Shown here: positions 1 to 49,372 of the stretch, one piece after another
Numbering within the stretch: the first letter of the stretch is position 1
Layout: every line of letters starts with the position of its first letter
Sequence record: MH285980
Length of the DNA stretch: 49,372 nucleotides
Strand: one strand, 5' to 3'
DNA from: Escherichia phage Eco_BIFF
Program-made: the position numbers and the translations under genes
The notes under the pieces: model-generated
Databases searched by the model: none
Told to the model about the DNA's origin: nothing
What the model saw: the letters and a program-made list of their open reading frames with translations, nothing else

Positions 1-1271
1 CCGACAGCTTAGTTAAGCGCAACAGTAAGCGCGTCCGTGAGATTATCAGCAGCAACGAATTTCAAGAGCTATGGCCCTGCAAATTTGGCACATCGAAAGA
101 CGAAGAGATGCAGGTTCTTAACGAAGACGGAAAGGTTTGGTTTGAGCTAATCTCCGCAGCGGCTGGTGGTCGTATTACTGGTTCGCGTGGTGGCTACATG
201 ACTCCGGGATTCTCCGGCATGGTAATGCTCGACGATATCGACAAGCCTGATGATATGTTCTCAAAGGTTAAGCGTGAGCGTACGCACATGCTATTGAAAA
301 ACACCATTCGATCCCGTCGTATGCATAACGAGACGCCTATTATTGCAATTCAGCAACGACTACATGCTCAGGATTCAACATGGTTCATGATGAATGGCGG
401 CATGGGTATCGAGTTCGACCAAATATCAATCCCGGCGCTTGTTACTGAAGAATACGGAAAGACGCTTCCTGACTGGTTGCAGCCTTACTTTGAGCGAGAC
501 GTTTTGTCGTCTGAGTATGTTGAATTGGACGGTGTTAAGCATTATTCCTTTTGGCCCAGCAAGGAAAGTGTGCACGACCTGCTAGCTTTACGAGAAGCAG
601 ATCAGTATACCTTTGATTCTCAGTATCAGCAGAAGCCGATCGCGCTGGGTGGCTCCGTGTTTAACTCAGAGTGGTGGACTTATTACGGCAACAGCCTTGA
701 CGCTGATGAGCCAGATCCTGGTAAATATGATTACCGATTCATCACTGCCGATACCGCTCAGAAGACAGGCGAGCTAAACGACTACACGGTATTTTGTTTG
801 TGGGGCAAGAAGAATGATAAGGTTTACTTTATCGACGGCATTCGCGGTAAGTGGGAAGCGCCGGATATGGAGAGGCAATTTACAGCTTTCGTCAATCAGG
901 CATGGAGGCACAATAAATCAATGGGGGTACTTCGTAAAATCTATGTGGAAGATAAGGCGAGCGGTACGGGCTTAATCCAGAACCTAAGGAAAAAGACTCC
1001 GATATCCATCACTCCATTGCAGCGTAACAAAGATAAAGTTACCCGAGCTATGGATGCTCAGCCAGTTATTAAAGCCGGGCGTGTGGTTCTGCCAGAAGAG
1101 CACCCTATGCTTGCTGAAATTATCGCTGAGCACAGCGCCTTTACTTACGATGACACCCATCCGCATGATGATATCGTCGATAACTTCATGGATGCGGCGA
1201 ACATAGAATTGCTGACCATTGATGATCCTATCGAGAGAATGAAGCGACTCGCCGGGATGGTTAAGCGGTAA
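1..1271 (+). CDS. terminase large subunit, C-terminal part (5' end lies at 49081..49372 across the window junction)
   Basis: Frame open from base 3 with no stop until 1271; in-frame continuation of the 49081..49372 ORF; sits directly before the portal gene. Confidence 0.8.
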   Translation, partial: DSLVKRNSKRVREIISSNEFQELWPCKFGTSKDEEMQVLNEDGKVWFELISAAAGGRITGSRGGYMTPGFSGMVMLDDIDKPDDMFSKVKRERTHMLLKNTIRSRRMHNETPIIAIQQRLHAQDSTWFMMNGGMGIEFDQISIPALVTEEYGKTLPDWLQPYFERDVLSSEYVELDGVKHYSFWPSKESVHDLLALREADQYTFDSQYQQKPIALGGSVFNSEWWTYYGNSLDADEPDPGKYDYRFITADTAQKTGELNDYTVFCLWGKKNDKVYFIDGIRGKWEAPDMERQFTAFVNQAWRHNKSMGVLRKIYVEDKASGTGLIQNLRKKTPISITPLQRNKDKVTRAMDAQPVIKAGRVVLPEEHPMLAEIIAEHSAFTYDDTHPHDDIVDNFMDAANIELLTIDDPIERMKRLAGMVKR

Positions 1272-1288
1272 TAAATGAGATATAATCA

Positions 1289-1316
1289 GGGCTGTCAATT
1301 GACGGCCCTTTTTATT
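1289..1316 (+). terminator. intrinsic terminator-like hairpin after terminase large
   Basis: GGGCTGTCAATTGACGGCCC hairpin then TTTTTATT. Confidence 0.45.
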
Positions 1317-1325
1317 GGAGGAAAC

Positions 1326-2609
1326 ATGAAAATTGTTAAGCATGATGGATATAACGATATTTTTAACGGCGGTGCAGACGGATCGCCTAAGCCATTCTTT
1401 ATGTCTGATGCATCATATCACGTCGGATCTTTCTACAACGACAACGCAACCGCGAAGCGAATTGTGGATGTTATCCCGGAAGAGATGGTGACGGCTGGAT
1501 TTAAAATATCAGGCGTCAAGGATGAAAAAGAGTTCAAGTCTCTGTGGGATAGTTACAAAATTGATTCTAGCTTGGTTGACGTTCTTTGCTGGTCGAGACT
1601 ATACGGTGGGGCTGCTATTGTGGCAATCATCAAAGACAACAGAATGCTAACCAGCCCCGTTAAACCTGGAGCTAAACTTGAGGGCGTGCGTGTTTACGAT
1701 CGATTTGCAATCACCGTTGAAAAGAGAGTAACCAATGCTCGATCGCCTCGCTATGGTGAGCCTGAGATATACAATGTATCTCCTGGCGATAATCTTCAAC
1801 CTTACTTAATCCACCACACAAGAATTTTTATTGCTGATGGTGAGCGAGTAACCCCTCAGATTCGCAAACAGAATCAAGGATGGGGAGCGTCGGTATTGAA
1901 CAAATCACTGATTGATGCAATCTGTGACTATGATTACTGTGAATCTCTGGCCACTCAGATCTTGCGACGTAAGCAACAGGCTGTATGGAAGGTCAAAGGT
2001 CTTGCCGAAATGTGTGATGATGATGATGCTCAGTATGCCGCGCGCCTGCGACTTGCTCAGGTTGATGATAACTCCGGCGTAGGTCGTGCGATCGGTATCG
2101 ATGCTGAGACTGAGGAATATGACGTTCTCAACTCTGATATCAGCGGAGTTCCTGAGTTCTTATCAAGCAAGATGGACCGCATTGTCTCCCTATCCGGGAT
2201 TCATGAGATTATCATCAAGAATAAGAACGTAGGCGGCGTATCAGCGAGCCAAAACACAGCGCTTGAGACTTTCTATAAGCTAGTCGATCGCAAGCGCGAG
2301 GAAGATTACAGGCCACTTCTTGAGTTCTTGTTGCCGTTCATTGTTGATGAGGAGGAGTGGTCGATCGAGTTTGAGCCTTTGTCTGTTCCTAGTAAGAAAG
2401 AGGAATCAGAGATCACGAAGAATAACGTTGAGTCAGTCACGAAGGCTATCACTGAGCAAATCATCGATCTGGAAGAAGCTCGAGACACGCTGCGATCCAT
2501 TGCCCCTGAGTTCAAACTCAAGGATGGTAATAACATCAACATTCGCGAACCGGAAGAAACAACCGAACCGGAACCGGGATTAGGGGAGAAGTTAGAAGAT
2601 GAAAATTAA
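1326..2609 (+). CDS. portal protein
   Basis: 428-aa ORF after terminase; RBS TTGGAG before ATG 1326 (track start 1275 lies inside a terminator-like hairpin); acidic C-terminus; call by size and position. Confidence 0.7.
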   Translation: MKIVKHDGYNDIFNGGADGSPKPFFMSDASYHVGSFYNDNATAKRIVDVIPEEMVTAGFKISGVKDEKEFKSLWDSYKIDSSLVDVLCWSRLYGGAAIVAIIKDNRMLTSPVKPGAKLEGVRVYDRFAITVEKRVTNARSPRYGEPEIYNVSPGDNLQPYLIHHTRIFIADGERVTPQIRKQNQGWGASVLNKSLIDAICDYDYCESLATQILRRKQQAVWKVKGLAEMCDDDDAQYAARLRLAQVDDNSGVGRAIGIDAETEEYDVLNSDISGVPEFLSSKMDRIVSLSGIHEIIIKNKNVGGVSASQNTALETFYKLVDRKREEDYRPLLEFLLPFIVDEEEWSIEFEPLSVPSKKEESEITKNNVESVTKAITEQIIDLEEARDTLRSIAPEFKLKDGNNINIREPEETTEPEPGLGEKLEDEN

Positions 2610-3360
2610 TGGCGTTGCAACACAGTGGCGCTATCCTGAAATGAGCGAGCGCGCAATGTCGCGCTCCCTACAGGATGTTGCAGCCAAACTAACTGAAAAA
2701 ATGAGTGACGAATTAAAGCCGATGAAATTTGATGCTAACGACGAAGAGATAGATCAGGCGGAAAGGTCATTGCTTGATTACGTTGAATCACTCATCGCTC
2801 CTATTATTGGTTCTCTATCATCCGTTGCGCTCACGATCTATAAATTCAACTCTAAGCAGTGGCTGCGGATCGCTCGCAATGCTGGAGGTAAGAAGAATCA
2901 GTCCGTAATGCTACTTGCCCTGATTGGTCCTACCGCTGCCGAAAGCTGGTACTCAGGACAATATAATCTGTGGCGATCGCAGGTGACTACTTCTATCAGG
3001 AAATTTGCCGCCAACATGGTTACTGATTTCACTGATAAACTTCGTGCAGCATCCGGTCAGGGTAAAAGCAAGGATTTTGTTGTTGAGCTTGCTAAGGAGC
3101 GATTTGGTATTTACCGTAATTGGGCCAAAAATAGAGCGTCAGGAATTGTCGGGACATGGAACAGTAGACTAATGCGCCAACGCATAAAAGATGCTGGTGT
3201 CTCTTACTATTTATGGCGCGGGGTGATGGATTTACGCGAACGTGAAAAACATGTAAGATGGGAAGGTAAGCGCATAGCGGTAGATTCCGATCACGTATTC
3301 CCGGGTGAGGAATACAATTGCCGCTGTTGGGCTGTTCCAGAATTTTCCACAGGAGATTAA
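2599..3360 (+). CDS. head morphogenesis / minor capsid protein (putative)
   Basis: 253-aa ORF overlapping portal stop; position between portal and scaffold; no motif verified. Confidence 0.45.
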   Translation: MKINGVATQWRYPEMSERAMSRSLQDVAAKLTEKMSDELKPMKFDANDEEIDQAERSLLDYVESLIAPIIGSLSSVALTIYKFNSKQWLRIARNAGGKKNQSVMLLALIGPTAAESWYSGQYNLWRSQVTTSIRKFAANMVTDFTDKLRAASGQGKSKDFVVELAKERFGIYRNWAKNRASGIVGTWNSRLMRQRIKDAGVSYYLWRGVMDLREREKHVRWEGKRIAVDSDHVFPGEEYNCRCWAVPEFSTGD

Positions 3361-3362
3361 AA

Positions 3363-4475
3363 ATGAAGGCAAAGCAAAGATTCGATTCAGTAAAAATCAA
3401 GGCGCACTTTGATGATAACGGTTTTTTAGTTGACCGCCCAATCGTGGCGCGAATCGGTGCTCAGGTTTACAAGACTCCGCACGGCGATCGCGTTGAGTTC
3501 CGTCCGGCGTCCGAAGTTTTCAAGCAAGACTCCTTGCAAAGTTTTGCGGGGAAGCCAATTACTGTTGGTCACGTAACGGTAACTCCGCAGAATGCTAAGG
3601 ACGTTGTTGTCGGATCGTGTGCTGGTGCTGGTATTGCTTCAGGGGTTGGCGTTGAAGTTCCTTTGAGTATTTACAGCGACTACGCGATCAGCAAAGCTAA
3701 AGCTAAGGAGGCCGGGGAATTATCTGTAGGGTACACGTCGGTAGATATTGATAAGCCAGGCTGGGGTTCAAACGAGACTGGAGAATATATCTTCGAAGAG
3801 GATATGAAACAGGACGAAGCGCCGCCTGAAGGTTGGGTGAAATTCGACGCGGTACAGACTAATATCAAGGTCAACCATATTGCCCTAGTTTTTAAAGGTC
3901 GTGCGGGAATTGCTAAATTAAATCTTGATGCCGAACAGGAGTTCCCGTATGATAATAACGTTCAATTAACTAACGAGGACAAGCAAATGAAAAAAATTAA
4001 GATCGACTCAGTTGATGTGGAAGTAACCGAAGACGTTGCGAACCATATCGAAAAATTAACCGCGCAGATTGCCACCATTCAGGGGAAAGCTGATGGCTTC
4101 GAAGCTGAGCGCGATGCGCTGAAGGTTAAGGTTGACTCCCTGCCGGAACTGGTTAAGGCCGAGGTAGAGAAGCAAAAAGCCGATGCCGCCGCACGCGCAG
4201 AAGTTACCGCAGTAGCAGAAACCGCAGGCGTCAAACATGATGGTCTTGATATCAAAGACGTCAAAATTGCTGTGGTTAAAGCCATGCTTGATAAAGATGT
4301 TAGTGAAAAATCAGACGCATATATCGACGCTATGTTTGATGTTGCTAAAGATTCTGATATCATGGCTATTCAGCGTAAAGCAGTAAAAGGCGACTCTATC
4401 GAAGGCGGTAAGCCGGAAGAGAAAAACGACACCGCTCCTGTTACGCCAAATTCACGTTTAAGCAAAGTAATGTAA
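3363..4475 (+). CDS. scaffolding / prohead assembly protein with coiled-coil region (putative)
   Basis: RBS CAGGAG before ATG 3363; long Ala/Lys/Glu-rich helical segment (AEVEKQKADAAARAEV); position before capsid genes. Confidence 0.5.
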   Translation: MKAKQRFDSVKIKAHFDDNGFLVDRPIVARIGAQVYKTPHGDRVEFRPASEVFKQDSLQSFAGKPITVGHVTVTPQNAKDVVVGSCAGAGIASGVGVEVPLSIYSDYAISKAKAKEAGELSVGYTSVDIDKPGWGSNETGEYIFEEDMKQDEAPPEGWVKFDAVQTNIKVNHIALVFKGRAGIAKLNLDAEQEFPYDNNVQLTNEDKQMKKIKIDSVDVEVTEDVANHIEKLTAQIATIQGKADGFEAERDALKVKVDSLPELVKAEVEKQKADAAARAEVTAVAETAGVKHDGLDIKDVKIAVVKAMLDKDVSEKSDAYIDAMFDVAKDSDIMAIQRKAVKGDSIEGGKPEEKNDTAPVTPNSRLSKVM

Positions 4476-4486
4476 GGGGAAATATC

Positions 4487-4963
4487 ATGGCACAGATTAA
4501 TGCATCTTATCAGCGAGATATGGCGATTGCGCTCCCGGGTATGGTTGCGGATACTTCAAAGTACAATATTGACGGCGCTTGCGTCGTTAATGAAGGTGAT
4601 GTTTTTGTTGGCGCTGCCGTACAGGTTGTTCAAGCTCAGGCGGTTGATGGTCATAAGTTGGTTAAGGCTCTTACTACCGGAACCACTCCTTATGGCGTGG
4701 CAATCCGATCTCACTGGCAGACTGTTAATGCTCAAAATCAGATGGTTTACGAAGATGGCGGCGCTATCAACGTGATGACTTCAGGCCGAGTATGGATGCT
4801 TTCCAAATCCACCGAAGCACCAACTTTCGGCTCTGCCGTTAAACTTGATGTTGATGGTCAAGAGAAATCTGATGGCACAATCGAAACAACCTGGACCTAC
4901 GCTGGCGGCTGGACTAAATACAAAGATATTCAGCTTGTAGAGGTTCAGTTGCATCAACTGTAA
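4487..4963 (+). CDS. capsid-associated (decoration-like) protein
   Basis: 158 aa; shares YNIDGACV...G(T/G)TPYG(V/I)A...GRVW core with the next ORF; followed by terminator 4979..5009. Confidence 0.4.
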   Translation: MAQINASYQRDMAIALPGMVADTSKYNIDGACVVNEGDVFVGAAVQVVQAQAVDGHKLVKALTTGTTPYGVAIRSHWQTVNAQNQMVYEDGGAINVMTSGRVWMLSKSTEAPTFGSAVKLDVDGQEKSDGTIETTWTYAGGWTKYKDIQLVEVQLHQL

Positions 4964-4978
4964 TTAGCATTTAATATA

Positions 4979-5009
4979 GGGACTATCCTTTTGGATAGTC
5001 CTTTTTTTT
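4979..5009 (+). terminator. intrinsic terminator
   Basis: GGGACTATCC-TTTT-GGATAGTCC then T8. Confidence 0.65.
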
Positions 5010-5023
5010 ATGGAGAAATTATT

Positions 5024-5791
5024 ATGGCTTACGAAAATTTGTTCTTGCGCCCCACATGTCCGGGAAATCTTTCTGATACTTCAACCTACAATATTGATGG
5101 AGCTTGTGTGGCTCAAGGTGACATTGAGTTCGGCTCAGCGGTTCAGGTTGTCGGCATCGTTGATGGTGTAAAAGTTGTTACGGCGCTTTCTGATGGTGGA
5201 ACTCCTTACGGTATCGCTTTCCGTTCCCAATATGAACACCTGAGCGGTAAAATCCTCGACGGTGAAGTGTGCAACGTCGTTTCTCACGGTCGCGTGTGGG
5301 CGCTTACTTCTCTTGATGAGGCTCCCAGCTTGTTCTCAAAGTTGCAGCTTGGATCTGGTGGAGTTGTTACTGGTGGATCTGGTTCCGCAGGATGGACCTT
5401 TGCTGGCGGCTTTGTTAAGCACGAGGACGGGTACGTCATTGAGGTTCAGGTGAAACAAAATGCTTTCATCGTTCCACCGCCTCCTCCCCCTGTCGTTCTT
5501 GTTGAGTCCGCTACAATCACCACTGACAAGGAAAGTCCTCAACCAAACAATGTTACGATCCAGTGTGTAGCTAATGCTCTTCCGGCTAATGCAACTGATA
5601 AGACTGGCAAATGGTCAATCGACGCTACCAATATCGCCACTGTCGATCCGGACTCAGGTCTTGTAACTCCTGTTGGTGGAGAGTCAGTCGGTGATTTCAA
5701 TATTACCTGGACGGCTAACGATGCCAGCAAGACGACGGCGACCATTGCTTATAGCGTAGAAGCAGTGCCAACGCCAGAGGTTGATGTATAA
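5024..5791 (+). CDS. paralogous capsid-associated protein with poly-Pro linker and C-terminal Ig-like domain
   Basis: N-terminal domain paralogous to 4487..4963; PPPPPP linker then beta-rich Thr/Ser/Asn domain; RBS TGGAGA before ATG 5024. Confidence 0.45.
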   Translation: MAYENLFLRPTCPGNLSDTSTYNIDGACVAQGDIEFGSAVQVVGIVDGVKVVTALSDGGTPYGIAFRSQYEHLSGKILDGEVCNVVSHGRVWALTSLDEAPSLFSKLQLGSGGVVTGGSGSAGWTFAGGFVKHEDGYVIEVQVKQNAFIVPPPPPPVVLVESATITTDKESPQPNNVTIQCVANALPANATDKTGKWSIDATNIATVDPDSGLVTPVGGESVGDFNITWTANDASKTTATIAYSVEAVPTPEVDV

Positions 5792-5808
5792 CATAAAAAC
5801 ACTTTGAC

Positions 5809-5828
5809 GCTTTAACAAAAAGTGCTAT
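5809..5828 (-). repeat. copy of the 20-bp element (inverted) between capsid-associated gene and major capsid gene
   Basis: Plus strand reads GCTTTAACAAAAAGTGCTAT, immediately before terminator 5836..5862; only a weak -10 (TATACA) at the cassette position. Confidence 0.4.
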
Positions 5829-5835
5829 TATTGAA

Positions 5836-5862
5836 GCCGTGAACATAATCACGGCTTTTTTA
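5836..5862 (+). terminator. intrinsic terminator
   Basis: GCCGTGA-acataa-TCACGGC then T6. Confidence 0.65.
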
Positions 5863-5882
5863 TTAACTACGGAGAAGTAATC

Positions 5883-6842
5883 ATGACTACTAAAAAATTT
5901 GATGAAGCAGATAAAAGCAATGTTGAAATGTATCTGATCCAGGCTGGCGTAAAACAGGATGCAGCCGCAACGATGGGTATCTGGACCGCTAAGGAACTAC
6001 ACCGCATCAAAAGCCAGTCCTATGAAGAAGACTACCCGGTAGGCTCCGCTCTACGCGTATTCCCGGTTACAACCGATCTATCTCCGACCGACAAGACGTT
6101 TGAATATATGACCTTTGATAAGGTTGGTACGGCTCAGATTATCGCTGACTACACCGATGACCTGCCGCTTGTTGATGCCCTGGGTACTTCTGAGTTTGGC
6201 AAGGTGTTCCGTCTGGGTAACGCGTATCTGATCTCAATCGACGAAATCAAAGCAGGTCAGGCAACTGGTCGCCCACTGTCAACCCGTAAGGCAAGTGCGT
6301 GCCAGTTGGCGCATGATCAGCTTGTTAACCGCCTGGTGTTCAAAGGTTCCGCGCCGCACAAGATTGTGTCCGTGTTCAATCATCCAAACATCACCAAAAT
6401 TACCTCCGGTAAGTGGATGGATGGCGCAACTCAGAAACCGGAAACGGCTGAAGCGGAATTGACTCAGGCGATCGAAACCATCGAGACGATTACTCGAGGC
6501 CAGCACCGAGCTACCAACATTCTGATCCCGCCGTCCATGCGTAAGGTGCTGGCGATTCGTATGCCTGAGACTACCATGTCTTATCTGGACTATTTCAAGT
6601 CTCAGAACTCCGGTATCGAAATCGACTCTATCGCAGAGCTTGAGGATATTGACGGCGCAGGCACTAAAGGCGTGCTGGTTTACGAAAAGAATCCGATGAA
6701 CATGTCCATCGAGATCCCGGAGGCATTTAACATGCTGCCAGCACAGCCGAAAGACCTGCACTTTAAAGTGCCTTGCACCTCTAAGTGTACTGGTCTTACA
6801 ATTTATCGCCCGATGACTATTGTCTTAATCACTGGCGTGTAA
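5883..6842 (+). CDS. major capsid protein (putative)
   Basis: 319-aa ORF with strong RBS (GGAGAAG), flanked by intrinsic terminators on both sides; call by position and size only. Confidence 0.55.
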   Translation: MTTKKFDEADKSNVEMYLIQAGVKQDAAATMGIWTAKELHRIKSQSYEEDYPVGSALRVFPVTTDLSPTDKTFEYMTFDKVGTAQIIADYTDDLPLVDALGTSEFGKVFRLGNAYLISIDEIKAGQATGRPLSTRKASACQLAHDQLVNRLVFKGSAPHKIVSVFNHPNITKITSGKWMDGATQKPETAEAELTQAIETIETITRGQHRATNILIPPSMRKVLAIRMPETTMSYLDYFKSQNSGIEIDSIAELEDIDGAGTKGVLVYEKNPMNMSIEIPEAFNMLPAQPKDLHFKVPCTSKCTGLTIYRPMTIVLITGV

Positions 6843-6849
6843 TATTATA

Positions 6850-6877
6850 GGGGCTAACTTAGTTAGTCCCTTTTTTA
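6850..6877 (+). terminator. intrinsic terminator after major capsid gene
   Basis: GGGGCTAAC...GTTAGTCCC then T6. Confidence 0.6.
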
Positions 6878-6891
6878 TTGGAGAAATCAAA

Positions 6892-7179
6892 ATGGCTAAA
6901 GAAAAAACTGTTGTTATCGTAAACGTTGGTGTAGCTCTTCAGATGTTCCGTCTTGAAGATGGTTCCTTTGCTAAAGTTCTTCCAGATGAAGAGGTCACGC
7001 TTCCGGCGTCCGTTCTTGATTTACCTGGCCTGCGTTGCTTAATTGCTCGCGAAGAAATCGAAGTTAAAGACGACAGTGCAACCAACCGCAAAATCCGCGC
7101 TGAAATGGCAAAGATCACGAAGCCAGATCCGTGGGATAGCAAAAGCGTTAAAGAGCTTGAGGACGGCGGCGAATATTAA
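6892..7179 (+). CDS. hypothetical virion protein
   Basis: 95-aa ORF with RBS GGAGAAA, between two terminators in the structural operon. Confidence 0.4.
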   Translation: MAKEKTVVIVNVGVALQMFRLEDGSFAKVLPDEEVTLPASVLDLPGLRCLIAREEIEVKDDSATNRKIRAEMAKITKPDPWDSKSVKELEDGGEY

Positions 7180-7185
7180 TCATCA

Positions 7186-7210
7186 AGGCGCTCATGTAGC
7201 GCCTTTTTTT
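7186..7210 (+). terminator. intrinsic terminator
   Basis: AGGCGCT-catgt-AGCGCCT then T7. Confidence 0.65.
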
Positions 7211-7223
7211 ATGGGGGTAAATT

Positions 7224-7634
7224 ATGAATCAAGAAACTTTAATTGCAGTTATTGAGCAAATGCGAAAGCTGGTTCCTGCACTTCGCAAGGTTCCAGACGA
7301 AACGCTTTATTCGTGGGTAGAAATGGCTGAGCTATTTGTATGCCAGAAGACCTTTAAAGATGCATACGTCAAGGCGCTTGCTCTTTATGCATTGCACCTT
7401 GCTTTCCTTGATGGGGCGCTAAAAGGTGAAGATGAGGATCTTGAATCGTACTCACGACGCGTTACGTCATTCTCCCTGAGCGGTGAATTTAGCCAGACTT
7501 TCGGAGAGGTGACGAAGAACCAGTCAGGAAACATGATGCTTTCGACGCCGTGGGGTAAGATGTTCGAACAGCTTAAGGCGCGACGACGTGGTCGATTCGC
7601 ATTAATGACAGGACACCGTGGAGGATGCCACTAA
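7224..7634 (+). CDS. head-tail connector/adaptor protein (putative)
   Basis: 136-aa ORF in head-tail joining region; position only. Confidence 0.35.
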   Translation: MNQETLIAVIEQMRKLVPALRKVPDETLYSWVEMAELFVCQKTFKDAYVKALALYALHLAFLDGALKGEDEDLESYSRRVTSFSLSGEFSQTFGEVTKNQSGNMMLSTPWGKMFEQLKARRRGRFALMTGHRGGCH

Positions 7635-8005
7635 TGAACTACTCACAGATTGAAAGGATGGCTCGCAAAGGCGTGGCTTTCTTCACCGATCCGTCAAGAC
7701 CTATGAACCTGATAAAACAAGGTGAATACGGATATGATGAAAACGGATTCGAGATCCCACCAATGGAAAAGGTTATTCCAATATCCGGCGCGACGCGAAG
7801 ACCGAACGCGCGTGAGATTGACGGGGAAACTATCCGCGCCTCAGATATTTTGGGGATCTTCAATAATGATCATGAAATAAACGAAGGTGACTATATAGAG
7901 ATTGATGGCGTTCGTCATGTTGTCGTTGACGCCCGTCCGGTTCAGGCGTCATTAGAGCCTGTCGCCTATCGTCCGGTATTGAGGAGGGTATCAGTCGGTG
8001 GCTAA
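7634..8005 (+). CDS. head-tail joining protein (putative)
   Basis: ATG 7634 overlaps upstream stop (TAATG) with GGAGGA 9 nt upstream; position only. Confidence 0.35.
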   Translation: MNYSQIERMARKGVAFFTDPSRPMNLIKQGEYGYDENGFEIPPMEKVIPISGATRRPNAREIDGETIRASDILGIFNNDHEINEGDYIEIDGVRHVVVDARPVQASLEPVAYRPVLRRVSVGG

Positions 8006-8441
8006 TTATCAGATTCGTAGATTTCAAGGTGAGATTGATGCTTGGATTAAGGCCGCTGAAAGCACGCTAGAGCACGCTATAGAGATATTCGTAAGGGATG
8101 TTCACGACGCTCTTGTTAGCCGCTCCCCTGTTGATACAGGTCGATTCAAGGGTAACTGGCAGATAACTTTTAACGAAATCCCTAACCACGCATTAAACCG
8201 ATACGATAAAACTGGCGGTGTCGTCAGAGGTGAGGAACAGGCAAAAACTTATGGCATGTTCAGCCGTGGCGGCGCGATAACATCCGTTCACTTTTCAAAC
8301 ATGTTGATTTATGCAAACGCTCTTGAGTACGGTCATTCACAGCAAGCACCGAGCGGCGTTGTCGGTCTTGTGGCGTTAAGGCTTAGATCATATATGGCTG
8401 ACGCAATCAAGCAGGCAAGGAGACAGCAAAATGCACTATGA
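7998..8441 (+). CDS. tail completion protein (putative), GTG start
   Basis: GTG start with GAGGAGG RBS; overlaps neighbours by a few nt; position only. Confidence 0.35.
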   Translation: MANYQIRRFQGEIDAWIKAAESTLEHAIEIFVRDVHDALVSRSPVDTGRFKGNWQITFNEIPNHALNRYDKTGGVVRGEEQAKTYGMFSRGGAITSVHFSNMLIYANALEYGHSQQAPSGVVGLVALRLRSYMADAIKQARRQQNAL

Positions 8442-8829
8442 GTTATCAGCGGCGGCGCGAGCCGCTTTTCTATCAAAGTACAGAGACTTTCCTCACTACA
8501 TGGAAAACAGAAATTTCACACCGCCGAAGGATGGCGGGATGTGGCTGAGGTTCAACTACATTGAAGGGGATACGCTTTATCTATCCATTGACAGAAAGTG
8601 TAAATCTTACATCGCAATCGTTCAGATCGGCGTAGTGTTCCCTCCAGGCTCCGGCGTTGACGAAGCAAGATTGAAAGCAAAAGAGATTGCTGATTTTTTC
8701 AAAGATGGTAAAATGCTTAACGTTGGTTATATTTTCGAGGGTGCAATCGTGCATCAAATTGTTAAACATGAAAGCGGGTGGATGATTCCGGTTCGCTTTA
8801 CAGTACGAGTAGACACAAAGGAGACTTAA
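8431..8829 (+). CDS. tail terminator protein (putative)
   Basis: 132-aa ORF immediately before major tail gene; position only. Confidence 0.35.
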   Translation: MHYELSAAARAAFLSKYRDFPHYMENRNFTPPKDGGMWLRFNYIEGDTLYLSIDRKCKSYIAIVQIGVVFPPGSGVDEARLKAKEIADFFKDGKMLNVGYIFEGAIVHQIVKHESGWMIPVRFTVRVDTKET

Positions 8830-8831
8830 TT

Positions 8832-9500
8832 ATGCACTTACCAAATGGCGCACAAATTTTCGTGGAAACCTCTCGTGGGGTGGAGGTTGAGGCAACCGCT
8901 ATCACTAACGCAGATAATCCTGTTGCTACAGTTGCATCTAAGGGAGACTTGGCGAAAGGTGATTACGTTATTGTAACTCAGTCAACTTGGGCAAAGATGG
9001 TTAGTCGAGTGCTAATTGTTACTGACGCTCAGGAAACAAGCATCACTCTTGCTGGAATTGACACCTCTGATACCCTTGTTTTCCCGGCTGGCGGTACGAT
9101 GAGCTTCTCAAAAATTACTGGATGGACTGAGATCCCTTGCGTACAGGAGATTGGTCAGGACGGCGGTGAGCAGCAGTATTACACTTATCAGTGTTTGTCC
9201 GACGATAAAGAGCAGCAGATCCCAACGTTTAAATCTGCGGTCTCGCTAACGTACACTTTCGCGCACGAATTTGATAACCCGATCTACCCTATTCTGCGTA
9301 AGCTGGATTCTTCTGGTCAGGTAACAGCGGTTCGAATGTACGTGCCGAAAGCGAGCGAAATGCGTATGTGGGCTGGCATTTTGTCGTTTAACGACATCCC
9401 ATCCACTCAGGTTAACGAAATGGAAACGGTGGAACTATCCGTATCCCTGAAAGGTGACTTTACTTTCATTTCCTCCACTCTGGCATCGCCTGGCGCTTAA
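8832..9500 (+). CDS. major tail tube protein (putative)
   Basis: RBS AAGGAGA before ATG 8832; followed by terminator 9512..9540; lambda V position before G/G-T. Confidence 0.55.
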   Translation: MHLPNGAQIFVETSRGVEVEATAITNADNPVATVASKGDLAKGDYVIVTQSTWAKMVSRVLIVTDAQETSITLAGIDTSDTLVFPAGGTMSFSKITGWTEIPCVQEIGQDGGEQQYYTYQCLSDDKEQQIPTFKSAVSLTYTFAHEFDNPIYPILRKLDSSGQVTAVRMYVPKASEMRMWAGILSFNDIPSTQVNEMETVELSVSLKGDFTFISSTLASPGA

Positions 9501-9511
9501 ATACCATCCAT

Positions 9512-9540
9512 AGGGGGCTTGCGCCCCCTTATTCATTTCT
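9512..9540 (+). terminator. intrinsic terminator after major tail gene
   Basis: GGGGGC-ttgc-GCCCCC then T-rich tract. Confidence 0.55.
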
Positions 9541-9572
9541 GTAAAATCATCCTATCAACTTTATTCGATTAA

Positions 9573-9592
9573 CTTTTAACAAAAAGTGCTAT
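9573..9592 (-). repeat. copy of the 20-bp element (inverted) abutting the RBS of the G-like chaperone gene
   Basis: Plus strand reads CTTTTAACAAAAAGTGCTAT directly followed by CAACCAATCAGGAG and ATG 9614. Confidence 0.4.
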
Positions 9593-9613
9593 CAACCAAT
9601 CAGGAGAAACATC

Positions 9614-9931
9614 ATGGCTAAATTCAATTTCGTGTTGGGCCAGCTTCCAGACTTCAAACTTCCGGTGACGTTCACCATGCCAAACGGCGAGGATGCGACT
9701 ATTATTTTTACAGTGCGCCACCTTTCCAGTAAAGAAGTGCAAGATATGTATGCGAAGCAGGGCGAAATGAATGATAGCGATTTCATCACTAAGATCGCGT
9801 CAGGCTGGAATCTGGAAGAAGAATTTAACGAAGAGAATGCGCGTAAACTGGTACAGTATTACCCTTCCGCAGCGTACAATCTGACAGCCACTTATATTAA
9901 GGCGCTCGCCGGACACCGCGCAAAAAACTAA
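9614..9931 (+). CDS. tail assembly chaperone (lambda G-like)
   Basis: 105-aa acidic ORF immediately before tape measure; ends just after slippery heptamer A_AAA_AAC. Confidence 0.7.
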   Translation: MAKFNFVLGQLPDFKLPVTFTMPNGEDATIIFTVRHLSSKEVQDMYAKQGEMNDSDFITKIASGWNLEEEFNEENARKLVQYYPSAAYNLTATYIKALAGHRAKN

Positions 9932-10248
9932 AAAGGGCGGTTTATCTGTTATATCAGAAACCGCCGACAGAAGAGCAGTTGCGATCGGTTGGTCTAAGTC
10001 TTTCTGACTATGAAGACGAGGAACCGGAAACGATAATCGGCGATGCTGAAATGGTGAAGGCGTGGAATGTTTTTACGTCAATGCTCACTCAGTGGAGAAG
10101 TTCAGGCGCTGGAGCTTATGGTCTTGACTATAATGTTTTGCCTATGTTGTTCAAAATCTATAAAATAGAAGATGAAGAACTGGCATTGCAGGACGTTAGG
10201 ATCATGGAAGCGAAAGCGCTTGAAATGATTGCTAAGCAAAACAACTAA
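9614..10248 (+). CDS. tail assembly chaperone frameshift product (G-T-like), predicted -1 slip at 9922..9928
   Basis: Zero-frame codons gcA AAA AAC give heptamer A_AAA_AAC; -1 frame is open from 9928 to stop at 10248; downstream stem GGCGGTTT...AAACCGCC. Confidence 0.55.
9922..9928 (+). promoter_or_regulatory. -1 programmed frameshift slippery heptamer A_AAA_AAC (G to G-T)
   Basis: Heptamer in correct phase (gcA AAA AAC) 3 nt before the G stop; -1 frame open to 10248. Confidence 0.55.
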
Positions 10249-10269
10249 GCCGCCGTTTGGCGGTTTTTT
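10249..10269 (+). terminator. terminator-like hairpin between G-T and tape measure
   Basis: CCGCC-gttt-GGCGG then T6. Confidence 0.45.
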
Positions 10270-10286
10270 CGTATATAGGGGGTTAT

Positions 10287-13160
10287 ATGGTTGATAAGGT
10301 AGCAGGTCTGTCGCTTGACGTTGATGTGTCAACAGTGCAGCGCGCCGTCAAGTCGCTGAAAGAGTTTTCAAAGGCCAACGACCAGGCCGCTGATTCTATG
10401 GGTTCTTTAATCAATGAGTCAGAGGTTGCAAAACAGAAGGCCAAAGAACACGCCGAACAACTCAAGCGCCAGAGAAAAGAGTATGAGGCCGTGGAGAAGG
10501 CAATCGATCCTACAGTATCAAAAATGGAAAGGTTGAAGATTGCATCTCAGCAACTTGATAAACTCTGGCAGCAGGGAGTCGTTCCAGATGAGACATTTTT
10601 CCGTTTGGGTGAAATGCTGGATCTGCAAAACGCAAAACTTGCTCGCAGCCGGGCTATGCTTACGGAAGAAGGTCAGGCGGCATTGCAGGAAGCGAAAGCA
10701 AAAGAGCAGGCGGCAGCACGAAGCAAGGCGTTCATGGATGCCCTGAATGGTCAAGTTAACGCGATCGGCAAGACTCATGCTGAATTGATGGAACTGAAAG
10801 CGGCTGAGCTTGGTTTATCGAAAGAAGCAGCACCACTAATCGCAAAACTTAAAGATCAAGGCCGGGCTATGAATGCAGCAGGTATTAGCGCCGGGGAATA
10901 CAGACAGGCAATGAGAATGCTTCCTGCGCAGATCACAGATGTCGTTACATCTCTTGCATCCGGTATGCCAGTATGGATGGTTGCTATCCAGCAGGGCGGT
11001 CAGATTAAGGATTCGTTCGGCGGGATCGGTAACACGTTTAAAGTGTTGCTGAGTTATATTAATCCGGTCACGGCAGGTGTTGGCGTTCTTGTTGGTTCGT
11101 TAGGTCTTCTGGCGAAAGCTGGTTATGACTCTTACAAGTCAATAACTGATATTCAGAATGCGCTTATTGAGACTGGAGGTTATGCAGGTGTTACGGCTGA
11201 AGATCTTGATTCAGTGTCTAAAAAGATCGCGCAGACAAGCAACTCAACCATTGGGAGTATTCGCGAGATTGTAACGGAGTTGGCGAGTTCTGGTAAGTAC
11301 ACCCGCGAGCAGATCCAGAACATCACTAAGGCGACGGCAGAGTGGTCGGCAGCAACTGGAAAATCAGCAAGCCAAATCATTGCTGAGTTCGACAAAATCG
11401 CAAGCGATCCGGTCAAAGGTCTGGAGAAGTTAAACGAACAATATAACTTCCTTGAAAAAGGTCAACTGACCTATATCGACACGTTAAGCCGGACGAAGGG
11501 TGAAACCGAAGCAGTATCTGAAGCAACGAAATTATTCGCCGACGTAATGGAAAAGCGAATGAAGTCGATCGCGGATAACTCCACACCCCTGGAAAAAATG
11601 TGGAGCGATATTAAACAATGGGCTTCGGACGCGTGGGGATGGGTTGGTGATCATACACTTGGGGCGCTAAACCTGATTATCGACGTTGTTCAGGGCACAG
11701 TGATTCAAGTTAAAATGATTCTTGCGAAGGGTGATGAGTACATCTCAAACTTTATCGCCTCAGCCATAAAGGCAACTCAGTCACTGCCTGGAATGAGTGA
11801 CTTCGGCGCTGATGTACTGAAGGAGCAGGAGAATATTGTAAAAAGTTCTCGCGACAACTACGATCAGTTGGCTTCAGAGCTTGATGCTATTAACGCTCGC
11901 GTAGAAAAAGGCGAGATGGGATACGTTGAAGCGATGAAGCAGCGTCGCACTCTTGAAAAGCAGTACAGCGAGGAAACTAAGGAAGCAATAAGGAAAGAAG
12001 CAGAAGAGATCGAGAAGCGAAACCGAGAACGAAATAAGCAGTCGAAAATTGTACGCTCACCGACAGAGCAATTCGACAAGGAGTTAATTTCACTCAAGGC
12101 TCAACTTAAGGTATTGCAGGAGCACAAGGAGATCGGGCAAAAACTTTCCGCACAGAGAAAGGCGTTGTTTACTACCGAGGCTACGATCGCGGTTCTTCGC
12201 GAGGCTAGTTCAAAACGTCAATTATCTGCGGAAGAAAAAGCATTACTGGCAAGTCAGGAGAAAGTTATCGAGCTTGCCAAACAGAAGGCTGAGATTGGAG
12301 ATCAGATTGTTAAGCAACAGCAATTGAACGCACTTACCGACAAGTCACTGAAGTTTGTCAATGAGATGACGGCGGCGACGGAACAGCTTAACGCGTCACG
12401 CGGTCTTAGCACGCGCGAAATGGAACGACAAGCGGAACTGGCTAAAATAACCACTGATTACATCAACTCTGGAGGTAGTGAGGGAGACGAAAAACTCCAG
12501 AACATGATTAAGGCGCAAAATGATTACTACGCTGCGGAAGATGCCAAACGCGCTGACTGGTTGGCTGGCGCTGAAAGCGCATTCGCTGATTACGGCGACT
12601 CTGCAATGGATATGTACGGAAACGTTAATGAGATCGCATCAAGTGCTCTAAACGGTATGACGGACATGATGGTTCAGTTCCTCACTACCGGGAAAGCAAA
12701 CTTTGCTGACTTTGCTAAAAATATCATCAGCATGATTATAAAGATGATTGCTCAAATGGTAATCTTCAATACGATCTCAGGAATGATGGGCGGTAAGACG
12801 TGGAGCTTTGCTGGAGGGGCTTCGTCTGGTGCTTCTGCGGCATCACAGGCAACCCCTGCGCCTGCTGCTTCTGTTTTTAGATCTGTATCTTCCGGCGGGG
12901 CCGCTGTATCACTTGCTGCCGCAGCGGGTAGCGTGGCAACATCTGGATTCAACGCATCAAACTCGGCTCCAAAGGTGGTAAACCATTCAGGAGGTGGAAC
13001 GGTCGTTGACGTTAGTGGAATGGAGGTTAGAGTTGACAACGGCTCAGATCCGAGGGGGATTTCTCAGGGTGTAGAAATGATGTTCAAAAAAATGATTCGT
13101 GAGTCTTGCTCGCAGGGTGGCGAGGTTTATAATTACATTCAGGAAAAAACAGGAGGTTAA
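10287..13160 (+). CDS. tail tape measure protein
   Basis: 958 aa, long coiled-coil regions, Gly/Ala/Ser-rich C-terminal segment; RBS TAGGGGG before ATG 10287; conserved position. Confidence 0.85.
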
Positions 13161-13162
13161 TA

Positions 13163-13516
13163 ATGGCGACACTTGACACTTTTGGTTGGTGTACGCAGGT
13201 TCAAGGGGGCGGCGGCTCCCTTACCACTACCAACAATGACCGCTCAATCCAGTTTGGTAACGGCTACATGCAGCTTGCATCGTCTGGATTTAACACCACT
13301 CGACGCGAGTATTCAGTTGTCTATGCCGGGGAAGATTTCATTGCTGTTTACGACTTCTGTGACTCTCACCGCATTAAGCCGTTCGCATGGACGCCGCCGG
13401 ACGGTAAGATCGGGATATGGGTAGTAAAGCCTAACAGTTTGGGAGCGAAGCCAGTATCACGCGACGTGATGGAGATTAACGTCACGTTTATGGAGCAATT
13501 TACATCTATGGAGTAA
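13163..13516 (+). CDS. tail tip protein (lambda M-like)
   Basis: 117 aa directly after tape measure; size and position as lambda gpM. Confidence 0.65.
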   Translation: MATLDTFGWCTQVQGGGGSLTTTNNDRSIQFGNGYMQLASSGFNTTRREYSVVYAGEDFIAVYDFCDSHRIKPFAWTPPDGKIGIWVVKPNSLGAKPVSRDVMEINVTFMEQFTSME

Positions 13517-13530
13517 CGCCATATAACAAA

Positions 13531-13554
13531 AGCCCGCCTTGCGCGGGTTTTTTT
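13531..13554 (+). terminator. intrinsic terminator followed by CTGTAGAAT -10-like box
   Basis: CCCGCCTTGCGCGGG then T7; same hairpin repeated at 15712. Confidence 0.6.
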
Positions 13555-13595
13555 GTAGCTGTAGAATGGTTGCAGGTAAACAAGAGGAAAAATCA

Positions 13596-14378
13596 ATGAG
13601 CGAAAACAAAAAACTTTATGATGAAGAAAGCGGAAAGAGCCTGTTTCACAACTGCCTTCAATCACTATATCCGGGAGAGATAATCACTCTCATCGAAGTT
13701 GATGGTAGTAAGTTCGGCGCTCAGGTGTACCGATTCCACGGTGAGAATATCCAGTACACTCCAGAAGAAATCATGCAGGCCCAGCAAACTGGAACGCTAC
13801 CGCCGAAGGAAATTACATTCCGTGGCGAGAAATACGGGGCGCGACCGTTCGGTATATCCGGGATCTCGTTTGACAGTTCCGGAAAGGCAACAAAACCACA
13901 ATTAACGGTGGCAAACATTGATAGTCGAGTATCTGCGATGATTCGTGCATATAACGGACTAATGCAAGCTAAGGTGACTATCTGGATAACTCAGCGTGAG
14001 CTTATTAACTCCGATGGCTCAATCGCTGATGGAGCTTACCGTAAACTGGTATACTATATCGAGCGTCCGAACTATGTTGATAAAAGCGTTGCGCGGTTCG
14101 ATCTCACATCACCTTACGATATGGACGGCATCATGATCCCGTCTCGATTCACACAAAGCGTATGCTATTGGGCGCAAAGGGGGTGGTATAAAACAGGGAA
14201 AGGCTGCGGATACAACGGGCAAAATGGTTATTTTGACAAAGACAATAATCCGGTAGACGATCCTTCGCTGGATTTTTGCCCGGGAACGGTAACGGCCTGC
14301 CGCCTGAGATTCGGCGCAAACAATGAACTGGATTTTGGCGGATGCGCGGTTGCTTCACTACAGAGGAAAAATCAATGA
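13596..14378 (+). CDS. tail tip protein (lambda L-like) with C-terminal Cys cluster
   Basis: RBS AAGAGGAAA before ATG 13596; C-terminal cysteines (FCPGTVTACRL...GGCAV) as in the gpL Fe-S region. Confidence 0.7.
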   Translation: MSENKKLYDEESGKSLFHNCLQSLYPGEIITLIEVDGSKFGAQVYRFHGENIQYTPEEIMQAQQTGTLPPKEITFRGEKYGARPFGISGISFDSSGKATKPQLTVANIDSRVSAMIRAYNGLMQAKVTIWITQRELINSDGSIADGAYRKLVYYIERPNYVDKSVARFDLTSPYDMDGIMIPSRFTQSVCYWAQRGWYKTGKGCGYNGQNGYFDKDNNPVDDPSLDFCPGTVTACRLRFGANNELDFGGCAVASLQRKNQ

Positions 14379-15109
14379 TTAGTGCAAAAATTAAACTTGA
14401 AATTATGACTCACGCTCAAGAAGAGTATCCCCGCGAATGCTGTGGGGTAGTTACCCAAAAGGGACGAGTGCAAAAATACCATAGAGTCGATAATGTTCAT
14501 CGCGATCCTGAAAATCACTTCATGATGGACGCAGTGCAATACGCATGTATTGAGGACGACGCAGACTCAACCACGATTGCGATCGTTCACAGCCACACAG
14601 GAGATGGGGCTACAACGCTACCAAGCGCTCACGATACGTGCATGTGCAATGAGATGGAAGTGACTTGGATTATTGTTAGCGTACCGGAAGGAGATATGCG
14701 ATTTGTGAAGCCGGAGAAATTACCTCTGATTGGTCGTCCGTGGTCATTAGGATCATTCGACTGTTACGGTCTTGTTATGGCGTGGCACAAAGAGCACGGC
14801 GTAGAATTACGCGATCGACGATTGAATTTTGAATGGTGGAAACCTGAGTATGGAATTAATCTCTATCAGGATTATTACAAGCAAGATGGCTTCGTTGAGA
14901 TTCCAGATCAGAATAATCCGTCATTAGGTGATATGGTAATCATGCAGATAGGGCAAAACGTTCCGGTATGGAACCACGCAGGGATTTACCTCGGTGATAA
15001 TCAGATCTTGCATCACGCCTTCGGTAAGCTGTCGCGACGTGATATCTATTCCGGCTGGTATCAGGATCACACTGTTTTAATTGTTCGCCATAAGGATCTC
15101 AAACTATGA
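14375..15109 (+). CDS. tail tip assembly protein (lambda K-like; JAB/MPN + NlpC/P60)
   Basis: JAMM-like HSHTGDGA...SAHD motif then Cys/His hydrolase region; ATG overlaps upstream stop (ATGA). Confidence 0.7.
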   Translation: MISAKIKLEIMTHAQEEYPRECCGVVTQKGRVQKYHRVDNVHRDPENHFMMDAVQYACIEDDADSTTIAIVHSHTGDGATTLPSAHDTCMCNEMEVTWIIVSVPEGDMRFVKPEKLPLIGRPWSLGSFDCYGLVMAWHKEHGVELRDRRLNFEWWKPEYGINLYQDYYKQDGFVEIPDQNNPSLGDMVIMQIGQNVPVWNHAGIYLGDNQILHHAFGKLSRRDIYSGWYQDHTVLIVRHKDLKL

Positions 15110-15705
15110 ATGATGTAAAATTAATCAAACTATCCGGTTCGCTTGGGAGACGCTTCGGCGTCTTTCACAGATTCGCTGTTGACTCTTACCCGGAAGCTAT
15201 CCGGGCGCTATCCAGTCAGGTAGATGGATTTAAAGAATACATGCAAAGCGAGATAGGATCTCGTAGCAAGTTTGCAATATTTGTGGATGGCGTTAACGTG
15301 GGACACCATGAAGAGGAAAAATTCAAGTGCGCGAAAGAGATAAGAATCGTACCGATCCCTACTGGCTCTAAGACAGGAGGTCTATTCCAGGTTGTATTGG
15401 GCGCGGCAATAATGGTTGCAGCATTCTATACTGGCGGCGCGTCTCTAGCTTTAATGGGAACAATGTCCTCGTCTCTGTTTATGATGGGCGGCGCTATGGT
15501 GCTGGGCGGCGTGATGCAGATGATTTCACCGCAGCCGGGTGGCGCAAACTTTGAAGTTCAATCAAGCAAGAATAAACCTTCGTACGCGTTCGGCGGTGCT
15601 GTCAATACGACGGCGGCGGGATACCCTCTCCCGGTCCCGTATGGATATCGCGCCGGAGGTGGCGCAACTTTCTCAGCAGGTTCTTATGCCGAGGATATGA
15701 GTTAA
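15106..15705 (+). CDS. tail assembly protein (lambda I-like)
   Basis: 199 aa with Gly/Ala-rich hydrophobic C-terminal half; position between K-like and J-like genes. Confidence 0.6.
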   Translation: MNDVKLIKLSGSLGRRFGVFHRFAVDSYPEAIRALSSQVDGFKEYMQSEIGSRSKFAIFVDGVNVGHHEEEKFKCAKEIRIVPIPTGSKTGGLFQVVLGAAIMVAAFYTGGASLALMGTMSSSLFMMGGAMVLGGVMQMISPQPGGANFEVQSSKNKPSYAFGGAVNTTAAGYPLPVPYGYRAGGGATFSAGSYAEDMS

Positions 15706-15711
15706 AATTAA

Positions 15712-15734
15712 CCCGCCTTGCGCGGGTTTTTTTT
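15712..15734 (+). terminator. intrinsic terminator followed by CTGTATAAT -10-like box
   Basis: CCCGCCTTGCGCGGG then T8. Confidence 0.6.
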
Positions 15735-15782
15735 CGCCTGTATAATGAGTCCACCGATAAATAGCACAAAAAGGTAAACATC

Positions 15783-18700
15783 ATGATTCAAAAAGTGATA
15801 AGCGGATCTAAAGGTGGGTCACAGAAGCCTCATAACCCGGTTGAGATGGAGGACAATCTAATCTCAATCAACAAAATCAAGATCCTGTTAGCTGTATCTG
15901 ATGGTGAAATTGACGAAACATTCAGCCTAAAGCAGTTGATGTTTAACTCAGTCCCGGTGCAAAACGAGGATGGATCGTTCAACTTCGAAGGGGTAAAGGC
16001 TGAATTCAGGCCGGGAACTCAGACGCAGGAATACATCAAGGGAATGGAAGATAGCTCTAGTGAGGTAACTGTAAATCGTGAGGTTACTACCGATAACCCA
16101 TACACGATCTCAGTAACCAACAAAACGCTGTCGGCAATCCGTATCAAAATGTTCATGCCTCGCGGCGTACGAATTGAAAGTAACGGTGATAAAAATGGCG
16201 TTCGAGTTGAGTACGAGGTGCAGCAAGCGGTTGATGGCGGTTCGTTTGAGACTGTTCTTACTGACGTAATCGAAGGTAAAACAATGTCAGGTTATGATCG
16301 AAGCCGTCGCGTAAACCTGCCTAACTTCAACAATCAGGTAATATTCAGAGTTGTTCGAAAGACGCCTGATTCCAATGACTCGAATGTCGTTGATGCAATC
16401 CAGGTAAGAAGCTATGCTGAGGTCATTGATGCCAAGTTCCGATATCCTCTGACTGGTCTTCTTTTCGTAGAGTTCGATTCGAAGATGTTCCCCAACCAGT
16501 TACCTACGATCTCAATTCGTAAGCGCTGGAAGATTGTAAACGTTCCGTCGAACTACGATCCAGAATCGCGAACATACAACGGCAATTGGGATGGCACTTT
16601 CAAAAAAGCATGGACTAATAATCCGGCATGGGTTCTTTATGACCTGATGATTAATCAGCGTTATGGTCTGGATCAGAAAGAGCTTGGAATCTCCGTAGAC
16701 AAATGGGCGCTCTATGAGGCGGCGCAATATTGCGACCAGATGGTCCCTGACGGCAAAGGCGGCACGGAACCTCGCTACCTTTGTGACGTGATAATCCAGT
16801 CTCAGACTGATGCGTACAAGGTGGTTCGAGATATTTGCTCAATCTTCCGTGGAATGAGTTTTTGGAATGGTGAAAGCATTTCTGTAATCATCGACAGGCC
16901 GCGTGAACCTGCGTACATCTTCACTAACGACAACGTAGTTAATGGTGACTTCTCATATACTTTCGCAAGCGAGAAGAGCATGTACACGACGTGCAACGTG
17001 ATGTTTGATGATGAGCAAAACATGTATCAACAGGACGTTGAGCCAGTATTCGATCGTGAGGCCACTCTACGGTTCGGGAACAACGTAACGAGCATTACAG
17101 CGATCGGGTGCACACGTCGAAGCGAGGCCAACCGACGCGGGAGATGGATTCTGAAAACCAACCTCCGCAGCACTACGGTAAACTTCGCTACCGGACTGGA
17201 AGGGATGATTCCGACAATCGGAGACGTGGTGGCAATATCTGATAACTTCTGGTCAAGTAACTTGACGATGAACCTGTCAGGGCGATTGCTCGAAGTGTCA
17301 GGTAGTCAGATTTTCCTGCCGTTCCGCGTTGATGCGCGCGCAGGTGACTTTATTATCGTAAATAAGCCAGATGGCAAGCCCGTGAAGCGCACAATCTCAA
17401 GTGTTAGTGCGGATGGTAAGACCATAGAGATTAACATCGGCTTTGGCTTTCCTGTGAAGCCTAACACGGTATTCGCAATCGACCGCACCGACCTTGCGTT
17501 GCAGCAGTACGTAGTTACAAAAATCGACAAGGGCGATGATGATGAGGAATTTACCTACAAAATCACGGCGGTGGAGTACGATCCTAATAAGTACGATGAA
17601 ATTGATTACGGGGTTAACATCGACGACCGACCGACAAGCATCGTTGAGCCAGATCAGATCCCTAAGCCTGAAAACGTGAAAGTGTCCTCAGAGTCGAGAA
17701 TCGTCCAGGGGATGAGCGTAGAAACGATGATTGTTAGCTGGGATAAAGTGCCGTACGCAGTTTTCTATGACGTACAGTGGAGAAAGGATAACGGCAACTG
17801 GCAAAACGTTCCGCAGACAGCAAACAAAGAGGTTTATGTTGAAGGGATTTACGCTGGCAACTATCAGGTTCGCGTGCGCTCCGTCGCTGGTTCGGGCACG
17901 ACTTCAGGCTGGTCAAATATCGTCGCGGCAACGTTGACGGGTAAACAGGGTGAACCGGGCCGACCGATTAACCTCACAGCTACGGATGATGTTGTTTTTG
18001 GTATCCGTACAAAATGGGGGTTCTCTGATGGTTCTGGAGATACAGCCTATACAGAGTTGCAACAGTCACCGGATGGAACAGTGGATAACGCAAGTTTGCT
18101 TTCATTGATTCCGTATCCGCAGCATGAGTATTATCACTCACCGATGCCGGGAGGTAATATTGTGTGGTATCGGGTAAGGACGGTTGACAGGATCGGTAAC
18201 GTATCTCAGTGGACTGATTTTGTCAGAGGCATGGCATCAACAAACGTTGACGATATCATCGGGGAGATTTCTGTCGATATCGAAAACTCGCCGGGTTACG
18301 AGTGGCTTGTTGATAACGCAACCGACAACGCGTCGCAGAACGCAGCTAATGCAGAGGCAGCAATTGAGAACGCACTAGCTAATGACAAAGACGCGATCTA
18401 CATGAAGAAGGAGAACGGAAAACGAAAAGCAGAGTACACCAAATCACTGAAGCTAATTGCTGATGAGACTGAGGCGCGAGTAACAGCAGTTGAGCAGTTA
18501 AGGGCAAGTTTTGGTGATCAGATTAGCGCAAGCAATAGCGAATTGCGTGAAGTTATCGCAACTGAAACCGGAGCGCTATCGCGTGAAATTGACCAACTCA
18601 AGGCAGAGATTGGTGATGATATTCAGGCAAGTTTGACTGATATCAGAGAGGCTATAGCAAACGAGACTGAGGCGAGAACGCAAGCTGACTTGTCATTAAG

Positions 18701-19202
18701 CGCGAGGCTTGGGAATAATGAGGCAGCACTTTCTCAAAAACTTGATTCGTGGAGCAATGCGGATTCGACTGGTGCAATGTACGGCGTCAAGCTGGGTCTG
18801 AAGTATAACGGCCAAGAATACAGTGCCGGTATGGCTATGTCTCTGATTGGTTCAGGCGCAGCAGTTAAGGCGCAGATTTTGTTTGAGGCATCACGATTTG
18901 CAATAATGACAGGGATGAATGGTCAGACTCAGTACCCATTCGTTGTTGAGAATGGCCAAGTTATTCTAAGTAGCGCGATCATAAAGGATGGATTTATTAC
19001 TAACGCAATGATTGGTAACGCGATTCAGTCGAATAACTATGTATTTAACCAGTCCGGATGGAGGCTTGACAAGGGTGGAACATTAGAAAACTACGGAAGT
19101 GACGTTGAGGGTGCAATGAAGCAAACTAATACCACAATATCTGTTAGGGATGCGAGTGGTCGCCTGAGGGTTCAGATTGGCAGGTTGACTGGTTCATGGT
19201 AA
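15783..19202 (+). CDS. central tail fibre / host specificity protein (lambda J-like)
   Basis: 1139 aa; position after M-L-K-I; followed by terminator 19208..19235. Confidence 0.8.
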   Translation: MIQKVISGSKGGSQKPHNPVEMEDNLISINKIKILLAVSDGEIDETFSLKQLMFNSVPVQNEDGSFNFEGVKAEFRPGTQTQEYIKGMEDSSSEVTVNREVTTDNPYTISVTNKTLSAIRIKMFMPRGVRIESNGDKNGVRVEYEVQQAVDGGSFETVLTDVIEGKTMSGYDRSRRVNLPNFNNQVIFRVVRKTPDSNDSNVVDAIQVRSYAEVIDAKFRYPLTGLLFVEFDSKMFPNQLPTISIRKRWKIVNVPSNYDPESRTYNGNWDGTFKKAWTNNPAWVLYDLMINQRYGLDQKELGISVDKWALYEAAQYCDQMVPDGKGGTEPRYLCDVIIQSQTDAYKVVRDICSIFRGMSFWNGESISVIIDRPREPAYIFTNDNVVNGDFSYTFASEKSMYTTCNVMFDDEQNMYQQDVEPVFDREATLRFGNNVTSITAIGCTRRSEANRRGRWILKTNLRSTTVNFATGLEGMIPTIGDVVAISDNFWSSNLTMNLSGRLLEVSGSQIFLPFRVDARAGDFIIVNKPDGKPVKRTISSVSADGKTIEINIGFGFPVKPNTVFAIDRTDLALQQYVVTKIDKGDDDEEFTYKITAVEYDPNKYDEIDYGVNIDDRPTSIVEPDQIPKPENVKVSSESRIVQGMSVETMIVSWDKVPYAVFYDVQWRKDNGNWQNVPQTANKEVYVEGIYAGNYQVRVRSVAGSGTTSGWSNIVAATLTGKQGEPGRPINLTATDDVVFGIRTKWGFSDGSGDTAYTELQQSPDGTVDNASLLSLIPYPQHEYYHSPMPGGNIVWYRVRTVDRIGNVSQWTDFVRGMASTNVDDIIGEISVDIENSPGYEWLVDNATDNASQNAANAEAAIENALANDKDAIYMKKENGKRKAEYTKSLKLIADETEARVTAVEQLRASFGDQISASNSELREVIATETGALSREIDQLKAEIGDDIQASLTDIREAIANETEARTQADLSLSARLGNNEAALSQKLDSWSNADSTGAMYGVKLGLKYNGQEYSAGMAMSLIGSGAAVKAQILFEASRFAIMTGMNGQTQYPFVVENGQVILSSAIIKDGFITNAMIGNAIQSNNYVFNQSGWRLDKGGTLENYGSDVEGAMKQTNTTISVRDASGRLRVQIGRLTGSW

Positions 19203-19207
19203 TATCA

Positions 19208-19235
19208 AGGGCATCGAGAGATGCCCTTTTCTTTT
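19208..19235 (+). terminator. intrinsic terminator after J-like gene
   Basis: AGGGCATC-gaga-GATGCCCT then TTTTCTTTT. Confidence 0.6.
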
Positions 19236-19247
19236 GGAGGATTTATT

Positions 19248-19553
19248 ATGGCGTACGGTATATCAACTTGGGACGCAAATGGCGTTTATAATAACTATGG
19301 AATTAAGCCTGTCACGGTTGTTGGTTGGAACTTTTTGTCAGCAGGCCAGAATTCAGCATCTTTCAGCTATCAAGTGCCTCCTGGCATGCATGTGAACTAC
19401 GTTATAAGCCTTGACGATGGCGCCATTAGTGGGCCTGGCAGGAAAATTATTGCTAGCGGTAATACGATAACAGTAACGCCAGCAAACTCACCTGGGCCAA
19501 ACGTGCACCCATCATCAAACTGTTACTTAATAGCATATCTGGAGAATGATTAA
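19248..19553 (+). CDS. hypothetical tail-associated protein
   Basis: RBS TTGGAGG before ATG 19248; downstream of J-like gene. Confidence 0.35.
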   Translation: MAYGISTWDANGVYNNYGIKPVTVVGWNFLSAGQNSASFSYQVPPGMHVNYVISLDDGAISGPGRKIIASGNTITVTPANSPGPNVHPSSNCYLIAYLEND

Positions 19554-20242
19554 TGTCATACGGTGCTTTTATAGATGTAAACGGAAACCCATTCATAACC
19601 CCGTTATCCACGCCATTCGCCTTATATACGAGAGGGGAAATTCAATCAGTAAATGTTAGTGGTTCACAGGTTGCGGAGAGATATGTTCGGATACCTACAG
19701 GTGTTCCGGTTATAGCTTTTTGCAAAACAACAAACACGCAGCAGGGGACCGCGCTTTCAGCCTTTACTTTCAGAAGCGGACCCAATGTTGGAACTGTTTA
19801 TATAAGGGGGACAAATCCAGCAAACCAATCATACACGCTAACATACTACATATTTGCCATATTTGAGCAGTCACTACCGAGCTGGGGTATGGCAATATGG
19901 GATTCGTCAGGAAAGCTAGTGCTGACAAATGAGACAAAAGTCCTTAGTGATTTGGTTACAATCGGAACTCCTGGATACTCTGGCGGTGGATTAAAAATAG
20001 ACACAACACTCAGCGGAAGCTACGCAGTTGTCCCAACTATACTTGGCAACTATCAAGTTGTTATTGGCAGGATGCCAACTGGGCAACCCATAATAGGAAA
20101 CTCAACAGCAGGCAGCTCATGCAGGTACAACGGGAGCGCAACTAGGATAAATGCAGCAGCAACCACAGCGGCAGGTCAGATAATGAACACCACGAATAAT
20201 GGAAATATCATAACAGCAATCAACACAGCAGCGTATGACTAA
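19553..20242 (+). CDS. putative distal tail / receptor-binding protein
   Basis: 229-aa Thr/Gly/Asn-rich ORF, last gene of tail operon before bidirectional terminator; function inferred from position. Confidence 0.3.
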   Translation: MSYGAFIDVNGNPFITPLSTPFALYTRGEIQSVNVSGSQVAERYVRIPTGVPVIAFCKTTNTQQGTALSAFTFRSGPNVGTVYIRGTNPANQSYTLTYYIFAIFEQSLPSWGMAIWDSSGKLVLTNETKVLSDLVTIGTPGYSGGGLKIDTTLSGSYAVVPTILGNYQVVIGRMPTGQPIIGNSTAGSSCRYNGSATRINAAATTAAGQIMNTTNNGNIITAINTAAYD

Positions 20243-20265
20243 GCACCTTGCGGTGCTTTTCTTTT
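20242..20265. terminator. terminator hairpin between convergent tail operon and cor-like gene
   Basis: AGCACC-ttgc-GGTGCT then TTTTCTTTT on plus strand. Confidence 0.55.
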
Positions 20266-20491
20266 ATATCGAGCAATCGTGAGACTTGAAGTTTTTCTCT
20301 GATACGTAGTTGAAGGAGAATGGGTATCCAGCACGCAATAGCATCTCCTCTCCGCGCATCTTAGATCCAAAAACGTAAACCGAGTACTCTGCGCCTCCTG
20401 ATTCATAAATTGCCGTACAAGTGCTCTCAGGCATCGATGAGCAACCAGTCAGGATGAATGCAGCGGCAATAATGGTGATTAATTTTTTCAT
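20264..20491 (-). CDS. Cor/Llp-like superinfection-exclusion lipoprotein
   Basis: 75 aa; signal peptide with lipobox LTGC then small Cys-containing domain; divergent from AT-rich control region. Confidence 0.55.
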   Translation of the reverse strand: MKKLITIIAAAFILTGCSSMPESTCTAIYESGGAEYSVYVFGSKMRGEEMLLRAGYPFSFNYVSEKNFKSHDCSI

Positions 20492-21015
20492 TTGTATGTC
20501 CTCGTCGTTAGTGTGATTGCATTGTATGTCGCATTTACTTTTATTGCAATAGCACGATTACAATTTTTTCGTGTAACAGGTGTCTATTTTTGTAACCGGA
20601 ACTGGTGTTACAAAATCCACCCCATACGACAGCAGAGGGATATGATAAAAACTCTATATAATATATATAGATAGATAATATTTAATTTTAGCTTTATATA
20701 TAATTATTGTTGTGTAACAGTTGTCTATCGTGTAACTGGTGATTTGATTGATTCGTCAAATTTCTATCATATATGTTCAAAATTTAATCAATATGGATTC
20801 TATTTGTAGATATCTCTGTATTTCTAAGAAAAAGCGGTTACAAGTATTACACAGTAGACATCACATAAAAATATACCTAAGCCATTGATTCTGTTAATTC
20901 TGGTTGTAACTTGAGCAATATAGACATGCTATTACACGCCAATTACATGTATTTTATTGACTAAACGCCGTTAATGGCTATAATGGATTCATCGTAAACG
21001 AAGGAGGTAAACGCA
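20492..21015. promoter_or_regulatory. AT-rich divergent control region with TGTAAC/GTTACA repeats
   Basis: ~9 copies of TGTAAC or GTTACA, (TA)n tracts, sigma70 promoter at 20957..20984; no credible ORF. Confidence 0.5.
20957..20984 (+). promoter_or_regulatory. sigma70-type promoter for the recombination operon
   Basis: TTGACT, 16-bp spacer, TATAAT; ~30 nt before RBS of 21016..22080. Confidence 0.6.
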
Positions 21016-22080
21016 ATGTTCCAAGTATTCACATCAAGCCAGCTTTCTAATGACGAGTATCATAGCAACGAAGGTTGGGCGGCAGAGTATGTAAGCGGAT
21101 CGAGCCTTGCAGAAATTTATCAGACTTGCCCGGCTAACTGGCGATTCAAGAAGAACGAGACAACGAAAGCTCTTGAGTTCGGTACTCAGTCGCATACCAA
21201 CTTTGAGAGCCGAGATCTGTTTACTTCATCGTATGCCCGTTGCCCGGATCCGTCAGAGTTTAAAGATCTCATTACTTCGCAGGCGGCGCTGGCAGCAAAA
21301 TTAAAATCTTTTGGTCTGAAAGGTACATCCGGTAAGCAGTACCCTGACCTCATCAAAATGATGGTTGATTGTGGTGAAGAACTTAACGTTCAATACCTGA
21401 TTGAACTAATCGCAGAAGCTGAGGCGCGCGCTGAAGGAAAGCAACTTGTTGATGCTGACAAATACGACGCATGCATGAAGATGAGGGCTATACTTGAGCA
21501 AAATCCTGATCATGAGGCGTGCATTAACAGTGAAACAGCGCAGCGTGAGATTTCAATCTTCGGTGAGATATCCGGTGTCAAAGTTAAGGTTCGACTCGAT
21601 CATCTTGACTACAAAGAGAATGTCCCGGGTCGTGTTCTGACTGGTTATGATGAGAATGGCGATCCGGTGTATGAGGACGTAATTTTCCCTGAAGCGCTGA
21701 TTATTACTGACTTCAAAACTACGATGAGCGCAAACCCGTTAGAGTTCCCGCGACTGGCATACAATCACGGGTATTATCTGAAAATGGCATTGCAGCATGA
21801 CCTGCTACGACGAGCAATCCAGGCTGGCGCATTTGAAGGAAACTTCCCGGAAGATATCCCGATCGTAGTTCGATTGCTTGCGCAGGAGAAAAAGGAGCCT
21901 TATATCGCACTGGCTTACCGTATGACTATGGAGCAAATCAGGATCGGTCGTAACCAGTACATTAGCGTAGTCCACACTTACAAGGCTTGCTCTGAAATGG
22001 ATGTTTGGCCTGGATACGCTGGCGACGCAAGCGAGATTGAACTTGAAACTCCGTCATGGGTGCGATATCAAAACAAGTAA
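21016..22080 (+). CDS. PD-(D/E)XK recombination exonuclease (RecE/YqaJ-like)
   Basis: 354 aa; D...ITDFKT nuclease-like motif; first gene behind strong sigma70 promoter and RBS GAAGGAGG; followed by annealase and SSB. Confidence 0.5.
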   Translation: MFQVFTSSQLSNDEYHSNEGWAAEYVSGSSLAEIYQTCPANWRFKKNETTKALEFGTQSHTNFESRDLFTSSYARCPDPSEFKDLITSQAALAAKLKSFGLKGTSGKQYPDLIKMMVDCGEELNVQYLIELIAEAEARAEGKQLVDADKYDACMKMRAILEQNPDHEACINSETAQREISIFGEISGVKVKVRLDHLDYKENVPGRVLTGYDENGDPVYEDVIFPEALIITDFKTTMSANPLEFPRLAYNHGYYLKMALQHDLLRRAIQAGAFEGNFPEDIPIVVRLLAQEKKEPYIALAYRMTMEQIRIGRNQYISVVHTYKACSEMDVWPGYAGDASEIELETPSWVRYQNK

Positions 22081-22154
22081 ACTGCACAAATAGCTAAACA
22101 AATAATTAATGAGGTGTTATAATGCACCTAATACACTAATCAGGAGAAATTAAG

Positions 22155-22802
22155 ATGCAATTATCACCAGAAACAAACGAAATCCTTCCCGCTCTGTTTA
22201 ATGCTCGCAATAAATTCGCGAAGGCAAAGAAGGATGCTAAAAACAATCACCTTAAAAATTCATACGCAACTCTTGATGCAATGATGGCGGCAGTTAGTCC
22301 TGCGTTAACCGATAACGATATCATGATCCTGCAATCAATGCTGGATACCAGCACTGAAACGACCTTCCATCTTGAAACGATGCTGATTCACAAATCCGGT
22401 CAGTGGGCAAAATTCTTCATGATGATGCCGATTGCAAAACGAGATCCTCAAGGTGTAGGTTCCGCAATGACGTATGCTAGACGTTACTCTCTAGCCGCAG
22501 CGCTTGGAATTAGCCAAAGTGACGACGACGCGCAGCTTGCGGTGAAATCTGTCAAAGACTGGAAGAAAGAACTTGATGCGTGCGAAGATATCGAATCACT
22601 GAAGGATGTATGGGCCAACGCCTACCGCCAAACTGACACGGCGAGCAAATCAATCATTCAGGATCATTACAACGCACTTAAGGCTAAATTTGAGATCGGC
22701 AAAGCTCGCGGCATTCGCCCAGCGCAACCGGAACAGAAAAAACAGGTTGAAGCAACGAGCGCGAAGCCTGTACAATCTCAATCAATCACCAACTTCGAAT
22801 AA
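22155..22802 (+). CDS. ERF-family single-strand annealing protein (putative)
   Basis: 215 aa with GSAMTYARRYSLAAALGI segment; sits between exonuclease and SSB. Confidence 0.5.
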   Translation: MQLSPETNEILPALFNARNKFAKAKKDAKNNHLKNSYATLDAMMAAVSPALTDNDIMILQSMLDTSTETTFHLETMLIHKSGQWAKFFMMMPIAKRDPQGVGSAMTYARRYSLAAALGISQSDDDAQLAVKSVKDWKKELDACEDIESLKDVWANAYRQTDTASKSIIQDHYNALKAKFEIGKARGIRPAQPEQKKQVEATSAKPVQSQSITNFE

Positions 22803-22848
22803 TCATCAGGGCGGCTTCGGTCGCCCATAAAATTTAGGAGAGAAAAAC

Positions 22849-23262
22849 ATGCATATTATCACTGGCGAGATCCGCAAAGAACCAAAGATTCTGGAACGTA
22901 ACGGAGGAAATACTTATATCATCGAACTGGCAGAAAGCTACAAGCCTCGTGATGGCGATCGCGAATACACAAACTACACATTCTTTTTTAGCGATGGTGG
23001 AAAGCCAGGTCTTGCTGACTGGTATCGCGAAGCGTTTCAGGTTGGTCGGGTAATTTCAGTATCTTGCGAAACGTTGAAGATCTCATCCCGTGAGCATAAC
23101 GGAACGACTTATAATTCATTGCAGGCTGCTGATTTCCCTAAGTTGGTATTTAGTCAGCGAGGACAAAGCAATCAACAACGAGCACCGCAGCAACAACAGC
23201 GAACGCAATCACAGCCACAGCCAAATCCTCAATCAACTTTCGATGATGATATCCCGTTCTAA
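22849..23262 (+). CDS. ssb: single-stranded DNA-binding protein
   Basis: 137 aa; Gln/Pro-rich linker and C-terminal acidic tail ending DDDIPF, the SSB hallmark. Confidence 0.8.
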   Translation: MHIITGEIRKEPKILERNGGNTYIIELAESYKPRDGDREYTNYTFFFSDGGKPGLADWYREAFQVGRVISVSCETLKISSREHNGTTYNSLQAADFPKLVFSQRGQSNQQRAPQQQQRTQSQPQPNPQSTFDDDIPF

Positions 23263-23263
23263 C

Positions 23264-23296
23264 AAAAATCCCCGCATTGCGGGGATTTTATCATTT
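23264..23296. terminator. bidirectional terminator between ssb and tail-fibre gene
   Basis: 9-bp stem AAATCCCCG/CGGGGATTT with A-run upstream and T-run downstream. Confidence 0.65.
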
Positions 23297-24796
23297 GGAC
23301 TTCAACATTTTTATCTCTTCTTGTAACTCTTCAACTTTCTTTATTGTATCCTGTAAAGCTCTCATAGTGTCAAGCAATAAAGGAGTTGTATCAAGCTCAA
23401 GCCTTTCAACTTTTGGCCCGTTTAGCTCGTGGCTCTCATACACCCTTCTCTTAACATATAGATTGTCGATCTCTTCTATCTCCTGAGCTATAACACCTCT
23501 CCTTACCCTTTCTTGCTCATCATCGTTAAATATAAAGTTCCTAAATCTCATTGATTTTATGTTGTTGTATGCAATGCTTGATTCATCATCCTTTATGCTG
23601 TGCTTTATATTTCTGTCAGATGCCGGAACCTGTTGGAAACTTCCAGCCCCTTGCGGTCCAGCGTAAGATATTTGCCCTGAAGCCATAAACCTGAAATGCA
23701 TTTGCAGACCAATATTGCCTGATCCATCCCTATCTTGAGTGCCTACTGATATTTGTGCCCTGGGCCATTCATTATTACCCGTAGTCATCATGCCAAATGC
23801 TACGCCGCCAACGTATCCCAGACCTCTGGTGTCGCACGATCCAGCAATAAGTGATTGATAGTTTTCAGCACCACTATCAGCGGTGTAAGCATTACCCTGG
23901 AAGCATGAAGCAGACCACATCTGGTTATAACTCATAGTTGTTTTCTTGCATAAAAACTGATTGGCTCTGAATCTATTGTTAGTCTCGAAGTAGTTTGCCC
24001 CCTCATAAAATAATAAAGTCCCAGCATAACCATTATCGCTATGTTCTTTTCTTACGTAAATCCCTGGCGAGGATATTCCATCAGGTGACATAATCATCAA
24101 TGATGACAACATGGTCTTACTACCCCAGTTAGAACCGTCCCATGAGTTCCTTCCTGCACCTATAGCACCCGTGGTGTTAATAGTAAGAAAGTTAACAGCA
24201 TCATTTTCACCTAACCCAATATTTTTTCTTGACTCTTTTTTATCCTCAAGACCAGCCAAGTTTCCATCCTTAGTTAAAAGATTTTCAGCATTGATGCTGT
24301 TAGCTGCGTCTTTAGCTTCTTGAGCGCTAACAGATGCCGCATCTTTTGATCTTACCGCATCGTCACGCGCTAATTCAGCCTGATTTTGCGCAGCTTGAGA
24401 ATCAGATTTCGCCTTATTCACATCAGCAACTATTTGCTCAAGTTTATTCATATCAAGCTGATTTATCAGATCTATAGCTGCCGCGATCTCAGTCTCTTTG
24501 CTTTGATAGTATCGAAGCGTCTCGGCAACGTTTTGAGCTAAGCCGTTAACAGTCAACGAATCGTTAAGCAAGATCACATACTTTCCGTCAGCTGCAGTCT
24601 GACCATCCGTAGAGATAGCCTTTAGCTCTGTGTCGCTCACAATATCGCTGATTACCGCCAGCTTAATTGGTTGCTCCAGGAATACGATAGTTGCACCGAC
24701 TCGAATCAGAGCAAGCTGATCTTTCCATTTTGTATCGGTTCCGTGAACCGTGCCGTCTGCATCCATTGATGCAGTACCGCGTCTATATAAAGCCAT
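23291..24796 (-). CDS. tail fibre with C-terminal intramolecular chaperone (peptidase S74-type) domain
   Basis: 501 aa; C-terminal ~120 aa resemble the self-cleaving chaperone domain of phage fibres; own sigma70-like promoter and terminator. Confidence 0.65.
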   Translation of the reverse strand: MALYRRGTASMDADGTVHGTDTKWKDQLALIRVGATIVFLEQPIKLAVISDIVSDTELKAISTDGQTAADGKYVILLNDSLTVNGLAQNVAETLRYYQSKETEIAAAIDLINQLDMNKLEQIVADVNKAKSDSQAAQNQAELARDDAVRSKDAASVSAQEAKDAANSINAENLLTKDGNLAGLEDKKESRKNIGLGENDAVNFLTINTTGAIGAGRNSWDGSNWGSKTMLSSLMIMSPDGISSPGIYVRKEHSDNGYAGTLLFYEGANYFETNNRFRANQFLCKKTTMSYNQMWSASCFQGNAYTADSGAENYQSLIAGSCDTRGLGYVGGVAFGMMTTGNNEWPRAQISVGTQDRDGSGNIGLQMHFRFMASGQISYAGPQGAGSFQQVPASDRNIKHSIKDDESSIAYNNIKSMRFRNFIFNDDEQERVRRGVIAQEIEEIDNLYVKRRVYESHELNGPKVERLELDTTPLLLDTMRALQDTIKKVEELQEEIKMLKSK

Positions 24797-24816
24797 AGTA
24801 TAAACTCCTTAGGTAA

Positions 24817-24836
24817 ATAGCACGAATTGCTAAGCT
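24817..24836 (+). repeat. copy of the 20-bp element in the leader of the minus-strand tail-fibre gene
   Basis: ATAGCACGAATTGCTAAGCT between tail-fibre promoter 24840..24868 and its RBS; no properly spaced -10 on the plus strand. Confidence 0.4.
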
Positions 24837-24839
24837 CAG

Positions 24840-24868
24840 ATTTTATCATTGTGATACCCGCCTTGCAA
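24840..24868 (-). promoter_or_regulatory. sigma70-type promoter for the tail-fibre gene
   Basis: Minus strand TTGCAA, 17-bp spacer, TAAAAT, immediately after the primase terminator. Confidence 0.45.
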
Positions 24869-24873
24869 TGGGC

Positions 24874-24897
24874 AATAAAAAACCGCCCGAAGGCGGT
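24874..24897 (-). terminator. intrinsic terminator after primase (minus strand)
   Basis: ACCGCC-cgaa-GGCGGT with T-run on the minus strand. Confidence 0.55.
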
Positions 24898-25832
24898 TAG
24901 AGTAGGTCACTTGCTGAGAATAATTTGGCTTGCATTCCTGAACGGTATCCTCCAGGATTCGTGATGATTATTTTTAATTGTCGGTCGTCTGCCATGTACA
25001 AGGTATCCTTGTCTGAAGGTTCGCACGCCACCCTTACTTCTCGATCACCTTTATACCTGTATGCAACCATTTCGAGATTTTCAGGGGTGAAGCAGGCCCA
25101 TACTTCTTGCTTTGTGTGAAATGCAATATGCTGAGCATCAATCCAGTTCAGACATAAGTAGATCGCCTTCTCTGTTTTACCAGTCACGGCAACCGAGCAA
25201 CTCGTGTATTTCTTCGCGTAAAATGACTCCCTTCCTTCCTCATCAATAATCAAAATATTGCAAAACTCGTCATCAAGCCCATCCTCATGCACAAGTTGAC
25301 ACGGGATAGTGTGAAATACGCTCTCTCCGCCATCTTCTCGACGTTTTACGCCAACGTCGAATGATTCAGTGGGTAGTGACTCAAAAATACTTAGGGGTGT
25401 GTTTACGCGCTTCTCTGTACGCTCCATAACTTTCATTACTGCTTCATGGTCTGCCATCATGACGTTGACACCTGATACCGGAGTTCGGCGCGCTTTCTTG
25501 TTCGCCTTGACGATATATTCCTGCGGAACCTTTCCGAGAAATCTTCCCAGGATGTTTATACATTCGCTGTACGGCATACCAGTTAATTTCATCAACCAAC
25601 CAATCCCGGAGTCGTTACCGCAGGAGTTGCAGATCGCGCCGCCGTCGCCAGGAGTATTCAGATTGTCAGTCCAGCGAAAACGGTCTTTGCCGCCGCAGTT
25701 AGGGCAAGGTTGGTGCTTCTTGTTGAAAACCCCGTTAGGTAATCCGCATACGGACTGGAACGCCTCACGCCATAACCCCTTCATATACGGCAATACGTCC
25801 TCTTTCTGAAACATCATAAATTCTTCGTTCAC
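24897..25832 (-). CDS. DNA primase (N-terminal zinc-ribbon)
   Basis: GTG start with GGAG RBS; CPNCGGKDRFRW...CNSCG matches primase-helicase zinc-binding motif. Confidence 0.6.
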   Translation of the reverse strand: MNEEFMMFQKEDVLPYMKGLWREAFQSVCGLPNGVFNKKHQPCPNCGGKDRFRWTDNLNTPGDGGAICNSCGNDSGIGWLMKLTGMPYSECINILGRFLGKVPQEYIVKANKKARRTPVSGVNVMMADHEAVMKVMERTEKRVNTPLSIFESLPTESFDVGVKRREDGGESVFHTIPCQLVHEDGLDDEFCNILIIDEEGRESFYAKKYTSCSVAVTGKTEKAIYLCLNWIDAQHIAFHTKQEVWACFTPENLEMVAYRYKGDREVRVACEPSDKDTLYMADDRQLKIIITNPGGYRSGMQAKLFSASDLL

Positions 25833-25865
25833 TTCCAGATCTCCAAATAAAAAACGCGTAGAAGG

Positions 25866-25909
25866 ATGTTAACCCGCTACGCGTCGATTGTTTTAACTAA
25901 AAATGCTAT
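25866..25909 (-). promoter_or_regulatory. promoter cassette: 20-bp element + 18-bp spacer + -10 TAACAT; upstream of primase
   Basis: Element ATAGCATTTTTAGTTAAAAC on minus strand; -10 sits in loop of hairpin followed by T-run; 27 nt before GTG 25832. Confidence 0.45.
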
Positions 25910-26345
25910 TGGTCGTTCCGATATCTTCCTTCTTCACGACGCGCATAAATTTCTTATTCTTGCATCGCTTCTCAAGGCATTTGCCGTTACCGTCAAACTT
26001 CAGGTCGAATCTAAGCCAGGCGGCGCGGAATCCTTTACACCCCTGACGGCGGTAAGCACGATGCGCAGCTTCAGCACCTTGCCACGAAATCATGTTGCGA
26101 TCTTTCCAGCCTTGCACTGTTTGATTGCTAACTTTCAAAGCCTTTGCGCAGGCCGCTGGACCGCCGTAATATTCAATAAGAGCGTCAAGTCGCGCTCGCA
26201 GTCCCGCTCGTGTTTCTTCTTTATGAATATAGAAGCCGCAGCGCTGTCGAGGCTTTTTGTCTTTACCGCGTCGCGTTCCGTTGTTACCATTAATGTGACG
26301 TTTATCGATTTCACCAGTTGACTCTGCGATACGTTGCATATTCAT
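25893..26345 (-). CDS. HTH DNA-binding protein (putative regulator)
   Basis: Start moved to ATG 26345 (RBS AGGAG 7 nt upstream); Cro/XRE-like helix-turn-helix segment LKVSNQTVQGW. Confidence 0.4.
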   Translation of the reverse strand: MNMQRIAESTGEIDKRHINGNNGTRRGKDKKPRQRCGFYIHKEETRAGLRARLDALIEYYGGPAACAKALKVSNQTVQGWKDRNMISWQGAEAAHRAYRRQGCKGFRAAWLRFDLKFDGNGKCLEKRCKNKKFMRVVKKEDIGTTNSIFS

Positions 26346-26357
26346 CTTAATTCTCCT

Positions 26358-26401
26358 GTAGCACTTTTTGCTAAAAACGTTTACTGTATGTCGTGTATTA
26401 T
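26358..26401 (+). promoter_or_regulatory. promoter cassette (-10 TATTAT); upstream of helicase
   Basis: GTAGCACTTTTTGCTAAAAA + 18 bp + TATTAT; 32 nt before helicase start. Confidence 0.5.
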
Positions 26402-26439
26402 AGCGTAAACGATACAACGATTCAAAGGATTAAATAGCT

Positions 26440-28458
26440 GTGACAATTAACATCAAGAAGCAAATCGCATTACTTGGCGAGGACTATATAAAACGCACTC
26501 AAGAACGATTTACTGTCGGTGAGGTCGTTCCTTATCCGTATCAGGTTGTTGCTTATGCCGAGATCGCAAAACGCCTGTCAAATTACGAGCATCCATTCTT
26601 TGTTAAAGCGTCAGTATCTGCGGGTAAAACAATCATATTCGCTATGGTGGCAAAGCAGTGTCAAAAAATGGGACTGAAAATGCTTGTGCTTGCGCGACAG
26701 GGTGAGATTGTCGATCAGGATAGTGAGGAGATTGACAACTTCGGGGTAACGAACTCCATATTCTCAGCATCGCTTGGAATCAAGTCCTGCTACTTCCCGA
26801 TCGTGGTTGGCTCAGAGGGTACTGTTGCAAATGGCCTCGACAATGAGTTAGCTGATTTCGTACCGCATGTAATTGGGATCGACGAATGTCACCAGGTGGA
26901 TTGGGAAGACCTTGCGCAAGCCATCGAAGGCAAGGAAACGATGGAGCAGATGAGGGGCGAGAAAGGGAAGGTTATCATGGACGGAGATATCCCCATGATT
27001 GGTAATGATGGAAAACCTTTACTTGGAACCAAGCGCAGTCAGTACACGATCGTAATCATGGAAATGATGCGGCGCTGTAAAAAGGTTCACGGTCACGATC
27101 TCAGAATATTTGGTATGACCGGATCTGAATTTCGGGGTGTAGTTCCTATTCTGGTAGAGAATCCTAAAGAGCTGGGATTCTGGCGTGAGCGAGTAACTGA
27201 TATCGACACAAACTATCTGATTGAGTTCGGATCTGTTGTGCCGACGATATTCGGTTCAACTGACGGCGTACACTACGATCTGGATAAGTTCAAGGCATCA
27301 AGCGAGGACGGCGTACAGGACTTTACAGAGAAAGATATGAAGGCAATGGAAGATGAGATCCTTCATGATAAATCTCTTACTCAGCGAATCATGCAAATGG
27401 TCGCCAAAAAGGCTGAAGAGCGTAACGCGGTTCTGATTACATGCGCCTGGGAACGCCACTGCAAAGAGGCGGCGGCAGCACTTCCTCCGGGAAGTACATA
27501 TGCAATTATTACTGGCGACACAGACAACAAAGCGCGCAAGAAGATTCTTGACGATGTGAGGGCTGGGAAAATTAAATACACCTTTCAGGTAATGGCGCTC
27601 ACTACTGGTGTTAACGTTCCAAATTGGGATTTCAGTGTCATACTCCGCAAGATAGGATCTCTCACTCTGTTGATTCAGCTTTTGGGTAGGGGTATGCGGC
27701 TGCTTAAATCATGGCAGGTTGCTGAAGGAATGGTTAAGCAAGACCATCTGGTATGGGATTTCGCTGGCACTATGGATGAGTTGGGCCAGCTTTATTTCGA
27801 TCCGATACTTGAGCAGGCGCAATTCCAGAAGCGTTTTGAAAACGGCAAAGACCCGAAAACATGCCCGAAATGCGGTTGCGTAAATAGCTTCTATGCTCGA
27901 CGATGCGTTAATGTCATTGATGGTGAACGTTGCGATTATTTCTGGACTTCTCAGATTTGCGAGGACCAGGTTGATGAACGTACCGGGAAAATCATTGTTA
28001 AAGGATGTGGTGCAGAGAATGACGTTGTTGCGCGAGTCTGTCGTTGTTGTGATGTTTCGCTTGTCGATCCTAACCTGAAGTTATCAGGTAAGGCGTACAC
28101 TAAGAATGACTGGTATGAAGTAAAGAATTTTGAGGTTACGCTAACCAAAAACCAGAAAGGCATAATATACAAATACACGCTGATTAACGACGATGGTGAT
28201 GAGTTCAAGGCGTATGAAAAATTCTTCCCCGAGTCTGACTCTAAGATTTGCGGTACGCTATGGAAAACTAAAGGTGTACTTCCTCATGTGTCAGATCCTA
28301 AAATGCGACGCTACTTTATCGGAATGAAGAACGCCATCAAGATTTTGCAATACTCACATCATATTGCTCACCCGGTGCGCGTAACTCATCGTCGCAACCA
28401 GAAGAAAGAAGATATTATCTCACGTAAAGACTTCGGTATGGAGGATATCCCGGAATGA
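26440..28458 (+). CDS. ATP-dependent DNA helicase (SF2) with C-terminal zinc ribbons
   Basis: Walker A SAGKT, DEAH-like GIDECHQ, CPKCG...C and CGAEN...CRCC ribbons; GTG start. Confidence 0.75.
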   Translation: MTINIKKQIALLGEDYIKRTQERFTVGEVVPYPYQVVAYAEIAKRLSNYEHPFFVKASVSAGKTIIFAMVAKQCQKMGLKMLVLARQGEIVDQDSEEIDNFGVTNSIFSASLGIKSCYFPIVVGSEGTVANGLDNELADFVPHVIGIDECHQVDWEDLAQAIEGKETMEQMRGEKGKVIMDGDIPMIGNDGKPLLGTKRSQYTIVIMEMMRRCKKVHGHDLRIFGMTGSEFRGVVPILVENPKELGFWRERVTDIDTNYLIEFGSVVPTIFGSTDGVHYDLDKFKASSEDGVQDFTEKDMKAMEDEILHDKSLTQRIMQMVAKKAEERNAVLITCAWERHCKEAAAALPPGSTYAIITGDTDNKARKKILDDVRAGKIKYTFQVMALTTGVNVPNWDFSVILRKIGSLTLLIQLLGRGMRLLKSWQVAEGMVKQDHLVWDFAGTMDELGQLYFDPILEQAQFQKRFENGKDPKTCPKCGCVNSFYARRCVNVIDGERCDYFWTSQICEDQVDERTGKIIVKGCGAENDVVARVCRCCDVSLVDPNLKLSGKAYTKNDWYEVKNFEVTLTKNQKGIIYKYTLINDDGDEFKAYEKFFPESDSKICGTLWKTKGVLPHVSDPKMRRYFIGMKNAIKILQYSHHIAHPVRVTHRRNQKKEDIISRKDFGMEDIPE

Positions 28459-28871
28459 TTACAGACAAAGGTGATTATTTAGAATTTTACGAGCGAGATC
28501 CAAGCGATACTCGAAAGGAGGATGCTCATCAAGTTGATTGCGTGTCATGGCTGAAATACAATTTCCCTCACCTTCTATTTTGGCACACTGTCAATGAAGG
28601 TGAAAAAACAATCACATCGGCACTAAGGGATGAACAAGCTGGATTACTTAAAGGCGTGTCAGACTTCGTTATCCTGATTGGTGTCAACTCACGATACCCG
28701 TTTGCAGCAATAGAACTCAAGCGGGTTAATAAGTCAGGCAAAGGAAAGGCGTCACCAGTCAGCGACAAGCAAAGGGAATTTCTCCGAAAGGTCCGGGAGC
28801 GCGGTGGATTCTCTGCCGTCGCATACGGATTCGGGCAATTCAAGATCGCAATTTACGAAATGATGAAATAG
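28455..28871 (+). CDS. VRR-NUC domain nuclease
   Basis: 138 aa with D...ELK PD-(D/E)XK-type motif (SDFVILIG...AIELK); overlaps helicase stop. Confidence 0.6.
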   Translation: MITDKGDYLEFYERDPSDTRKEDAHQVDCVSWLKYNFPHLLFWHTVNEGEKTITSALRDEQAGLLKGVSDFVILIGVNSRYPFAAIELKRVNKSGKGKASPVSDKQREFLRKVRERGGFSAVAYGFGQFKIAIYEMMK

Positions 28872-28911
28872 CACTTTTTGTTAAAACTGCCGGAATGGAA
28901 TCTGGCATAAT
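28868..28911 (+). promoter_or_regulatory. promoter cassette (-10 TGGCATAAT)
   Basis: ATAGCACTTTTTGTTAAAAC + 18 bp + CATAAT with TG extension; stop TAG of 28455..28871 lies inside the element. Confidence 0.5.
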
Positions 28912-28991
28912 ATTCTCATTGAAACGTTACGGATGTGTAAGAATGAACACTATATATTTTGTTTGCAATGTAATTTGCGAAGAGTCTAAAG

Positions 28992-29141
28992 ATGAACATT
29001 TTTTCAACTGGGGATAGTTACGAGGTTTTAGAGAAGAATGATAATTACGTAATGATTGATAATAATGGAGTTGAACGTGATGTTTGTATGGTTAATGGCG
29101 GCATTATAGTATCAAGCAATTCAAAATTCACTGAGTTATAA
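28992..29141 (+). CDS. small hypothetical protein (49 aa)
   Basis: Short AT-rich ORF between promoter cassette 28868..28911 and dam; weak RBS. Confidence 0.25.
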   Translation: MNIFSTGDSYEVLEKNDNYVMIDNNGVERDVCMVNGGIIVSSNSKFTEL

Positions 29142-29152
29142 GGATTTAAACA

Positions 29153-29866
29153 ATGAAAGACTTCAACGATATAGAAACCATCGACTTTGCAGAGACTGGC
29201 TGCTCATTCACTCGCGAAGCAATAGCGTCAGGCTGTTATTATCAGGCATTGAAAACGCCAACCTGCAAAGAGATTTCAGGGCGTCGATACAAGGGAACAA
29301 ATACCCCTGACGCTGTTCGTGATTTATGGTCAACTCCACGCGAGGTTATCGCATACCTTGAGGGGCGCTACGGAAAATATGACCTCGACGCTGCGGCAAG
29401 TGAAGAAAATAAAGTTTGCGATAAGTTTTATTCTCAGGAAACAAACTGCTTAAAACGTTGGTGGGGTAAAAATAAGCATGTATGGTCAAATCCTCCTTAT
29501 AGTCGACCTGATATATTCGTCAAGAAGGCGATCGAGCAAATGGAGCACAACAACCAGATTGATATTCTGTTGCCTGCCGATAATTCTACAGCGTGGTTTA
29601 CTGAGGCGCGACAGCACGCGGCTGAGATTATCTGGATTGAAGCTGATTTGACGGAGGATATCGACGGGAACGAGTACGCCCGATCCGGTCGCCTGGCGTT
29701 CATATCAGGTGAAACCGGGAAGGCCGTTGATGGTAATAACAAAGGTTCGGTAATTTTCATTATGCGCGAACTGAAAGAGGGTGAGGTTCAACAGACTCAC
29801 TATATCCCAATCACAAGCATTTGCCCTTCGGTTAAAAACAAGCGCGCAAAAGTAAGGAAAGTATGA
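29153..29866 (+). CDS. dam: DNA N6-adenine methyltransferase (Dam-type)
   Basis: 237 aa; SAM-binding DLDAAAS and catalytic NPPY motifs; length matches the recalled T1 Dam. Confidence 0.8.
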   Translation: MKDFNDIETIDFAETGCSFTREAIASGCYYQALKTPTCKEISGRRYKGTNTPDAVRDLWSTPREVIAYLEGRYGKYDLDAAASEENKVCDKFYSQETNCLKRWWGKNKHVWSNPPYSRPDIFVKKAIEQMEHNNQIDILLPADNSTAWFTEARQHAAEIIWIEADLTEDIDGNEYARSGRLAFISGETGKAVDGNNKGSVIFIMRELKEGEVQQTHYIPITSICPSVKNKRAKVRKV

Positions 29867-30114
29867 TGAACGAGAAAATGATTCCTGTTAAGTTAACTGA
29901 TCAAGGTTTATGGCTACTTTATCGAGCTACGTGCTGCGAAATTATGGAGCGAAACGGATTGACTCAGGATGTTATTGGTTGCGATCTGTGGGATTTCACT
30001 AGTTCTCTTGATATGTCTTTCGGTGAGATAAAAAATGAACATATCGAGAATTGGCCTTCAATTATCCAGAAAGACGTAGAGGAACTTAAAGCAGATACGA
30101 TCGTTCAGCACTAA
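29863..30114 (+). CDS. hypothetical protein
   Basis: 83-aa ORF coupled to dam stop; RBS AGGAAAG. Confidence 0.45.
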   Translation: MMNEKMIPVKLTDQGLWLLYRATCCEIMERNGLTQDVIGCDLWDFTSSLDMSFGEIKNEHIENWPSIIQKDVEELKADTIVQH

Positions 30115-30148
30115 TTGCTAAAAATACCCGGCGAAAGTCGGGTATAGT
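30105..30148 (+). promoter_or_regulatory. promoter cassette (-10 TATAGT)
   Basis: TCAGCACTAATTGCTAAAAA + 18 bp + TATAGT; stop TAA of 29863..30114 lies inside; 26 nt before ATG 30181. Confidence 0.5.
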
Positions 30149-30180
30149 TATTTCATTGAGACAAGATGAGGAATCAAAAG

Positions 30181-30390
30181 ATGGCACGCATTAACGCAAA
30201 CTTTTTCAATATCGCTCAACAGTCAGCAAAAATGGCTGTTCATATCACCAACAAGAAAGGCGGTAACTTTGATTGGGATATTGCTATGAACTTCCTTAAA
30301 ATGGCTTATTACCTATGCTCAGTCAAAGATGTTGAGTGTTTTATTGAAAGCGTGGAGAAACTAACCAATGCTGATAAAAAAACAAGGTAA
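30181..30390 (+). CDS. hypothetical protein
   Basis: Start set at ATG 30181 (RBS GAGGAA); lies ~26 nt behind cassette 30105..30148. Confidence 0.35.
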   Translation: MARINANFFNIAQQSAKMAVHITNKKGGNFDWDIAMNFLKMAYYLCSVKDVECFIESVEKLTNADKKTR

Positions 30391-30872
30391 ACGAGAGGTT
30401 TGGGAGCACGCGAAGGAATGCGGAATATCAGACGATATAGCACTAATAGCAAAATATTTCGATATAAAGGATGTTAGCATTATATCAAACGGAAAGATTT
30501 CATTTATGGAAGATATGCCGAGAAAAATGCATAGAGTGCCAGCCACCCCGTCACTTGAGTTTTATCGTGAAGAAGGAAAGAGAATTGAGCGAGAACGAAA
30601 AAACGCAAAGAACAACAAGACTTCCAGGATTAAATATTAACTCAGATGGCTACCAGACAATATGGATCTGGAAAAGGCAGGTTAAGCAAATCCCTTTCTC
30701 TGACTGGCTACCACCTGACTTCGTTAACGTGCTGTGCACTATCGGGATCGAGAATGAGTTGCATATAGGTTATTACTCACCAGGTAGAAACAGCATGATG
30801 CTTGAGGTTGATGGAAAACTTGTTGAGTTTAAATCTTCAGACCTCGGATTCTGGTTAAAGGCTGTGGCATGA
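30368..30872 (+). pseudogene. hypothetical gene with apparent frame change at A6 run 30598..30603
   Basis: ORF 30368..30640 and ORF 30471..30872 overlap in different frames; removing one A from the A6 run fuses them into one ~167-aa reading frame. Confidence 0.3.
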
Positions 30873-30950
30873 ATCTTTATTTTGCTGTAGTATTAACACC
30901 GCTAATTTCATTTTCAGTAATGTATTTCATTATCATGTAAGGATTAAAAT

Positions 30951-32102
30951 ATGTCACAAGCTAAAATCACCACCGAGCAACTTATTGAAGAGCGCATGAG
31001 CGGCCTAACACTTCGCGAGATCGCGGAAAAATACGGCATGCACATTCGCACTGTTGAAGCGCGTCACGCCAAGCTGGCAAAAGAAGGTCATTTTCACGGT
31101 AACGAGCATGTTGCTAAAAACGTTCCCGAGGGATTCATGGTAAAAGGCACGTCGACGATGATTCGAGGTGATGGGACCGAGGTAGTGCGCTGGGTAAAGA
31201 CCGATCAGGACCGTGAGAAGATTGCGGCAATGATGGAAGCGGCTCGCATTGCATTCTGTGAAGACCTGCCGCGAGCAAATCCAACCAAGCTACTAACCTC
31301 GCAAGGGCTTACGACAGCTATGGGTAAGCTGGCACTCTATCCGGTATTCGATCTTCATATTGGCGCGCTTGCTCATAAGCATGAGTGCGGAGAGAACTAC
31401 TCTACCGATGTAGCGGAAAAAGTGCTGAGTGACTTCTTTAATTACGCGATCGATATTGCTCCGAACGCAGAGAAAGCTGTTCTGTTAATCGGCGGTGACT
31501 TCCTTCACTCTGACGGCCTTGATGCAGTTACCCCGGCAAGTGGTCACGTTCTTGATCAGGATTCACGATACGCAAAATTAGTGCATGTTGCGATTCGTTC
31601 GGTACGCCGAGCCATCGACAAAATGCTTATGAAACACAAAGAAGTCGAGGTCCAGGTTATCGAAGGGAACCACGATCAGTCTGGGATGATTTGGCTGAGA
31701 GCTGCAATGTCGGCATATTATGAAGACGAGCCGCGAGTATTCGTTGACGTTAGTCCTATGATTCTGCATAAGACTCGTTGGGGAAATACCTTGTTGGGAT
31801 ACACTCACGGTCACACTATGAAAAAGGCAGACACGCGACTTGCAGCAATGGCGGCAGATTTTCGATCAGACTTCGGCGAGAGCAAGTATGTGTATACTCA
31901 TAGTGGTCACTGGCATCACCAGACAATCACTGAGCACTCGCTTGGTATTGATGAGGTTCACGGTCAGTTAGGCGCGAAAGACGCATACGCAGCGCGCGGA
32001 GGGTGGCGCTCATATCGCCAGGCGGCTGTAATTGTTTACGATAAGCAGTTTGGGGAAATAGGTCGCTTCATCTATCGTCCAGAAATGACAGGATCGCACT
32101 AA
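30951..32102 (+). CDS. HTH-fused calcineurin-like metallophosphoesterase
   Basis: N-terminal HTH-like LTLREIAEKYGMHIRTVE; C-terminal motifs DLHIG, GGDFLH, GNHD, GHTH, GHWH. Confidence 0.6.
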   Translation: MSQAKITTEQLIEERMSGLTLREIAEKYGMHIRTVEARHAKLAKEGHFHGNEHVAKNVPEGFMVKGTSTMIRGDGTEVVRWVKTDQDREKIAAMMEAARIAFCEDLPRANPTKLLTSQGLTTAMGKLALYPVFDLHIGALAHKHECGENYSTDVAEKVLSDFFNYAIDIAPNAEKAVLLIGGDFLHSDGLDAVTPASGHVLDQDSRYAKLVHVAIRSVRRAIDKMLMKHKEVEVQVIEGNHDQSGMIWLRAAMSAYYEDEPRVFVDVSPMILHKTRWGNTLLGYTHGHTMKKADTRLAAMAADFRSDFGESKYVYTHSGHWHHQTITEHSLGIDEVHGQLGAKDAYAARGGWRSYRQAAVIVYDKQFGEIGRFIYRPEMTGSH

Positions 32103-32136
32103 TTGATAAAAACGCCCGAAGGGATTCGGGCATAGT
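32093..32136 (+). promoter_or_regulatory. promoter cassette (-10 CATAGT)
   Basis: ATCGCACTAATTGATAAAAA + 18 bp + CATAGT; stop TAA of 30951..32102 lies inside; 23 nt before ATG 32166. Confidence 0.45.
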
Positions 32137-32165
32137 AACAACATCGAAAGCAAAGAGGCTATATC

Positions 32166-32342
32166 ATGAAACGAGTTAAGTGCATCCGAAATGACTCCAA
32201 AACACTTCCATTCCGCGTAAATCAGATCTATAGTGTTGGTTATGATTTCGGTGGGGGATTGTTTGAGATTTACGACGGTCGAGGCTCAGTAATCCAGACT
32301 CCTCTGAACGGCAGCTATCTGGAATTTATTGCGATAGATTAA
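32166..32342 (+). CDS. small hypothetical protein (58 aa)
   Basis: RBS AAGAGG before ATG 32166; behind cassette 32093..32136. Confidence 0.35.
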   Translation: MKRVKCIRNDSKTLPFRVNQIYSVGYDFGGGLFEIYDGRGSVIQTPLNGSYLEFIAID

Positions 32343-32460
32343 CAATATCATTCATAACCTTACAGGCTGGCATGATTTACATGCTGGACTTTTTGCGTTG
32401 TATCAAATAAATTTGAAGGTTAAAATCGACTCACTTGTTCAAAAAATATATGGTGAGATT

Positions 32461-32676
32461 ATGAAAGAATTTTTAACCGCTGCGACGTCCAGCACGGGCG
32501 GCGCTTCATTAGTCGGGGCCGCGACAGGTCAACTTTATATCGCTGGCGCTACATTCATTTGCTTTCTGCTTTTTGGTGCCTGGGGAGCATACTGGAAGTA
32601 TCGTGATAGTAAGGCAATTCAGGAAGCGTTAAACGATGGCGATCTAAATAAGGCGCTTAAGATCAGGGGGAGATAA
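32461..32676 (+). CDS. holin (small, two-TMD, pinholin-like)
   Basis: 71 aa from ATG 32461; Gly/Ala-rich first hydrophobic segment and a second TMD, charged C-terminus; directly before endolysin. Confidence 0.6.
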
Positions 32677-33164
32677 TGAGTTTAAAAAATAACGTTATAG
32701 GCGCATCGATCGGGGCTGCTTTGACGTTGACACCTACCCTACTGGAACGAATCGAAGGTATAGAATACGAGGTTTATTACGATATCGCCGGAGTCCCTAC
32801 CGTATGCAGCGGAATAACCGGGCCGGACGTAATACCCGGTAAGAAATACACTAAGCGAGAATGCGATGCATTGCTGATAAAACATATCGGCGTCGCTCAG
32901 CGATACGTCGACAAGAAGGTAAAGGTTGATATCCCGGTAACTATGCGAGCATCACTGTATAGCTTCACTTTCAACGTCGGTACTGGCGCGTTCGGATCTT
33001 CTACAATGCTTAAGCTAATAAATCAGAGTAAGCACAAGGAAGCGTGCAATCAGTTATGGCGATGGGTATACTACTACAACCCAAAAACCAAAAAGCGCGA
33101 AGTGTCTAGAGGACTCAAGAACCGACGCGCTGAAGAATACGCGTATTGCGTTAAGGAATTATAA
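32676..33164 (+). CDS. endolysin, GH24 lysozyme with N-terminal SAR-like segment
   Basis: E-x8-D-x5-T catalytic pattern ([19 protein letters not shown]); Gly/Ala-rich N-terminal hydrophobic stretch; overlaps holin stop. Confidence 0.7.
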
Positions 33165-33565
33165 TGAAACTGGAGAAAACGTGCATTGCGATTGCAGTGG
33201 CTGTTGGTGTTATTTCCCTATCCGGTTGCTCGACGGCATCTGCCCTGAGCGGTTTAATCGGATCTAAACCGGAAGTTACAGCACAAATCGGAGAGGAGAA
33301 CACAAAGCAATTAGCAGGAGTAACCGCAAAATCCGAAGATAAGCGAGATGTTAAAGTTGAGAAGTCCAATGTAGGAAAGATTGACTCTTCCTTGAAGAAG
33401 TCAATTGAAGTGTCAACCATTAAGGCTAACACGGTTAACGCTGAAAGCATCACAGTAACAAAACCGGAAAACTGGTACGATGCTATCGTTGGCTGGATTC
33501 TCGTTTTTATCGGTCTATTGCTGGTTTATTTTTCACTTCGTAAGGACGAAAAAAAGGAGGCGTAA
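33164..33565 (+). CDS. unimolecular spanin (lipoprotein N-terminus, C-terminal TMD)
   Basis: Lipobox LSGC near N-terminus and C-terminal TMD WILVFIGLLLVYF in one 133-aa ORF. Confidence 0.65.
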   Translation: MKLEKTCIAIAVAVGVISLSGCSTASALSGLIGSKPEVTAQIGEENTKQLAGVTAKSEDKRDVKVEKSNVGKIDSSLKKSIEVSTIKANTVNAESITVTKPENWYDAIVGWILVFIGLLLVYFSLRKDEKKEA

Positions 33566-33588
33566 GCCTCCTTTCTTTTATGCATCAG
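33553..33588. terminator. bidirectional terminator after lysis cassette
   Basis: AAGGAGGCGTAAGCCTCCTT flanked by A-run and TTTCTTTT. Confidence 0.55.
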
Positions 33589-33795
33589 CCCACATGTAAC
33601 TTTCGTTCGTGAGTTTCGCGTATTCGCGAACTTCAATCTCGCATGTGTCGCCGTGCATCTCAGCGACCTTCTTCTCGTTCGCTACCGCCGTTTCTTCAGT
33701 CCAACCATCAGTCTTGCTGTAAAGGGTAGGAATCTCACTGCTAGTGCCGTTAGAGTGGCTGTAAACGCGAACTACTAAAAATTTGTTAGCCATGA
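33578..33795 (-). CDS. hypothetical protein
   Basis: Start moved to ATG 33795 (RBS GAAGGAAAG); 24 nt behind cassette 33826..33869. Confidence 0.4.
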
Positions 33796-33825
33796 TGCTT
33801 TCCTTCAGGTCGTTTCGATGAAACA

Positions 33826-33869
33826 AATATACCCGATACGAGATCGGGTGTTTTAACAAAAAGTGCTAT
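33826..33869 (-). promoter_or_regulatory. promoter cassette (-10 TATATT)
   Basis: Minus-strand ATAGCACTTTTTGTTAAAAC + 18 bp + TATATT; 24 nt before ATG 33795. Confidence 0.5.
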
Positions 33870-34069
33870 TTGTATCTTTTGACATGGAGAAGTAACTCCC
33901 CTTCCTGGTCGCAAAGATTATGCTCTCTGTCGCCGTTGGCCCTCATTGAAGTGAGCAGCAGACTCAACAATCCTTGTTCAAATTCCTCTTTCGTAAGCTG
34001 GAGTCTTGCGCACAATTCGACGTTCCGATCTATCAATGTTTCTACGTTCGCCAAACAATTCTTCATCAC
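33866..34069 (-). CDS. hypothetical protein
   Basis: RBS GGAG before GTG/ATG start; stop TAG lies inside element copy 33850..33869. Confidence 0.35.
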   Translation of the reverse strand: MMKNCLANVETLIDRNVELCARLQLTKEEFEQGLLSLLLTSMRANGDREHNLCDQEGELLLHVKRYK

Positions 34070-34385
34070 TCATTTCTCCAATGTGCATCATCTCCCACGT
34101 ATACCGATTGTTGTAGCCATCAATACACATCAGCTTCATCATTACCGGGCGTTTGATCTTTCCCTTGCACCAGTAAAATCCATCCTTGCAATCCAAGTAA
34201 CCCTCAGTCACGCAACGAGCGCAAAACTCCTTAGATAGCGCGCTTGTAAATTCACGGCGAGTAATTCCAGCAGCCTTAGCAAATCGCTCATTTTCCTTGT
34301 GGGCGTATATAAATTTCGCTATGTGCTGCCTGGTGTATTTGTCGTATCCTTCGCAGAACCTAAACAGATCTAAAAGAAGCAGCAT
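33978..34385 (-). CDS. hypothetical Cys-rich protein
   Basis: 135-aa ORF 4 nt after the ATPase stop; overlaps next ORF by ~90 nt in another frame. Confidence 0.35.
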   Translation of the reverse strand: MLLLLDLFRFCEGYDKYTRQHIAKFIYAHKENERFAKAAGITRREFTSALSKEFCARCVTEGYLDCKDGFYWCKGKIKRPVMMKLMCIDGYNNRYTWEMMHIGEMSDEELFGERRNIDRSERRIVRKTPAYERGI

Positions 34386-34389
34386 ATTA

Positions 34390-35958
34390 TTAACCCATCA
34401 GTCGAGGATTGATGAAAACAATATCATCAATTCGGCAAGTGTAATTCATCTCTTCGAGCGTGATTAGAAGACTATCGATTCGCTCAGATACTTTCTGTTG
34501 ACCGTTGAACGGCGTAACGTTCCGGCACTTTGCAACAATACTATGAATAGGTGCGCGCCCCTTGTTCTTCTTTGCGATCTCAGTGATAACATCAATCAGC
34601 TTACGAGATTCAGCCTCATCACCAGCATACCCGGCAGCGCTGGCGGACGACAGATAAGTCCTGGAAAGCTCATTGAAAATCATGATCGCTTCCTGCATTG
34701 TTTCAAGGTCAATCTCACGGTTGGAACGGTTCGGTGATTCACCCTCCCAATTCTTGATCGTGTGGAGAACTGAAGCAATACGCAAAGCGTGCTTATCGAA
34801 CTTGCCGAGATGACCGCGAAGCATTGAGTGAGAGTATTTCCCCCCGGCGGCGAAATCAGGCTCCATCGCCTGGCGCGCAAGGTTTAATTCACGCATAGCA
34901 TTACGGCTAACAGAGAGAACAACGTTGTCCTCCTTCATGATGTTGTGCACGAGTCTGTAATATTTGCTAACCAGTCCGCGATCGACTTCTTTATACAGTG
35001 CATCACCATTTTCATCACAAAGAATACGAGTACCTAAAAGCGGTTCCTCTCGAACCAGGAGGAAACGCTCAGATACACCGATACCGCGCTGGCCTGCGTC
35101 CATGATACCCTTGATTGTTTCATCCTGAGCAATTACGCAGATTGAACCGACCGGACAAAGAGACAAGTTATTGTCCTGGTTTGAACGCGCGACCTCCATA
35201 TGGTTTTTATCCCACGCCTTAAGGATAAGCTCACTGTTAGATTTCTTATCTGAACCGCCATACGTAAGCCCGAGCAATGTATTGATTGCCGTTGCCTCGT
35301 CAGATATTACGGAAAAGTGACCTTGCACTGCCGCCACTTTCGCAAGACCTTCAGGTGTAGGATCTGATACCGCGAAAACAATATCAGCCATCTTCTTGAT
35401 CTTCTCTTCCAGTTTTTCTTTGTCCTCGTACAGAGCCGCCGTCGTGTTACCCTTCGGGTCGTTTTTGATTTCCTTCTCGACCTGACGTAGCTGACTGGTT
35501 AAACGGATACGTTCATTTTTACGCTCTTCATTCAGTCGCTGAATCTCCGCACGCATAGGCGTAATCGCCGCTGAGTTAATCGCTGATTTGCCTGTTGATG
35601 GTGGCTGACTGATTACCATGTAAAGCGCTGTCGGCTGTTCTTCTCCATGATATTGCACCCAAAACTTCCCGAGCATCGCGGCTGAGATGCAACCGATAAA
35701 ATGAGCATACGCGGATGAAACCGGGAACTGGACTGATTCAGCTTTTGCTTTTGCATATTCGAATACCAAGTTATCGCCACCTAACGAAATCAGAGGGAAC
35801 TTATCGTTTCCGCTGTTGATATCGATCGGATCTTGCCAAAAAGAAACTGAATCCCCGTAACTGTTTTCACGAATTGCGATCGCCACCGGATTCACTCCAG
35901 TGCTATTTGCGATCTCAATAATCTGTTGGTAATTCAGTTTTGGCTTAATATTAAACAT
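34390..35958 (-). CDS. P-loop NTPase of unknown function (coiled-coil between Walker A and Walker B)
   Basis: Start set at ATG 35958 (RBS AAGGAG); Walker A-like PPSTGKS, helical insert, Walker B-like FSVISDEAT; no family assignment possible. Confidence 0.45.
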   Translation of the reverse strand: MFNIKPKLNYQQIIEIANSTGVNPVAIAIRENSYGDSVSFWQDPIDINSGNDKFPLISLGGDNLVFEYAKAKAESVQFPVSSAYAHFIGCISAAMLGKFWVQYHGEEQPTALYMVISQPPSTGKSAINSAAITPMRAEIQRLNEERKNERIRLTSQLRQVEKEIKNDPKGNTTAALYEDKEKLEEKIKKMADIVFAVSDPTPEGLAKVAAVQGHFSVISDEATAINTLLGLTYGGSDKKSNSELILKAWDKNHMEVARSNQDNNLSLCPVGSICVIAQDETIKGIMDAGQRGIGVSERFLLVREEPLLGTRILCDENGDALYKEVDRGLVSKYYRLVHNIMKEDNVVLSVSRNAMRELNLARQAMEPDFAAGGKYSHSMLRGHLGKFDKHALRIASVLHTIKNWEGESPNRSNREIDLETMQEAIMIFNELSRTYLSSASAAGYAGDEAESRKLIDVITEIAKKNKGRAPIHSIVAKCRNVTPFNGQQKVSERIDSLLITLEEMNYTCRIDDIVFINPRLMG

Positions 35959-35987
35959 CACAATAAACTCCTTAGTTGACGGTGTGA

Positions 35988-36031
35988 ATGATACACCGCC
36001 AATGGTACACGCGTTTTTCAAAAAATGCTAT
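35988..36031 (-). promoter_or_regulatory. promoter cassette (-10 TATCAT); upstream of ATPase
   Basis: Minus-strand ATAGCATTTTTTGAAAAAC + 19 bp + TATCAT; element overlaps the last codons and stop of HNH 36018..36503. Confidence 0.45.
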
Positions 36032-36503
36032 TCGATCCGTGATTCTCATGAAAACCAAGATCAATGAGTATTGAATCTCTTAAATCTATAGCCTCACTAA
36101 CAGTGTCAACGCACCTTCCGTAAGTCTTACCCATAAATCTAACTCTTACCCTGTAAGAGCCTGATTTCATAGGGTATATGCAATTCATGCCAGATGTGTT
36201 ATTTTTGTTTAGACTTCTATTTGTTGTGTTCCCTTCTCTAGTTACAAGTCTTAAATTTTCAATTCTATCATCACCTGGTATATGGTTTATGTGGTCTATT
36301 TCCATACCTTCAGGTATCTGGCCGTTAAAAATAGTCCATACATATCTATGTCTATAAACCATCCTAAACCCATCATAAAACCTACAGTAACCCAGCCTAT
36401 CTAACTTTCCAGTCTCTCTCCCAACAAGGTTTTTAAATCTAGTGTTACTCTTATAATAAATAATTCCATCAACATATAAAAAATCATCTCTTATATTTAT
36501 CAT
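36018..36503 (-). CDS. HNH homing endonuclease (HNH + AP2-like domain)
   Basis: EIDHINHIPGDDRIENLRLVTREGN motif plus AP2-like GSYRVRVRFMGKTYG; AGA/ATA-rich codon usage; paralogue of 45598..46092. Confidence 0.7.
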   Translation of the reverse strand: MINIRDDFLYVDGIIYYKSNTRFKNLVGRETGKLDRLGYCRFYDGFRMVYRHRYVWTIFNGQIPEGMEIDHINHIPGDDRIENLRLVTREGNTTNRSLNKNNTSGMNCIYPMKSGSYRVRVRFMGKTYGRCVDTVSEAIDLRDSILIDLGFHENHGSNSIF

Positions 36504-36916
36504 GAGTACAATCCTTCAAAACAAGTGCCGTCTGCAATGATGAATCCGACATCCGCACGAAATAAATTCCAGCGGCAACCATCCTCATCAAAGATGTAAC
36601 CAGCTACGCCACCGAGAGCGCGACCGCTTTCAACCTGGTAACGCTTGCCAACTTTGAATGATTTTTTCATTGGGTTGCGATGGTCAAGTCCGGTGCACTT
36701 GATCGTCTTTGTTTTCAACTCGGTGAACTTCGCGAAGAAGATTTCATCAGATCCGTGAATATGTAATTCATCATGCCTTTCAAGTTTTAAATACTTCCCG
36801 CATTTTAACTTTACTTCGCGAGTACCATCATAGCGCTCACGACCTTTGTACAGATTGTTTACTTCGAATCCTGTGATTTTGTCTGCGGAAGTGCATTTAA
36901 GTTTGATGGATTTCAT
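36500..36916 (-). CDS. hypothetical early protein
   Basis: 138-aa ORF with RBS CAGGAG, 30 nt behind cassette 36953..36996. Confidence 0.45.
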   Translation of the reverse strand: MKSIKLKCTSADKITGFEVNNLYKGRERYDGTREVKLKCGKYLKLERHDELHIHGSDEIFFAKFTELKTKTIKCTGLDHRNPMKKSFKVGKRYQVESGRALGGVAGYIFDEDGCRWNLFRADVGFIIADGTCFEGLYS

Positions 36917-36952
36917 TGCGTTAGCTCCTGATTGGTTATCTTGAATAAGGTC

Positions 36953-36996
36953 ACTTTATCAAATGACCTTACGGCAATATTAACAAATCGTGCTAT
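36953..36996 (-). promoter_or_regulatory. promoter cassette (-10 TGATAAAGT)
   Basis: Minus-strand ATAGCACGATTTGTTAATAT + 18 bp + TAAAGT inside hairpin AAGGTCA/TGACCTT; 30 nt before ATG 36916. Confidence 0.5.
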
Positions 36997-37209
36997 TTAC
37001 CAGGGAATATAATCTTCGTCGTCATTATCACCAATATCATCGCCTGGCATCTCGAAGTCGGGATTGTATTCACTTTCTGCGTCCATATCCATATTCCCTA
37101 GTGCGTCGTCAAGAGTAATTTCTTTATATGCAACCTTGATACACCATTCCGCACTAAGCCCGGCATCGAGCGCGGCAAAATAACGAGTACAGAAATTATC
37201 TTGTTCCAT
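36997..37209 (-). CDS. small acidic protein
   Basis: 70 aa; C-terminal half almost entirely Asp/Glu (DMDAESEYNPDFEMPGDDIGDNDDEDYIPW). Confidence 0.45.
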   Translation of the reverse strand: MEQDNFCTRYFAALDAGLSAEWCIKVAYKEITLDDALGNMDMDAESEYNPDFEMPGDDIGDNDDEDYIPW

Positions 37210-37212
37210 TAA

Positions 37213-37437
37213 TTAGCTCCATGAATTAATGTAAATCGAGTTAGCCTCAAGCGTTGCGCGAACATCCGCATCTGTTGCATTTACTAAGCGCGTTCCTGGC
37301 GTGCTGCCAATAACGTTATTACCGTTCTGAGCCTTAGTTAACGTCATTGAAATAAAACCGGAAGACTTATCCATTTTGATAACTACACGTCCTTTCGCGT
37401 TCAGATGCTTGATGATATTCTCAACTTTAATGCTCAT
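37213..37437 (-). CDS. hypothetical early protein
   Basis: 74-aa ORF with RBS AAGGAA behind cassette 37471..37515. Confidence 0.45.
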   Translation of the reverse strand: MSIKVENIIKHLNAKGRVVIKMDKSSGFISMTLTKAQNGNNVIGSTPGTRLVNATDADVRATLEANSIYINSWS

Positions 37438-37470
37438 TTTTAATTCCTTTGTTTTGTTTGGTGTGTGAGT

Positions 37471-37515
37471 AATATACCTTACTCACTATTTATTGTCTTT
37501 AGCAATTAGTGCTAT
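37471..37515 (-). promoter_or_regulatory. promoter cassette (-10 TATATT, 19-bp spacer)
   Basis: Minus-strand ATAGCACTAATTGCTAAAGA; hairpin GTGAGTAA/TTACTCAC; 27 nt before ATG 37437. Confidence 0.45.
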
Positions 37516-37652
37516 CAGTACTCGGAAATTACTTGGCACTCCTTGATTGTTCCACCTAGAACTACTTTCTGCATCATTGCTTTTTGGTGGCTATCGTAAA
37601 CTCGAACATTTTTTACACTGTTAAATTTGCCAGTATAGAAAGTGTGAATATA
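37515..37652 (-). CDS. small hypothetical protein (45 aa)
   Basis: ATG overlaps upstream stop (ATGA); stop abuts element copy. Confidence 0.3.
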   Translation of the reverse strand, partial: YIHTFYTGKFNSVKNVRVYDSHQKAMMQKVVLGGTIKECQVISEY

Positions 37653-37654
37653 AA

Positions 37655-37975
37655 TCATTTTTTACCGTCCCAGGTTTGATACGCCGTCACAAGGTTAATG
37701 CTATGGTCGAACTCGTCAACGCTAAGCGATCCGATTCGAACAAGCTCTTTGTTGTGCTTAATATCGATCATCCGGCTATATGGATGACCTGGCACGTATT
37801 TGAATAGTCGCTTGCTGTCAGCAATATCAGCGTTGATTCCATAGAATCGGCCTACTGCCGCCTTCACGCGCTCCATGATGTTTTTTTCGTGGATTGCTGC
37901 CGCGTTATTCAATGCCGCGACCGTGCTTCCGTTAATCTTCGGTGATTTCGTTGTGATTTTATAAGTGTGGTTCAT
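37655..37975 (-). CDS. hypothetical early protein
   Basis: Start set at ATG 37975 (RBS AGGGGGG), which follows the upstream stop. Confidence 0.45.
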   Translation of the reverse strand: MNHTYKITTKSPKINGSTVAALNNAAAIHEKNIMERVKAAVGRFYGINADIADSKRLFKYVPGHPYSRMIDIKHNKELVRIGSLSVDEFDHSINLVTAYQTWDGKK

Positions 37976-37991
37976 TATTCCCCCTAACCAG

Positions 37992-38192
37992 TCAGGATAG
38001 CTTTCGCGCTTCATCAATGATAACAGGTTCGAGACGCTCAAGTCGAACGCGGAACGTGTTCATAAATCCTTCGTTATTCTTCAGTAGCTCGAAGGCGTCT
38101 GTAGCTTCAATGGCGCTATTTCCCATGTAGACAATTACTTTTTTCTGAGTCTTTCGTGAGATCGCAACCACGCGGTAGATATTATCACTCAT
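37992..38192 (-). CDS. hypothetical early protein
   Basis: Start set at ATG 38192 (RBS AAGGAGG); overlaps upstream stop. Confidence 0.4.
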   Translation of the reverse strand: MSDNIYRVVAISRKTQKKVIVYMGNSAIEATDAFELLKNNEGFMNTFRVRLERLEPVIIDEARKLS

Positions 38193-38556
38193 ACAATGCC
38201 TCCTTAACACGATCCGCAATGCAGGAGTTTACGGTGATTGAGTAGTTAGCCACGCCCCATAATGCAATATTGCCAAGCTCGGTACGCATTGATGGATTGT
38301 TAAGCTGGATTATCGTTTCTCCAGTATCTTTATCTACGAAGCGAGACACGCCCAAATGGTCCACCACGCGCGTTACGCGGTTAACGCACTCCATTGCATC
38401 ACTTACGCCGTAATAAGCGCTCAGAGCGGCTCTCACGGCCTTCTCTTGCTTGTTGTAAATCTTTCGCGCAATGTTCTCGATCGCAATCTGCTCTTTTTCG
38501 TCAGTATGTATTGCTGTGCTGGCTGAGAAGTCCAGGTCAGTGAACTGCTTAAGCAT
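38185..38556 (-). CDS. hypothetical early protein
   Basis: 123-aa ORF, RBS GAGGAAAG, 25 nt behind cassette 38588..38631. Confidence 0.45.
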   Translation of the reverse strand: MLKQFTDLDFSASTAIHTDEKEQIAIENIARKIYNKQEKAVRAALSAYYGVSDAMECVNRVTRVVDHLGVSRFVDKDTGETIIQLNNPSMRTELGNIALWGVANYSITVNSCIADRVKEALYE

Positions 38557-38587
38557 GATTCTTTCCTCGTTTGCTGTTGATGTGTTT

Positions 38588-38631
38588 ACTATACCCCGAC
38601 TACCTTCGGGGCGTTTAGCAATTCGTGCTAT
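38588..38631 (-). promoter_or_regulatory. promoter cassette (-10 TATAGT)
   Basis: Minus-strand ATAGCACGAATTGCTAAACG + 18 bp + TATAGT after hairpin CCCCGA/TCGGGG; 25 nt before ATG 38556. Confidence 0.5.
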
Positions 38632-38966
38632 TAATCAATATCGAACTCAGCGGCATACGCTTTCTTGAAGCCAGCTTCACGCATGGTACGCTTGCTTATT
38701 TTGCGCGGGAATTTGTACTGGCTGTTAGGCTTAACCCACCAGAAGCATGCAGTCTCGCGGACGATTTCATATTTACCGTAACGGGTGAAGATGTCACGTT
38801 CCGCGTCAGGCTGGTTAACACAGGTCAGGAATTTAGCCGCTTTGTCTTCAGTTTTGATTTCTTCCCATACGAAGGAATCCATGCCGTTAACCTTGCAAGC
38901 TACCATGATGTACTCAACGCCGTTTTCGATTTTGATGATTTCGTTACCGCGATTTTCGTATTTCAT
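38631..38966 (-). CDS. hypothetical early protein
   Basis: 111-aa ORF behind cassette 39005..39048; stop TAA abuts TAGCAC of the next element. Confidence 0.45.
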   Translation of the reverse strand: MKYENRGNEIIKIENGVEYIMVACKVNGMDSFVWEEIKTEDKAAKFLTCVNQPDAERDIFTRYGKYEIVRETACFWWVKPNSQYKFPRKISKRTMREAGFKKAYAAEFDID

Positions 38967-39004
38967 TTTCCTGCTACTGATGTGTATCTCGTTTCGATGA
39001 GGTA

Positions 39005-39048
39005 ATTATGCCAAATCGCACCGATCGAGTTTTAACAAAAAGTGCTAT
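39005..39048 (-). promoter_or_regulatory. promoter cassette (-10 TGGCATAAT)
   Basis: Minus-strand ATAGCACTTTTTGTTAAAAC + 18 bp + CATAAT; stop TAA of 39032..39736 lies inside; 32 nt before ATG 38966. Confidence 0.5.
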
Positions 39049-39736
39049 TTGCGATCGCTTTGAAAAATCCACGCGGCGACAGGGATCGTATCAGCTTAGT
39101 TTTGGCAGACTTGCCGCCCAGCTTGTTTTGCTGTGCAGAGTACCCGTCAGGCAGGTTTACAGGTTTTCTCTCCGGCATAACGAAGTCGTCAGAGGTCCAC
39201 AGACAAGTCTTCTTCGGGTAAGCATCGCGCGGCGCGATATACATCGGGAACCAGGGATGCGCGTCATTCTCAGGAAGATAGCCGCCATACTCCCAGGGAT
39301 TGAAGGAGTGATTTGGTTTTCTCCATGCAGATGACAGGACGCTCACCGGATTCTCAATTATGTAAGTCACGCCCATGCTATCGCCAATGTTCGCGGCAAT
39401 ACGGGCAGTAGCGACAGCTTTCTCCTGGAATAGCGGATCACGTTCACGCTTGCTGGCAAAATGGCGAGCACCACTAACAGCAAGGTCAGTGCATGGATGG
39501 AAGGCCATAATAAAATCCGGTTTGTCATACACACCCGCGATCGTATCACGTTCGAACTTCTCATCAATGAAGACGTTCACATACTCAATGTTCGGATGCT
39601 CTACCCTGGCGTTGTACTTTGCGTAATCTCCGTGATCGGCTCCGTCAAAGTTGAAGCACATCACCTTATGACCTTGCTTTGCCAGTTCATGGCCAGCAAG
39701 ACCGGAACCGTCGAATAGTGACCAAATTAATTTCAT
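39032..39736 (-). CDS. compact DNA (cytosine-5) methyltransferase-like protein
   Basis: C5-MTase-like motifs in order: FDGSGLAG, PC (HPCTDLAVSGA), ENP, C-terminal AIANS; only 234 aa, little room for a target-recognition domain. Confidence 0.45.
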   Translation of the reverse strand: MKLIWSLFDGSGLAGHELAKQGHKVMCFNFDGADHGDYAKYNARVEHPNIEYVNVFIDEKFERDTIAGVYDKPDFIMAFHPCTDLAVSGARHFASKRERDPLFQEKAVATARIAANIGDSMGVTYIIENPVSVLSSAWRKPNHSFNPWEYGGYLPENDAHPWFPMYIAPRDAYPKKTCLWTSDDFVMPERKPVNLPDGYSAQQNKLGGKSAKTKLIRSLSPRGFFKAIANSTFC

Positions 39737-39770
39737 TGTGACTTCCTCTTCTGATTGGTTGATGGCCCGA

Positions 39771-39814
39771 ACTATACCCTGTCAACCTGGTCGAGTCGTT
39801 AGCAAAAATGCTAT
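39771..39814 (-). promoter_or_regulatory. promoter cassette (-10 TATAGT); upstream of C5-MTase-like gene
   Basis: Minus-strand ATAGCATTTTTGCTAAC (N4 variant); motif-to-hexamer distance conserved; 28 nt before ATG 39736. Confidence 0.45.
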
Positions 39815-39999
39815 TCCAATAATTGCTCATTATTCCATCAATACTGGAATAGGTGGAATAATTTTGATTGTTATTGATTGCGAATGATGAAACGTGATTA
39901 TTGCATGGTGTGCAACAGTTGGTTGATTTGTTGCTGAGATTGCAATGATTGTGAGAGGGAGGATTTAGTGTTGCCCTGTTCGCCTGGTAGTCATCTCCA

Positions 40000-40019
40000 T
40001 TTTTAGCAAAAAGTGCTAT
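40000..40019 (-). repeat. copy of the 20-bp element without a properly spaced -10
   Basis: Minus-strand ATAGCACTTTTTGCTAAAAA at the edge of the AT-rich divergent region; hexamer at the cassette position is GAACAG. Confidence 0.35.
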
Positions 40020-40023
40020 CGAT

Positions 40024-40420
40024 TACACTTTAACTTGTCACGACTGTAATATTTGTCTAGAATCGCACTTGTGACAAAAATACACACTGTGACGCCTCAC
40101 AATATACATATAGATATATGTATATATATAATATATATAGTGTTTTTTTTATTTATATATAGATAATTATATTGTAATAGTTGTGTATAGCTGTCTTACA
40201 TTGTCTAGCGTACTGTTGGCATATTTCTATCTGCATGTTTATATATACAGTACTTTTTTGAGAGCCATATATTTCTATAGTGGCTATAGACAGCTAGACA
40301 AATGTTACACGGCTTAAAATTGGCTCGCAGGCATTGACAGCTCTACATCGCGATGTCACAATGGCAATTGTTGACACATTATGACACCATTTACACACGA
40401 ATAGACAAAGAGGATATATT
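40024..40420. promoter_or_regulatory. AT-rich divergent control region with TGTGACA/TGTCACA/CTAGACA repeats
   Basis: Repeated TGTGACA, TGTCACA, TGTCTAGA words and (TA)n tracts between leftward and rightward early clusters; TTGACA boxes at 40334 and 40371. Confidence 0.5.
40334..40362 (+). promoter_or_regulatory. sigma70-type promoter for the first rightward early gene
   Basis: TTGACA, 17-bp spacer, CACAAT; second TTGACA at 40371..40376. Confidence 0.45.
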
Positions 40421-40936
40421 ATGAGCAATACCAGTCAGGAGTTAAAAATCACCGATATGATTCGCCTAACCTGCGATGCAATGTACCGCGACAAAGGCAT
40501 GAATGAGTTCTCTTTCGTGGCTGATGATATGGCCCTCGAGGCCGCGCGATTCTACTTCCGTGACCAGGAGGTAAGTGATGACGATCTTGAATCTGCCGCT
40601 GCCGGATGGGTGGACCAGAACCAGGGGGAGGTAGAGAAGCGATTCAAGTCCGCTTTCATCACTCCGATCATTACCAGGCACTTTTGCAAGTATGGCAAGG
40701 TGGCAAAGGTGAAGGTAGGCCGGAATGACGCTGCAATCACAATGATAACGGTTATCGTTACCGACGAAGAGGTTCCCGTGAAGAAGCGCCGCAGTCGGAA
40801 AAAAGTTAGCCTGGCCGATTGCCTGGATTCGTTTGTGGTTGATGTGGGCAAACTGGCTGATAGCGAATTGATGACTCGTGACGTAAACGAGATCGTTCGC
40901 CAGATGAAAGCGCATATCGAAAAGTGTGGACTGTAA
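40421..40936 (+). CDS. hypothetical early protein (first rightward early gene)
   Basis: 171-aa ORF with RBS AAGAGG behind sigma70-like promoter 40334..40362; GC-richer than neighbours. Confidence 0.45.
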   Translation: MSNTSQELKITDMIRLTCDAMYRDKGMNEFSFVADDMALEAARFYFRDQEVSDDDLESAAAGWVDQNQGEVEKRFKSAFITPIITRHFCKYGKVAKVKVGRNDAAITMITVIVTDEEVPVKKRRSRKKVSLADCLDSFVVDVGKLADSELMTRDVNEIVRQMKAHIEKCGL

Positions 40937-40939
40937 GAG

Positions 40940-41188
40940 GTGATGACCATGAGCAAGATTAAGTACGACGCTCTGAAAGGTGTATTAATGCAACTAAATC
41001 CAGGCGAAGCATTTCAGCTTAACCCCGAGACTTTTGGATTCAATGGTGATTATCGTACAACCTTCGAATTTGTCCGGTATGTAAAGAAGGAGTTTGGATT
41101 CGAAGTTATTCACGCAGGTCTTGTCAGTGGCATTCAGACGTTCATCTTTAAGCCAAATGAGATTCGCTGCTTCACTTTGATGAAATAG
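40940..41188 (+). CDS. hypothetical early protein
   Basis: 82-aa ORF; stop TAG lies inside element 41185..41204. Confidence 0.45.
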   Translation: MMTMSKIKYDALKGVLMQLNPGEAFQLNPETFGFNGDYRTTFEFVRYVKKEFGFEVIHAGLVSGIQTFIFKPNEIRCFTLMK

Positions 41189-41228
41189 CACTTTTTGTTA
41201 AAACCGGATCGGGATAACCTGGTATAGT
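41185..41228 (+). promoter_or_regulatory. promoter cassette (-10 TGGTATAGT)
   Basis: ATAGCACTTTTTGTTAAAAC + 18 bp + TATAGT; 25 nt before ATG 41260. Confidence 0.55.
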
Positions 41229-41259
41229 AACCCCATCGACAACGAACGAGGATACAAAC

Positions 41260-41748
41260 ATGAAAATCAAATTACTTTGCACTGGCGGTTACAAAGGCTT
41301 TACCCGCGACCTTGAAGCGGACCCTATCGTGGTTGATGCGGTTAAGTGCGATTCCAGCACTGGAGGCTACCGCGTTAAGGTTGACGATCTTATTAAAGCT
41401 GGCGTGTACGATCTTGACTACGGACTTTCTGTTAGCCCTGTATTTGGTCCGGCTGACTTCAACGAGAAAGACGGAACGATGTTCTTTTTTGAATGGGAAG
41501 TTCAAGCGAACGTCAAGCCGCGCAAGGTTCGACTTCTCAGTAATGGCGGCTACCCTATGCGTCCAGGTTATGAGAATCGCACGTTCCCGGTTATCGTTGA
41601 CTTTGAAGAAATCACCGAGCACTTAGCTTATATCAACGGTGAACAGCTTAATGCTGTTGGATTCGTGGGAGGTATGAATCAAGAGGCGCTATGCTTCTTC
41701 CATTGTAAAGCCGATCCGTTCGATATTGAGTGTGAGTTAGTCTACTAA
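41260..41748 (+). CDS. hypothetical early protein
   Basis: 162-aa ORF 25 nt behind cassette -10; stop TAA inside next element. Confidence 0.45.
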   Translation: MKIKLLCTGGYKGFTRDLEADPIVVDAVKCDSSTGGYRVKVDDLIKAGVYDLDYGLSVSPVFGPADFNEKDGTMFFFEWEVQANVKPRKVRLLSNGGYPMRPGYENRTFPVIVDFEEITEHLAYINGEQLNAVGFVGGMNQEALCFFHCKADPFDIECELVY

Positions 41749-41789
41749 GCACGAATTGTTAAAAGGGGATTTGTCCTGAATGGTATAAT
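41746..41789 (+). promoter_or_regulatory. promoter cassette (-10 TGGTATAAT)
   Basis: TAAGCACGAATTGTTAAAAG + 18 bp + TATAAT inside hairpin GGGGATT/AATCCCC; 24 nt before ATG 41820. Confidence 0.55.
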
Positions 41790-41819
41790 CCCCACATCAA
41801 CCACTAAAAGGAAATCATC

Positions 41820-42326
41820 ATGTTAAAATTAGAAGACGTAAAATTCCCGATTAAGTTTATCAGCCTGGGTTGCGGTGAAATTACATTCGCCAGTGAAGAT
41901 AAGGGCAAATGGGCCACTGATGAGGTGTCTCAGCTTAAGTTGGATTGGTTTATCGCCAGACATAACGAAGTGAATAAAGAAAATTCACCAAACAAGGACT
42001 ACCACTACATTATGAGTGGCGATCTGGGTGCGAAAGGCATGTTTGATGGCTGGAAGATTGAACGCTCCATATTTCACTTCGCAAAGCCAGAAATTAAGCC
42101 TATGCTGCAATGCACTCAGATCGAGAACATGCCATTGAGCGCGACGCTAAAAGGAGTGCAGCTTGATGATAAATCATGGCTTGAAATCACCGCCACGCCG
42201 AAAGCTATTGAAGTGCACGACGATATCGTCACTCTTCTATTGCATTATGGCGGCTTCAAACACAAAACGGTATCAGGTGAAATCAGTATTAAGCGCGGAA
42301 CGCTTGTACGCTATGAGGTGAAATAA
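41820..42326 (+). CDS. hypothetical early protein
   Basis: 168-aa ORF, RBS AAAGGAAA, behind cassette 41746..41789. Confidence 0.45.
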   Translation: MLKLEDVKFPIKFISLGCGEITFASEDKGKWATDEVSQLKLDWFIARHNEVNKENSPNKDYHYIMSGDLGAKGMFDGWKIERSIFHFAKPEIKPMLQCTQIENMPLSATLKGVQLDDKSWLEITATPKAIEVHDDIVTLLLHYGGFKHKTVSGEISIKRGTLVRYEVK

Positions 42327-42475
42327 TGACGGCGTGGATTTTAATTATCTTGATGAGTACCGGGCCGGATCACGTATACATGGAGAGCCAACAATCATGC
42401 AATAAGGCACGGGAAGTTATCGCAGAGAATAAGCCGTTCGGGTACGAAGTTAAAACAATGTGCGTTAAACGATAG
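42326..42475 (+). CDS. small hydrophobic protein (49 aa)
   Basis: ATG overlaps upstream stop (TAATG); N-terminal hydrophobic segment; stop TAG inside element 42472..42491. Confidence 0.3.
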   Translation: MTAWILIILMSTGPDHVYMESQQSCNKAREVIAENKPFGYEVKTMCVKR

Positions 42476-42515
42476 CACGAATTGCTAAACCTTCCGCAAG
42501 GCCATTTGATATAGT
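42472..42515 (+). promoter_or_regulatory. promoter cassette (-10 TGATATAGT)
   Basis: ATAGCACGAATTGCTAAACC + 18 bp + TATAGT in loop of hairpin AAGGCCA/TGGCCTT. Confidence 0.55.
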
Positions 42516-42578
42516 GGCCTTATTGAAGAAAAGCAACCAATCAGGCTGGATGCCGCATAATTTAATTAGGTTTTATCT

Positions 42579-42812
42579 ATGATTATCGTCAACAAAGAAA
42601 CTGGAGAGGTAATGGAGAATTGCATCATCATAGAAGAATCACCAAAACCAAAGCACAAGCATGATACTTACAGAAAGGTCACTTGCAAGGCTCCGGGGTG
42701 TGGTAATGCATACGATGCAAAAGTGTCCGATCTAAATCGCGGGTGGGGATTAACTTGCAGCAAGTCGTGTGCCGCCGTCGTTCGTGAATTAAAGAAGAAA
42801 GGGAATATATAA
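42579..42812 (+). CDS. small zinc-ribbon-like protein
   Basis: 77 aa with paired Cys motifs (CKAPGC ... CSKSC). Confidence 0.4.
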   Translation: MIIVNKETGEVMENCIIIEESPKPKHKHDTYRKVTCKAPGCGNAYDAKVSDLNRGWGLTCSKSCAAVVRELKKKGNI

Positions 42813-42961
42813 TGGCTACACGACTCACTCAGTGGCAGATTTACGACAAGGCATCACTCCTACGCGAATCACTTCGCGGATTGACACCGAACGACAGAAT
42901 GGAGATTATCGGGCACGCATTGCACGAACTCACGTCTCAGGACGTAATCTATCATTCATGA
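42812..42961 (+). CDS. small hypothetical protein (49 aa)
   Basis: ATG overlaps upstream stop (TAATG); RBS AAGGGAA. Confidence 0.3.
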   Translation: MATRLTQWQIYDKASLLRESLRGLTPNDRMEIIGHALHELTSQDVIYHS

Positions 42962-43001
42962 GGCAATAAATTCTGGAACGTGACATTCGAGGTAAAGAAA
43001 G

Positions 43002-43289
43002 ATGAGCAAAACTCATAAGTTAAAAATCGCCCCGGTACATTTCATTGGTGTAATGAACGGAACCAAAACGGCAGAGTTCCGCGTCAATGACCGAAACTTC
43101 CAGGTTGGTGATATCCTTGAGCTACGAGAGTTCGATCGCGATGAGTTTACCGGTTGGGAGGTTCACGCCAGGGTATCCGATGTTACAGACGTGACGCCAC
43201 ACATCAATCGCGGGTATGACGATCAAGGATGCGACTTCACGCAATACGTGATGTTATCAATCAAGCCTTACAGGAAGATTAGACCATGA
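43002..43289 (+). CDS. ASCH-like (DUF3850-type) PUA-fold protein
   Basis: KLKIAPVHFIGVMNGTKTAEFRVNDRNFQVGDILELRE matches the DUF3850/ASCH pattern recalled from memory. Confidence 0.5.
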   Translation: MSKTHKLKIAPVHFIGVMNGTKTAEFRVNDRNFQVGDILELREFDRDEFTGWEVHARVSDVTDVTPHINRGYDDQGCDFTQYVMLSIKPYRKIRP

Positions 43290-43924
43290 AATTTGAATGC
43301 GTATCGAGTAGCGGATCGGGGTTTAAGTGGGGGAAAACTTACAAAGGCGCTCGCGTCAATGACGACAGTTTTATCATTATTGATGAGAGCGGTTGCAATG
43401 TGAACGTTGTCCGGCGTCACGAACACCAAGAAATATTCCTGCCGTATGGCGGTAGCTCAAAATATATCTTCCATCGAATCGTAGATGGTGTTAAATTTAA
43501 AGACGTAATCGAAGCAATCAACCAACTGCATAATAAAGAGGTAAAATTTATGAAATTCGAATGTATCAGTGATAACACCAAAAAATTTACCGTTGGCAAA
43601 ATCTACGACGTGCCTACTGAGCACGCAAAGCACACTGTAGCGCTGACCGACGACACGGGCCGCCACCGAATTGCAACCGTAACTCACAATGGCGAAGGCC
43701 TTCGCTGGAACAGCGGCGGCACTAAGTTCGCAACGTTCGGCAGGAAGCGCAAGCGCACTTTCAGCGTCAATGGCAATGTTGCAGCTAACAAGATCCACAA
43801 CGTCAAGCCGTCGGAAGTTGACCGTAAGCCAGCGCTGAAGTTTGAAGAGAAGGCGGATTTGTCTGGCCTGGCTGTGGCGATTGTTCTCCTGGTAGCTGCG
43901 ATTTCGCTGATGTTCATCATGTAA
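43286..43924 (+). CDS. membrane-anchored protein with internal tandem duplication
   Basis: Two ~85-aa repeats each starting MKFEC(V/I)S, internal RBS AAGAGG before the second; C-terminal TMD. Confidence 0.45.
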   Translation: MKFECVSSSGSGFKWGKTYKGARVNDDSFIIIDESGCNVNVVRRHEHQEIFLPYGGSSKYIFHRIVDGVKFKDVIEAINQLHNKEVKFMKFECISDNTKKFTVGKIYDVPTEHAKHTVALTDDTGRHRIATVTHNGEGLRWNSGGTKFATFGRKRKRTFSVNGNVAANKIHNVKPSEVDRKPALKFEEKADLSGLAVAIVLLVAAISLMFIM

Positions 43925-43977
43925 TTTTAACGGGGAATCTGCTCTGAGCGGTTCCCCTTTCTTTTGGAGAAAGAACT

Positions 43978-44088
43978 ATGCCAGACTTTTCTAACTGGAA
44001 TAACGAGCCGCCATCATTTCATGAGTTGCTATTTTGCCTACTGATCCTGACATTATCTCTTAAGGGTGTTTTATGGCTACTATCATGA
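43978..44088 (+). CDS. small hydrophobic peptide (36 aa)
   Basis: RBS GGAGAAAG after terminator-like hairpin 43931..43962; hydrophobic LLFCLLILTLSL; overlaps next gene start. Confidence 0.25.
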   Translation: MPDFSNWNNEPPSFHELLFCLLILTLSLKGVLWLLS

Positions 44089-44288
44089 CAGCAGAAGATG
44101 CAGCACGCGACGCAGTGGAAGGAATGCGCCCAAATACCTCCAGAATCTCCCACTACTACAAATTTGATGTGTCGGCAGTGCAATTGGTCCACGAAATTTT
44201 AAGGCTCCCACAAGTCGATTCAGCGCGCGTGGTGACGTGCTTAAAAAATTATTTTTGCATCACTGTTAAAACGAATAGCACGAATTGA
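44073..44288 (+). CDS. hypothetical early protein
   Basis: 71-aa ORF with RBS AAGGGTG; stop TGA inside element 44275..44294. Confidence 0.4.
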   Translation: MATIMTAEDAARDAVEGMRPNTSRISHYYKFDVSAVQLVHEILRLPQVDSARVVTCLKNYFCITVKTNSTN

Positions 44289-44318
44289 TAAAACCTATCA
44301 AGGGGAATGCGCTATGAT
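44275..44318 (+). promoter_or_regulatory. promoter cassette (-10 TATGAT)
   Basis: ATAGCACGAATTGATAAAAC + 18 bp + TATGAT in hairpin GGGGAAT/ATTCCCC; 24 nt before ATG 44349. Confidence 0.5.
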
Positions 44319-44348
44319 TCCCCTACACCAACAAACGAGGAAGCACTC

Positions 44349-44795
44349 ATGAAACACTTAATTTGCATTGAAACGCCTAACGATGAATACACTCTGCACG
44401 GCATTGGAATGTTCAAAGGTCACTACATGACAGCGAGCATTTACGATGCTCGTCGCGGCGATGGCGATCTGATGATTACGTCAAGAGAAGTAAATCCGTA
44501 CATTATGCAGAATCTTGGCGATAACGAATATATGGCCTACGGCTGCAACGCGGTGTACAAGCACATTAAGATCCGCAAGCATGTTGTGCGTGCATTCAAG
44601 AAAATTGCAATGAAATACTGGAAGATGAGCAAGAAGGATGCCGGACGCTGGGCGCGTAACGTTGCAGATTCATACTTCTACCGTAACGGTGAGTCCTGCT
44701 ACTTCCTGGTCGATGAAATTATGGAAAACTACGGCGGCGACTTCAGTCAGTGTAGCTTTGACGCTTGGGCTGACTATGAGATCAGTTGCTGGTAA
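44349..44795 (+). CDS. hypothetical early protein
   Basis: Start set at ATG 44349 (RBS GAGGAAG); track start 44307 lies inside the promoter cassette. Confidence 0.45.
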   Translation: MKHLICIETPNDEYTLHGIGMFKGHYMTASIYDARRGDGDLMITSREVNPYIMQNLGDNEYMAYGCNAVYKHIKIRKHVVRAFKKIAMKYWKMSKKDAGRWARNVADSYFYRNGESCYFLVDEIMENYGGDFSQCSFDAWADYEISCW

Positions 44796-44838
44796 TAGCA
44801 CTAATTGCTAAAACTTGCTCAAGGGTATTTGATAGAAT
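44795..44838 (+). promoter_or_regulatory. promoter cassette (-10 TGATAGAAT)
   Basis: ATAGCACTAATTGCTAAAAC + 18 bp + TAGAAT in hairpin AAGGGTA/TGCCCTT; 33 nt before ATG 44878. Confidence 0.55.
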
Positions 44839-44877
44839 GCCCTTCGTTGAGTTAAGCAACCAATCAGAGGAATCACT

Positions 44878-45081
44878 ATGAAAACTATTACCGGAATGAG
44901 CAACGAAACGAGAACGCAGATCGTTAGCATGCTAATCGGCATGGCTGACGATATTCAGAATAGCCATGTCGTTATTGATTCATGCAATCAGACTCGTGAG
45001 AGTAAATTTGAATCATCCGGCTACAAAATTGTTGAAGAAGAATTAACCATCAAAATCATTCGCGTACAGGAGAAAGCATAA
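44878..45081 (+). CDS. hypothetical early protein
   Basis: 67-aa ORF with RBS AGAGGAA behind cassette 44795..44838. Confidence 0.45.
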   Translation: MKTITGMSNETRTQIVSMLIGMADDIQNSHVVIDSCNQTRESKFESSGYKIVEEELTIKIIRVQEKA

Positions 45082-45611
45082 TGGATAAAATCACAATTTG
45101 GGGTCAGAAAATCAACCTGTTTCTCGGCACGCGCCGCGTAGCAATCTTTGACTTTGACGGGACGCTGAGTGAAGGATCTGGTCGACTTCACCTGTTACCG
45201 ACAAAAGATTTGCACTTGACTGAAAGCTGGTCTGAGTTTAACCGTGCGGCAATATTTGACAACCCTATCCAAAGCACGATCGACGTGATGAACTCTATGT
45301 TTGCCGCTGGATATCATGTAATAATTTTAACCGGGCGAAGTGATGAGGTGCGTTACGCATCTGAGTTATGGCTTAAGCATCACGGCGCTCGATATGATTA
45401 CTTAGTCATGCGACCGCACACCGACAACCGTAAAGACACGGTAATGAAAGAAGAGGCAGTGCGCGCGATCGGCATTGATAACATTCTGGCGGCTTGGGAT
45501 GACTCAGTGAATATAATAAAAAAATTCAGAGAGCTAGGAATAACCACGTATCAGGTTTGTGAATATGCCTGTAATAGTCGAGAGGATTTAAAAAGTCATG
45601 GTGTCGATTGA
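45081..45611 (+). CDS. HAD-superfamily phosphatase
   Basis: HAD motif I FDFDGTL and downstream motifs (ILTGRSD, W-DD); RBS GGAGAAAG. Confidence 0.6.
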   Translation: MDKITIWGQKINLFLGTRRVAIFDFDGTLSEGSGRLHLLPTKDLHLTESWSEFNRAAIFDNPIQSTIDVMNSMFAAGYHVIILTGRSDEVRYASELWLKHHGARYDYLVMRPHTDNRKDTVMKEEAVRAIGIDNILAAWDDSVNIIKKFRELGITTYQVCEYACNSREDLKSHGVD

Positions 45612-46092
45612 TAACAAATCAAGGGTAAGAGAGTTATTTACTTATTCTGACGGCGTTCTGTATTGGAAAGCTAAATCATCTAAATACAGTAGAGCTAAAA
45701 TAGGAGGAGCGGCAGGAAGCAAGGATAAAGACGGATACATAATAATCAGAGTAAGAAGCGAAACTAGAGGCGCTCACAGGCTTGTATGGATATACCATAA
45801 TGGTAAGATACCGAATGGAATGGAGGTAGACCATATGGATGGAGACATAAAAAACAATAGAATAGAAAACCTAAGATTGGTAACGAGAACCATAAATAAC
45901 AGGAATCAAAAAAAGAGATTTGATAACACAACCGGAGTATCCGGTGTAACTTTCATGAAAGATAGAGGAAAGTATAGGGCGCAAGTTAGAAATAAGAAAC
46001 TCGGGCAATTCGACACAATAGAAGAGGCCGCTCAAGCCGTAAATTATGAGCGTGATAGATTAGGTTTATTCACAAAAAGACACGGAGTATAA
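45598..46092 (+). CDS. HNH homing endonuclease (HNH + AP2-like domain)
   Basis: EVDHMDGDIKNNRIENLRLVTR motif plus AP2-like GKYRAQVRNKKLGQF; AGA/ATA-rich codons; paralogue of 36018..36503. Confidence 0.7.
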   Translation: MVSIDNKSRVRELFTYSDGVLYWKAKSSKYSRAKIGGAAGSKDKDGYIIIRVRSETRGAHRLVWIYHNGKIPNGMEVDHMDGDIKNNRIENLRLVTRTINNRNQKKRFDNTTGVSGVTFMKDRGKYRAQVRNKKLGQFDTIEEAAQAVNYERDRLGLFTKRHGV

Positions 46093-46094
46093 AC

Positions 46095-46667
46095 ATGAAA
46101 ACAGCTATCATTTTAAACGGAGCACCTGGCGCAGGAAAAGACACTATCGGATGCATCCTGGCTGACACTTACGATCATGTAGCGCTACGCAGCTTCAAAG
46201 CGCCAATGTTTGAGATTGCCAGAGCAATCCTGGGTGAGGCTAATTTCGAGTATTTCATGTTCTTGTATGAGGACCGTCGCTATAAAGAAGAGCCAGCATC
46301 AATCCTGAACGGTAAAAGCCCGCGCCAGTTTATGATCTGGATTAGCGAGGAAGTCATCAAGCCGCAGTTCGGAAATCGCTTCTTCGGTATGCGAGCGGAA
46401 AGCAAGGTGAAAGAGTCGCACTCCCTTTCGGTATTTACTGATGGTGGATTCAAAGACGAAATCTTGCAGATGATTGAAGGTGATATCCAAGTCAAGCTAT
46501 GTCGAATACATCGCAACGGTTGCAACTTCGATAATGACAGTCGAGACTATATCTACCTGGACGATATGATCGGGGTTAACGGCTATCAGGAGTGTGACTT
46601 CTTCTCTGTCGAAGGTCATCCAGAAATTACCGCTCATCACATAGCCGCCACGTTCATCAATAAATAG
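46095..46667 (+). CDS. P-loop nucleotide kinase (dNMP-kinase-like)
   Basis: Walker A GAPGAGKDT at N-terminus, 190 aa; RBS GGAG; stop TAG inside element 46664..46683. Confidence 0.55.
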   Translation: MKTAIILNGAPGAGKDTIGCILADTYDHVALRSFKAPMFEIARAILGEANFEYFMFLYEDRRYKEEPASILNGKSPRQFMIWISEEVIKPQFGNRFFGMRAESKVKESHSLSVFTDGGFKDEILQMIEGDIQVKLCRIHRNGCNFDNDSRDYIYLDDMIGVNGYQECDFFSVEGHPEITAHHIAATFINK

Positions 46668-46707
46668 CACGAATTGCTAAAACGTCGGTGGGGTGATTTG
46701 ATATAGT
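46664..46707 (+). promoter_or_regulatory. promoter cassette (-10 TGATATAGT)
   Basis: ATAGCACGAATTGCTAAAAC + 18 bp + TATAGT; 26 nt before ATG 46740. Confidence 0.55.
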
Positions 46708-46739
46708 TACCTCATCGACAACGAAGAGAGAAAATCGAA

Positions 46740-46949
46740 ATGATGGTATCAACTGATAAGTTTTTCACTTGCACTAAAACTTCTGAGGTATTCGAACTGG
46801 TTCATACTGACAACGGTGATTTCATGCATGACGGTTGCGACGTTTTCATTGAAGTGAAAGAAAGCGACTATGACGACGGAGTTTATTACAACCCGGCAGT
46901 TAACACGCAGTTTTTTACCCCGATCGAAGAGGAGGAAGAAGAGGCATGA
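46740..46949 (+). CDS. small acidic protein
   Basis: 69 aa, Asp/Glu-rich, C-terminal EEEEEEA. Confidence 0.45.
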   Translation: MMVSTDKFFTCTKTSEVFELVHTDNGDFMHDGCDVFIEVKESDYDDGVYYNPAVNTQFFTPIEEEEEEA

Positions 46950-47289
46950 TCACGATTAACCTGTAAGATAAACAAGCGCGTGAAATACTAGACACTATCG
47001 GCGAACAGCTTCACGTAAAAGGCGCTGCCGCCGAACTTCTTAACCAGATCGAAAGGCAGCTTACCCCGGCATCAACGAATCAATCTGAGTTTGCAACCTG
47101 GAAGAGCGAGCGAATCCTGCCAAATATCATCAAGGCATGGAAGCGCAAGCATAAAAAAGAAATAAATGTTGAGGATTTATTTACCGATGAATTAAGTCCT
47201 TCAAAGGTTGCTCAATACCAGTTGCGATACATGGAATCAGTTTGCAATCAGGTTTTAGGTGTTAATTTTTCATTTGGGAGAGGTAAATA
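46946..47289 (+). pseudogene. hypothetical gene interrupted by in-frame TAA at 46964..46966
   Basis: ATG 46946 overlaps upstream stop; TAA at codon 7 followed by ~107 stop-free codons in the same frame with no internal start codon; 3' end overlaps next ATG. Confidence 0.35.
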
Positions 47290-47520
47290 ATGTTCGGTTT
47301 AAGTGAAGCGGAATGGAACGTGGTAAAGCGCGCGGCGAAGGAATTAAACAAATTCGTCAGCGGCATGAAGAAAGAAGATCGTAAAAACGACAAGATCATG
47401 ATTGATGTAATCTCAGCTCACCACAAAAAGGTCGAGTTACTAATCGACCGATACAAATTTGTCTGGACTGCCGGGTACATTGCCGGGCGCGTAGGTAACA
47501 AAGAAGGGGATTACGAATAA
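47290..47520 (+). CDS. hypothetical early protein
   Basis: 76-aa ORF with RBS GGGAGAGG. Confidence 0.45.
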   Translation: MFGLSEAEWNVVKRAAKELNKFVSGMKKEDRKNDKIMIDVISAHHKKVELLIDRYKFVWTAGYIAGRVGNKEGDYE

Positions 47521-47723
47521 TGGCTAATTTACCGAAGAAAGGCGATCAGGTTCGATGTGTCACATCACGAAATGGCGATGCTTTCTCAGCCGGGTGCGCG
47601 TACGACGTTGAAAAAGTCAGTAAGTCAAAGAGGCTTGTATTCGTGTACGGCGATGATGGAAACCTGCATGAGATTGATTACCCGCAGGATATGACTAAGG
47701 GACAATTCGAAATTAATGATTGA
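47520..47723 (+). CDS. hypothetical early protein
   Basis: 67-aa ORF overlapping upstream stop; its stop TGA lies in the -35 TTGACC of the next promoter. Confidence 0.45.
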   Translation: MANLPKKGDQVRCVTSRNGDAFSAGCAYDVEKVSKSKRLVFVYGDDGNLHEIDYPQDMTKGQFEIND

Positions 47724-47749
47724 CCTAAGTCCCTGAGCGGTGATAGTAT
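47720..47749 (+). promoter_or_regulatory. sigma70-type promoter with extended -10
   Basis: TTGACC, 18-bp spacer, TGaTAGTAT; followed by ~130-nt structured leader before ATG 47888. Confidence 0.55.
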
Positions 47750-47887
47750 TAATCCCGTAGACAGACGAGGCGCAATTAGGCGCAACGCGTGAGACGATTC
47801 TCACTCTTCCAGCTAACAAGCTCGGTTGCATAGTGGTTAAGCAACGCCGCAGACCCGTAAGCGGCAACAATTCAAGAGGATTGCATA

Positions 47888-48049
47888 ATGCAAAACACTA
47901 AAGACGAATCAATCAAAATTGAAATTAAAGTAACTCGCAACGGTGAAACCACTCGTTATAAAAAACGATTAAATCCTGGCGAGGCTGTTATTGGTCGCAT
48001 TGCTGGCGTTATGATTAAGGCGCAGGAAGATGAAGCGATTCAAAGTTAA
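47888..48049 (+). CDS. small hypothetical protein (53 aa)
   Basis: RBS AAGAGG 8 nt before ATG 47888; behind sigma70 promoter 47720..47749 and a ~130-nt leader. Confidence 0.4.
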   Translation: MQNTKDESIKIEIKVTRNGETTRYKKRLNPGEAVIGRIAGVMIKAQEDEAIQS

Positions 48050-48215
48050 ATTAATCATTCGAAAGATGGGAATGTTTTGCCAGTCGTGCAAACAATCTTT
48101 CGAAACAGAATTATCTGCAACCAGTCAGGCAGAAGCCATCACGAAAGCGAAGAAACTTTCCGATGCTAATCTTGACACTCACAAAATAAACATTGAATTA
48201 ATCAAGGAGATTTAA
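48030..48215 (+). CDS. hypothetical protein
   Basis: 61-aa ORF overlapping previous gene; start uncertain. Confidence 0.3.
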   Translation: MKRFKVKLIIRKMGMFCQSCKQSFETELSATSQAEAITKAKKLSDANLDTHKINIELIKEI

Positions 48216-48216
48216 C

Positions 48217-48443
48217 ATGACCATTTTTTATTGATTATCGCTGGTATCATTATTTTTGGTGCTGGTTTGCTTGCTGGATTCGCACTTGTTGCGGCAGCGA
48301 TTGCGATGGACGCGAAGGATAAAACTGGTGTATGGCTGACCTACTCACCTAAGAAGGACCAATGGGAAATGACTGGCGACCTTGCTCACTGCTACTCTAA
48401 AGCTCAGACCCACCCTAAAGGCATTAAACGACGATTATCGTGA
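48217..48443 (+). CDS. small membrane protein; needs a +1 frame change at T6 run 48224..48229 (alternative TTG start 48231)
   Basis: ATG 48217 has ideal RBS AAGGAG 7 nt upstream but hits a stop after 5 codons; one extra T would give MTIFLLIIAGIIIFGAG... with an N-terminal TMD. Confidence 0.35.
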
Positions 48444-48452
48444 TAAATACTA

Positions 48453-48476
48453 ACCCGCTTCGGCGGGTTTTTTTAT
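48453..48476 (+). terminator. intrinsic terminator before terminase promoter region
   Basis: CCCGCTTCGGCGGG then T7. Confidence 0.6.
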
Positions 48477-48493
48477 GTCTGCAATATGGTAAA

Positions 48494-48513
48494 ATAGCAC
48501 TAAATGTTAAACA
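48494..48513 (+). repeat. copy of the 20-bp element overlapping the -10/leader of the terminase small-subunit gene
   Basis: ATAGCACTAAATGTTAAACA overlaps extended -10-like TGGTAAAAT (48487..48495) and is followed at once by RBS AAGAGGA. Confidence 0.4.
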
Positions 48514-48527
48514 AAGAGGATGGATTT

Positions 48528-49052
48528 ATGAGTGAACCTAAGAACGCTCCCGTAGTCCAGGGTGGTAATTTCAAAGAGCTATACAAGAAAAAATTCGGCA
48601 CTGTACTAGCGAAAAACCGCGCGATGACGCCAGAACAACTATTCGATCTGTCGGTGAAGTATTTCGAATGGGCCGAGGACAACGCGATAAAGGCGTCAGA
48701 ATCAGCCAGCTTTCAGGGTGGCGTTTATGAATCGCTTGTTCATAAGCCGCGCGTCTTCACCTGGACCGGATACCGACTATTTATCGGTGCAAGCGAGGCC
48801 GCAATCATTAAGTGGAAGCGTGAGGAAGAATACAGTGAGGTTATGGAGTTCGTGGAATCCGTAATCAACGAGCAAAAATTTCAGCTTGCCGCAAACGGCG
48901 TTATTAACGCCTCATTTATCGGCAAGGATCTCGGAATCGACAAGCCAGCTTCAATAAACATCGAAAACTCGGCAGCTTCAGCGTCGACCGCTGTCGCCAC
49001 TACTGAGGAAGCAATGAAAGAGGCTGTAAACAGTATTCTTGACATGCTTTAA
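48528..49052 (+). CDS. terminase small subunit (putative)
   Basis: RBS AAGAGGA before ATG 48528; ~175-aa ORF immediately before terminase large; position only. Confidence 0.55.
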   Translation: MSEPKNAPVVQGGNFKELYKKKFGTVLAKNRAMTPEQLFDLSVKYFEWAEDNAIKASESASFQGGVYESLVHKPRVFTWTGYRLFIGASEAAIIKWKREEEYSEVMEFVESVINEQKFQLAANGVINASFIGKDLGIDKPASINIENSAASASTAVATTEEAMKEAVNSILDML

Positions 49053-49080
49053 CGTTACGGGCGCGCAAGCGCCCATACAG

Positions 49081-49372
49081 GAGAATTGATATGATTCAAT
49101 GGGAAGAACTCGACGCAACTCAGAAGTTGGCGATCAAGAAAATGAGCGAGGCCAATTTCGAAAAAATGATTCGGATCTGGTTTCAGCTTATGCAGGCTCA
49201 GCAGTTCCAGCCTAACTGGCATCACCTTTACCTATGTCACGAAGTGGAGGAAATTATTGCAGGCCGACGCGGTAACACTATCTTTAACGTCACGCCAGGC
49301 TCCGGTAAAACTGAAGTGTTCTCAATTCACCTTCCGGTGTACGCAATGCTCAAGTGTAAAAAGGTGCGAATC
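49081..49372 (+). CDS. terminase large subunit, N-terminal part (runs off window end, continues at base 3)
   Basis: RBS GGAG before ATG 49081; Walker A TPGSGKTE; no stop before window end; frame matches ORF at window start. Confidence 0.8.

Follow-up and report, generated by a model that had tools for sequence, protein, structure and literature searches.

Escherichia phage Eco_BIFF, a T1-like phage (sequence record MH285980), carries a 20-bp element that recurs both upstream of early promoters and at the promoters of virion genes, in either orientation. This raises the question of which protein reads the element and whether one type of site can serve activation at some promoters and repression at others. 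The first-pass annotation had listed six copies outside the early promoter cassettes and had proposed for them a single factor, acting as an activator near -42 and as a repressor or roadblock over late promoters, or else an RNA-level signal. We addressed this question in the window, that is, the whole 49,372-nucleotide stretch of DNA, and in related genomes.

Results

The repeated element matches the E. coli marbox

The marbox is an asymmetric 20-bp site bound by monomers of the AraC-family proteins MarA, SoxS and Rob (RamA in Klebsiella and Salmonella), of which MarA, SoxS and Rob are stress and antibiotic-resistance regulators of E. coli. All six listed copies of the phage element are present at the coordinates given, and the element is strongly non-random: with up to three mismatches allowed, ATAGCACTTTTTGTTAAA has 14 matches in the window where 0.07 are expected, and a position weight matrix scan returned 21 sites of at least 20 bits and none in shuffled sequence. 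The published marbox consensus GCAHWWWWTGYYAAA (PMC6900184) has 12 perfect matches in the window against 0.05 expected, and 8 further sites differ from it at one position; four of the six listed copies match perfectly and two (15764 and 24820) carry two mismatches. The consensus 15-mer (GCACTAATTGCTAAA / gcactaattgctaaa) is identical to three window sites, G4 of the element is invariant, and its mirror position is C or T, as in the YY of the marbox. In E. coli, ChIP-seq and EMSA show MarA binding to identical 15-mer cores (PMC5684230). In sequence, the repeated element thus matches the E. coli marbox, both to GCAHWWWWTGYYAAA and to gcactaattgctaaa, and its copies follow the same dependence of orientation on function, being forward in the class II and reverse in the class I arrangement described below.

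The regulators themselves would be supplied by the host. A tblastn search for an AraC-family or MarA-like protein encoded by the phage gave no match, and the 62 early and middle ORFs gave no significant Pfam match (E<0.006) to HTH_18/AraC; a cognate phage-encoded activator, as for the MotA-type box of T4, was not found, the sole helix-turn-helix (HTH) candidate being Cro-like. [quoted passage not shown] No report of marbox wiring of phage promoters was found in the searchable literature.

Early cassettes are of class II and one further copy is of class I

Approximately 20 copies belong to predicted class II promoters, in which a forward box at -50 to -31 is followed, without a -35, by a -10 that is often extended, and these cassettes would drive early, replication and lysis genes. 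In class II marbox promoters (PMC12052159), which lack a -35 (PMC10268841), the box lies over the -35 position with its centre at -36 to -55, and in micF it is separated from the -10 by 18 bp. The phage cassettes have this spacing and no recognisable -35: in all 20 the box is forward relative to its own -10, which lies 19 to 21 nt past the 15-mer (exactly 20 nt, or 18 bp from the 20-mer, in 17/20), and the box centre falls near -40.5.

The copy at the edge of the AT-rich region, listed among the extra copies, does have a promoter context, with a plus-strand -35 following it after 15 bp:

40000..40019, minus strand: class I-type marbox ATAGCACTTTTTGCTAAAAA, matching the consensus at 15/15 positions, centred near -60.5 of a rightward promoter
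40035..40063, plus strand: rightward promoter TTGTCA-17-TAGAAT, scoring 10/12 in the promoter scan and served by this box

The order of reverse box, 15 bp, a good -35, 17 bp and -10 is that of the class I promoter of marRAB in the K-12 genome, and the promoter is directed through the AT-rich region towards the ORF at 40421. At the same place, T1 has TTGATT-17-TATGAT at an equal distance, so that the spacing is kept and the hexamers differ. Its geometry places this copy (40002) among class I sites of the activator type.

Five copies lie on late promoters

The remaining five copies sit on late promoters that are otherwise self-sufficient as sigma70 promoters. With start sites predicted throughout as -10 plus 7 nt, a box falls within -30 to +40 in 5/6 recognisable late promoters, where the estimated chance per promoter of a site with at most two mismatches is approximately 0.02. 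Loss of the late copies from relatives would have spoken against a regulatory role; instead, their position and orientation are kept across distinct relatives in the Drexlerviridae (capsid, 60/69; tail fibre, 24/40; J-like, 44/59; G-like, 28/67; terS, 15/69) while the flanking sequences diverge, and at each late locus the orientation of the box is constant. In repression of the pbpG type, the box lies over the core promoter in either orientation with its centre at -35 to +25; the predicted centres at the capsid (approximately -19.5), terS (+1.5), fibre (+7) and J-like (+18) promoters lie in this range, and that of the G-like box (+29.5) lies just beyond it. Weberviruses keep the early cassettes and are devoid of four of the five late copies, and late repression would therefore not be essential to the family.

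At the capsid and terminase small subunit (terS) genes, the box lies within the promoter itself:

5809..5828, minus strand: inverted marbox ATAGCACTTTTTGTTAAAGC, 15/15 to the consensus, filling the spacer of the major-capsid promoter
5804..5831, plus strand: sigma70 promoter of the capsid gene (5883), with -35 TTGACG (5804-5809), a 16-bp spacer and extended -10 TGcTATTAT (hexamer 5826-5831), scoring 10/12 plus TG in the promoter scan
48494..48513, plus strand: forward marbox ATAGCACTAAATGTTAAACA, 15/15 to the consensus, over the -10 and start region of the terS promoter
48487..48495, plus strand: terS extended -10 TGgTAAAAT, aligning with TGgTATACT / TGgTATAAT of relatives and following a terminator at 48453-48470

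The capsid box, which is separated from the capsid gene by a terminator hairpin, scores at least 17 bits and is always on the inverted strand in 60/69 distinct relatives, with at most one mismatch in 57/69, down to approximately 55% capsid identity; across the family the -35 and -10 keep their positions, and the end of the marbox, read in reverse, forms TGCTAT of the -10. The first-pass annotation was right that this copy has no cassette-type -10 of its own, the only candidate at that spacing on its own strand (TATACA) being conserved in 1/61, and had overlooked the sense promoter whose spacer this box fills. The terS box overlaps the last two bases of TGgTAAAAT and spans approximately -9 to +12, upstream of a gene start that is most likely at 48528, as judged from the T1 annotation and alignment. 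Its 15-mer core is identical to the E. coli pheP site gcactaaatgttaaa, for which MarA binding is graded +++ (PMC5684230). Among the 69 distinct relatives, this box is present in 15, all of them T1-likes except for one relative with 74% TerS identity.

At the tail-fibre and J-like genes, the box lies at the start site or in the leader:

24817..24836, plus strand: marbox ATAGCACGAATTGCTAAGCT, 20.5 bits, inverted relative to the tail-fibre gene (minus strand, ATG at 24796)
24840..24868, minus strand: tail-fibre promoter with -35 TTGCAA (24868-24863), 17 bp and extended -10 TGaTAAAAT (hexamer 24845-24840), following a terminator at 24898-24881
15761..15780, plus strand: forward, degenerate marbox ATAGCACAAAAAGGTAAACA in the J-like leader, with 2 mismatches and 12.7 bits, at approximately +9 to +28 (ATG at 15783)
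15741..15746, plus strand: -10 TATAAT (TGTATAAT) of the J-like promoter, following a terminator at 15710-15728

The fibre box spans approximately -3 to +17 of the promoter TTGCAA-17-TGaTAAAAT, whose extended -10 is conserved in relatives. An inverted box follows the -10 by 2 to 8 nt in 24/40 distinct primase-fibre junctions, or in 24/29 of those with the fibre gene after primase, down to 43% primase identity, and Rtp has an identical 18-mer. The J-like copy, previously described as a partial ATAGCAC, is a full 20-mer. Alone it is marginal, each shuffle yielding 0.85 hits that score 12 bits or more; relatives nevertheless retain the site with a better match, and 44/59 distinct relatives have a forward box scoring 11 bits or more. 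As the box overlaps the ribosome-binding site and contains the Shine-Dalgarno (SD) AAGG, part of its conservation may be translational; Tempevirinae have a perfect box and a separate GGAGG at this locus.

At the G-like gene, a tape-measure chaperone, the arrangement differs from that described before:

9573..9592, minus strand: marbox, 15/15 to the consensus, of a class II cassette pointing antisense, upstream of the G-like gene (9614)
9549..9554, minus strand: antisense -10 TAGGAT (with TGa), 18 bp from the box, with a predicted start near 9542
9540..9547, plus strand: sense late promoter TGTAAAAT (hexamer 9542-9547), following a terminator at 9512-9529, with a predicted start near 9554

This copy had been said to lack an -10 at 18-bp spacing, which is incorrect, since TGaTAGGAT lies at exactly that spacing on its own strand. 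The inverted box occurs in 28/67 distinct relatives, and TAnnnT follows it at exactly +18 in 28/28, in the form of 11 different hexamers and with TG in 25/28. The sense and antisense -10s are one base apart, the box lies at approximately +20 to +39 of the predicted sense start, and TGTAAAAT, TGTAGAAT or TGTACAAT is kept at the place of the sense -10 in relatives. The G-like copy would probably function through antisense transcription and not as a simple operator.

Discussion

The proposal of one factor that activates from approximately -41 and represses or blocks late promoters fits all that was found, including the marbox identity, with two amendments: the copy at 40002 is of the activator type, and that at the G-like gene probably acts through an antisense promoter. 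We consider it reasonably probable that host MarA, SoxS or Rob activate the early promoters and hold down the late ones through marboxes. A host marbox protein, present from injection onward, would activate the early cassettes and simultaneously repress virion genes by (i) steric occlusion of the capsid promoter from within its spacer, as in E. coli pbpG; (ii) sitting over the start regions of the terS, tail-fibre and J-like promoters; and (iii) drawing RNA polymerase to the convergent promoter at the G-like gene, where the sense and antisense -10s adjoin and polymerases at the two promoters would exclude each other. Phage gene timing would then appear to be wired into a host stress regulon, with approximately 20 early promoters turned on and five virion-gene promoters blocked.

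More speculatively, late genes could be relieved when the regulator becomes limiting, whether by titration on approximately 26 sites per replicating genome, by Lon-mediated decay of MarA and SoxS after host shut-off, or by a phage anti-activator. That a constitutive host repressor needs such a relief step for late expression counts against our preferred explanation. T1 grows well on ordinary K-12, a host with little MarA and SoxS in which most Rob is sequestered unless an inducer is present (PMC2787020, PMC10268841). To our knowledge, classical resistance screens yield fhuA/tonB and not rob; on both counts, any dependence of the phage on marbox regulators is probably modulatory or redundant.

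It is possible, although we think it unlikely, that the physiological ligand is instead a phage DNA-binding protein that activates at -41 and represses late, the resemblance to the marbox being convergent or incidental. The candidate would be the Cro-like HTH protein encoded at 25893-26345 (minus strand; homologue of T1 gp23), a conserved "transcriptional regulator" whose gene sits between two cassettes and whose product has a weak P22_Cro/YdaS HTH match. A phage factor would provide a natural temporal switch, and the GCTAA variants of the box hold the inverted repeat TAGCA-N5-TGCTA, whose 10-bp centre spacing suits a dimer. However, this palindrome is broken in the commonest box (TGTTA) and is present, in the same partial form, in the E. 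coli consensus itself, while the invariant G4 facing C or T is exactly the marbox YY, and orientation is strictly fixed at every locus, as for an asymmetric monomer. Moreover, constitutive late promoters with a phage-made repressor would express late genes first, in the wrong order, and since MarA experimentally binds identical cores, host proteins would bind regardless.

Rather less probable is that the late copies act positively, by promoter opening, or through antisense RNAs on capsid and tail mRNAs, and not as operators. MarA can activate from within a core promoter, as at the sigma28 promoter flgBP2 (PMC12781870), and because of this example the sign of the effect of the box at the capsid promoter, whose TGcTAT is supplied by the box end, is not certain. 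Yet flgBP2 needs help because sigma28 melts DNA poorly, whereas the capsid, terS and fibre promoters have a good -10 or extended -10, the first and last of them also a -35, and the nearest architecture, pbpG, is repressed. An antisense role could be argued from the G-like cassette, which is conserved as a complete promoter; it accords poorly with the capsid copy, with its non-conserved antisense -10, and with the fibre and J-like boxes, which have no -10 at cassette spacing.

We regard as improbable the idea that the late copies are non-regulatory by-products, that is, cassette relics moved by repeat recombination and kept as A/T-rich leader, SD or -10 sequence. The J-like copy is indeed degenerate and doubles as SD, the terS copy is lineage-specific, some relatives retain only a plain -10 into which the fibre box has collapsed, and weberviruses manage without most late copies. 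Nevertheless, promoter spacers normally vary freely, and the near-perfect conservation of the capsid box departs from this; orientation is fixed at five loci despite diverging flanks, and the GCAC half is the best conserved part, although at the J-like and fibre sites it contributes to neither an SD nor a -10. Finally, an RNA-level processing or translation signal, prompted by three copies in 5' leaders adjoining ribosome-binding sites, is highly improbable, as the leader copies occur in both orientations and the RNAs would carry complementary sequences, transcription from the approximately 20 cassettes and from the class I promoter would begin downstream of the box, and no hairpin was found associated with the late copies.

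Comparison with known systems

The reading in which host regulators act on both promoter sets can be set beside several known systems. In the K-12 genome, micF consists of ACAGCACTGAATGTCAAAAC followed by 18 bp and TAGAAT, and the phage cassettes share this layout without a usable -35, the core sequences being near-identical (micF ACAGCACTGAATGTCAAAAC, phage ATAGCACTAAATGTTAAACA). Unlike micF, the phage has approximately 20 such promoters in 49 kb, and in most of them the -10 is extended, a hairpin lies within or near the spacer, and the leader CATCGAAACGA is conserved. The box at 40000-40019 is identical to that of E. coli marRAB at 15/20 positions; it differs in being a single instance that adjoins the AT-rich region at the T1 genome end, where no MarR-type operator is evident.

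Besides class I and class II activation, marbox regulators are capable of repression, at pbpG with a box in the promoter spacer; rob, purA and hdeA are also repressed by MarA, SoxS or Rob. The capsid box, which fills a 16-bp spacer, has its closest architectural match in pbpG, with the difference that its end forms part of the extended -10. The other late copies lie at a start site or in a leader, and one forms a convergent promoter, layouts not described for the host regulon in the literature examined.

As a phage-wide set of promoters that combine a good -10 with an activator box in place of the -35, the cassettes resemble the middle promoters of phage T4, where a MotA box is centred at -30 and AsiA is the co-activator. 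Both T4 proteins are phage-encoded, whereas in Eco_BIFF no phage activator of the matching family was found and the box is the host's own. The G-like pair (9542-9547, plus strand, against 9549-9554, minus strand) would be comparable to pR and pL of coliphage 186, face-to-face promoters at which firing or occupancy of one depresses the other. With -10s one base apart, the G-like promoters would exclude each other at the binding step rather than by collision, and the aggressor promoter would here depend on an activator.

Census and identity of the box

The window is a complete 49,372-bp contig of a T1-like siphophage (IMG/VR entry IMGVR_UViG_2974585480_000001), collinear with T1 and 90-95% identical to Shigella and E. 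coli Tunavirus genomes across 24000-30000. Structural genes extend from terS (~48.5 kb, wrapping round) to ~24.8 kb, and the remainder is devoted to replication, lysis, and many small early genes. The 18-mer ATAGCACTTTTTGTTAAA is matched 14 times in the window with at most 3 mismatches, compared with 0.07 expected, and a position weight matrix (PWM) derived from 20 promoter-associated copies scored 25 sites at 12 bits or more, where shuffles gave 0.85, and 21 at 20 bits or more, where shuffles gave 0. Two of the tested sites are among these 20 copies, and for those we therefore relied on a published, independent consensus.

This consensus, 5'-GCAHWWWWTGYYAAA-3', describes the marbox, to which the AraC-family regulators MarA, SoxS, and Rob of E. 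coli bind (PMC6900184); it has 12 perfect matches in the window, where 0.05 would be expected, and a further 8 with one mismatch. The consensus marbox given by Sharma et al., gcactaattgctaaa (PMC5684230), occurs as an exact 15-mer at 30108 (+), 37498 (-), and 44798 (+). The MarA site at E. coli pheP, gcactaaatgttaaa, for which strong (+++) binding was reported (PMC5684230), is the exact core (48497-48511) of the copy at the terminase small subunit gene terS, and the same copy differs at 3/18 positions from the micF marbox that was crystallised with Rob (PMC8279559). Two other readings of the repeat were rejected: TTGTTA/TTGCTA within the box cannot serve as a -35, because the 22-bp spacer to the -10 is too long for sigma70, and the palindrome or dimer reading, TAGCA-N5-TGCTA, was set aside, as the commonest variant breaks the palindrome, the degeneracy follows the YY of the marbox, and the host consensus is equally part-symmetric. 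Sequence and comparison establish what the site is, where it is placed (class I, class II, and core-promoter positions), and that these placements are conserved.

Relatives' loci were gathered by alignment-based scans; a protein-only scan with TerS gave mostly close relatives. Exact box matches in IMG/VR fall almost solely on contigs of 41-53 kb. Two of them (L438/L439 and L468/L469; 41.8 and 41.5 kb), with 3-4 exact matches each, are below the typical Drexlerviridae genome size and could be incomplete genomes or belong to a neighbouring group of phages sharing the box.

Class II and class I placements

Twenty copies are followed by a -10 hexamer, in many cases with a TGn extension, 19-21 nt past the 15-mer; in 17/20 of these cassettes the distance is exactly 20 nt, equivalent to an 18-bp gap behind the 20-bp box. 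The cassette boxes are forward, at about -50 to -31, without a -35, as in class II promoters, where a forward box, centred anywhere from -36 to -55, lies over the -35 (PMC12052159) and a -35 is absent (PMC10268841). The layout is identical to that of E. coli micF, which reads ACAGCACTGAATGTCAAAAC, 18 bp, TAGAAT, and +1 at micF in the K-12 genome, and such cassettes are likewise found in T1, Rtp, KP36, and IsaakIselin, phages of four genera or subfamilies.

Several features accompany the cassettes. In about 15 of the 20, a strong hairpin either makes up the 18-bp spacer or holds the -10 in its loop (z -2 to -5.7 versus shuffles), for example:

46684-46727 (+), cassette with hairpin
42492-42535 (+), cassette with hairpin
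37452-37495 (-), cassette with hairpin
25846-25889 (-), cassette with hairpin

Several of these hairpins are annotated in T1 as rho-independent terminators, and they may serve to attenuate transcription or to insulate one transcription unit from the next. The initial transcribed sequence CAT(C/T)GA(A/C)A(A/C)GA, found 5-6 nt past the -10 of most cassettes (e.g., 28918-28928 and 41234-41245), is conserved among this phage, T1, Rtp, KP36, and IsaakIselin. The cassette of the leftward ORF 39032-39736 has a box, 39798-39817 (-), that is one base short (AATAGCATTTTTGCTAAC) and is followed by GTATAGT; for want of that base it was missed by the consensus and PWM scans.

Beyond the early cassettes, the first-pass annotation had listed six copies, all of which we confirmed at the positions it gave:

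5809-5828 (-), copy upstream of the capsid gene
9573-9592 (-), copy at the G-like gene
15761-15780 (+), copy at the J-like gene (first listed as 15761-15767)
24817-24836, copy inverted relative to the minus-strand tail-fibre gene
40000-40019 (-), copy at the edge of the AT-rich region
48494-48513 (+), copy at terS

The copy at the AT-rich edge does have a promoter context: it is followed, 15 bp downstream on the plus strand, by TTGTCA-17 bp-TAGAAT. This is the class I geometry of E. coli marRAB (GATTTAGCAAAACGTGGCAT, 15 bp, TTGACT, 17 bp, TATTAT in the K-12 genome), with 15/20 box positions identical. The T1 equivalent retains the spacing despite other hexamers (TTGATT/TATGAT), which looks like the pattern of a real promoter under selection. 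The adjoining 40100-40300 is highly AT-rich, with TATATA-type repeats, lies between divergent early operons, and corresponds to about positions 200-300 of the T1 record, within the T1 terminal repeat. We regard this stretch as a candidate pac or origin region, which the class I promoter would transcribe.

Boxes at late promoters

The late promoters of the window run from a terminator hairpin through a T-run to a -10 that fits TGTAWAAT or TGnTAnAAT, and 5/6 recognisable examples carry a box, the sole boxless one (terminator plus TGTAGAAT, ~13551-13570) being ahead of the L-like minor tail gene. Weberviruses lack most of the late copies. IsaakIselin (2102-2160) has a late-region placement absent from the window: a perfect forward box right after terL, with TGTACAAT and then a terminator hairpin between it and the portal gene.

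The 16-bp spacer of a plus-strand promoter, TTGACG-16-TGcTATTAT (5804-5831), is wholly taken up by the capsid box, whose reversed end (GTGCTAT) also provides the TG and bases 1-3 of the -10. Among 69 distinct capsid upstream regions of relatives, the inverted box scores at least 17 bits in 60 and has at most one mismatch to the consensus in 57; it is conserved down to ~55% capsid identity, and the -35 and -10 likewise stay in position. The minus-strand hexamer at cassette spacing (TATACA in the window) conforms to TAnnnT in only 1/61 relatives, and an antisense promoter is therefore not the conserved function of this copy.

The G-like copy had been described as lacking an 18-bp-spaced -10, which is wrong, as it is part of a full minus-strand cassette (box, 18 bp, TGaTAGGAT). 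Its antisense -10 is kept in all 28 distinct relatives that have the box, through 11 different hexamers, and the TG in 25 of them. A single base separates this -10 (9549-9554) from the late -10 on the sense strand, TAAAAT (9542-9547). Because the two promoters converge and overlap, a polymerase bound at one must exclude a polymerase at the other. The proposal that both inverted late copies are antisense promoters thus held for the G-like copy (28/28) and failed for the capsid copy (1/61). A spacer hairpin of the early-cassette type is absent at both.

The remaining copies lie at or beyond the start. The J-like copy, previously reported as a partial ATAGCAC, is a full-length, degenerate forward box at about +9 to +28 of the leader, with the Shine-Dalgarno (SD) sequence inside it. 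Its PWM score of 12.7 bits is marginal taken alone; relatives have A[CT]AGCACAAAAGGTTAAAAC, with one mismatch, the Tempevirinae leader has a perfect box plus a separate GGAGG, and 44/59 distinct junctions score at least 11 bits, all forward. The fibre box occupies about -3 to +17 of TTGCAA-17-TGaTAAAAT. An inverted box 2-8 nt past the extended -10 is present in 24/40 distinct primase-fibre junctions, or 24/29 of those with the gene order kept, down to 43% primase identity. In some relatives (junctions L042, L060, L061, and L064), the fibre-leader box is short of ~3 nt, giving TTAACAAATGCTATTAT, and the extended -10 is now formed by the former box end, which looks like a snapshot of box loss.

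As the first-pass annotation had it, the terS box overlaps the end of an extended -10, TGgTAAAAT, at about -9 to +12. CAATAT was dropped as the terS -10, since the relatives' alignment points to TGgTAAAAT. The box is limited here to T1-likes and one relative at 74% TerS identity (15/69); other Drexlerviridae have TGgTATACT or TGtTATAAT without a box. The mechanical terS ORF begins at 48504, inside the box, and the terS start is most likely 48528 (ATGAGTGAACC), after the RBS AGAGGA, by the T1 annotation and a five-genome alignment (invariant M9 S10).

Discussion

The main alternative concerning the ligand is that the box is bound by the phage's own Cro-like HTH protein (25893-26345, -), the sole HTH candidate in the phage. 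A tblastn search for MarA, SoxS, and Rob homologues in the phage, with approximate query sequences, found none, and Pfam listed no HTH_18/AraC family among 62 early/middle ORFs (three unlisted families were worse than E = 0.0057). A sigma70 region 4 match given by the KP36 annotator for the T1 gp16 homologue was not reproduced by Pfam on the window ORF 30951-32099. On the host side, 15-mer cores identical to those of the phage have been bound experimentally by MarA (PMC5684230), and Rob has a higher marbox affinity and binds more promiscuously (PMC10268841); therefore, on this analysis, MarA, SoxS, and Rob should bind the phage boxes whatever else does.

We infer that the host regulators would activate the cassettes and repress the late promoters. 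Repression could proceed by three routes: (i) occlusion, of the kind known from pbpG, a promoter whose spacer the box overlaps and which all three regulators repress; (ii) blocking of the start region by the bound regulator; and (iii) at the G-like gene, a competing antisense promoter that the regulator would drive. Relief of the late promoters might, speculatively, come from titration or decay of the regulator. One caveat to this mechanism is that MarA can also activate from within a core promoter, as it does at flgBP2 with sigma28. The sparse late copies of Weberviruses and the J-like box over the SD are further caveats, as is the growth of T1 on unstressed K-12.

Taken as a whole, and with somewhat less than even confidence, we propose that the transcription programme of Drexlerviridae (T1 etc.) is written in the Mar/Sox/Rob grammar of the host: class I and class II marboxes would switch on the early genes and those for replication and lysis, virion genes would be restrained by marboxes in core promoters and by an antisense promoter that a marbox drives, and the early-to-late switch and burst would be set by the level of host stress regulators, with titration by replicating phage DNA as a possible timer.

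These regulators respond to antibiotics, salicylate, oxidants, and bile. [quoted passage not shown] The phage would also offer ~25 graded marboxes, covering all known architectures, as a compact natural collection; a rare case of a late operon silenced by an antisense promoter under a host activator; a model, open to test, in which titration sets a developmental switch in a phage; and ready predictions on exact start sites, point mutations, and a host triple mutant.

T1 is a classic phage, and to our knowledge its transcriptional control has never been worked out. A comparative paper on T1-like phages gives only 5-10 generic sigma70 promoters, from neural-net prediction. Full-text literature searches returned nothing joining T1-like phages to the marbox, MarA, or SoxS, or quoting the phage box; an earlier mention in the genome papers of T1 (Roberts 2004) or Rtp (Wietzorrek 2006) is possible. 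The site type and the three modes are known in the host, and what appears to be undescribed is a virulent phage family organised around them.

Follow-up and report, generated by a model that had tools for sequence, protein, structure and literature searches.

The DNA analysed here, called the window throughout, comprises 49,372 nucleotides of Escherichia phage Eco_BIFF (record MH285980) and is a Tunavirus (T1-like) genome. Region 1 (20492-21015) separates cor (20264-20491, minus strand) from exoVIII (21016-22080, plus strand), and region 2 (40024-40420) separates the leftward from the rightward early gene cluster. Both are 92-96% identical to the corresponding DNA of T1, JMPW1, IME18 and others, and their G+C content is about 31-32%, compared with 45% for the window. 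Coordinate 1 of the T1 GenBank record corresponds to position 39900 of the window, approximately 125 bp left of region 2. An earlier note, made from the letters of the window alone, had described the two regions as AT-rich, non-coding and rich in short repeated words, and had proposed a replication origin or regulator sites. That remains the right class of explanation; the repeats behave as iteron-like words for protein binding in two related control regions, and they flank the most meltable DNA of the genome. The regions are indeed devoid of credible open reading frames, the longest being 60 aa and 46 aa with TTG starts, and a search of the whole window against Rfam at gathering thresholds returned no match. 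The frame at 20748-20888 (plus strand, TTG start) is the counterpart of the 46-aa coding sequence CPTT1_049 of the T1 record and spans the spacer and cluster C described below; as the annotations of U136B, Bas11, tonnikala and GML-KpCol1 contain nothing equivalent, it is probably not a gene.

Region 1 had been credited with about nine copies of TGTAAC/GTTACA. The exact hexamer occurs there seven times (24 in the whole window), and with four TGTAAT/ATTACA variants the total reaches 11; four TGTCTA/TAGACA words are also present. For region 2, where TGTGACA, TGTCACA and CTAGACA had been named as repeated, only CTAGACA/TGTCTAG recurs, at three copies, and TGTGACA and TGTCACA occur once each. More telling, as words shared with region 1, are five TGTCTA/TAGACA, three TGTAAY and four TGTSAC. 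The maximum TGTAAC count in any 524-bp stretch is seven, against four in the best of 300 dinucleotide shuffles of the whole window. Shuffling each region alone gave an expectation of 0.89 for the 11 words observed in region 1 (reached in 0 of 2,000 shuffles) and of 0.91 for the 6 observed in region 2 (reached in 1 of 2,000). The two hexamers combine in a 15-mer, TGTAAY-N3-TGTCTA, found exactly at 20572(+), 20713(+), 40045(+) and 40295(-) and with one mismatch at 40173(+), with no further match at up to one mismatch elsewhere in the window. The repeats are far beyond chance.

Both regions are organized as a module with the same order of parts: an ATAGCAC box with CGATTACA, cluster A, a GC-richer box, a (TA)n/ATT core of about 70 bp, cluster B, an AT-rich spacer of 80-95 bp, clusters C and D, a sigma70 promoter, a ribosome-binding site and the first gene. 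Approximately 14 hexamers per module form direct and inverted arrays, their starts 9-10 bp apart inside clusters; cluster B runs in the same direction as A, and clusters C and D are inverted. The parts are as follows.

20549-20565 (+), degenerate ATAGCAC box then CGATTACA, module 1, left edge; the inverted box of module 2 aligns with it
20571-20612 (+), module 1 cluster A: TGTAAC 20572, TGTCTA 20581, TGTAAC 20591, inverted GTTACA 20607
20616-20639 (no strand), module 1 GC-richer box between cluster A and the AT core; varies within Tunavirus
20640-20709 (no strand), module 1 AT core: (TA)n, TCTATATAAT and ATT-rich DNA; candidate DNA-unwinding element
20710-20741 (+), module 1 cluster B: TGTAAC 20713, TGTCTA 20722, TGTAAC 20731, 9 bp apart
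20742-20835 (no strand), module 1 AT-rich spacer between the converging clusters B and C; fourth least stable stretch
20837-20860 (-), module 1 cluster C, inverted: GTTACA 20837, ATTACA 20846, TAGACA 20855
20905-20948 (-), module 1 cluster D: TGTAAC 20905(+), then inverted TAGACA 20921, ATTACA 20931, ATTACA 20942
20957-20984 (+), sigma70-type promoter of exoVIII/erf/ssb: TTGACT-16-TATAAT, an 11/12 consensus match
40003-40019 (-), exact ATAGCACnnnTTGnTAA repeat, left edge of module 2; points left
40036-40092 (+), module 2 cluster A: TGTCAC 40036, TGTAAT 40045, TGTCTA 40054, TGTGAC 40070 and 40086
40097-40172 (no strand), module 2 AT core; least stable duplex of the whole window
40173-40207 (+), module 2 cluster B: TGTAAT 40173, TGTGTA 40182, TGTCTT 40192, TGTCTA 40202, 9-10 bp apart
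40208-40286 (no strand), module 2 spacer
40287-40309 (-), module 2 cluster C, inverted: TAGACA 40287, TAGACA 40295, GTTACA 40304
40334-40407 (-), module 2 cluster D: looser TGTNNN words, with TGTCAC 40354, TAGACA 40402 and others

The (TA)n tracts remarked on earlier are present; by nearest-neighbour energies, no stretch of the window is less stable than that of module 2, and that of module 1 comes next (z of about 5-6: about 5 for the core of module 1, 5.5-5.9 for that of module 2). The first three hexamers of cluster A in module 1 are spaced 9-10 bp apart and the cluster is nearly invariant in 14 Tunavirus sequences; in cluster A of module 2, TGTCAC, TGTAAT and TGTCTA are 9 bp apart. Both spacers carry a conserved ATTTCTATC...ATGTT block, to which module 1 adds a 24-nt imperfect palindrome. 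Cluster C of module 2 constitutes an inverted repeat, I4, that is 94% complementary to 40045-40060.

Sigma70-type promoters had been noted in both regions and are found there as consensus matches. That of exoVIII occupies the position of a promoter annotated in T1, and its TTGACT...TACAAT form is kept in other genera. In module 2, cluster D overlaps a rightward promoter (TTGACA-17-CACAAT with TG, 40334-40362), followed by the first rightward early gene with its ATG at 40421, and cluster A overlaps the promoter-like TTGTCA-17-TAGAAT (40035-40063). The number of promoter-like matches was not significantly above that in shuffles. As a side observation, GATC occurs 237 times in the window, about once per 208 bp, and not at all in the 921 bp of the two modules; because only about 3-4 copies would be expected there once AT-richness is allowed for, this depletion is marginal.

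Regions 1 and 2 align collinearly and share a 16-nt identical TATATAATATATATAG block in the AT core, TTGTGTAAYAGYTGTCT, ATTTCTATC and further blocks. Local alignment of one region with the other gave z scores, relative to dinucleotide shuffles, of 9.0 in the window, 27.8 in U136B, 46.5 in Rtp and 57.3 in Webervirus, and on this alignment evidence the two regions are paralogous copies of one module. Neither the paralogy nor the shared composite motif had been recognized in the earlier note. Conservation of the repeats in relatives, which it had suggested checking, is evident: among 14 distinct Tunavirus sequences, 92% of iteron positions and 97% of AT core positions are invariant, compared with 69% of other non-coding positions (iterons versus other non-coding, Fisher p = 3.5e-6), and all Tunavirus relatives hold 6-7 copies of TGTAAC. 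This pattern indicates purifying selection on the iterons and the AT core within Tunavirus.

The two-copy layout is kept in four Drexlerviridae genera. The second copy again sits at the junction of divergent early clusters and shares with the first the genus-specific word and a very similar AT core, and in four of four complete genomes, representing four genera, the AT cores coincide exactly with the two 80-mers of lowest duplex stability. Tempevirinae (Bas11, U136B, tonnikala) and Webervirus have a non-coding stretch of about 500 bp upstream of exoVIII; in Rtpvirus and Rogunavirus this stretch is shorter and is followed by extra genes before exoVIII. Measured from the exoVIII ATG, the parts hold near-constant positions across genera (A at -445 to -410, core at -375 to -305, B at -305 to -285, C at -180 to -160 and D at -120 to -80), with A and B oriented one way and C and D the opposite way. 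The repeated word itself is TGTAAC and TGTCTA in Tunavirus and in a relative with 79% exoVIII identity, TGTAATC in a sister phage of that relative, TGTAAC/CGTAAC with GTATAC in Rtp and Rogue-type phages, of the TTGTTC/TGTTTC type in Tempevirinae and GTAAGAT in Webervirus, with further types in other lineages. Of the 18 GTAAGAT words in the 50 kb of Webervirus, 10 are in region 1 and 3 in region 2. More distant phages, whose exoVIII is 34-37% identical, lack the module because the sequence upstream of exoVIII is coding. In the record of Webervirus GML-KpCol1, the module at 42012-42362 is inverted relative to that at 7089-7583 and the exoVIII block follows directly after the primase gene, with each module still polarized towards its own downstream genes.

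Several explanations of the repeats can be weighed against these observations. Short words recur more often in AT-rich DNA, and both regions are AT-rich, but the region-only shuffles, the conservation of the words within Tunavirus and the recurrence of the same layout in other genera together exclude an accident of low-complexity intergenic sequence, to which we assign practically no probability. Sites for a host protein such as CRP, DnaA, IHF or H-NS had been raised in the earlier note, where TGTGA...TCACA was likened to CRP half-sites. Region 2 does contain TGTGA and TCACA words, there is one IHF-consensus match at 20878(-), and AT-rich DNA is a generic target of H-NS. However, TGTGA-N6-TCACA, the core of the 22-bp CRP palindrome, is not enriched, with 21 matches at up to two mismatches in the window against 23 expected; region 2 has one of these, at two mismatches, region 1 has none, and neither has any at up to one mismatch. 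Neither region contains a DnaA box (TTWTNCACA) or a GATC, and scans for CRP, DnaA, IHF and GATC sites revealed no enrichment in the regions, the IHF match being isolated. Moreover, phages that share the same E. coli host use different words (TGTAAC in T1-like, TTGTTC in TLS-like phages) and Klebsiella phages use GTAAGAT, the layout remaining fixed throughout. Because the word turns over while the layout stays, a host-protein reading is largely refuted and we consider it very improbable; the same genus-by-genus differences, even on one host, point instead to a phage-encoded reader of the repeats. It is similarly improbable that the repeats are recognition sites for the small terminase and thus part of pac. 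In favour of a packaging role, the T1, TLS/U136B and Rtp records have their coordinate 1 some 115-135 bp to the left of module 2, and pac of TLS was mapped by restriction analysis to the start of the TLS record (PMC11447400). Against it, the pac-proximal repeats form a separate zone outside the module, and module 1 lacks such a zone despite holding more iterons. Classical work on T1 also describes a single pac. The zone is the following.

39840-39990 (no strand), GATT-repeat zone (TTGATTG, AATGATG, TTGCAATGATTG), adjoining module 2 on its left and not part of it

It also contains a TTGCA...TGCAA inverted repeat at 39901-39916, and coordinate 1 of the T1, TLS/U136B and Rtp records is placed within this zone or its equivalent.

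The reading to which we tentatively lean, and which we regard as quite possible, is that the two regions are two replication origins, or an origin and a second cis-acting replication site, each physically coupled to a strong early promoter. As at iteron origins, phased short repeats in direct and inverted arrays adjoin an easily melted AT-rich element, and these features make the regions the strongest replication-origin candidates that T1-type phages have so far. The lack of DnaA boxes and of a GATC cluster speaks against an origin, although an initiator encoded by the phage could do without them. It is less likely, though a serious possibility, that the repeats are operator arrays through which a phage-encoded transcription regulator switches the divergent cor/exoVIII promoters and those of the leftward and rightward early clusters, perhaps by looping between opposed clusters, the AT core then being a promoter, an UP element or curved DNA and not an origin. 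Both regions contain the best sigma70 consensus promoters of their neighbourhood, and 9 bp separate the end of cluster D in module 1 from the -35 hexamer of the exoVIII promoter downstream of it, a relation kept across genera. Cluster D lies at about -45 to -90 from the exoVIII transcription start, a usual position for transcription-factor sites, which counts against the origin reading. Looping would be consistent with the opposed clusters (B versus C, and the I4 inverted repeat in region 2). Genus-specific words suit a regulator as well as they suit an initiator, and since the iteron words are clustered nowhere else, the regulon would comprise exactly these four early promoters. The conservation of the AT core across genera could likewise reflect a constraint from host RNA polymerase or a nucleoid protein instead of unwinding. 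Against operators, gp23, the only recognizable helix-turn-helix regulator, does not track the changes of the word, and a Pfam search of 24 early proteins, 20 further small ones included, found no other DNA-binding domain. In addition, some 14 sites over 400 bp around the most meltable stretch, in both copies and in four genera, exceed what promoter control usually involves. Origin and operator roles are not mutually exclusive and could coexist.

Under the origin reading, a phage-encoded protein would read the phased six-base iterons, TGTAAY and TGTCTA, in same-direction arrays flanking the AT core and in opposed arrays (B versus C) flanking the AT-rich spacer. Its binding and oligomerization would distort and open the weakest DNA of the genome, the replicative helicase would be loaded at the opened DNA, and the separately encoded DnaG-type primase would start synthesis. 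Transcription from the flanking early promoter may aid opening, and the early promoters may themselves be modulated by protein bound to the iterons of cluster D, immediately upstream of the -35 hexamer. Replication start at the modules, the identity of the binding protein and the coupling to transcription are our inferences. We regard a more specific version as a real possibility, though less likely than not: two paralogous origins at which an MCM-like helicase self-loads through its winged helix on genus-specific hexamers. With the early promoters occupied by the same complex, the firing of an origin and the shutting off or boosting of early transcription would be a single event.

Three proteins were considered as readers of the repeats.

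34390-35958 (-), gp09, MCM-like (DUF3987, SF6) replicative helicase; candidate iteron reader
25893-26417, gp23, Cro/YdaS-like helix-turn-helix protein, encoded upstream of the primase
36500-36916, gp07, encoded just ahead of the helicase; mosaic in its N-terminal half

DUF3987 proteins are described as replicative helicases of the SF6 class that are related to MCM and carry a C-terminal winged helix (PMC4889955). In structural modelling, gp09 is predicted to be an MCM-like AAA+ protein whose C-terminal helix-strand-helix-helix-strand-strand domain matches the winged helices of ORC, Cdc6 and MCM. By analogy, we propose this winged helix as the favoured iteron reader, with gp09 acting as a self-loading initiator in the manner of the Rep proteins of staphylococcal pathogenicity islands (SaPIs). 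The helicase frame was listed as 34390-36021(-), with a TTG start at 36021; in more than 100 homologues translation begins about 21 residues downstream, which makes the ATG at 35958 the probable true start. In a comparison of the window with two sister phages, X (TGTAAC) and Y (TGTAATC; contig IMGVR_UViG_2974594196), Y-specific substitutions in gp09 affect 13 of 81 positions of the C-terminal domain versus 18 of 433 in the rest of the protein (p = 3e-4). No such enrichment was seen for the substitutions specific to X or to the window, and in the direct contrast of Y-specific with X-specific substitutions in this domain the difference was not significant (p = 0.15). T1-like phages and Rtp both use TGTAAC, yet their gp09 winged helices differ strongly. 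When iteron-profile similarity was compared with protein identity across 53 loci with phylogeny controlled, no replication protein stood out, partial r being about equal among them at 0.27-0.46.

The other candidates fared less well. The sister phages that carry TGTAAC and TGTAATC do not differ in the helix-turn-helix of gp23, and the Webervirus and Tempevirinae versions resemble each other; because this domain does not follow the iteron changes, gp23 was rejected as the favoured reader. The predicted structure of gp07 consists of two SH3-like barrels, its best match being Bas11 Gp54, so it is not an obvious sequence reader. The first gene right of module 2 was also tried as a genus-specific reader and rejected; its products are weakly related or unrelated between genera and carry no DNA-binding signature.

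The closest known parallel to the proposed arrangement is found in the SaPIs. Their Rep proteins are self-loading helicases, SF3 in the case of Rep1 and PriRep5 and SF6 in that of Rep2, with a C-terminal winged helix that recognizes penta- or hexanucleotide iterons; the origins hold 6-12 iterons around a central AT-rich region, opposed on each side, and each side is believed to load one hexamer, two in all (PMC9371898). SaPI origins, those of the related SCCmec Cch and the T1-like modules share short iterons on both sides of an AT-rich region in opposed orientations, and like SaPI Rep, gp09 is predicted to be an SF6 MCM-like helicase with a C-terminal winged helix. Whereas SaPI Rep reads its iterons by the winged helix, gp09 is a candidate for doing so. 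The SaPI origin lies immediately downstream of the helicase gene; gp09, by contrast, is encoded at 34390-35958 and the modules lie at about 20.5 kb and 40.0 kb, 13 kb and 4 kb away. Unlike SaPIs, T1-like phages have two copies per genome, each module has four clusters and two AT-rich segments and is fused to an early promoter, and the modules sit in a virulent siphophage of Gram-negative bacteria rather than in a satellite.

Satellite phage P4 has two separated cis-acting regions, ori and crr, with the same short iterons, both bound by the C-terminal DNA-binding domain of the alpha primase-helicase, and the T1-like modules resemble this pair. P4 alpha is an SF3 fusion protein and ori and crr are 4.5 kb apart; in the window, by contrast, primase and helicase are separate genes and the two regions are spaced by about 19.5 kb. 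The lambda origin, with four 19-bp iterons read by the O protein, lies inside the O gene, and the origins of T7 and T4 consist of a promoter and an unwinding element without iteron arrays. The T1-like modules combine a lambda-like feature, iterons beside an AT-rich segment, with a T7/T4-like one, a strong promoter beside easily melted DNA. In TLS, lambda-like repeats were sought inside the helicase gene and none was found, and the TLS paper states that there were no iterons to be found (PMC11447400). Bacillus phage SPP1 is a virulent pac-type siphophage with two discrete origin regions, oriL and oriR, both bound by a single phage protein, G38P (PMC3485210), and is to that extent like the T1-like phages. 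It differs in using a dedicated origin-binding protein, a loader and a DnaB-type helicase, in having oriL inside gene 38 and in repeat types unrelated to the T1-like hexamers.

Iterons with an AT-rich unwinding segment are a known kind of element; their duplicated, promoter-coupled, family-wide T1-type version appears to be undescribed. Our literature search on the T1 origin, pac and transcription yielded the 2024 TLS archetype paper as its sole relevant find, and that paper (PMC11447400) does not mention the hexamer iterons or the AT cores; the other Drexlerviridae genome papers checked are silent on the two regions. The TLS paper also lists open questions on intergenic repeats. T1 belongs to the original set of T phages, and Drexlerviridae are often met as laboratory, fermentation and therapy phages. 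The present analysis yields two precise candidate sites with base-level anatomy, a rule of fixed layout and changing word, and a named candidate reader. If the self-loading version is true, a classical T phage would have its first defined origin after 80 years, and a virulent coliphage would for the first time be known to use an MCM-like self-loading initiator. Confirmation would extend that mechanism from staphylococcal islands to virulent enterobacterial phages and would provide origin and specificity parts for phage engineering. If the repeats are instead operators, the modules would define the early-promoter operators of Drexlerviridae.

A 21-nt intergenic repeat, aaATAGCACnnnTTGnTAAAA, has been described for TLS with function unknown, and similar repeats occur in T1, Rtp and Rogue1 (PMC11447400). 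In the window, its counterpart ATAGCACnnnTTGnTAA has 18 copies at up to one mismatch against 0.02 expected, among them 41185-41201(+), 39032-39048(-) and 33853-33869(-), and a TGnTATAGT-like extended -10 lies about 22 nt downstream of most of them. The form ATAGCACnnnTTGnTAAAA occurs at the module edges, as the exact copy at 40003-40019(-) and the degenerate copy at 20549(+). In contrast to the hexamer iterons, the 21-nt repeat is spread over the genome before operons, is unclustered and has the same word in all genera; judged by distribution and sequence, the two are different elements. We speculate that gp23, which is strongly conserved, is the better candidate reader of this family-wide ATAGCAC repeat. 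The TLS repeats point in the direction of transcription (PMC11447400). In the window, exact ATAGCAC copies at 5812-5828(-) and 9576-9592(-) lie in short gaps of the plus-strand structural block and point in the opposite direction. Returning to the modules, GC-richer boxes lie between cluster A and the AT core in both (20616-20639 and 40091-40100), and may be the site of a second protein. In other genera the same place holds a GCG-N-AAAWTT-like box (CGTAAATTTCGC in Webervirus, CCGCGGAAAAT in Rtp), which recurs on the right side of the module.

Follow-up and report, generated by a model that had tools for sequence, protein, structure and literature searches.

A marbox-like box at a fixed distance from -10 hexamers suggests host-activated promoter cassettes in a T1-like phage

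The window, that is, the whole 49,372-nt stretch of Escherichia phage Eco_BIFF that we analysed (record MH285980), is a T1-like (Drexlerviridae) genome in which a compact cassette recurs ahead of early genes, including those for a primase, a helicase and a Dcm-like protein. Each cassette consists of a 20-bp box, ATAGCAC-N3-TTGYTAAAAC, followed after 18 bp (19 in a few) by a -10 hexamer, and sits tight against the preceding gene's stop codon (Table 1). The first-pass annotation had noticed this recurrence, which holds, but had written the element with an N5 gap. Because the gap was miscounted, the literal pattern ATAGCAC-N5-TTGYTAAAAC has no real match in the window; the N3 form equals the annotation's own core, TAGCA-N5-TG(C/T)TA. 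All 18 cassettes that it had placed in 25866-46707 were recovered, with one weak extra (30437-80) making 19, and the outer limits agree at hexamers 25866-25871(-) and 46702-46707(+). Two more cassettes outside this range bring the total to 21, and boxes beyond it occur at 5809-5828(-), 9573-9592(-), 15761-15780(+), 22081-22100(+), 24817-24836(+) and 48494-48513(+).

Table 1. Cassettes and other box-bearing sites in the window
Feature	Position	Strand	Box, spacing and -10	Context
Canonical promoter TTGACG-16-TATTAT	5804..5831	+		upstream of major capsid gene (5883)
Outlying cassette	9549..9592	-	perfect box, 18 bp, TGaTAGGAT	antisense into tail genes
Late promoter with box	15739..15780	+	TGTATAAT (15739-46), 2-mismatch box 15761-80	box ~+9..+28, before tail-tip gene 15783
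Outlying weak cassette	22081..22123	+	ACTGCACAAATAGCTAAACA, 17 bp, TGtTATAAT	before Erf-like gene 22155..22802
Late promoter with box	24817..24848	-	TGaTAAAAT (24848-24840), box 24817-36	tail-fibre gene; box reversed relative to gene, over predicted start
Cassette	25866..25909	-	box 25890-25909 (ATAGCATTTTTAGTTAAAAC), 18 bp, TAACAT 25866-71	before primase gene 24897..25832; hairpin bracketing -10 has T-run
Cassette	26358..26401	+	box 26358-77, 18 bp, TATTAT 26396-401	before helicase gene 26440..28458; overlaps divergent canonical promoter TTGAAT(26425-20)-17-TATAAT(26402-397) of Cro-like gene
Cassette	28868..28911	+	perfect box, 18 bp, TGgCATAAT	TAG in box is stop codon of gene 28455..28871
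Cassette	30105..30148	+	TCAGCACTAATTGCTAAAAA, 18 bp, TATAGT	before 30166..30390; hairpin CCCGGCgaaaGTCGGG in spacer
Weak, uncertain cassette	30437..30480	+	2-mismatch box, 18 bp, TAGCAT	next gene's annotated start falls within it
Cassette	32093..32136	+	ATCGCACTAATTGATAAAAA, 18 bp, CATAGT	before 32166..32342 and lysis genes; TAA in box is stop codon of 30951..32102
Cassette	33826..33869	-	perfect box, 18 bp, TATATT	before 33578..33793
Cassette	35988..36031	-	degenerate box ATAGCATTTTTTGAAAAACG, 18 or 19 bp, TATCAT	before DUF3987 gene 34390..35961
Cassette	36953..36996	-	ATAGCACGATTTGTTAATAT, 18 bp, TGaTAAAGT	before 36500..36916; hairpin brackets -10
Cassette	37471..37515	-	perfect box, 19 bp, TATATT	before 37213..37437
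Cassette	38588..38631	-	ATAGCACGAATTGCTAAACG, 18 bp, TATAGT	before 38185..38556
Cassette	39005..39048	-	perfect box, 18 bp, TGgCATAAT	before 38631..38966
Variant cassette	39771..39815	-	box minus one base (ATAGCA-TTTTTGCTAACGA), TATAGT	before Dcm-like gene 39032..39736; B site to TATAGT distance conserved
Orphan box	40000..40019	-	perfect box, no -10	AT-rich non-coding, between divergent early gene blocks
Cassette	41185..41228	+	perfect box, 18 bp, TGgTATAGT	predicted +1 = A 41235; before 41260..41748
Cassette	41746..41789	+	TAAGCACGAATTGTTAAAAG, 18 bp, TGgTATAAT	before 41820..42326
Cassette	42472..42515	+	box, 18 bp, TGaTATAGT	before 42579..42812; hairpin AAGGCCA/TGGCCTT brackets -10
Cassette	44275..44318	+	ATAGCACGAATTGATAAAAC, 18 bp, TATGAT	before ATG ~44349 (gene to 44795)
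Cassette	44795..44838	+	perfect box, 18 bp, TGaTAGAAT	before 44878..45081; hexamer identical to that of micF (TAGAAT)
Cassette	46664..46707	+	box, 18 bp, TGaTATAGT	before 46740..46949
Late promoter with box	48487..48513	+	TGgTAAAAT (48487-95), perfect forward box 48494-513	small terminase gene; promoter and box overlap

A scan of the window with the 15-mer consensus returned 12 perfect and 8 one-mismatch sites, compared with 0.09 and 1.37 expected from shuffles. The fixed spacing was likewise borne out: a -10-like hexamer lies at an offset of exactly 18 in 14 of these 20 boxes, while any other offset accounts for at most 2 of the 20 (background ~2% per position). The interval is 19 bp at 37471-37515 and in the one-base-deleted variant at 39771-39815, and at 35988-36031 it depends on how the box is aligned. 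Every cassette box (21/21) points forward relative to its own hexamer and, except at 9549-9592(-), relative to the downstream gene; counted from the start of the box, the ATG comes after about 44 plus 17-39 nt. One promoter per gene, as initially proposed, overstates the case: ~19 cassettes stand for ~47 genes, and therefore one cassette serves between 1 and 7 genes as a unit.

The cassettes have the makings of promoters that depend on an activator. As had been claimed, they lack a -35: the best match to TTGACA at 16-18 bp reaches 1-4 of the six positions, mostly 2-3. A logo of 64 cassettes gives a -10 consensus of TAtaaT, which is of the sigma70 type and often extended (G at -14 in 52/64); in the window, G occupies -14 in 19 of the 21 cassettes and the full TG is found in 11. 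Setting the predicted start at a conserved A 7 nt past the hexamer (for example 41235, 41796, 42522 and 46714 on the + strand, 38581 and 38998 on the - strand) would place the box at about -50 to -31, centred near -40.5, the class II activator geometry that had been suggested. A conserved leader follows the predicted +1, and every cassette contains a terminator-like hairpin of variable sequence, placed either within the spacer or around the -10. In T1, hairpins annotated as terminators fall inside the cassettes. Most likely, the hairpin ends or processes transcripts arriving from upstream, and transcripts started at the cassette would not contain it.

Boxes are also found on promoters of other kinds. 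A perfect reversed box (5809-5828) occupies the spacer of the capsid promoter, an operator-like position, and a terminator follows at 5834-5866. On the + strand, the 9573-9592 box covers +20 to +39 of an extended -10 promoter, TGTAAAAT (9540-47), ahead of the tail-chaperone gene at 9614. The box over the small terminase promoter has no -10 of its own at 18 bp. These boxes over canonical or late promoters are present in the window and in T1 and are not found in KP36, Rtp or Sadiya; the orphan box at 40000-40019(-) has a conserved counterpart at position 103(-) of T1. The same factor could act as a repressor at such promoters, for which published precedents exist: pbpG is repressed by MarA, and rob by MarA/SoxS. 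As in those cases, the phage boxes lie in either orientation over the spacer, -10 or start, here of capsid, terminase, tail and regulator promoters; repression in the phage is suggested by box position alone.

The sequence of the box points to a host factor. The marbox consensus of E. coli is GCAHWWWWTGYYAAA (PMC6900184), with GCAC and TAAA as the A and B sites that SoxS/MarA contact through their two HTHs (PMC9638938). The 12 perfect and 8 one-mismatch phage sites conform to this consensus (A GCAC, B YAAA), and GCAC and TAAA are the invariant parts of the 64-cassette logo. By sequence, the phage box is a consensus marbox of MarA/SoxS/Rob, an identity that is new here. The box of the E. coli mar promoter, ATGCCACGTTTTGCTAAATC, is identical to it at 16 of 20 positions. 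Conserved flanks make the box asymmetric: position 1 carries A although a dyad would call for T, position 7 is C against T at position 11, and TGTTA occurs in 26 of the 64 cassettes. Since dyad partners disagree in these flanks, a dimeric HTH protein of the Cro/cI kind reading a palindrome is disfavoured.

Published class II sites face forward, are centred near -41, overlap the -35 region, have no recognisable -35 and use sigma70. The phage boxes share this orientation, overlap and centre (~-41 from the predicted start), again with a sigma70-type -10 and no -35. The clean E. coli comparator for spacing is micF alone: its box, ACAGCACTGAATGTCAAAAC, is followed after 18 bp by TAGAAT, and the annotated RNA begins 8 nt past this hexamer; both orientation and spacing equal those of the phage cassettes. 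Eighteen base pairs also separate box and hexamer in 65 of 89 boxes from five Drexlerviridae, the spacer sequence being free, and Martin et al. (1999) reportedly gave 18-19 bp for class II promoters. At fumC, the box departs from consensus at 3 positions and the -10 is ambiguous; for inaA, no forward box was found at up to 3 mismatches. The cassettes thus resemble host class II promoters (micF; RamA-micF in Klebsiella) in having an asymmetric 20-bp box with GCAC and (C/T)AAA that takes the place of the -35. Unlike these, they occur in a phage, in ~20 copies within 49 kb, and contain the conserved in-promoter hairpin and leader; the phage boxes also stay far nearer to consensus and vary less than those of the host, which carry 1 mismatch in micF and 2-3 in mar and fumC.

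Whether the element had been described before was left open by the first-pass annotation; it had been, as a repeat of unexplained function in TLS, T1 and Rtp. Phage TLS carries it as a 21-nt direct repeat, aaATAGCACnnnTTGnTAAAA, which also occurs in T1, Rtp and Rogue1, is intergenic, runs along the direction of transcription and precedes start codons by ~76 nt (PMC11447400); our boxes share its sequence, intergenic location, forward orientation and distance to the start. The re-annotation of TLS turned up only three sigma70 promoters besides the repeat, whose function its authors left open as a stoperator, an enhancer site or an UP element (PMC11447400). By comparison, that paper reports neither the link to a -10 at 18 bp, nor marbox identity, nor occurrence beyond Drexlerviridae. 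It was the sole paper that we found on the element, and a literature search covering T1 transcriptomes and any connection of T1-like or Drexlerviridae phages with the marbox, rob, marA or soxS brought up no other.

T1, KP36 (Klebsiella), Rtp and Sadiya all carry conserved forms of the cassette, and the same cassette occurs in the podoviruses C130_2 and IME_EC2. The T4-like phage KP15 has two, one of them annotated as a 'putative middle promoter'; the two genes behind them have no homologue in the reference phages. In a shared-protein comparison of T1, KP36, Rtp, Sadiya, C130_2 and IME_EC2 (KP15 not being included), only replication and recombination enzymes were common to all, and no transcription factor. 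The common denominator of the cassette-bearing phages is an enterobacterial host. C130_2 and IME_EC2 have a T1-like replication module, so an undetected, fast-evolving phage factor could have been transferred with it.

Two HTH proteins had been put forward as binders, and neither is supported. The 150-aa product of 25893..26345(-) has a single weak Cro/YdaS-like HTH (23 bits, under the Pfam cut-off), and the 383-aa product of 30951..32102(+) matches a metallophosphatase weakly and has, at its N terminus, a generic HTH that is likewise weak; neither protein is of the AraC type with two HTHs, and no homologue of either was found in C130_2 or IME_EC2, the two podoviruses in which this was tested. 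A tblastn search of the phage for homologues of MarA, SoxS and the N-terminal domain of Rob returned no match below E = 0.6. Pfam found no HTH_AraC, HTH_18, MotA or AsiA in the concatenated early proteins and the two candidates; matches to 'Serglycin' were artefacts of the GS linkers. Of the two sources proposed for a dedicated activator, phage or host, the host is favoured by the marbox match and the micF spacing, and the phage binders named are not supported.

Together, these observations suggest that the cassettes are probably class II sigma70 promoters activated by host MarA/SoxS/Rob. A phage-encoded activator outside the AraC family could instead be made from canonical sigma70 promoters and replace -35 recognition in a delayed-early switch functionally like that of T4 MotA/AsiA, with the Cro-like protein or an unannotated small protein as a possible candidate. 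Canonical promoters do precede 21016 (TTGACT-16-TATAAT), 40421 (TTGACA-17-CACAAT) and the Cro-like gene, whose product was found conserved in each of the four Drexlerviridae subfamilies examined. No function is known for most early proteins, and a novel fold recognising the same site would escape BLAST and Pfam. We consider this explanation unlikely: the phages compared share no transcription factor, the two podoviruses lack both HTH candidates, a T4-like phage carries two cassettes, the box is asymmetric, and it is improbable that a phage protein would match by chance all 15 specified positions of a host regulator's site together with its orientation and 18-bp spacing. T4 middle promoters are similar in that an activator box substitutes for the -35 upstream of a good sigma70 -10. 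The MotA box, TGCTTtA, is centred near -30, 11-13 bp from the -10. The phage box differs in sequence and position, its TTGYTAAA ending 20 bp from the hexamer, and is not accompanied by a MotA/AsiA homologue.

That the boxes act mainly as negative elements (stoperator-like roadblocks, operators or parts of terminators) beside unrelated constitutive hexamers would suit the six boxes that overlap or trail canonical or late promoters, at which a bound protein would be expected to repress, the terminator hairpins inside T1 cassettes and the stoperator idea of the TLS authors (PMC11447400). This we regard as very unlikely, since a roadblock needs neither a fixed 18 bp nor a fixed orientation, the cassettes lack a -35 and therefore need help to fire, and the phage is virulent, with no repressor or integrase seen. 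Mycobacteriophage L5 stoperators are also numerous asymmetric sites aligned with transcription between genes; they are, however, repressor sites of a temperate phage with no -10 at a fixed distance, whereas the boxes of this virulent phage are coupled to promoters. It is highly improbable that the box works without protein, as an UP-like element or -35 substitute that RNA polymerase itself recognises at extended -10 promoters. The frequent G(-14) and TG and the A-rich 3' end would fit such an element, and UP elements were among the TLS options (PMC11447400), but G4, C5, C7 and G13 (in GCAC and TTG) are invariant or almost so, which is not UP-like, the box lies at -50 to -31 rather than -60 to -40, and TTGYTA is 22 bp from the -10, beyond the reach of sigma region 4. 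Boxes also sit atop other promoters in either orientation, as suits a binding site for a transcription factor rather than an element read by polymerase.

If host regulators activate the cassettes, a single monomer of an AraC-family protein (Rob, MarA or SoxS in E. coli, with RamA as a further possible binder in Klebsiella and Salmonella) would occupy the box, contact alpha-CTD and sigma70 region 4, and bring RNA polymerase to the -10 located 18 bp downstream, often a G(-14) or TG-extended hexamer, with transcription predicted to start at the conserved A. Against this reading, supply of the factor is uncertain. Outside stress conditions, cells contain little MarA or SoxS. In unstressed cells, most of the Rob protein is aggregated (PMC10268841). 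With ~20 sites per genome, multiplied by replication, the demand for the factor would be large. The many cassettes with a G(-14) or TG-extended -10 may fire without an activator.

A bolder extension, which we hold to be rather doubtful, is that in the T1 family, and in two or more further lineages of enterobacterial phages, most transcription is hard-wired to host mar/sox/rob, with the box serving both as a class II activator site at ~20 early units and as an operator at the promoters of capsid, terminase, tail and regulator genes. The amount of free regulator would then time the switch from early to late, as replicating phage DNA could titrate it or, MarA and SoxS being short-lived, it could decay after host shut-off. 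Phage development would thereby be coupled to bile, fatty acids, antibiotics and oxidative stress as sensed by the host.

T1-like phages are classic and ubiquitous, known as laboratory contaminants and therapy candidates. If their cassettes are marbox promoters, most promoters of the family would be explained at once, and expression in a family of virulent phages would depend on the host's antibiotic- and stress-response regulators. Salicylate, paraquat, bile salts, and mar or ram resistance mutations would then be predicted to alter phage susceptibility, a shift that would bear on phage-antibiotic combinations. The genome would also offer ~20 natural near-consensus marboxes in one fixed geometry for studies of class II activation, and compact terminator-plus-promoter units that are apparently mobile between unrelated phages. 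With ~20 sites per genome, multiplied by replication, the demand for the factor would be large.

The window spans all or nearly all of a T1-like genome. Its capsid protein shares 98-99.7% identity with those of ADB-2 and Shfl1, and its early region matches Escherichia and Shigella Tunavirinae at ~90% identity. The first-pass annotation had described 18 promoter cassettes between 25866 and 46707, each composed of a 20-bp box followed at a fixed distance by a -10-like hexamer. The box had been written as ATAGCAC-N5-TTGYTAAAAC, a pattern that gave no meaningful match when scanned literally; its gap had been miscounted. Reading three cassettes with known coordinates and then rescanning gave the true element, ATAGCAC-N3-TTG(C/T)TAAAAC, which equals the core TAGCA-N5-TG(C/T)TA that had been recorded alongside it. 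With the corrected gap, all 18 cassettes were recovered, the outermost hexamers falling at exactly the limits of the region, and a weak one at 30437-80 brought the number to 19.

The fixed spacing is borne out: of the 20 boxes that differ from the consensus at no more than one base, 14 have a -10-like hexamer at an offset of exactly 18 bp, and other offsets occur in at most two boxes each (background ~2% per position). A 19-bp spacing is found at 37471-37515 and in a one-base-deleted variant at 39771-39815. The best -35 match in the cassettes is mostly 2-3/6, in line with the reported absence of this hexamer; G is present at -14 in 19 of 21 cassettes (as TG in 11), and an A lies 7 nt past the hexamer in 18. 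Each cassette serves a unit of 1-7 genes, so that one promoter per gene, as had been proposed, is an overstatement. In 16 of the 21 the upstream gene's stop codon touches or overlaps the box, and it often forms part of it.

The central 15 bases of the box coincide with the published consensus of the E. coli marbox, the site of MarA, 5'-GCAHWWWWTGYYAAA-3' (PMC6900184). The window holds 12 perfect and 8 one-mismatch matches to this consensus, compared to 0.09 and 1.37 in shuffled sequences of roughly the same dinucleotide composition. In a logo built from 64 distinct cassettes of five Drexlerviridae, GCAC (positions 4-7) and TAAA (15-18) are near-invariant. How the sites were selected accounts for part of this conservation, but that at positions 1-3 (ATA), 7 (C), 11-12 (TT), 15 (T) and 19-20 (AC) extends past the selecting consensus. 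Because the conserved flanks are asymmetric and 26 of the 64 sites carry TGTTA, the partial palindrome noted at first pass is not the conserved feature.

[quoted passage not shown] The cassettes share all four of these features, as the earlier comparison to class II activator sites had anticipated. As an independent check on spacing, we read the micF promoter directly from E. coli K-12: it consists of ACAGCACTGAATGTCAAAAC, 18 bp and TAGAAT, with the annotated RNA start 8 nt past the hexamer. The phage cassettes are built in just this way, including the AAAAC end of the box, and TAGAAT itself serves as the hexamer in the cassette at 44795-44838. The box of the mar promoter, ATGCCACGTTTTGCTAAATC, agrees with that of the phage at 16 of 20 positions. 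Two further comparators, fumC and inaA, were dropped as too degenerate, which implies that the phage boxes are nearer the consensus than typical host sites.

The cassette is kept at the same 18-bp spacing in four Drexlerviridae, with freely varying spacer sequence: T1 (22 boxes, 15 with a -10 at 18 bp), Klebsiella phage KP36 (16 and 14), Rtp (16 and 14) and Sadiya (15 and 8). An Aeromonas Chaseviridae control has one box and no such -10. Scanning IMG/VR for box + 18 + TATART returned >120 loci, nearly all on contigs of Drexlerviridae size. Three other kinds of phage were among the matches: C130_2 (a Hungariovirus podovirus, 7 cassettes), IME_EC2 (a Murrayvirus podovirus, 5 cassettes) and the T4-like Klebsiella phage KP15, which has two tandem cassettes (10042-10449 of its record), one annotated as a 'putative middle promoter'. 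A tblastn comparison that covered C130_2 and IME_EC2, leaving out KP15, found only exonuclease VIII, Erf, primase, helicase, VRR-NUC and methylases in common with the window. This distribution suggests that cassettes move from one phage family to another together with genes.

It also bears on which protein reads the box. The two phage HTH proteins put forward as binders are poor candidates: 25893..26345(-) has just a weak, single Cro/YdaS-like HTH, 30951..32102 is metallophosphatase-like with a weak generic N-terminal HTH, and neither has a homologue in C130_2 or IME_EC2. No MarA/SoxS/Rob homologue was found in the phage by tblastn, and no AraC-type, MotA or AsiA domain was found by Pfam in its early proteins, the two candidates included. 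Since C130_2 and IME_EC2 carry cassettes without the HTH candidates, and have only replication/recombination-type genes and methylases in common with the window, the simplest common factor is the enterobacterial host. Its MarA, SoxS, Rob and RamA all read such a box, and each is a candidate for the acting factor. Rob is the only one of the four present without stress. It is largely aggregated, and bile salts, fatty acids and dipyridyl modulate its activity (PMC10268841). On these sequence grounds, we consider it fairly probable that the cassettes are class II marbox promoters, activated by these host proteins.

Whether the element had already been described for T1-like phages, a question raised at first pass, can be answered: it is the 21-nt direct repeat of phage TLS. 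A 2024 re-annotation reported this repeat, aaATAGCACnnnTTGnTAAAA, in 21 copies, noted it in T1, Rtp and Rogue1, left open whether it acts as a stoperator, an enhancer site or a UP element, and could find only three sigma70 promoters (PMC11447400). Stop codons built into the box (Table) may account for the A/T/G sub-types of the TLS repeat. A literature search, with most subscription journals outside its coverage, found no paper linking the repeat to the marbox, a fixed -10 distance, or rob/marA/soxS. The cassettes are thus best placed among class II marbox promoters, as probable members in an unexpected setting; within the literature searched, the predicted marbox identity and the fixed -10 distance are what is new.

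Positions of cassette-associated and other features in the window
Feature	Position	Detail
Capsid promoter	5804-5831	TTGACG-16-TATTAT; box in spacer
Tail-chaperone promoter	9540-9592	box at ~+20
Tail-tip promoter	15739-15780	box at ~+9
Fibre promoter	24817-24848	box over +1
Cro-like gene canonical promoter	26358-26425	helicase cassette box at +14..+33
Small-terminase promoter	48487-48513	box over TGgTAAAAT
Cassette hairpins (examples)	42492-42521; 44815-44844; 36947-36976(-); 30125-30142; 32113-32131	
Leader (C)ATCGAAACGA (examples)	41234-41245; 46713-46724; 32142-32152; also 20993-21003	
Predicted transcription starts of cassettes	26408; 28918; 30155; 32143; 41235; 41796; 42522; 44325; 44845; 46714 (+); 25859; 33819; 35981; 36946; 37464; 38581; 38998; 39764 (-)	
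Motif CAACCAATCAGGAG	9595-9606; 42544-42557; 44867-44877	ahead of start codons
Stop codon within box	28869-28871; 41186-41188; 42473-42475; 46665-46667	TAG of ATAGCAC
Stop codon within box	30112-30114; 32100-32102	TAA of CTAATTG variant
AT-rich non-coding regions	20492-21016; 39737-40420	flank early blocks
Canonical sigma70 promoter	before 21016	TTGACT-16-TATAAT
Canonical sigma70 promoter	before 40421	TTGACA-17-CACAAT
Orphan marbox	40000-40019	within the AT-rich region 39737-40420

The stretch between the box and ~+14 folds far better than shuffles (mean z = -2.5, 70% below -1.5; 64 cassettes). Each cassette has a hairpin, in one of two arrangements. The first is G+C-rich and sits within the spacer, up to the -10; the other has a fixed register, with the -10 in the loop and the 3' arm ending at -1. 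In this register, 18 of 76 cassettes form at least 6 of 7 pairs (0-3 when the register is shifted), and each position is filled by several kinds of pair, G-T included. The arms vary in sequence and their paired positions covary (GGCCA/TGGCC, GGTCA/TGACC, GGGTA/TGCCC, ACGTC/GGCGT). These hairpins carry a rho-independent terminator annotation in the T1 GenBank record. Transcripts started at a cassette would be without the hairpin and those coming from upstream would contain it, so that hairpins would insulate or process neighbouring units. The leader begins at the predicted +1 and is conserved in the majority of cassettes in every Drexlerviridae phage examined; it is found after a canonical promoter too. 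A second conserved motif precedes several start codons. T1-type cassettes, hairpin and leader included, also occur in C130_2 and IME_EC2, podoviruses with P22-like virion genes, and in KP15, where the tandem pair drives small unknown genes.

Six boxes point the wrong way or have no -10 at 18 bp, and five of these lie on other promoters. The boxes upon or just past the capsid, tail-chaperone, tail-tip, fibre, Cro-like and small-terminase promoters occupy operator-like positions. Among recognisable extended -10 late promoters, only TGtAGAAT (~13561) is without a box. The arrangement is common to the window and T1, and is absent from KP36, Rtp and Sadiya. Marboxes that overlap core promoters are known to repress, so the box-carrying late and canonical promoters may be turned down by the same factor; an early/late switch in which this factor lowers the box-overlapped promoters is a speculative model.

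A full cassette at 9549-9592(-) is directed into the major tail protein gene in antisense; the + strand promoter TGTAAAAT at 9540-47 stands back-to-back with it. The cassette is kept in T1 (18833(-)), and Rtp has a forward cassette in the same intergenic position. Its placement could reflect an antisense RNA promoter or promoter occlusion.

The two AT-rich regions carry a repeat of another kind, (T)GTGTAACAG(G/T)TGTCTAT, with related TAGACA/TGTCAC motifs and TATATA runs. They may serve as an origin or in immediate-early control, and the Cro-like protein might act on them. Two database records have odd host labels: 'Campylobacter phage A123', whose capsid protein is 73% identical to that of the window phage, and 'Stutzerimonas phage vB_SstS_STP9', which shares 95.6% identity with Escherichia phage C130_2. 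Contamination or wrong host assignment may explain them.

What the first reader, a model, noticed from the sequence alone, without database searches (positions are those of the whole stretch)
26378..46720. GC-rich inverted repeats bracket the -10 of most cassettes, and a conserved initial transcribed region follows
In most cassettes the 18-bp spacer and the bases after the -10 form a 6-8 bp stem with the hexamer in the loop or 3' arm, e.g. AAGGCCA-TTTGATATAG-TGGCCTT at 42497..42520 and GGGGATT...AATCCCC at 41766..41796. Some pair only with G-U wobbles (46684..46720), which argues for RNA-level function in read-through transcripts, such as a partial terminator or processing site. Downstream, several cassettes share CATCGA(C/A)AACGA or CATCAACCAATCAG, and the RBS context AACCAATCAGGAG recurs at 9594, 22135, 36928, 39745, 42536 and 44858.
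Basis: seen in the sequence. Interest (0 to 1): 0.5.

Follow-up and report, generated by a model that had tools for sequence, protein, structure and literature searches.

The report
RNA hairpins nested inside phage promoters
In this T1-like phage almost every short gap between early genes is one compact promoter unit that also hides a small RNA hairpin around its -10 box. The hairpin is kept by evolution on the transcribed strand, much like the promoter/stem-loop cassettes known from T4-like phages.

Summary
The window is a T1-like phage (Drexlerviridae, Tunavirus). About 24 intergenic cassettes start with the published 21-nt repeat aaATAGCACnnnTTGnTAAAA. Across 360 unique cassettes from relatives, 65% have a strong stem, against 5% of shuffles or of chimeras built from unrelated cassettes.

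They are conserved by compensatory change and are strand-specific. Internal G.U outnumbers A.C by 174 to 38. About half of the 4-nt loops are GNRA. Stem sites vary three times less than loops. This supports RNA function in read-through transcripts.

Corrections:
- TTGNTA lies 22 bp, not 18, from the -10, so it is not an ordinary -35.
- The promoters are extended -10 type, with a conserved CA start 7 nt downstream.
- Only about a third of the hairpins have a T-rich tail (the -10 itself). Stems that enclose the -10 end at -1 and are followed by an A/C-rich, unstructured leader, so most are not canonical terminators.

Best reading: these are gene-boundary RNA hairpins packed into the only sequence-free positions of a portable promoter cassette. 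They are a Drexlerviridae counterpart of T4-type PeSL elements. What they actually do (attenuation or 3'-end protection) is inferred, not shown.

The parts
26359..26411 (+). Helicase cassette. Repeat 26359-26375. AT-rich stem CGTTTAC/GTAAACG at 26378-26384 and 26405-26411, with the -10 TATTAT (26396-26401) in a 20-nt loop.
   Evidence: The repeat starts 14 nt from the divergent regulator gene. The stem is absent in the Hanrivervirus and Webervirus orthologues.
28869..28918 (+). Cassette upstream of the Dam region. Repeat 28869-28885. Spacer hairpin TGCCGGA-atggaa-TCTGGCA at 28888-28907, with 1 G.U. -10 CATAAT at 28906-28911. Predicted start at 28918.
   Evidence: Orthologues keep a hairpin at the same place with different arms: GCTGGA/TCTGGC, GGCGCGA/TTGCGCC, GCCCGG/GCCGGG.
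30106..30155 (+). Cassette. Repeat 30106-30122. Hairpin ATACCCGGC-GAAA-GTCGGGTAT at 30124-30145, with a GNRA loop and 1 G.U. -10 TATAGT at 30143-30148. T-rich tail AGTTATTTCA. Predicted start at 30155.
   Evidence: flagged terminator-like; sense -14.8 kcal/mol, z -4.5; antisense -9.6.
30438..30487 (+). Cassette with a variant repeat (TAGCACTAATAGCAAAA, 30438-30454). AT-rich stem GATATAA/TTATATC spanning 30461-30486. -10-like TAGCAT at 30475-30480.
   Evidence: This is the weakest of the 15 stems counted.
32094..32143 (+). Cassette after the SbcD-like exonuclease gene. Repeat 32094-32110. Hairpin GCCCGAA-GGGA-TTCGGGC at 32114-32131. -10 CATAGT at 32131-32136. Start CA at 32142-32143, then CATCGAAAG.
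   Evidence: The T1 orthologue is annotated as a rho-independent terminator. G-C changes to G.U or A-U in relatives.
33819..33868 (-). Cassette. Repeat 33852-33868. Hairpin ACCCGAT-ctcgt-ATCGGGT at 33831-33849. -10 TATATT at 33826-33831. Tail ATATTTGTTT. Predicted start at 33819 (CATCGAAAC).
   Evidence: (terminator-like on the sense strand).
35976..36030 (-). Cassette. Repeat 36014-36030 (TAGCATTTTTTGAAAAA). 10-bp stem TTGGCGGTGT/ACACCGTCAA at 35976-36002 that overlaps the -10 TATCAT (35988-35993): its first T ends the 5' arm, the next four bases (ATCA) lie in the loop atcattc, and its last T is also in that loop.
   Evidence: T-A changes to T.G and G.U changes to A-U in relatives.
36946..36995 (-). 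Cassette. Repeat 36979-36995. 11-bp stem TAAGGTCATTT/AAGTGACCTTA at 36946-36971. Extended -10 TGATAAAGT. The leader contains AACCAATCAGGAG.
   Evidence: (sense -14.8 kcal/mol, z -5.4; antisense -8.0). The Webervirus orthologue has GTAACGTCA/TGGCGTTAC, a compensatory G-C to C-G change.
37465..37514 (-). Cassette. Repeat 37498-37514. Stem GTGAGTAA-ggtata-TTACTCAC at 37465-37486. -10 TATATT at 37471-37476, with a 23-bp spacing.
   Evidence: Two A-U to G.U changes and one double change (T-A to G-C) in relatives.
38581..38630 (-). Cassette. Repeat 38614-38630. Spacer hairpin CCCCGA-aggtag-TCGGGG at 38594-38611. -10 TATAGT at 38588-38593. Predicted start at 38581 (CATCAACAG).
   Evidence: The loop differs in relatives (aggtga, gtgaga) while the stem is kept.
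38998..39047 (-). Cassette with a weak stem only. Repeat 39031-39047. -10 CATAAT at 39005-39010. Predicted start at 38998 (CATCGAAACGAG).
   Evidence: In CLB_P3 the same leader is joined to the hairpin of the Dam cassette, making a chimeric cassette.
41186..41235 (+). Cassette. Repeat 41186-41202. Only a 5-bp stem in this phage. -10 TATAGT at 41223-41228. Predicted start at 41235 (CATCGACAACGA).
   Evidence: Orthologues have GGGGTT/AACCCC (T1), GTGGTT/AACCAC (XJA18, compensatory), GGGGTAA/TTACCCC (Webervirus) and ATGCGC/GCGCAT (Hanrivervirus), all enclosing the -10.
41747..41796 (+). Cassette. Repeat 41747-41763. Stem GGGGATT/AATCCCC at 41765-41771 and 41787-41793. -10 TATAAT at 41784-41789, in the loop and 3' arm. 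Predicted start at 41796.
   Evidence: (sense -14.0 kcal/mol, z -2.3; antisense -11.9).
42473..42522 (+). Cassette. Repeat 42473-42489. Stem AAGGCCATT/AGTGGCCTT at 42498-42506 and 42513-42521. Extended -10 TGATATAGT, hexamer at 42510-42515. The stem ends at -1. The leader has AACCAATCAG at 42535.
   Evidence: (sense -16.8 kcal/mol, z -4.7). It belongs to the 36-sequence family used for the formal covariation test.
44276..44325 (+). Cassette. Repeat 44276-44292. Stem AGGGGAAT/ATTCCCCT spanning 44301-44324. -10 TATGAT at 44313-44318.
44796..44845 (+). Cassette. Repeat 44796-44812. Stem AAGGGTATT/AATGCCCTT spanning 44821-44844, with G.U pairs. -10 TAGAAT at 44833-44838. The leader has AACCAATCAG at 44858.
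   Evidence: (sense -15.3 kcal/mol, z -4.0; antisense -7.4). U.G changes to C-G in relatives.
46665..46719 (+). Cassette. Repeat 46665-46681. 15-bp stem GTCGGTGGGGTGATT/AGTTACCTCATCGAC at 46684-46698 and 46705-46719, with 4 G.U. -10 TATAGT at 46702-46707. The 3' arm runs to +6 of CATCGACAACGA.
   Evidence: (sense -22.4 kcal/mol, z -5.7; antisense -8.0, z -0.9). G.U changes to A-U and U.G changes to C-G in relatives.
25854..25908 (-). Just outside the stated range: primase cassette. Repeat 25892-25908. 8-bp stem ACGCGTAG/CTACGCGT with a -10-like TAACAT in the loop, followed by TTTTTTATTT. This is a canonical terminator wrapped round a -10.
   Evidence: It is conserved with different arms in Webervirus (AAACGCCT/AGGCGTTT) and Tempevirinae (GCCTGGCA/TGTCAGGC). 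It is annotated as a terminator in T1.
39764..39817 (-). Degenerate cassette upstream of the Dcm-like gene. Repeat one base short (ATAGCATTTTTGCTAA), then TATAGT and CCATCAACCAATCAG. No clear stem.

Best explanation
The inverted repeats are RNA hairpins selected on the sense strand. Each one sits inside a compact promoter cassette that fills the whole gap between two genes. The cassette runs, in order:
- the stop codon of the upstream gene, which is often the TAG of the repeat itself;
- the 17-21 nt repeat, at -52 to -32;
- about 17 free bases;
- an extended -10 (G at -14, then TATAAT-like);
- a 5-nt discriminator;
- a conserved CA start;
- a leader about 25 nt long, A/C-rich and unstructured;
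- the Shine-Dalgarno sequence and the start codon.

The hairpin arms occupy exactly the positions that carry no promoter information. Either both arms lie in the free spacer and end at -13 to -10, or one arm lies in the spacer and the other in the discriminator, ending at -1.

The 5' arm lies upstream of the cassette's own start. The hairpin can therefore fold only in RNA made by polymerases arriving from upstream. It marks the 3' boundary of the upstream gene.
- About a third of the hairpins, where the stem is followed by the T-rich -10 or by a T run, look like leaky intrinsic terminators or attenuators.
- The rest have no U tract. They most likely act as a barrier to 3' exonucleases, or as an insulator that keeps upstream RNA from pairing with the unstructured leader.

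Shown: the hairpins, their covariation, their strand specificity, the promoter anatomy, and the tendency of homology breakpoints to fall in cassettes.

Inferred: that the cassettes fire as promoters at the CA, that read-through occurs, and what the hairpin does to the RNA.
For: Identity. The window is about 91% identical to Tunavirus phages.

Cassette anatomy, from 360 unique copies.
- The -10 is T.69 A.89 T.76 A.62 A.55 T.86.
- G at -14 is 86% and TG is 47%.
- C(-1) is 72% and A(+1) is 82%, exactly 7 nt after the hexamer.

Hairpins exceed chance. 64-65% of cassettes have a strong stem, against 5.7% of shuffles and 5.2% of chimeras.

Formal covariation was tested on 36 cassettes chosen by loop motif only.
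- 90.1% of cells pair, against 75.9 +/- 1.4 in shuffles.
- 49 cells have changes on both sides, against 19.1 +/- 3.0 (0 of 500 shuffles reach this).
- The covariation score is 0.477, against 0.22 in shuffles and at most 0.19 when partners are slid.
- RNAalifold finds the same helix independently.

Strand specificity.
- G.U to A.C is 174:38.
- Sense is more stable than antisense in 122 of 175 regions, p = 1e-8.
- 19 of about 38 tetraloops are GNRA.
- All 11 pair-preserving single changes among Tunavirus orthologues go through G.U on the sense strand.

Purifying selection. Stem sites are variable at 8%, loops at 29% and flanks at 23%.

Compaction. In 67 of 209 cassettes the upstream ORF stops at the TAG of the repeat, and in 58 more within 12 nt upstream.

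Stem 3' ends are bimodal, at -13 to -10 and at -1.

Leader. It is 49% A and 13% G. MFE is -2.2 kcal/mol, against -5.5 for random genomic 40-mers.

Precedent. [quoted passage not shown]
Against: - No transcript ends were available for any T1-like phage. The literature searches found none.
- Most hairpins lack a U tract. Stems enclosing the -10 have 1.2-1.3 T in the 8-nt tail, and only 2 window hairpins pass a terminator scan. Termination therefore cannot be the general function.
- The exonuclease-barrier and insulator roles are inference from analogy only.
- G.T pairs are also the least bad mismatch in single-stranded DNA, and GNA-type loops stabilise DNA hairpins too. A strand-specific DNA role is made unlikely but is not formally excluded.
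- Repeat copies without an upstream co-directional gene lack hairpins (MFE -6.0 against -12.3 kcal/mol). Most of these copies also lack a -10, so that contrast is confounded.
Confidence: 0.55

Rival explanations
1. All the hairpins are intrinsic (rho-independent) terminators. Each cassette ends one transcription unit and starts the next, and the hairpin has no other role.
For: - GC-rich stems with GNRA or UNCG loops look like terminator hairpins.
- Some copies are canonical: 25854-25884 plus a T run; 30124-30145; 33831-33849.
- IMG/VR copies exist such as ACCCGC-tacg-GCGGGT followed by TTTGTATTAT.
- Two T1 orthologues are annotated as terminators.
- One PeSL stem-loop terminated in vivo.
Against: - 154 of 267 strong stems enclose the -10 and are followed by CATCGAAAC-type tails with 1.2-1.3 T in 8 nt. 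Only 2-3% of them have 5 or more T.
- Only 2 of about 19 window hairpins pass a terminator tail test on the sense strand.
Confidence: 0.15
2. The repeats act as duplex or cruciform DNA. They could be operators for a regulator overlapping the -10. Or they could tune promoter melting, through a GC-rich spacer and discriminator or through supercoil-driven extrusion.
For: - They always touch the -10.
- The helicase cassette stem ACGTTTAC...GTAAACG(T) lies beside a Cro/C2-like regulator gene and could be a true operator.
Against: - Arm sequences are specific to each cassette. Chimeras of unrelated cassettes pair in only 5% of cases, so there is no common protein site.
- 174 G.T against 38 A.C means that the opposite-strand hairpin of a cruciform would be mismatched.
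- Stems of 6-9 bp with loops of 4-20 nt are poor cruciforms. This rests on established knowledge, not on a test here.
- Pair-preserving changes go through G.U only on the sense strand.
Confidence: 0.07
3. The hairpins exist for recombination. Single-stranded DNA hairpins at cassette borders would promote or target the exchange of gene modules, as proposed for PeSL mini-circles, and have no role in gene expression.
For: - 18 of 54 distinct homology breakpoints between this phage and six Tunavirus genomes fall inside cassettes, which make up 6% of the region (p = 1e-9).
- CLB_P3 carries a chimeric cassette.
- In RB49 one crossover mapped within the stem-loop.
- The phage encodes RecE/Erf-like and SbcD-like functions.
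Against: - The conserved repeat, -10 and leader already supply the homology needed for exchange. The hairpin arms are the least conserved part between cassettes.
- The strand bias follows the direction of transcription on both strands of the genome. RNA explains this more simply than any single replication or recombination intermediate.
- Breakpoints may also pile up in cassettes simply because intergenic DNA diverges faster.
Confidence: 0.05
4. The hairpins are endonuclease processing sites of the RNase III type, as between the early genes of T7.
For: - They are intercistronic hairpins in an early region transcribed by host polymerase.
- The 15-bp stem at 46684-46719 is long enough to bind RNase III.
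Against: - Typical stems are 6-10 bp, well below the roughly two helical turns of known RNase III substrates. That length is from established knowledge.
- Loops and stems share no common sequence.
Confidence: 0.05

Closest known systems
PeSL (promoter-early stem-loop) cassettes of T4-like phages RB49/phi1, PST and nt-1 (Arbiol et al. 2010, PMC2839356; Comeau et al. 2014, PMC4122927)
   Same: [quoted passage not shown] - The units are concentrated among small genes of unknown function.
- They coincide with junctions of insertions, deletions and replacements.
   Different: - There is no sequence homology between the two kinds of cassette.
- PeSLs have a near-consensus -35/N17/-10. Here there is no -35 at 17 bp, but an extended -10 and a strongly conserved dyad-containing repeat 22 bp upstream.
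- Most stems here end at -1 and have no T-rich tail.
- Terminator activity and mini-circles were shown for PeSLs and are untested here.
The 21-nt direct repeat aaATAGCACnnnTTGnTAAAA of phage TLS, also seen in T1, Rtp and Rogue1 (PMC11447400, 2024)
   Same: It is the same repeat, with the same orientation relative to transcription and the same distance of about 76 nt to start codons.
   Different: - That paper treats the repeat alone. It leaves its function open (stoperator, enhancer site or UP element) and reports only three sigma70-like promoters.
- It does not describe the -10 at a fixed 22 bp, the conserved start, or the hairpins.
Intrinsic terminators and intercistronic stabiliser hairpins (REP-type 3' barriers) of E. 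coli
   Same: - Short GC-rich stems, often with GNRA or UUCG loops, lie just after a stop codon.
- A subset is followed by a T-rich tract.
   Different: - The hairpins are nested inside a promoter.
- Where a T-rich tract is present, it is the -10 hexamer itself.
- The majority have an A/C-rich tail.
RNase III sites between the early genes of T7
   Same: They are hairpins between early genes that would leave each message with a 3' stem.
   Different: The stems are far shorter (6-10 bp), lack the internal-loop architecture, and overlap promoters.
Lambda nut sites (boxA plus the boxB hairpin)
   Same: A conserved linear element is followed within a few bases by a short GC-rich hairpin, often with a GNRA-like loop, on the nascent RNA.
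   Different: - There are about 20 copies per genome.
- Hairpin sequence, loop and position vary freely.
- Many loops contain the -10.
- No N-like protein is known.
This is a resemblance only.

Membership tests
PeSL-type composite promoter/stem-loop cassette | [quoted passage not shown] | tested here: met
   The upstream ORF stops at the TAG of the repeat in 67 of 209 cassettes, and within 12 nt upstream in 58 more. The distance from the predicted start to the start codon has a median of 25 nt.
PeSL-type composite promoter/stem-loop cassette | A near-consensus sigma70 promoter (-35, about 17 bp, -10) | tested here: not met
   The -10 is clear, but TTGNTA lies 22 bp upstream. A consensus scan with 16-18 bp spacers does not call the cassettes.
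PeSL-type composite promoter/stem-loop cassette | A stem-loop lies between the upstream element and the -10, or overlaps the -10 | tested here: met
   Of 267 strong stems, 250 are of this kind: 96 end at or run into the -10 and 154 enclose it. Their 3' ends peak at -13 to -10 and at -1.
PeSL-type composite promoter/stem-loop cassette | Cassettes are junctions of gene insertion, deletion or replacement | tested here: met
   18 of 54 distinct homology breakpoints fall inside cassettes, against 6% expected (p = 1e-9). CLB_P3 carries a chimeric cassette. One caveat: intergenic divergence could inflate this figure.
PeSL-type composite promoter/stem-loop cassette | The stem-loop terminates transcription in vivo, and mini-circles form between cassettes | not testable with these tools
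   This needs reporter assays and inverse PCR.
Intrinsic (rho-independent) terminator | A GC-rich hairpin | tested here: met
Intrinsic (rho-independent) terminator | A U-rich tract directly after the stem | tested here: not met
   Five or more T in the 8-nt tail occur in 25-38% of stems that end at the -10 and in 2-3% of stems that enclose it. Two window hairpins pass the scan on the sense strand.
Extended -10 sigma70 promoter | A TATAAT-like hexamer with A at -11 and T at -7, preceded by TGn | tested here: met
   A at -11 is 89%, T at -7 is 86%, G at -14 is 86% and TG is 47%.
Extended -10 sigma70 promoter | Transcription starts about 7 nt downstream of the hexamer | not testable with these tools
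   The sequence is consistent with this: C(-1) 72% and A(+1) 82% at that distance. No start-site mapping data were found.
T1/TLS 21-nt direct repeat | The sequence aaATAGCACnnnTTGnTAAAA, in the direction of transcription, about 76 nt before start codons | tested here: met
RNase III processing hairpin (T7 early type) | About 20 bp of double-stranded RNA | tested here: not met
   Stems are 6-11 bp, except for 46684-46719, which has 15 bp.
Protein operator overlapping the -10 | The same palindrome sequence at all controlled promoters | tested here: not met
   The arms differ between cassettes and pair only with their own partner: 65% against 5.2% in chimeras.
Any Rfam RNA family | A match at the family's gathering score | tested here: not met
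   There were 0 matches in the whole window.

The most novel reading that the evidence does not exclude
Termination and initiation are mechanistically coupled inside one 80-nt unit.
- The hairpin made by an incoming polymerase stalls or releases it exactly on the next promoter's -10/+1. The stem 3' ends pile up at -13 to -10 and at -1.
- The enzyme is then handed over to the internal promoter.
- That promoter has no -35. It depends on an unknown factor bound to the repeat, whose dyad TAGCA-N5-TG(C/T)TA is centred at -42, the position of a class II activator.
- Alternatively the repeat itself works as RNA. Its only variable paired position is C or U in 98% of copies, giving G-C or G.U, so repeat plus hairpin would form a nut/put-like signal on the transcript.
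Probability: 0.1. Interest if true: 0.75.

Novelty: new variant of a known kind. Interest (0 to 1): 0.45.

Why it matters
T1-like phages (Drexlerviridae) are common, are used in therapy collections, and are notorious laboratory contaminants. Yet their transcription map is unknown. The latest re-annotation of TLS found only three sigma70-like promoters and could not assign a function to the repeat.

This analysis turns the repeat into a testable model.
- There are about 20 extended -10 promoters per genome, each with a predicted start site.
- Each promoter carries an evolutionarily maintained RNA hairpin that marks the end of the preceding gene.

It also shows that 'a hairpin inside the promoter' is not a peculiarity of T4-like phages. 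It looks like a recurrent solution for packing self-contained, exchangeable gene modules. The cassettes are compact natural insulator parts that could be reused in phage engineering.

Tried and rejected
- A pattern scan of IMG/VR with the repeat gave fragmentary loci mixed with chance hits. Only loci with 2 or more cassettes were used.
- Automatic detection of the downstream ORF, for orthology, missed several starts. It was replaced by flank-based blastn.
- The first attempt to pick the loop family used a wrong offset and found nothing. This was fixed.
- The consensus sigma70 scan does not recognise the cassettes, and its overall counts are no better than shuffles. It is useful only as a negative result and for the promoter cluster at 40035-40420.
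- Rfam gave nothing.
- Searches for start-site or 3'-end data on any T1-like phage found none.
- A 2026 preprint on promoter-terminator coupling could not be opened.
- Pfam on the candidate regulators gave only a sub-threshold Cro-like match. The two other HTH candidates gave nothing. No protein can therefore be assigned to the repeat.
- Sigma54 was considered, because TGGCAC-N5-TTGC resembles TAGCAC-N3-TTGC. It was rejected because the spacing is 2 bp short and GG is replaced by AG.
- TTGNTA as a -35 was rejected on the 22-bp spacing.
- Cruciform shortening of the spacer was rejected, because it would leave only 2-6 bp.
- An antisense-terminator reading was considered, since the reverse complement of the repeat gives a T run after spacer hairpins. 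It was rejected as the main role because of the G.U and GNRA strand bias.
- The contrast between cassettes with and without an upstream gene is confounded by loss of the -10 and by non-independent orthologues.

Full report
WHAT THE WINDOW IS. The 20-kb region is about 91% identical to Escherichia phage LeonhardEuler and to other members of Tunavirus (Drexlerviridae, the T1-like phages). The gene order matches T1 and LeonhardEuler as annotated. The layout is:
- late genes on the + strand up to about 20 kb;
- a recombination and replication block;
- two divergent blocks of small early genes on either side of an AT-rich gap at about 40.0-40.4 kb.

THE CASSETTES. A motif search and a regular-expression scan find about 24 copies of (A)ATAGCAC[G/T][A/T][A/T]TTG[C/T]TAAAA. 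This is the 21-nt direct repeat published for phage TLS in 2024. [quoted passage not shown] The authors left its function open (stoperator, enhancer site or UP element). They also noted that conventional tools found only three sigma70-like promoters (PMC11447400). The curated T1 record annotates none of the cassettes as a promoter, and only two of their hairpins as terminators.

ANATOMY FROM 360 UNIQUE COPIES. I collected cassettes from ten further genomes and from IMG/VR contigs. The genomes were six Tunavirus, two Tempevirinae/Hanrivervirus and two Webervirus-like. Anchored on the repeat, the consensus is aAATAGCACtttTTGcTAAAAc-(about 15 free nt)-tGgTATAaT-(5 nt)-CAtcgAAAc.
- The hexamer is a textbook -10: T .69, A .89, T .76, A .62, A .55, T .86.
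- G at -14 is present in 86% of copies and TG in 47%.
- Exactly 7 nt after the hexamer come C (72%) and A (82%), as expected for a start site.
- The distance from TTGNTA to the hexamer is 22 bp, not 17-18.
- TTGNTA is therefore not a normal -35, and a consensus scan does not call these sites.
- They look like extended -10 promoters with a conserved upstream element spanning -49 to -33.
- The leader from +1 to the Shine-Dalgarno sequence is 49% A, 25% C and 13% G.
- The start codon follows at a median of 25 nt.
- Positions +1 to +40 are almost unstructured, at -2.2 kcal/mol against -5.5 for random genomic 40-mers.

CHECK OF THE OBSERVATION. In 26378-46720, fifteen of 19 cassettes have a stem of 6-15 bp. 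Five lie wholly in the spacer and end at the -10.

The folding tool gives z-scores of -4.7, -2.3 and -5.7 for these three.

Family-wide figures are as follows.
- 64% of 175 regions, and 65% of 360 regions, have a strong stem. The controls give 5.7% for shuffles and 5.2% for chimeras. A chimera joins the 5' half of one cassette to the 3' half of an unrelated one, which keeps all position-specific composition.
- Mean MFE is -11.6 kcal/mol, against -6.2 for shuffles and -7.0 for random genomic windows.

The motif claims are only partly right.
- CATCGA(C/A)AACGA is exact at two window sites.
- CATCAACCAATCAG is exact at one.
- AACCAATCAGGAG is exact at two.
- Even so, the initial transcribed region is clearly conserved across the family: CATCGAAACG and CATCGACAAC occur in 65 of 295 cassettes.

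ARE THE STEMS SELECTED, AND ON WHICH MOLECULE? Five lines of evidence agree.
1. Covariation. I chose 36 cassettes only by their loop motif (TTTGWTAnAGT) and aligned them without gaps. On this alignment the 9-bp helix pairs in 90.1% of cells, against 75.9 +/- 1.4 in shuffles. It has 49 cells with changes on both sides, against 19.1 +/- 3.0 (0 of 500 shuffles). The covariation score is 0.477, against 0.22 in shuffles and at most 0.19 in slid controls. Six of the nine pairs change on both sides. RNAalifold predicts the same helix.
2. Orthologous cassettes in different genera keep a hairpin at the same place with unrelated arms. Upstream of Dam these are GCCGGA/TCTGGC, GGCGCGA/TTGCGCC and GCCCGG/GCCGGG. 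In the 41186 group they are GGGGTT/AACCCC, GTGGTT/AACCAC, GGGGTAA/TTACCCC and ATGCGC/GCGCAT.
3. Among Tunavirus orthologues, stem positions vary at 8% of sites, loops at 29% and flanks at 23%. Thirteen of 20 variant pair states keep pairing. All 11 pair-preserving single changes pass through G.U on the sense strand.
4. Internal G.U outnumbers A.C by 103:31, by 60:12 among unique stems, and by 174:38 in the larger set. Shuffles give 42% G.U. Sense folds beat antisense folds in 122 of 175 regions (p = 1e-8).
5. Of about 38 four-base loops in spacer hairpins, 19 are GNRA and 3 are UNCG, where about 3% GNRA would be expected.

Together these results exclude three readings: chance, a common protein operator, and a symmetric DNA structure. 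They point to the sense-strand RNA. The 5' arm lies upstream of the cassette's own start, so that RNA must come from upstream.

WHY THERE? The upstream ORF ends at the TAG of the repeat in 67 of 209 cassettes, and within 12 nt upstream in 58 more. The cassette is therefore the whole intergenic region. The arms sit exactly where the promoter carries no information, namely the free spacer and the 5-nt discriminator. Stem 3' ends are sharply bimodal, at -13 to -10 and at -1. The simplest reading is that a hairpin needed at the gene boundary has been squeezed into the free positions of the promoter. The unusual 22-bp spacing leaves just enough room for a 6-7 bp stem with a tetraloop.

WHAT DOES THE HAIRPIN DO? 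This step is inferred.
- Stems that end at the -10 (96 of 267) are followed by the T-rich hexamer. They have 3.5-3.6 T in 8 nt, and 25-38% have 5 or more T.
- Some are canonical terminators: 30124-30145, 33831-33849, and the primase cassette 25854-25884 with its T run. These are plausible leaky terminators in which the -10 doubles as the U tract.
- Stems that enclose the -10 (154 of 267) are followed by CATCGAAAC-type tails with 1.2-1.3 T in 8 nt. They cannot be canonical terminators.
- For these I favour a barrier to 3' exonucleases, or an insulating role next to the unstructured and probably nuclease-accessible leader.
- RNase III is unlikely, because stems are mostly 6-10 bp.
- No transcript-end data for any T1-like phage were found.

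COMPARISON WITH WHAT IS KNOWN. The closest system is the PeSL of T4-like phages. [quoted passage not shown] One stem-loop terminated transcription in a lacZ assay. The cassettes mediate modular shuffling (PMC2839356 and PMC4122927).

The T1-like cassettes share the architecture, and also the link with mosaicism. Eighteen of 54 distinct homology breakpoints between this phage and six relatives fall inside cassettes, which make up 6% of the region (p = 1e-9). CLB_P3 carries a cassette that joins the hairpin of one cassette to the leader of another.

They differ in three ways.
- They have no -35 at 17 bp, and instead a strongly conserved upstream repeat.
- They have no sequence homology to PeSLs.
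- Most of their stems lack a T-rich tail.

I therefore file them as a new variant of a known kind. The repeat itself is already published. I found no description of the hairpins, of the fixed -10 or of the start site in the papers I could read. Subscription papers such as the 2004 T1 genome paper could not be checked.

VERDICT. Its RNA-level interpretation is supported. The 'partial terminator' label fits about a third of the copies. The promoter geometry needs correcting. Interest is moderate. The finding gives a concrete and testable transcription map for a poorly understood phage family, and a second, independent instance of hairpins nested in promoters. The concept already exists, and the function remains unproven.

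Noticed in passing
window 5811-5827, 9575-9591, 24818-24834: Three copies of the repeat are inverted relative to the local genes, and each lies next to a canonical terminator. These are the + strand terminator at 5833-5863 before the major capsid gene, the + strand terminator at 9513-9528, and the - strand terminator at about 24873-24897 before the tail-fibre gene. Each repeat ends only 6-12 nt before the next ribosome-binding site. On their own strand they carry a -10-like hexamer at the usual distance (TATACA, TAGGAT). They could be antisense promoters or protein roadblocks controlling late genes.
   Followed up: partly
all cassettes, e.g. window 42473-42489: The repeat contains a dyad, TAGCA-N5-TG(C/T)TA, centred at -42 from the predicted start. 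That is the position of class II activators such as CRP and FNR. The only variable dyad position is C in 202 copies, T in 151, A in 6 and G in 1 of 360. As RNA it would therefore always be G-C or G.U, and RNAalifold also draws this 5-bp hairpin. It is unresolved whether the repeat is a DNA site for a dimeric factor or an RNA element.
   Followed up: partly
window 40035-40420: Canonical sigma70 promoter-like sites (TTGTCA-17-TAGAAT, TATACA-18-TATAAT, TTGACA-17-CACAAT with TG) cluster only in the very AT-rich divergent gap between the two early gene blocks. This stretch contains runs of (TA)n and no ORF. It is likely the immediate-early promoter region, and possibly an origin.
   Followed up: no
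window 40002-40018 (-) and 48495-48511 (+): Two repeat copies have no -10 and no hairpin at the usual distance. One heads the leftward early block. The other sits 9 nt before the small-terminase start codon, with the ribosome-binding site inside the usual spacer. The repeat therefore also occurs outside promoters.
   Followed up: no
window 39764-39817 (-): A degenerate cassette upstream of the Dcm-like methylase gene has a repeat one base short (ATAGCATTTTTGCTAA), followed by TATAGT and CCATCAACCAATCAG. The motif scan missed it.
   Followed up: partly
L126 (CLB_P3) 1199(+) compared with window 28869 and 39047: In phage CLB_P3 one cassette has the spacer hairpin of the Dam cassette joined to the leader of the 39047 cassette. 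The junction lies at the -10 or discriminator. This is a direct trace of recombination between two cassettes.
   Followed up: partly
window 26359-26411 and 25893-26417 (-): The helicase cassette starts 14 nt from the start of a divergent Cro/C2-like regulator gene (Pfam P22_Cro, sub-threshold, E = 7e-5). It carries an AT-rich 7-9 bp inverted repeat 20 nt apart (ACGTTTAC...GTAAACG), which is absent from the orthologous cassettes of other genera. Unlike the other stems, this one could be a true operator.
   Followed up: no
window 36018-36503 (-): An HNH endonuclease gene (Pfam HNH_3, E = 2e-19) lies between two cassettes here. It is absent at this position in LeonhardEuler. This is consistent with cassettes flanking mobile or optional genes.
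   Followed up: no

Follow-up and report, generated by a model that had tools for sequence, protein, structure and literature searches.

Why do so many genes of one phage end inside the same repeated sequence that precedes the next gene? The question arises from the 49,372-nucleotide record of Escherichia phage Eco_BIFF (MH285980), analysed here at full length (the window), which is approximately the entire genome of a T1-like coliphage (Tunavirus). Placed before its early genes is a 19-21 bp repeated motif, aaATAGCACnnnTTGnTAAAA (the element), which belongs to a predicted promoter cassette of about 75 nt present in about 17 copies. Searching the whole window with TAGCACNNNTTGNTAA, at no more than 2 mismatches, returned 24 matches against 4.4 expected and a shuffle maximum of 9, while a search of Rfam with the element gave no family match. 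Throughout, position 1 is the A of ATAGCAC, and gene ends are those of our own 80 gene calls, which agree with the GenBank annotation of relatives.

The element is not a new motif, being the 21-nt direct repeat already described in phage TLS, where it has a comparable copy number, is oriented with transcription and precedes start codons by about 76 nt; the TLS authors mention the same repeat (unpublished) in T1, Rtp and Rogue1 (PMC11447400). They label the repeats intergenic and pose their function as a question (stoperator, enhancer site or UP element), and neither text nor supplement mentions stop codons or gene overlap with the repeat (PMC11447400). The fixed extended -10, stem-loop, frame bias and indel junctions reported below go beyond that description (PMC11447400).

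Gene ends at the element

The original prediction held that the element doubles as the terminus of the upstream gene; our analysis confirms the observation and partly supports its interpretation. Tabulating the stop of each copy against our gene calls gave a non-random distribution, with the stop at -2..+17 in 16/16 copies that have same-strand upstream coding sequence. As predicted, the TAG at positions 2-4 ends four genes, all on the (+) strand, and these are the only TAG stops among the 80 calls. The VRR-NUC gene 28455..28871 stops at TAG 28869-28871 (element 28868-28886) in cassette 28866..28991, which has a stem-loop at ~28888-28907, an extended -10 TGGCATAAT at 28903-28911 and a predicted transcription start near A28918. 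Gene 40949..41188, initially placed from 40940, stops at 41186-41188 in cassette 41185..41259 (element 41185-41203; -10 TGGTATAGT at 41220-41228; predicted transcription start A41235; next start 41260). Gene 42326..42475 stops at 42473-42475 in cassette 42472..42578 (element 42472-42490), where the stem-loop covers the -10 (TGATATAGT) and the cassette ends at ~42544, and gene 46095..46667 stops at 46665-46667 in cassette 46664..46739 (element 46664-46682), which combines a strong stem-loop (-22 kcal/mol) with -10 TGATATAGT and a next start at 46740.

Other genes stop at the left edge of the element. In cassette 41746..41819 (+) the change of ATA to TAA at positions 1-3 (41746-41748) ends 41260..41748, again as predicted (element 41746-41764; -10 TGGTATAAT; next start 41820). 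A stop at -1..1, in frame with the TAG that follows it, closes three genes: TAA 44793-44795 ends 44349..44795, predicted to begin at 44307 (cassette 44793..44877 (+); element 44795-44813; -10 TGATAGAAT; next start 44878), TAA 38633-38631 ends 38631..38966(-) (cassette 38557..38633; element 38631-38613; GC stem-loop; -10 TATAGT; next start 38556), and TGA 37517-37515, whose last base is position 1, ends 37515..37658(-) (cassette 37438..37517; element 37515-37497; spacer 23 nt; next start 37437). TAA 36999-36997 adjoins the element at -2..0 and ends 36997..37209(-) (cassette 36917..36999; element 36996-36978; stem-loop covering the -10, TGATAAAGT; next start 36916).

In the right half, TAA 39034-39032 (positions 15-17) ends the Dcm-like methylase 39032..39736(-) (cassette 38967..39048; element 39048-39030; -10 TGGCATAAT; next start 38966), and TGA at 12-14 ends both 44073..44288 (TGA 44286-44288; cassette 44275..44348 (+); element 44275-44293, reading TTGATAA; -10 TATGAT; next start 44349 or 44307) and the HNH gene 36018..36503(-), whose product finishes NSIF* (TGA 36020-36018; cassette 35959..36031; degenerate element 36031-36013, ATAGCATTTTTTGAAAAAC; -10 TATCAT; next start 35958). 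All three had been anticipated. TAA 25895-25893 (positions 15-17), which ends 25893..26345, lies outside the range first considered (cassette 25833..25909 (-); element 25909-25891, ATAGCATTTTTAGTTAAAA; -10 TAACAT; next start 25832); together with 36997..37209 and 37515..37658 it extends the predicted list by three. Two genes had been assigned to the right half wrongly, 29863..30114 and 30951..32102, since both use a TAA in the central N3 (CAC-TAA-TTG; positions 8-10). In cassette 30105..30180 (+) the TAG has become CAG (element 30105-30123, reading TCAG) and the gene continues to the in-frame TAA 30112-30114 (GC stem-loop 30124-30145; -10 TATAGT 30143-30148; next start 30181), and in cassette 32093..32165 (+) it has become TCG (element 32093-32111, reading ATCG), with the stop at TAA 32100-32102 (stem-loop ~32114-32131; -10 CATAGT 32131-32136; next start 32166).

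For ORF 33866..34069(-), the proposed use of the element TAG holds but the proposed start, which is not annotated and makes the ORF overlap gene 33978..34385, is doubtful. Across five relatives, 25/32 variable sites of this frame in the 110-nt "gap" fall at codon position 3, so the frame is truly coding and TAG 33868-33866 is used by a shorter, mostly unannotated coding region, 33977..33869 (cassette 33794..33869 (-); element 33869-33851; stem-loop 33849-33831; -10 TATATT; next start 33793).

In 14/16 units preceded by a gene on the same strand, position 1 lies 74-84 nt from the next start; the other two, at 108 and 125 nt, each have a small window-specific gene inserted: 42579..42812 directly behind cassette 42472..42578, and an ORF after the 28868 element, because of which the next start, 28992, lies 125 nt away. 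Stop, element, -10 and leader occupy the whole intergenic space, as expected of the compact stop-promoter-start unit that had been proposed, although its promoter is a predicted one.

Cassette architecture

Among 159 clusters, a -10-like hexamer lies exactly at positions 39-44 in 137, the next-best offset accounting for 18. Conservation reaches 84% at G37, 91% at A40, 89% at T44, 71% at C50 and 81% at A51. TTGnTA was considered as a -35 and rejected, as it sits a rigid 22 nt from the extended -10 (TGnTATAAT), a spacing that places the element at about -50..-32. A literature search found no transcription start, binding or reporter data for element sites, and a Pfam search of 20 early proteins recognised no DNA-binding regulator.

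Absent from the original description is a stem-loop that usually lies between, or across, element and -10. Cassettes fold with a mean energy of -13.0 kcal/mol, against a background average of -6.7 kcal/mol whose 5th percentile lies above the values of 61% of units (p = 4e-45); the commonest stem start is position 20. Most of these stem-loops lack a following U-run, and a generic terminator scan showed no enrichment (19 found vs 17.2 expected).

Taken together, we propose that a protein recognises the element, which would form the upstream part of an early/middle promoter cassette of ~75 nt. This cassette would comprise aaATAGCACnnnTTGnTAAAAc (about -52..-31), whose imperfect dyad (TAGCA-N5-TGCTA) has its centre near -42; 15 nt of variable sequence, usually folding into a GC stem-loop; the extended -10, TGnTATAAT, at fixed distance; C-A at the predicted transcription start; and a leader of ~25 nt with a Shine-Dalgarno sequence.

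Indels between cassette copies

One proposed test was whether gene insertions and deletions in relatives always break at the element boundary. Its outcome is largely positive, in that they often break at the element or cassette: 12/26 indel boundaries relative to close relatives fall in cassettes, whose share of the sequence is 6.7% (p = 3e-8). A stricter null lets indels occur wherever two genes meet, and against it the excess is modest (p = 0.07 with all boundaries, p = 0.01 with those located at junctions). Compared with relatives, element position 1 is exactly where one gene replacement ends and where the HNH insertion at cassette 35959..36031 has its boundary. Three indel events are flanked by a cassette repeat of 32-90 nt. 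Cassette 38557..38633 is a hot spot, where four relatives each have a different insertion, bordered by a 56-59 nt cassette repeat; at cassette 41185..41259, relatives carry 1.0-2.0 kb of extra genes between two cassette copies (90-nt overlap); and gene 44349..44795, between cassettes 44275 and 44793 (32-nt repeat), is missing in one relative (L004). The stop-bearing cassette is a tidy example of a compacted genome whose genes are shuffled as modules, not a new type of machinery.

Stop use across T1-like phages

The same pattern recurs in 137 dereplicated junctions (units) from T1-like contigs, which come from related phages and are not fully independent. Here 105/137 units have their stop at -2..+17 and only 5/137 at -30..-3. 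The stop begins at position 2 (TAG) in 63 units, at -1 in 12, -2 in 10, 1 in 2, 8 in 6 and 15 in 12. Of the units, 83% close at -2..+17 a frame that had stayed open for 120 nt or more, vs 12.6% at random positions. The frame of the TAG is preferred, both across units (81:12:12; p = 2e-20) and after collapsing to 57 protein families (45:6:6; p = 2.6e-12). Homologues use differing in-element stops in 7/19 multi-member protein families, so that the terminus shifts yet remains within the element. The last sense codon before TAG (n = 63) is AAA in 41 cases, GAA in 14 and CGA in 4, which is the element's own "aa" flank.

Origin of the shared stops

We regard as probable, though well short of certain, a reading in which the cassette carries a constrained DNA site and gene ends drift onto the stops it protects. 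The site happens to read TAG (2-4) and TAA (15-17), and strong constraint on it would make these stops unable to mutate away. The genome is tightly packed, and recombination from one cassette copy to another would shuffle its small early genes; the original stop of an upstream gene may decay once an in-frame protected stop follows closely, and small frame changes near the C-terminus may be tolerated only when they land on an element stop. Both processes would carry gene ends onto the element, mostly to the TAG, at the cost of one element-dictated residue, usually Lys. Frame 1 (own TAA at -2) would be rare, by an indirect argument, if moves into it are mostly lethal and moves out mostly neutral. 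As every copy bears the same stops, any gene could be joined to any cassette without losing its terminus.

Stopping at UAG may also carry a positive advantage. Termination before the stem-loop might let the hairpin fold behind the last ribosome and insulate each cassette, whether as terminator, attenuator or 3'-end protector, so that the stop position would be functional instead of a product of drift. Between a stop at 2-4 and the most frequent stem start lie ~15 nt, about as far as one ribosome reaches downstream. In small numbers, stops at 12-17 are accompanied by a stem starting before position 23 in 0/9 cases vs 32/78, and the hairpin is lacking in 3/12 such junctions vs 3/81. The annotation of phage SA12KD labels several of these hairpins terminators, and the PeSL stem-loops of T4-type phages terminate transcription (PMC2839356). 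Against this stand the U-run missing from most hairpins, the many hairpins that cover the -10 or the transcription start instead of preceding it, and stops at -2, which should be equally suitable yet are six times rarer. We consider such coupling unlikely, if worth keeping in mind.

More doubtful still, and already disfavoured by the frame bias, is that stop use is a pure by-product, in which stops in two frames catch any gene compacted against the motif, with neither selection nor information involved. Pasted at random positions, the element does already end a frame open for 120 nt or more in 49% of trials, and the TAG is conserved whether used or not. Observed use, however, is 83% (p = 1e-16), more than chance. 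Roughly equal frames would be expected instead of 45:6:6, spacers of 1-30 nt are nearly absent (5/137), and the TAG is lost in 12 clusters, in all of which the upstream ORF ends elsewhere in the element (6/12 use TAA at 8-10).

That the motif is conserved as a stop signal, with the TAG under coding selection and the other bases incidental or acting at the RNA level, could draw on the TAG being the commonest terminus (63/137) and on the element being carried by read-through transcripts and by two late-gene leaders. It is very improbable, being contradicted by non-coding copies. TAG and G4 are intact both in 8/8 window copies without an upstream gene and in 27/27 "far" units, whose upstream stop is >30 nt away; the motif is therefore conserved as a DNA site, with stop use secondary. 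G4 is 100% conserved across units, neither TAA nor TGA ever being seen there, although TAA would stop equally well; the TAG also persists in copies that are reverse-oriented or read in other frames, the rigid 22-nt spacing is a DNA-level constraint, and Rfam holds no match. Stop use is opportunistic, not the element's reason for existing.

Cassette 26358..26439 (+), the first unit of the rightward helicase operon, has no same-strand upstream gene, yet the TAG of its element (GTAGCAC..., 26358-26376) is intact (-10 TATTAT; next start 26440). Copies 40001..40019 (-), in an AT-rich divergent control region and without an upstream gene, and 24817..24835 (+), antisense to flanking minus-strand genes, both keep the TAG and are conserved in relatives; the former lacks a -10 at the fixed distance and the latter lacks a -10. 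Two copies are reversed within late regions: 5810..5828 (-), in an intergenic gap of the late (+) operon, has an intact TAG unused as a stop, and 9574..9592 (-), which the ribosome-binding site of late gene 9614..9931 closely follows, is paired on the minus strand with a -10-like TGATAGGAT at the fixed distance. Two others lie in leaders. The degenerate copy 15761..15779 (+; 2 mismatches), in the leader of 15783..19202 downstream of a terminator and TGTATAAT promoter, is neither a stop nor upstream of a -10, and 48494..48512 (+; 1 mismatch), which a terminator-plus-promoter module precedes, belongs to the leader of the small terminase gene 48528..49052. The weak copy 30437..30455 (+; 2 mismatches), inside ORF 30368..30640 and 35 nt ahead of start 30471, is a doubtful member.

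Least credible is an annotation artefact, with real stops elsewhere and small ORFs that are not genes: several upstream ORFs are short (47-83 aa) and without known function, and the start of 33866..34069 is doubtful, but independent annotations of five GenBank relatives give the same ends, larger genes whose type is known terminate likewise (VRR-NUC, Dcm-like methylase, HNH endonuclease, P-loop NTPase), and the doubtful region shows the bias toward codon position 3 given above.

Comparison with known systems

The closest analogue is the PeSL (promoter-early stem-loop) cassette of T4-type phages. Both are promoter/stem-loop composites that occupy the entire intergenic stretch between stop and ATG and are repeated ahead of small genes of little-known function; in both, cassette copies border the indels that distinguish close relatives, and recombination between copies has been proposed as the shuffling mechanism (PMC2839356, PMC4122927). 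For PeSLs, which have a canonical sigma-70 -35/-10 and an AT-rich upstream region, terminator activity and mini-circles have been demonstrated (PMC2839356, PMC4122927). The sequences are unrelated, and T1-like phages belong to a different virus family (Drexlerviridae siphoviruses); unlike PeSLs, their cassettes lack a -35 and combine an extended -10 with a conserved site lying 22 nt farther upstream, and the conserved part itself bears stop codons.

In activator-dependent promoters of class II type (Mu Mor/C, T4 MotA), the activator site overlaps the -35 region. The cassette resembles them in its good -10, its lack of a -35 and its conserved, partly dyad site at fixed distance, centred near -42, but the element also occurs in leaders and without any -10, and its activator is only putative. 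As an extended -10 could work unaided, the element could equally be a repressor site; the stoperator suggestion for the repeat comes from the TLS paper (PMC11447400). Like the stoperators of mycobacteriophage L5, the element is an asymmetric site in many copies, aligned with transcription in very short intergenic spaces. To our knowledge no repressor is known in T1-like phages, which are virulent and hold the element in a fixed relation to the -10, whereas L5 is temperate and its stoperators bind its repressor. Integron attC is likewise a repeated, recombination-prone site directly behind each cassette ORF, whose stop often lies within it; in this phage there is neither an integrase nor attC structure, and exchange between element copies looks homologous (32-90 nt repeats).

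Genome context and junction sets

Between 40000 and 47000, identity to T1-like coliphages (LeonhardEuler, JMPW1, Shfl1 and others) is ~90-92%, with 80-85% of the length aligned, and the region 28000-49372 shows the same pattern of matches; the 49.4-kb sequence is thus essentially an entire Tunavirus (Drexlerviridae) genome. Genes were called with a simple model of codon usage and ribosome-binding site, giving 80 gene calls that agree with the GenBank annotation of five relatives. For the family-wide set, an exact-pattern scan of IMG/VR was combined with five GenBank relatives and the window, yielding 287 copies of the element from 39 T1-like loci. Dereplication on the 45 nt upstream left 159 junctions, 137 of which carry a -10-like hexamer at a fixed offset, and the stop position at each junction was read from the longest upstream open frame of at least 120 nt.

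Upstream genes terminate within the element

The original prediction held that the element, a repeated 19-21 bp motif numbered here from the A of ATAGCAC (a minus after a coordinate marks the minus strand), doubles as the terminus of upstream genes. Tabulation of the stops bears this out, since in all 16 window copies having same-strand coding sequence upstream the stop lies at -2 to +17. Same-strand gene calls end at the TAG of positions 2-4 in the copies with position 1 at 28868, 41185, 42472 and 46664, and these four are the only TAG-ending genes among the 80 calls. At copy 41746, gene 41260..41748 ends, as had been claimed, at a TAA in place of the TAG (positions 1-3, ATA to TAA). Stops abutting the element, TAA or TGA at -1 to 1 followed by the in-frame TAG, occur at 37515-, 38631- and 44795, and a TAA at -2 to 0 occurs at 36996-. 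Deeper inside, TGA at positions 12-14 closes genes at 44275 and 36031-, the latter being the HNH gene 36018..36503, which does end in NSIF on element bases, while TAA at 15-17 closes genes at 25909- and 39048-. The assignment of TAA/TGA stops to the right half of the element is correct for 39048- and 44275; at 30105 and 32093 it is not, the TAA occupying positions 8-10 in the central N3, and the TAG of both copies is mutated (TCAG, ATCG).

Copy 33869- is an apparent exception, the annotated upstream gene ending 110 nt earlier. Of the 32 sites in this gap that vary across five relatives, 25 are third codon positions of the frame closed by the element TAG; therefore, a short coding region ends at that TAG, one that is annotated only in phage ULIM2. 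The proposed ORF 33866..34069 is right in frame and stop, and its start is doubtful. The coding frame (33869-33977, minus strand) is +1 relative to the 135-aa gene 33978..34385, with the stop context AGA GGA ATT TGA A, and represents either a separate ORF of ~33 aa or a +1 frameshift extension of that gene. At 22078-22097, a degenerate element-like TAA-ACTGCACAAATAGCTAA directly after the stop of the late gene 21016..22080 may be a decayed copy.

The stop positions are also non-random. An open frame of at least 120 nt is closed at the element in 83% of cases (p=1e-16), compared with 12.6% for a 20-nt window at random positions and 49% when the motif is pasted at random positions. Among the 137 junctions, the stop is the TAG at position 2 in 63, and it lies at -1 in 12, -2 in 10, 1 in 2, 8 in 6 and 15 in 12; only 5 of the 137 stop at -30 to -3 and ~27-32 stop farther off, some of which probably hide short ORFs ending at -2. 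Although the motif offers stops equally in two frames, frame use is 81:12:12 (p=2e-20), and it remains 45:6:6 (p=2.6e-12) after blastp collapse of the upstream proteins to 57 families. In 7 of the 19 multi-member families, homologues end at different in-element stops; thus, the terminus shifts over evolutionary time yet remains within the element.

The element belongs to a published repeat of T1-like phages

Allowing at most 2 mismatches, TAGCACNNNTTGNTAA occurs 24 times in the window, against a mean of 4.4 and a maximum of 9 in shuffled sequences. The family-wide position table of the element matches aaATAGCACnnnTTGnTAAAA, the consensus of a 21-nt direct repeat (TLS DR) reported in 21 copies by the 2024 re-annotation of phage TLS (PMC11447400). 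The element belongs to this published T1-like repeat, which it resembles in consensus, in orientation with transcription and in distance to the start codon. That distance, measured along transcription, is ~76 nt for TLS DR. Among the 17 promoter-type cassettes, units of ~75 nt comprising stop, element, stem-loop, extended -10 and leader before early genes, it is 74-84 nt in 15; in the remaining two, which have inserted genes there, it is 108 and 125 nt. Two reverse copies, two leader copies and two copies without a -10 depart from this layout.

The TLS authors report the same repeat in T1, Rtp and Rogue1, label the repeats intergenic, propose a stoperator, enhancer site or UP element, and count its function among the open questions of T1-like phages (PMC11447400). 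Stop codons or gene overlap with the repeat are mentioned neither in the TLS text nor in its supplement (PMC11447400), and in the literature we found no T1-like transcription start maps and no mention of stop overlap with the repeat. The original observation is confirmed and extended, and its interpretation as a compact stop-promoter-start unit is right in substance, subject to four corrections: the repeat was already published, its TTGnTA is no -35, its use as a stop is secondary, and the stem-loop had been overlooked.

The TAG is held by constraint on the DNA site

In the family-wide position table, G4 never varies and conservation of A3 is 99%. All eight window copies without an upstream gene keep the TAG, namely the reverse-oriented copies (5828, 9592), the leader copies (15761, 48494), the copies without a -10 (24817, 40019), 26358 and, by annotation, 33869, as do 27 of 27 family-wide units with a distant upstream stop. 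Retention without an upstream gene, together with the invariant G4, therefore identifies the motif as a constrained DNA site whose stop function is secondary. A need for a stop does not by itself account for the TAG, as TAA would then appear, yet G4 is invariant. In all 12 TAG-less clusters the upstream ORF ends elsewhere within the element; 6 of the 12 stop at the TAA of positions 8-10, and because these six cases come from only two orthologous junctions, we discount the association of TAG loss with this TAA (Fisher p=8e-6). The codon preceding the TAG in the 63 junctions is AAA in 41, GAA in 14 and CGA in 4, corresponding to the element's own 'aa' flank, so that the element also dictates the last residue.

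Predicted promoter architecture

In almost all copies the spacer between TTGnTA and a YATAAT-like hexamer is exactly 22 nt (23 nt in one), and since a sigma-70 -35 needs a spacer of 16-18 nt, TTGnTA is not one. The -10-like hexamer occurs at offset 39 in 137 of 159 junctions and at any other offset in at most 18. Base frequencies not conditioned on the hexamer reach 49% for T36, 84% for G37, 91% for A40 and 89% for T44, and, in the predicted start region, 71% for C50 and 81% for A51. From these patterns, the unit is predicted to be an extended -10 promoter, TGnTATAAT with a C-A start, the purine start falling 6-7 nt downstream. Such a placement, with the predicted C-A start, puts the element at ~-50 to -32 and centres its imperfect dyad TAGCA-N5-TGCTA, perfect only where N14 is C (61%), near -42.

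Given the fixed 22 nt to the extended -10, the element would be a promoter-associated protein site near -42. In class II activator-dependent promoters, a dyad site centred at -41.5 to -43.5 accompanies a weak or absent -35 and a cognate activator; the centre near -42 and the missing -35 fit this arrangement, although the dyad is imperfect and Pfam detects no activator or other regulator or binding factor among the 20 early proteins, where it finds only DUF3850/ASCH, a PNKP phosphatase domain, two HNH_3 and VRR-NUC.

Other assignments were rejected. UP elements are A/T-rich with a consensus at -57 to -38, whereas the element lies at ~-50 to -32 and its most conserved bases are G4, C5, C7 and G13. 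Sigma-54 promoters carry GG-N10-GC (TGGCAC-N5-TTGC), and TAGCAC-N3-TTGC has AG for GG with a spacing 2 nt too short. Generic scans of 28000-47500 showed no enrichment of sigma-70 -35/-10 pairs (34 against 39.7 expected) or of terminators (19 against 17.2) and missed the units, and Rfam covariance models gave no match across the whole window at the gathering threshold.

Several further regulatory features were observed. The AT-rich divergent region 39740-40420, between the leftward and rightward early operons, has TA-rich repeats (40115-40178) and an element copy without a -10 (40001-40019), and canonical sigma-70-like promoters cluster at 40035-40420, such as TTGACA-17-CACAAT with TG at 40334-40362; the stretch 40035-40420 is likely the immediate-early control region. 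Two perfect reverse copies (5810-5828 and 9574-9592, minus strand) occupy intergenic gaps within the late structural operon, which is on the plus strand; the second has a -10-like TGATAGGAT at the fixed distance and immediately precedes the ribosome-binding site of 9614..9931. Both copies may function as antisense promoters or as operators in the opposite orientation. Three related terminator and promoter modules in the late and packaging regions (13524-13568, 15703-15747 and 48444-48488) consist of a GC hairpin, a T-run and then CTGTAGAAT, CTGTATAAT or CTGCAATAT. Two of them precede element-like leader sequence (15761, 48494); a protein bound there would act as a block, not as an activator. 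A leader motif that includes the ribosome-binding site, (G)CAACCAATCAG(G/A)AG, recurs in a subset of cassettes and before two late genes (42531-42544, 44857-44870, 36930-36945 on the minus strand, 9593-9606 and 4072-4085), and the central N3 and N14 of the element co-vary, GAA with C and TTT with T. Both patterns suggest that the cassettes form subfamilies propagated through duplication or gene conversion.

A stem-loop follows the element

A GC stem-loop usually starts in the 15 variable bases after the element and closes either short of the -10 or past it. Window units have a mean folding energy of -10.9 kcal/mol against -6.1 in the background; family-wide the values are -13.0 against -6.7 kcal/mol (p=4e-45), with 61% of family-wide units below the 5th percentile of background. 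The annotators of phage SA12KD named several of these hairpins terminators; most lack a U-run. On the opposite strand of cassettes with the stem right after TAAAA, TTTTAnCAA, which complements the element 3' end, comes directly behind the stem-loop, and the combination resembles a modest intrinsic terminator that would act on antisense transcripts. The terminator scan flagged 32133-32112(-), where the cassette at 32112-32133 has its stem directly after TAAAA.

Why gene ends fall within the element

We propose that the element is a constrained site bound by a protein beside RNA polymerase, which may be an activator or a repressor, and that under this site constraint its TAG and TAA could not mutate away. 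With a protected in-frame stop behind it, an upstream gene's own stop would become dispensable, and because, across a few codons, stops are lost far more often than they are gained, gene ends would drift onto the element. Small indels near the C-terminus would be tolerated when the new frame is that of the TAG or the TAA; a gene shifted into the third frame would need a stop of its own, at -2 or position 1, so that indels into this frame would mostly be lethal and the frame depleted. The TAG frame would be favoured because it adds only Lys or Glu, as against the constrained tail N-S-T-x-C of the TAA frame. Moreover, recombination anywhere in the cassette would preserve the upstream terminus, because all copies carry the same stops.

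Alternatively, UAG termination ~15 nt ahead of the stem could itself be selected, letting the hairpin fold. Where the stop is at 12-17, the stem starts before position 23 in 0 of 9 units against 32 of 78, and the hairpin is missing in 3 of 12 against 3 of 81, small numbers that are suggestive of such selection, but the rarity of -2 stops is left unexplained, and a clash between ribosome and hairpin is not retained as the sole cause of the frame bias. In a broader form, a selected UAG stop one ribosome-length before the stem-loop would be part of a standardised stop-insulator-promoter junction, next to which early genes could recombine at any cassette with their own and their neighbour's expression unchanged. 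We consider it unlikely that the stop position was selected in this way rather than reached by drift; if it were, one 21-bp site would bind a protein, provide a universal stop codon and act as a recombination linker, giving a first functional handle on the TLS repeat.

Drift onto a constrained site is the favoured account. The analysis turns the repeat, an open question of the TLS paper, into testable statements, namely that it keeps a fixed distance to an extended -10, is accompanied by a stem-loop, marks junctions where early genes are gained, lost and swapped, and has captured upstream gene ends with its invariant TAG and TAA triplets, one frame being strongly preferred. For annotation, gene ends are to be expected within the repeat, as are small ORFs reaching up to it.

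Gene gain and loss at cassettes

Chained blastn alignments of 28000-49372 against five close relatives gave 13 distinct indel events. Breakpoints were taken from close relatives only, because the alignment ends of distant IMG/VR relatives mostly mark fading similarity, not junctions. A check proposed with the original prediction was whether gene insertions or deletions always break at the element boundary. Cassettes, covering 6.7% of the sequence, do hold 12 of the 26 indel boundaries (p=3e-8), but a modest excess remains under a stricter null that places indels at any junction between genes (p=0.07; 0.01 for junction-located boundaries).

Three indel events are flanked by cassette overlaps of 32-90 nt. 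At the 41185 cassette, relatives have extra genes of 1.0-2.0 kb between two copies (90-nt overlap); the 38631 cassette has four different insertions in four relatives (56-59 nt overlap); and gene 44349..44795, between cassettes 44275 and 44795, is missing from ULIM2 (32-nt overlap). Position 1 of the 36031 element is the precise insertion point of the HNH gene, accompanied by two element substitutions, one of which creates the gene's TGA. Position 1 of 41185 is the exact endpoint of one gene replacement, and three small window-specific genes lie immediately after cassette ends at 28948-29140, 42545-42811 and 44874-45077.

In T4-type phages, promoter-early stem-loop (PeSL) cassettes combine promoter and stem-loop and span from stop to ATG; their stem-loop terminates transcription, and recombination between copies deletes, inserts or circularises small genes, with mini-circles forming (PMC2839356, PMC4122927). 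The element cassette, with its predicted promoter, functionally resembles PeSLs, to which it is unrelated: both join a promoter and a stable stem-loop in one repeated intergenic cassette, and in both, indels between close relatives are flanked by cassette copies, an excess that is modest here against the gene-junction null. Unlike PeSLs, the element units have no canonical sigma-70 -35/-10 with an AT-rich upstream region. If the resemblance is real, Drexlerviridae have their own, unrelated version of the PeSL system, which would point to 'plug-and-play' junctions as a solution of general use among virulent phages, and the cassettes would offer phage engineering natural, insulated insertion points.

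Away from any cassette, 45598-46092 encodes a second HNH endonuclease with HNH_3 and a weak AP2 domain; this region, 483-543 nt long in the window, is different in all five close relatives (111-247 nt) and is probably a second homing-endonuclease insertion.
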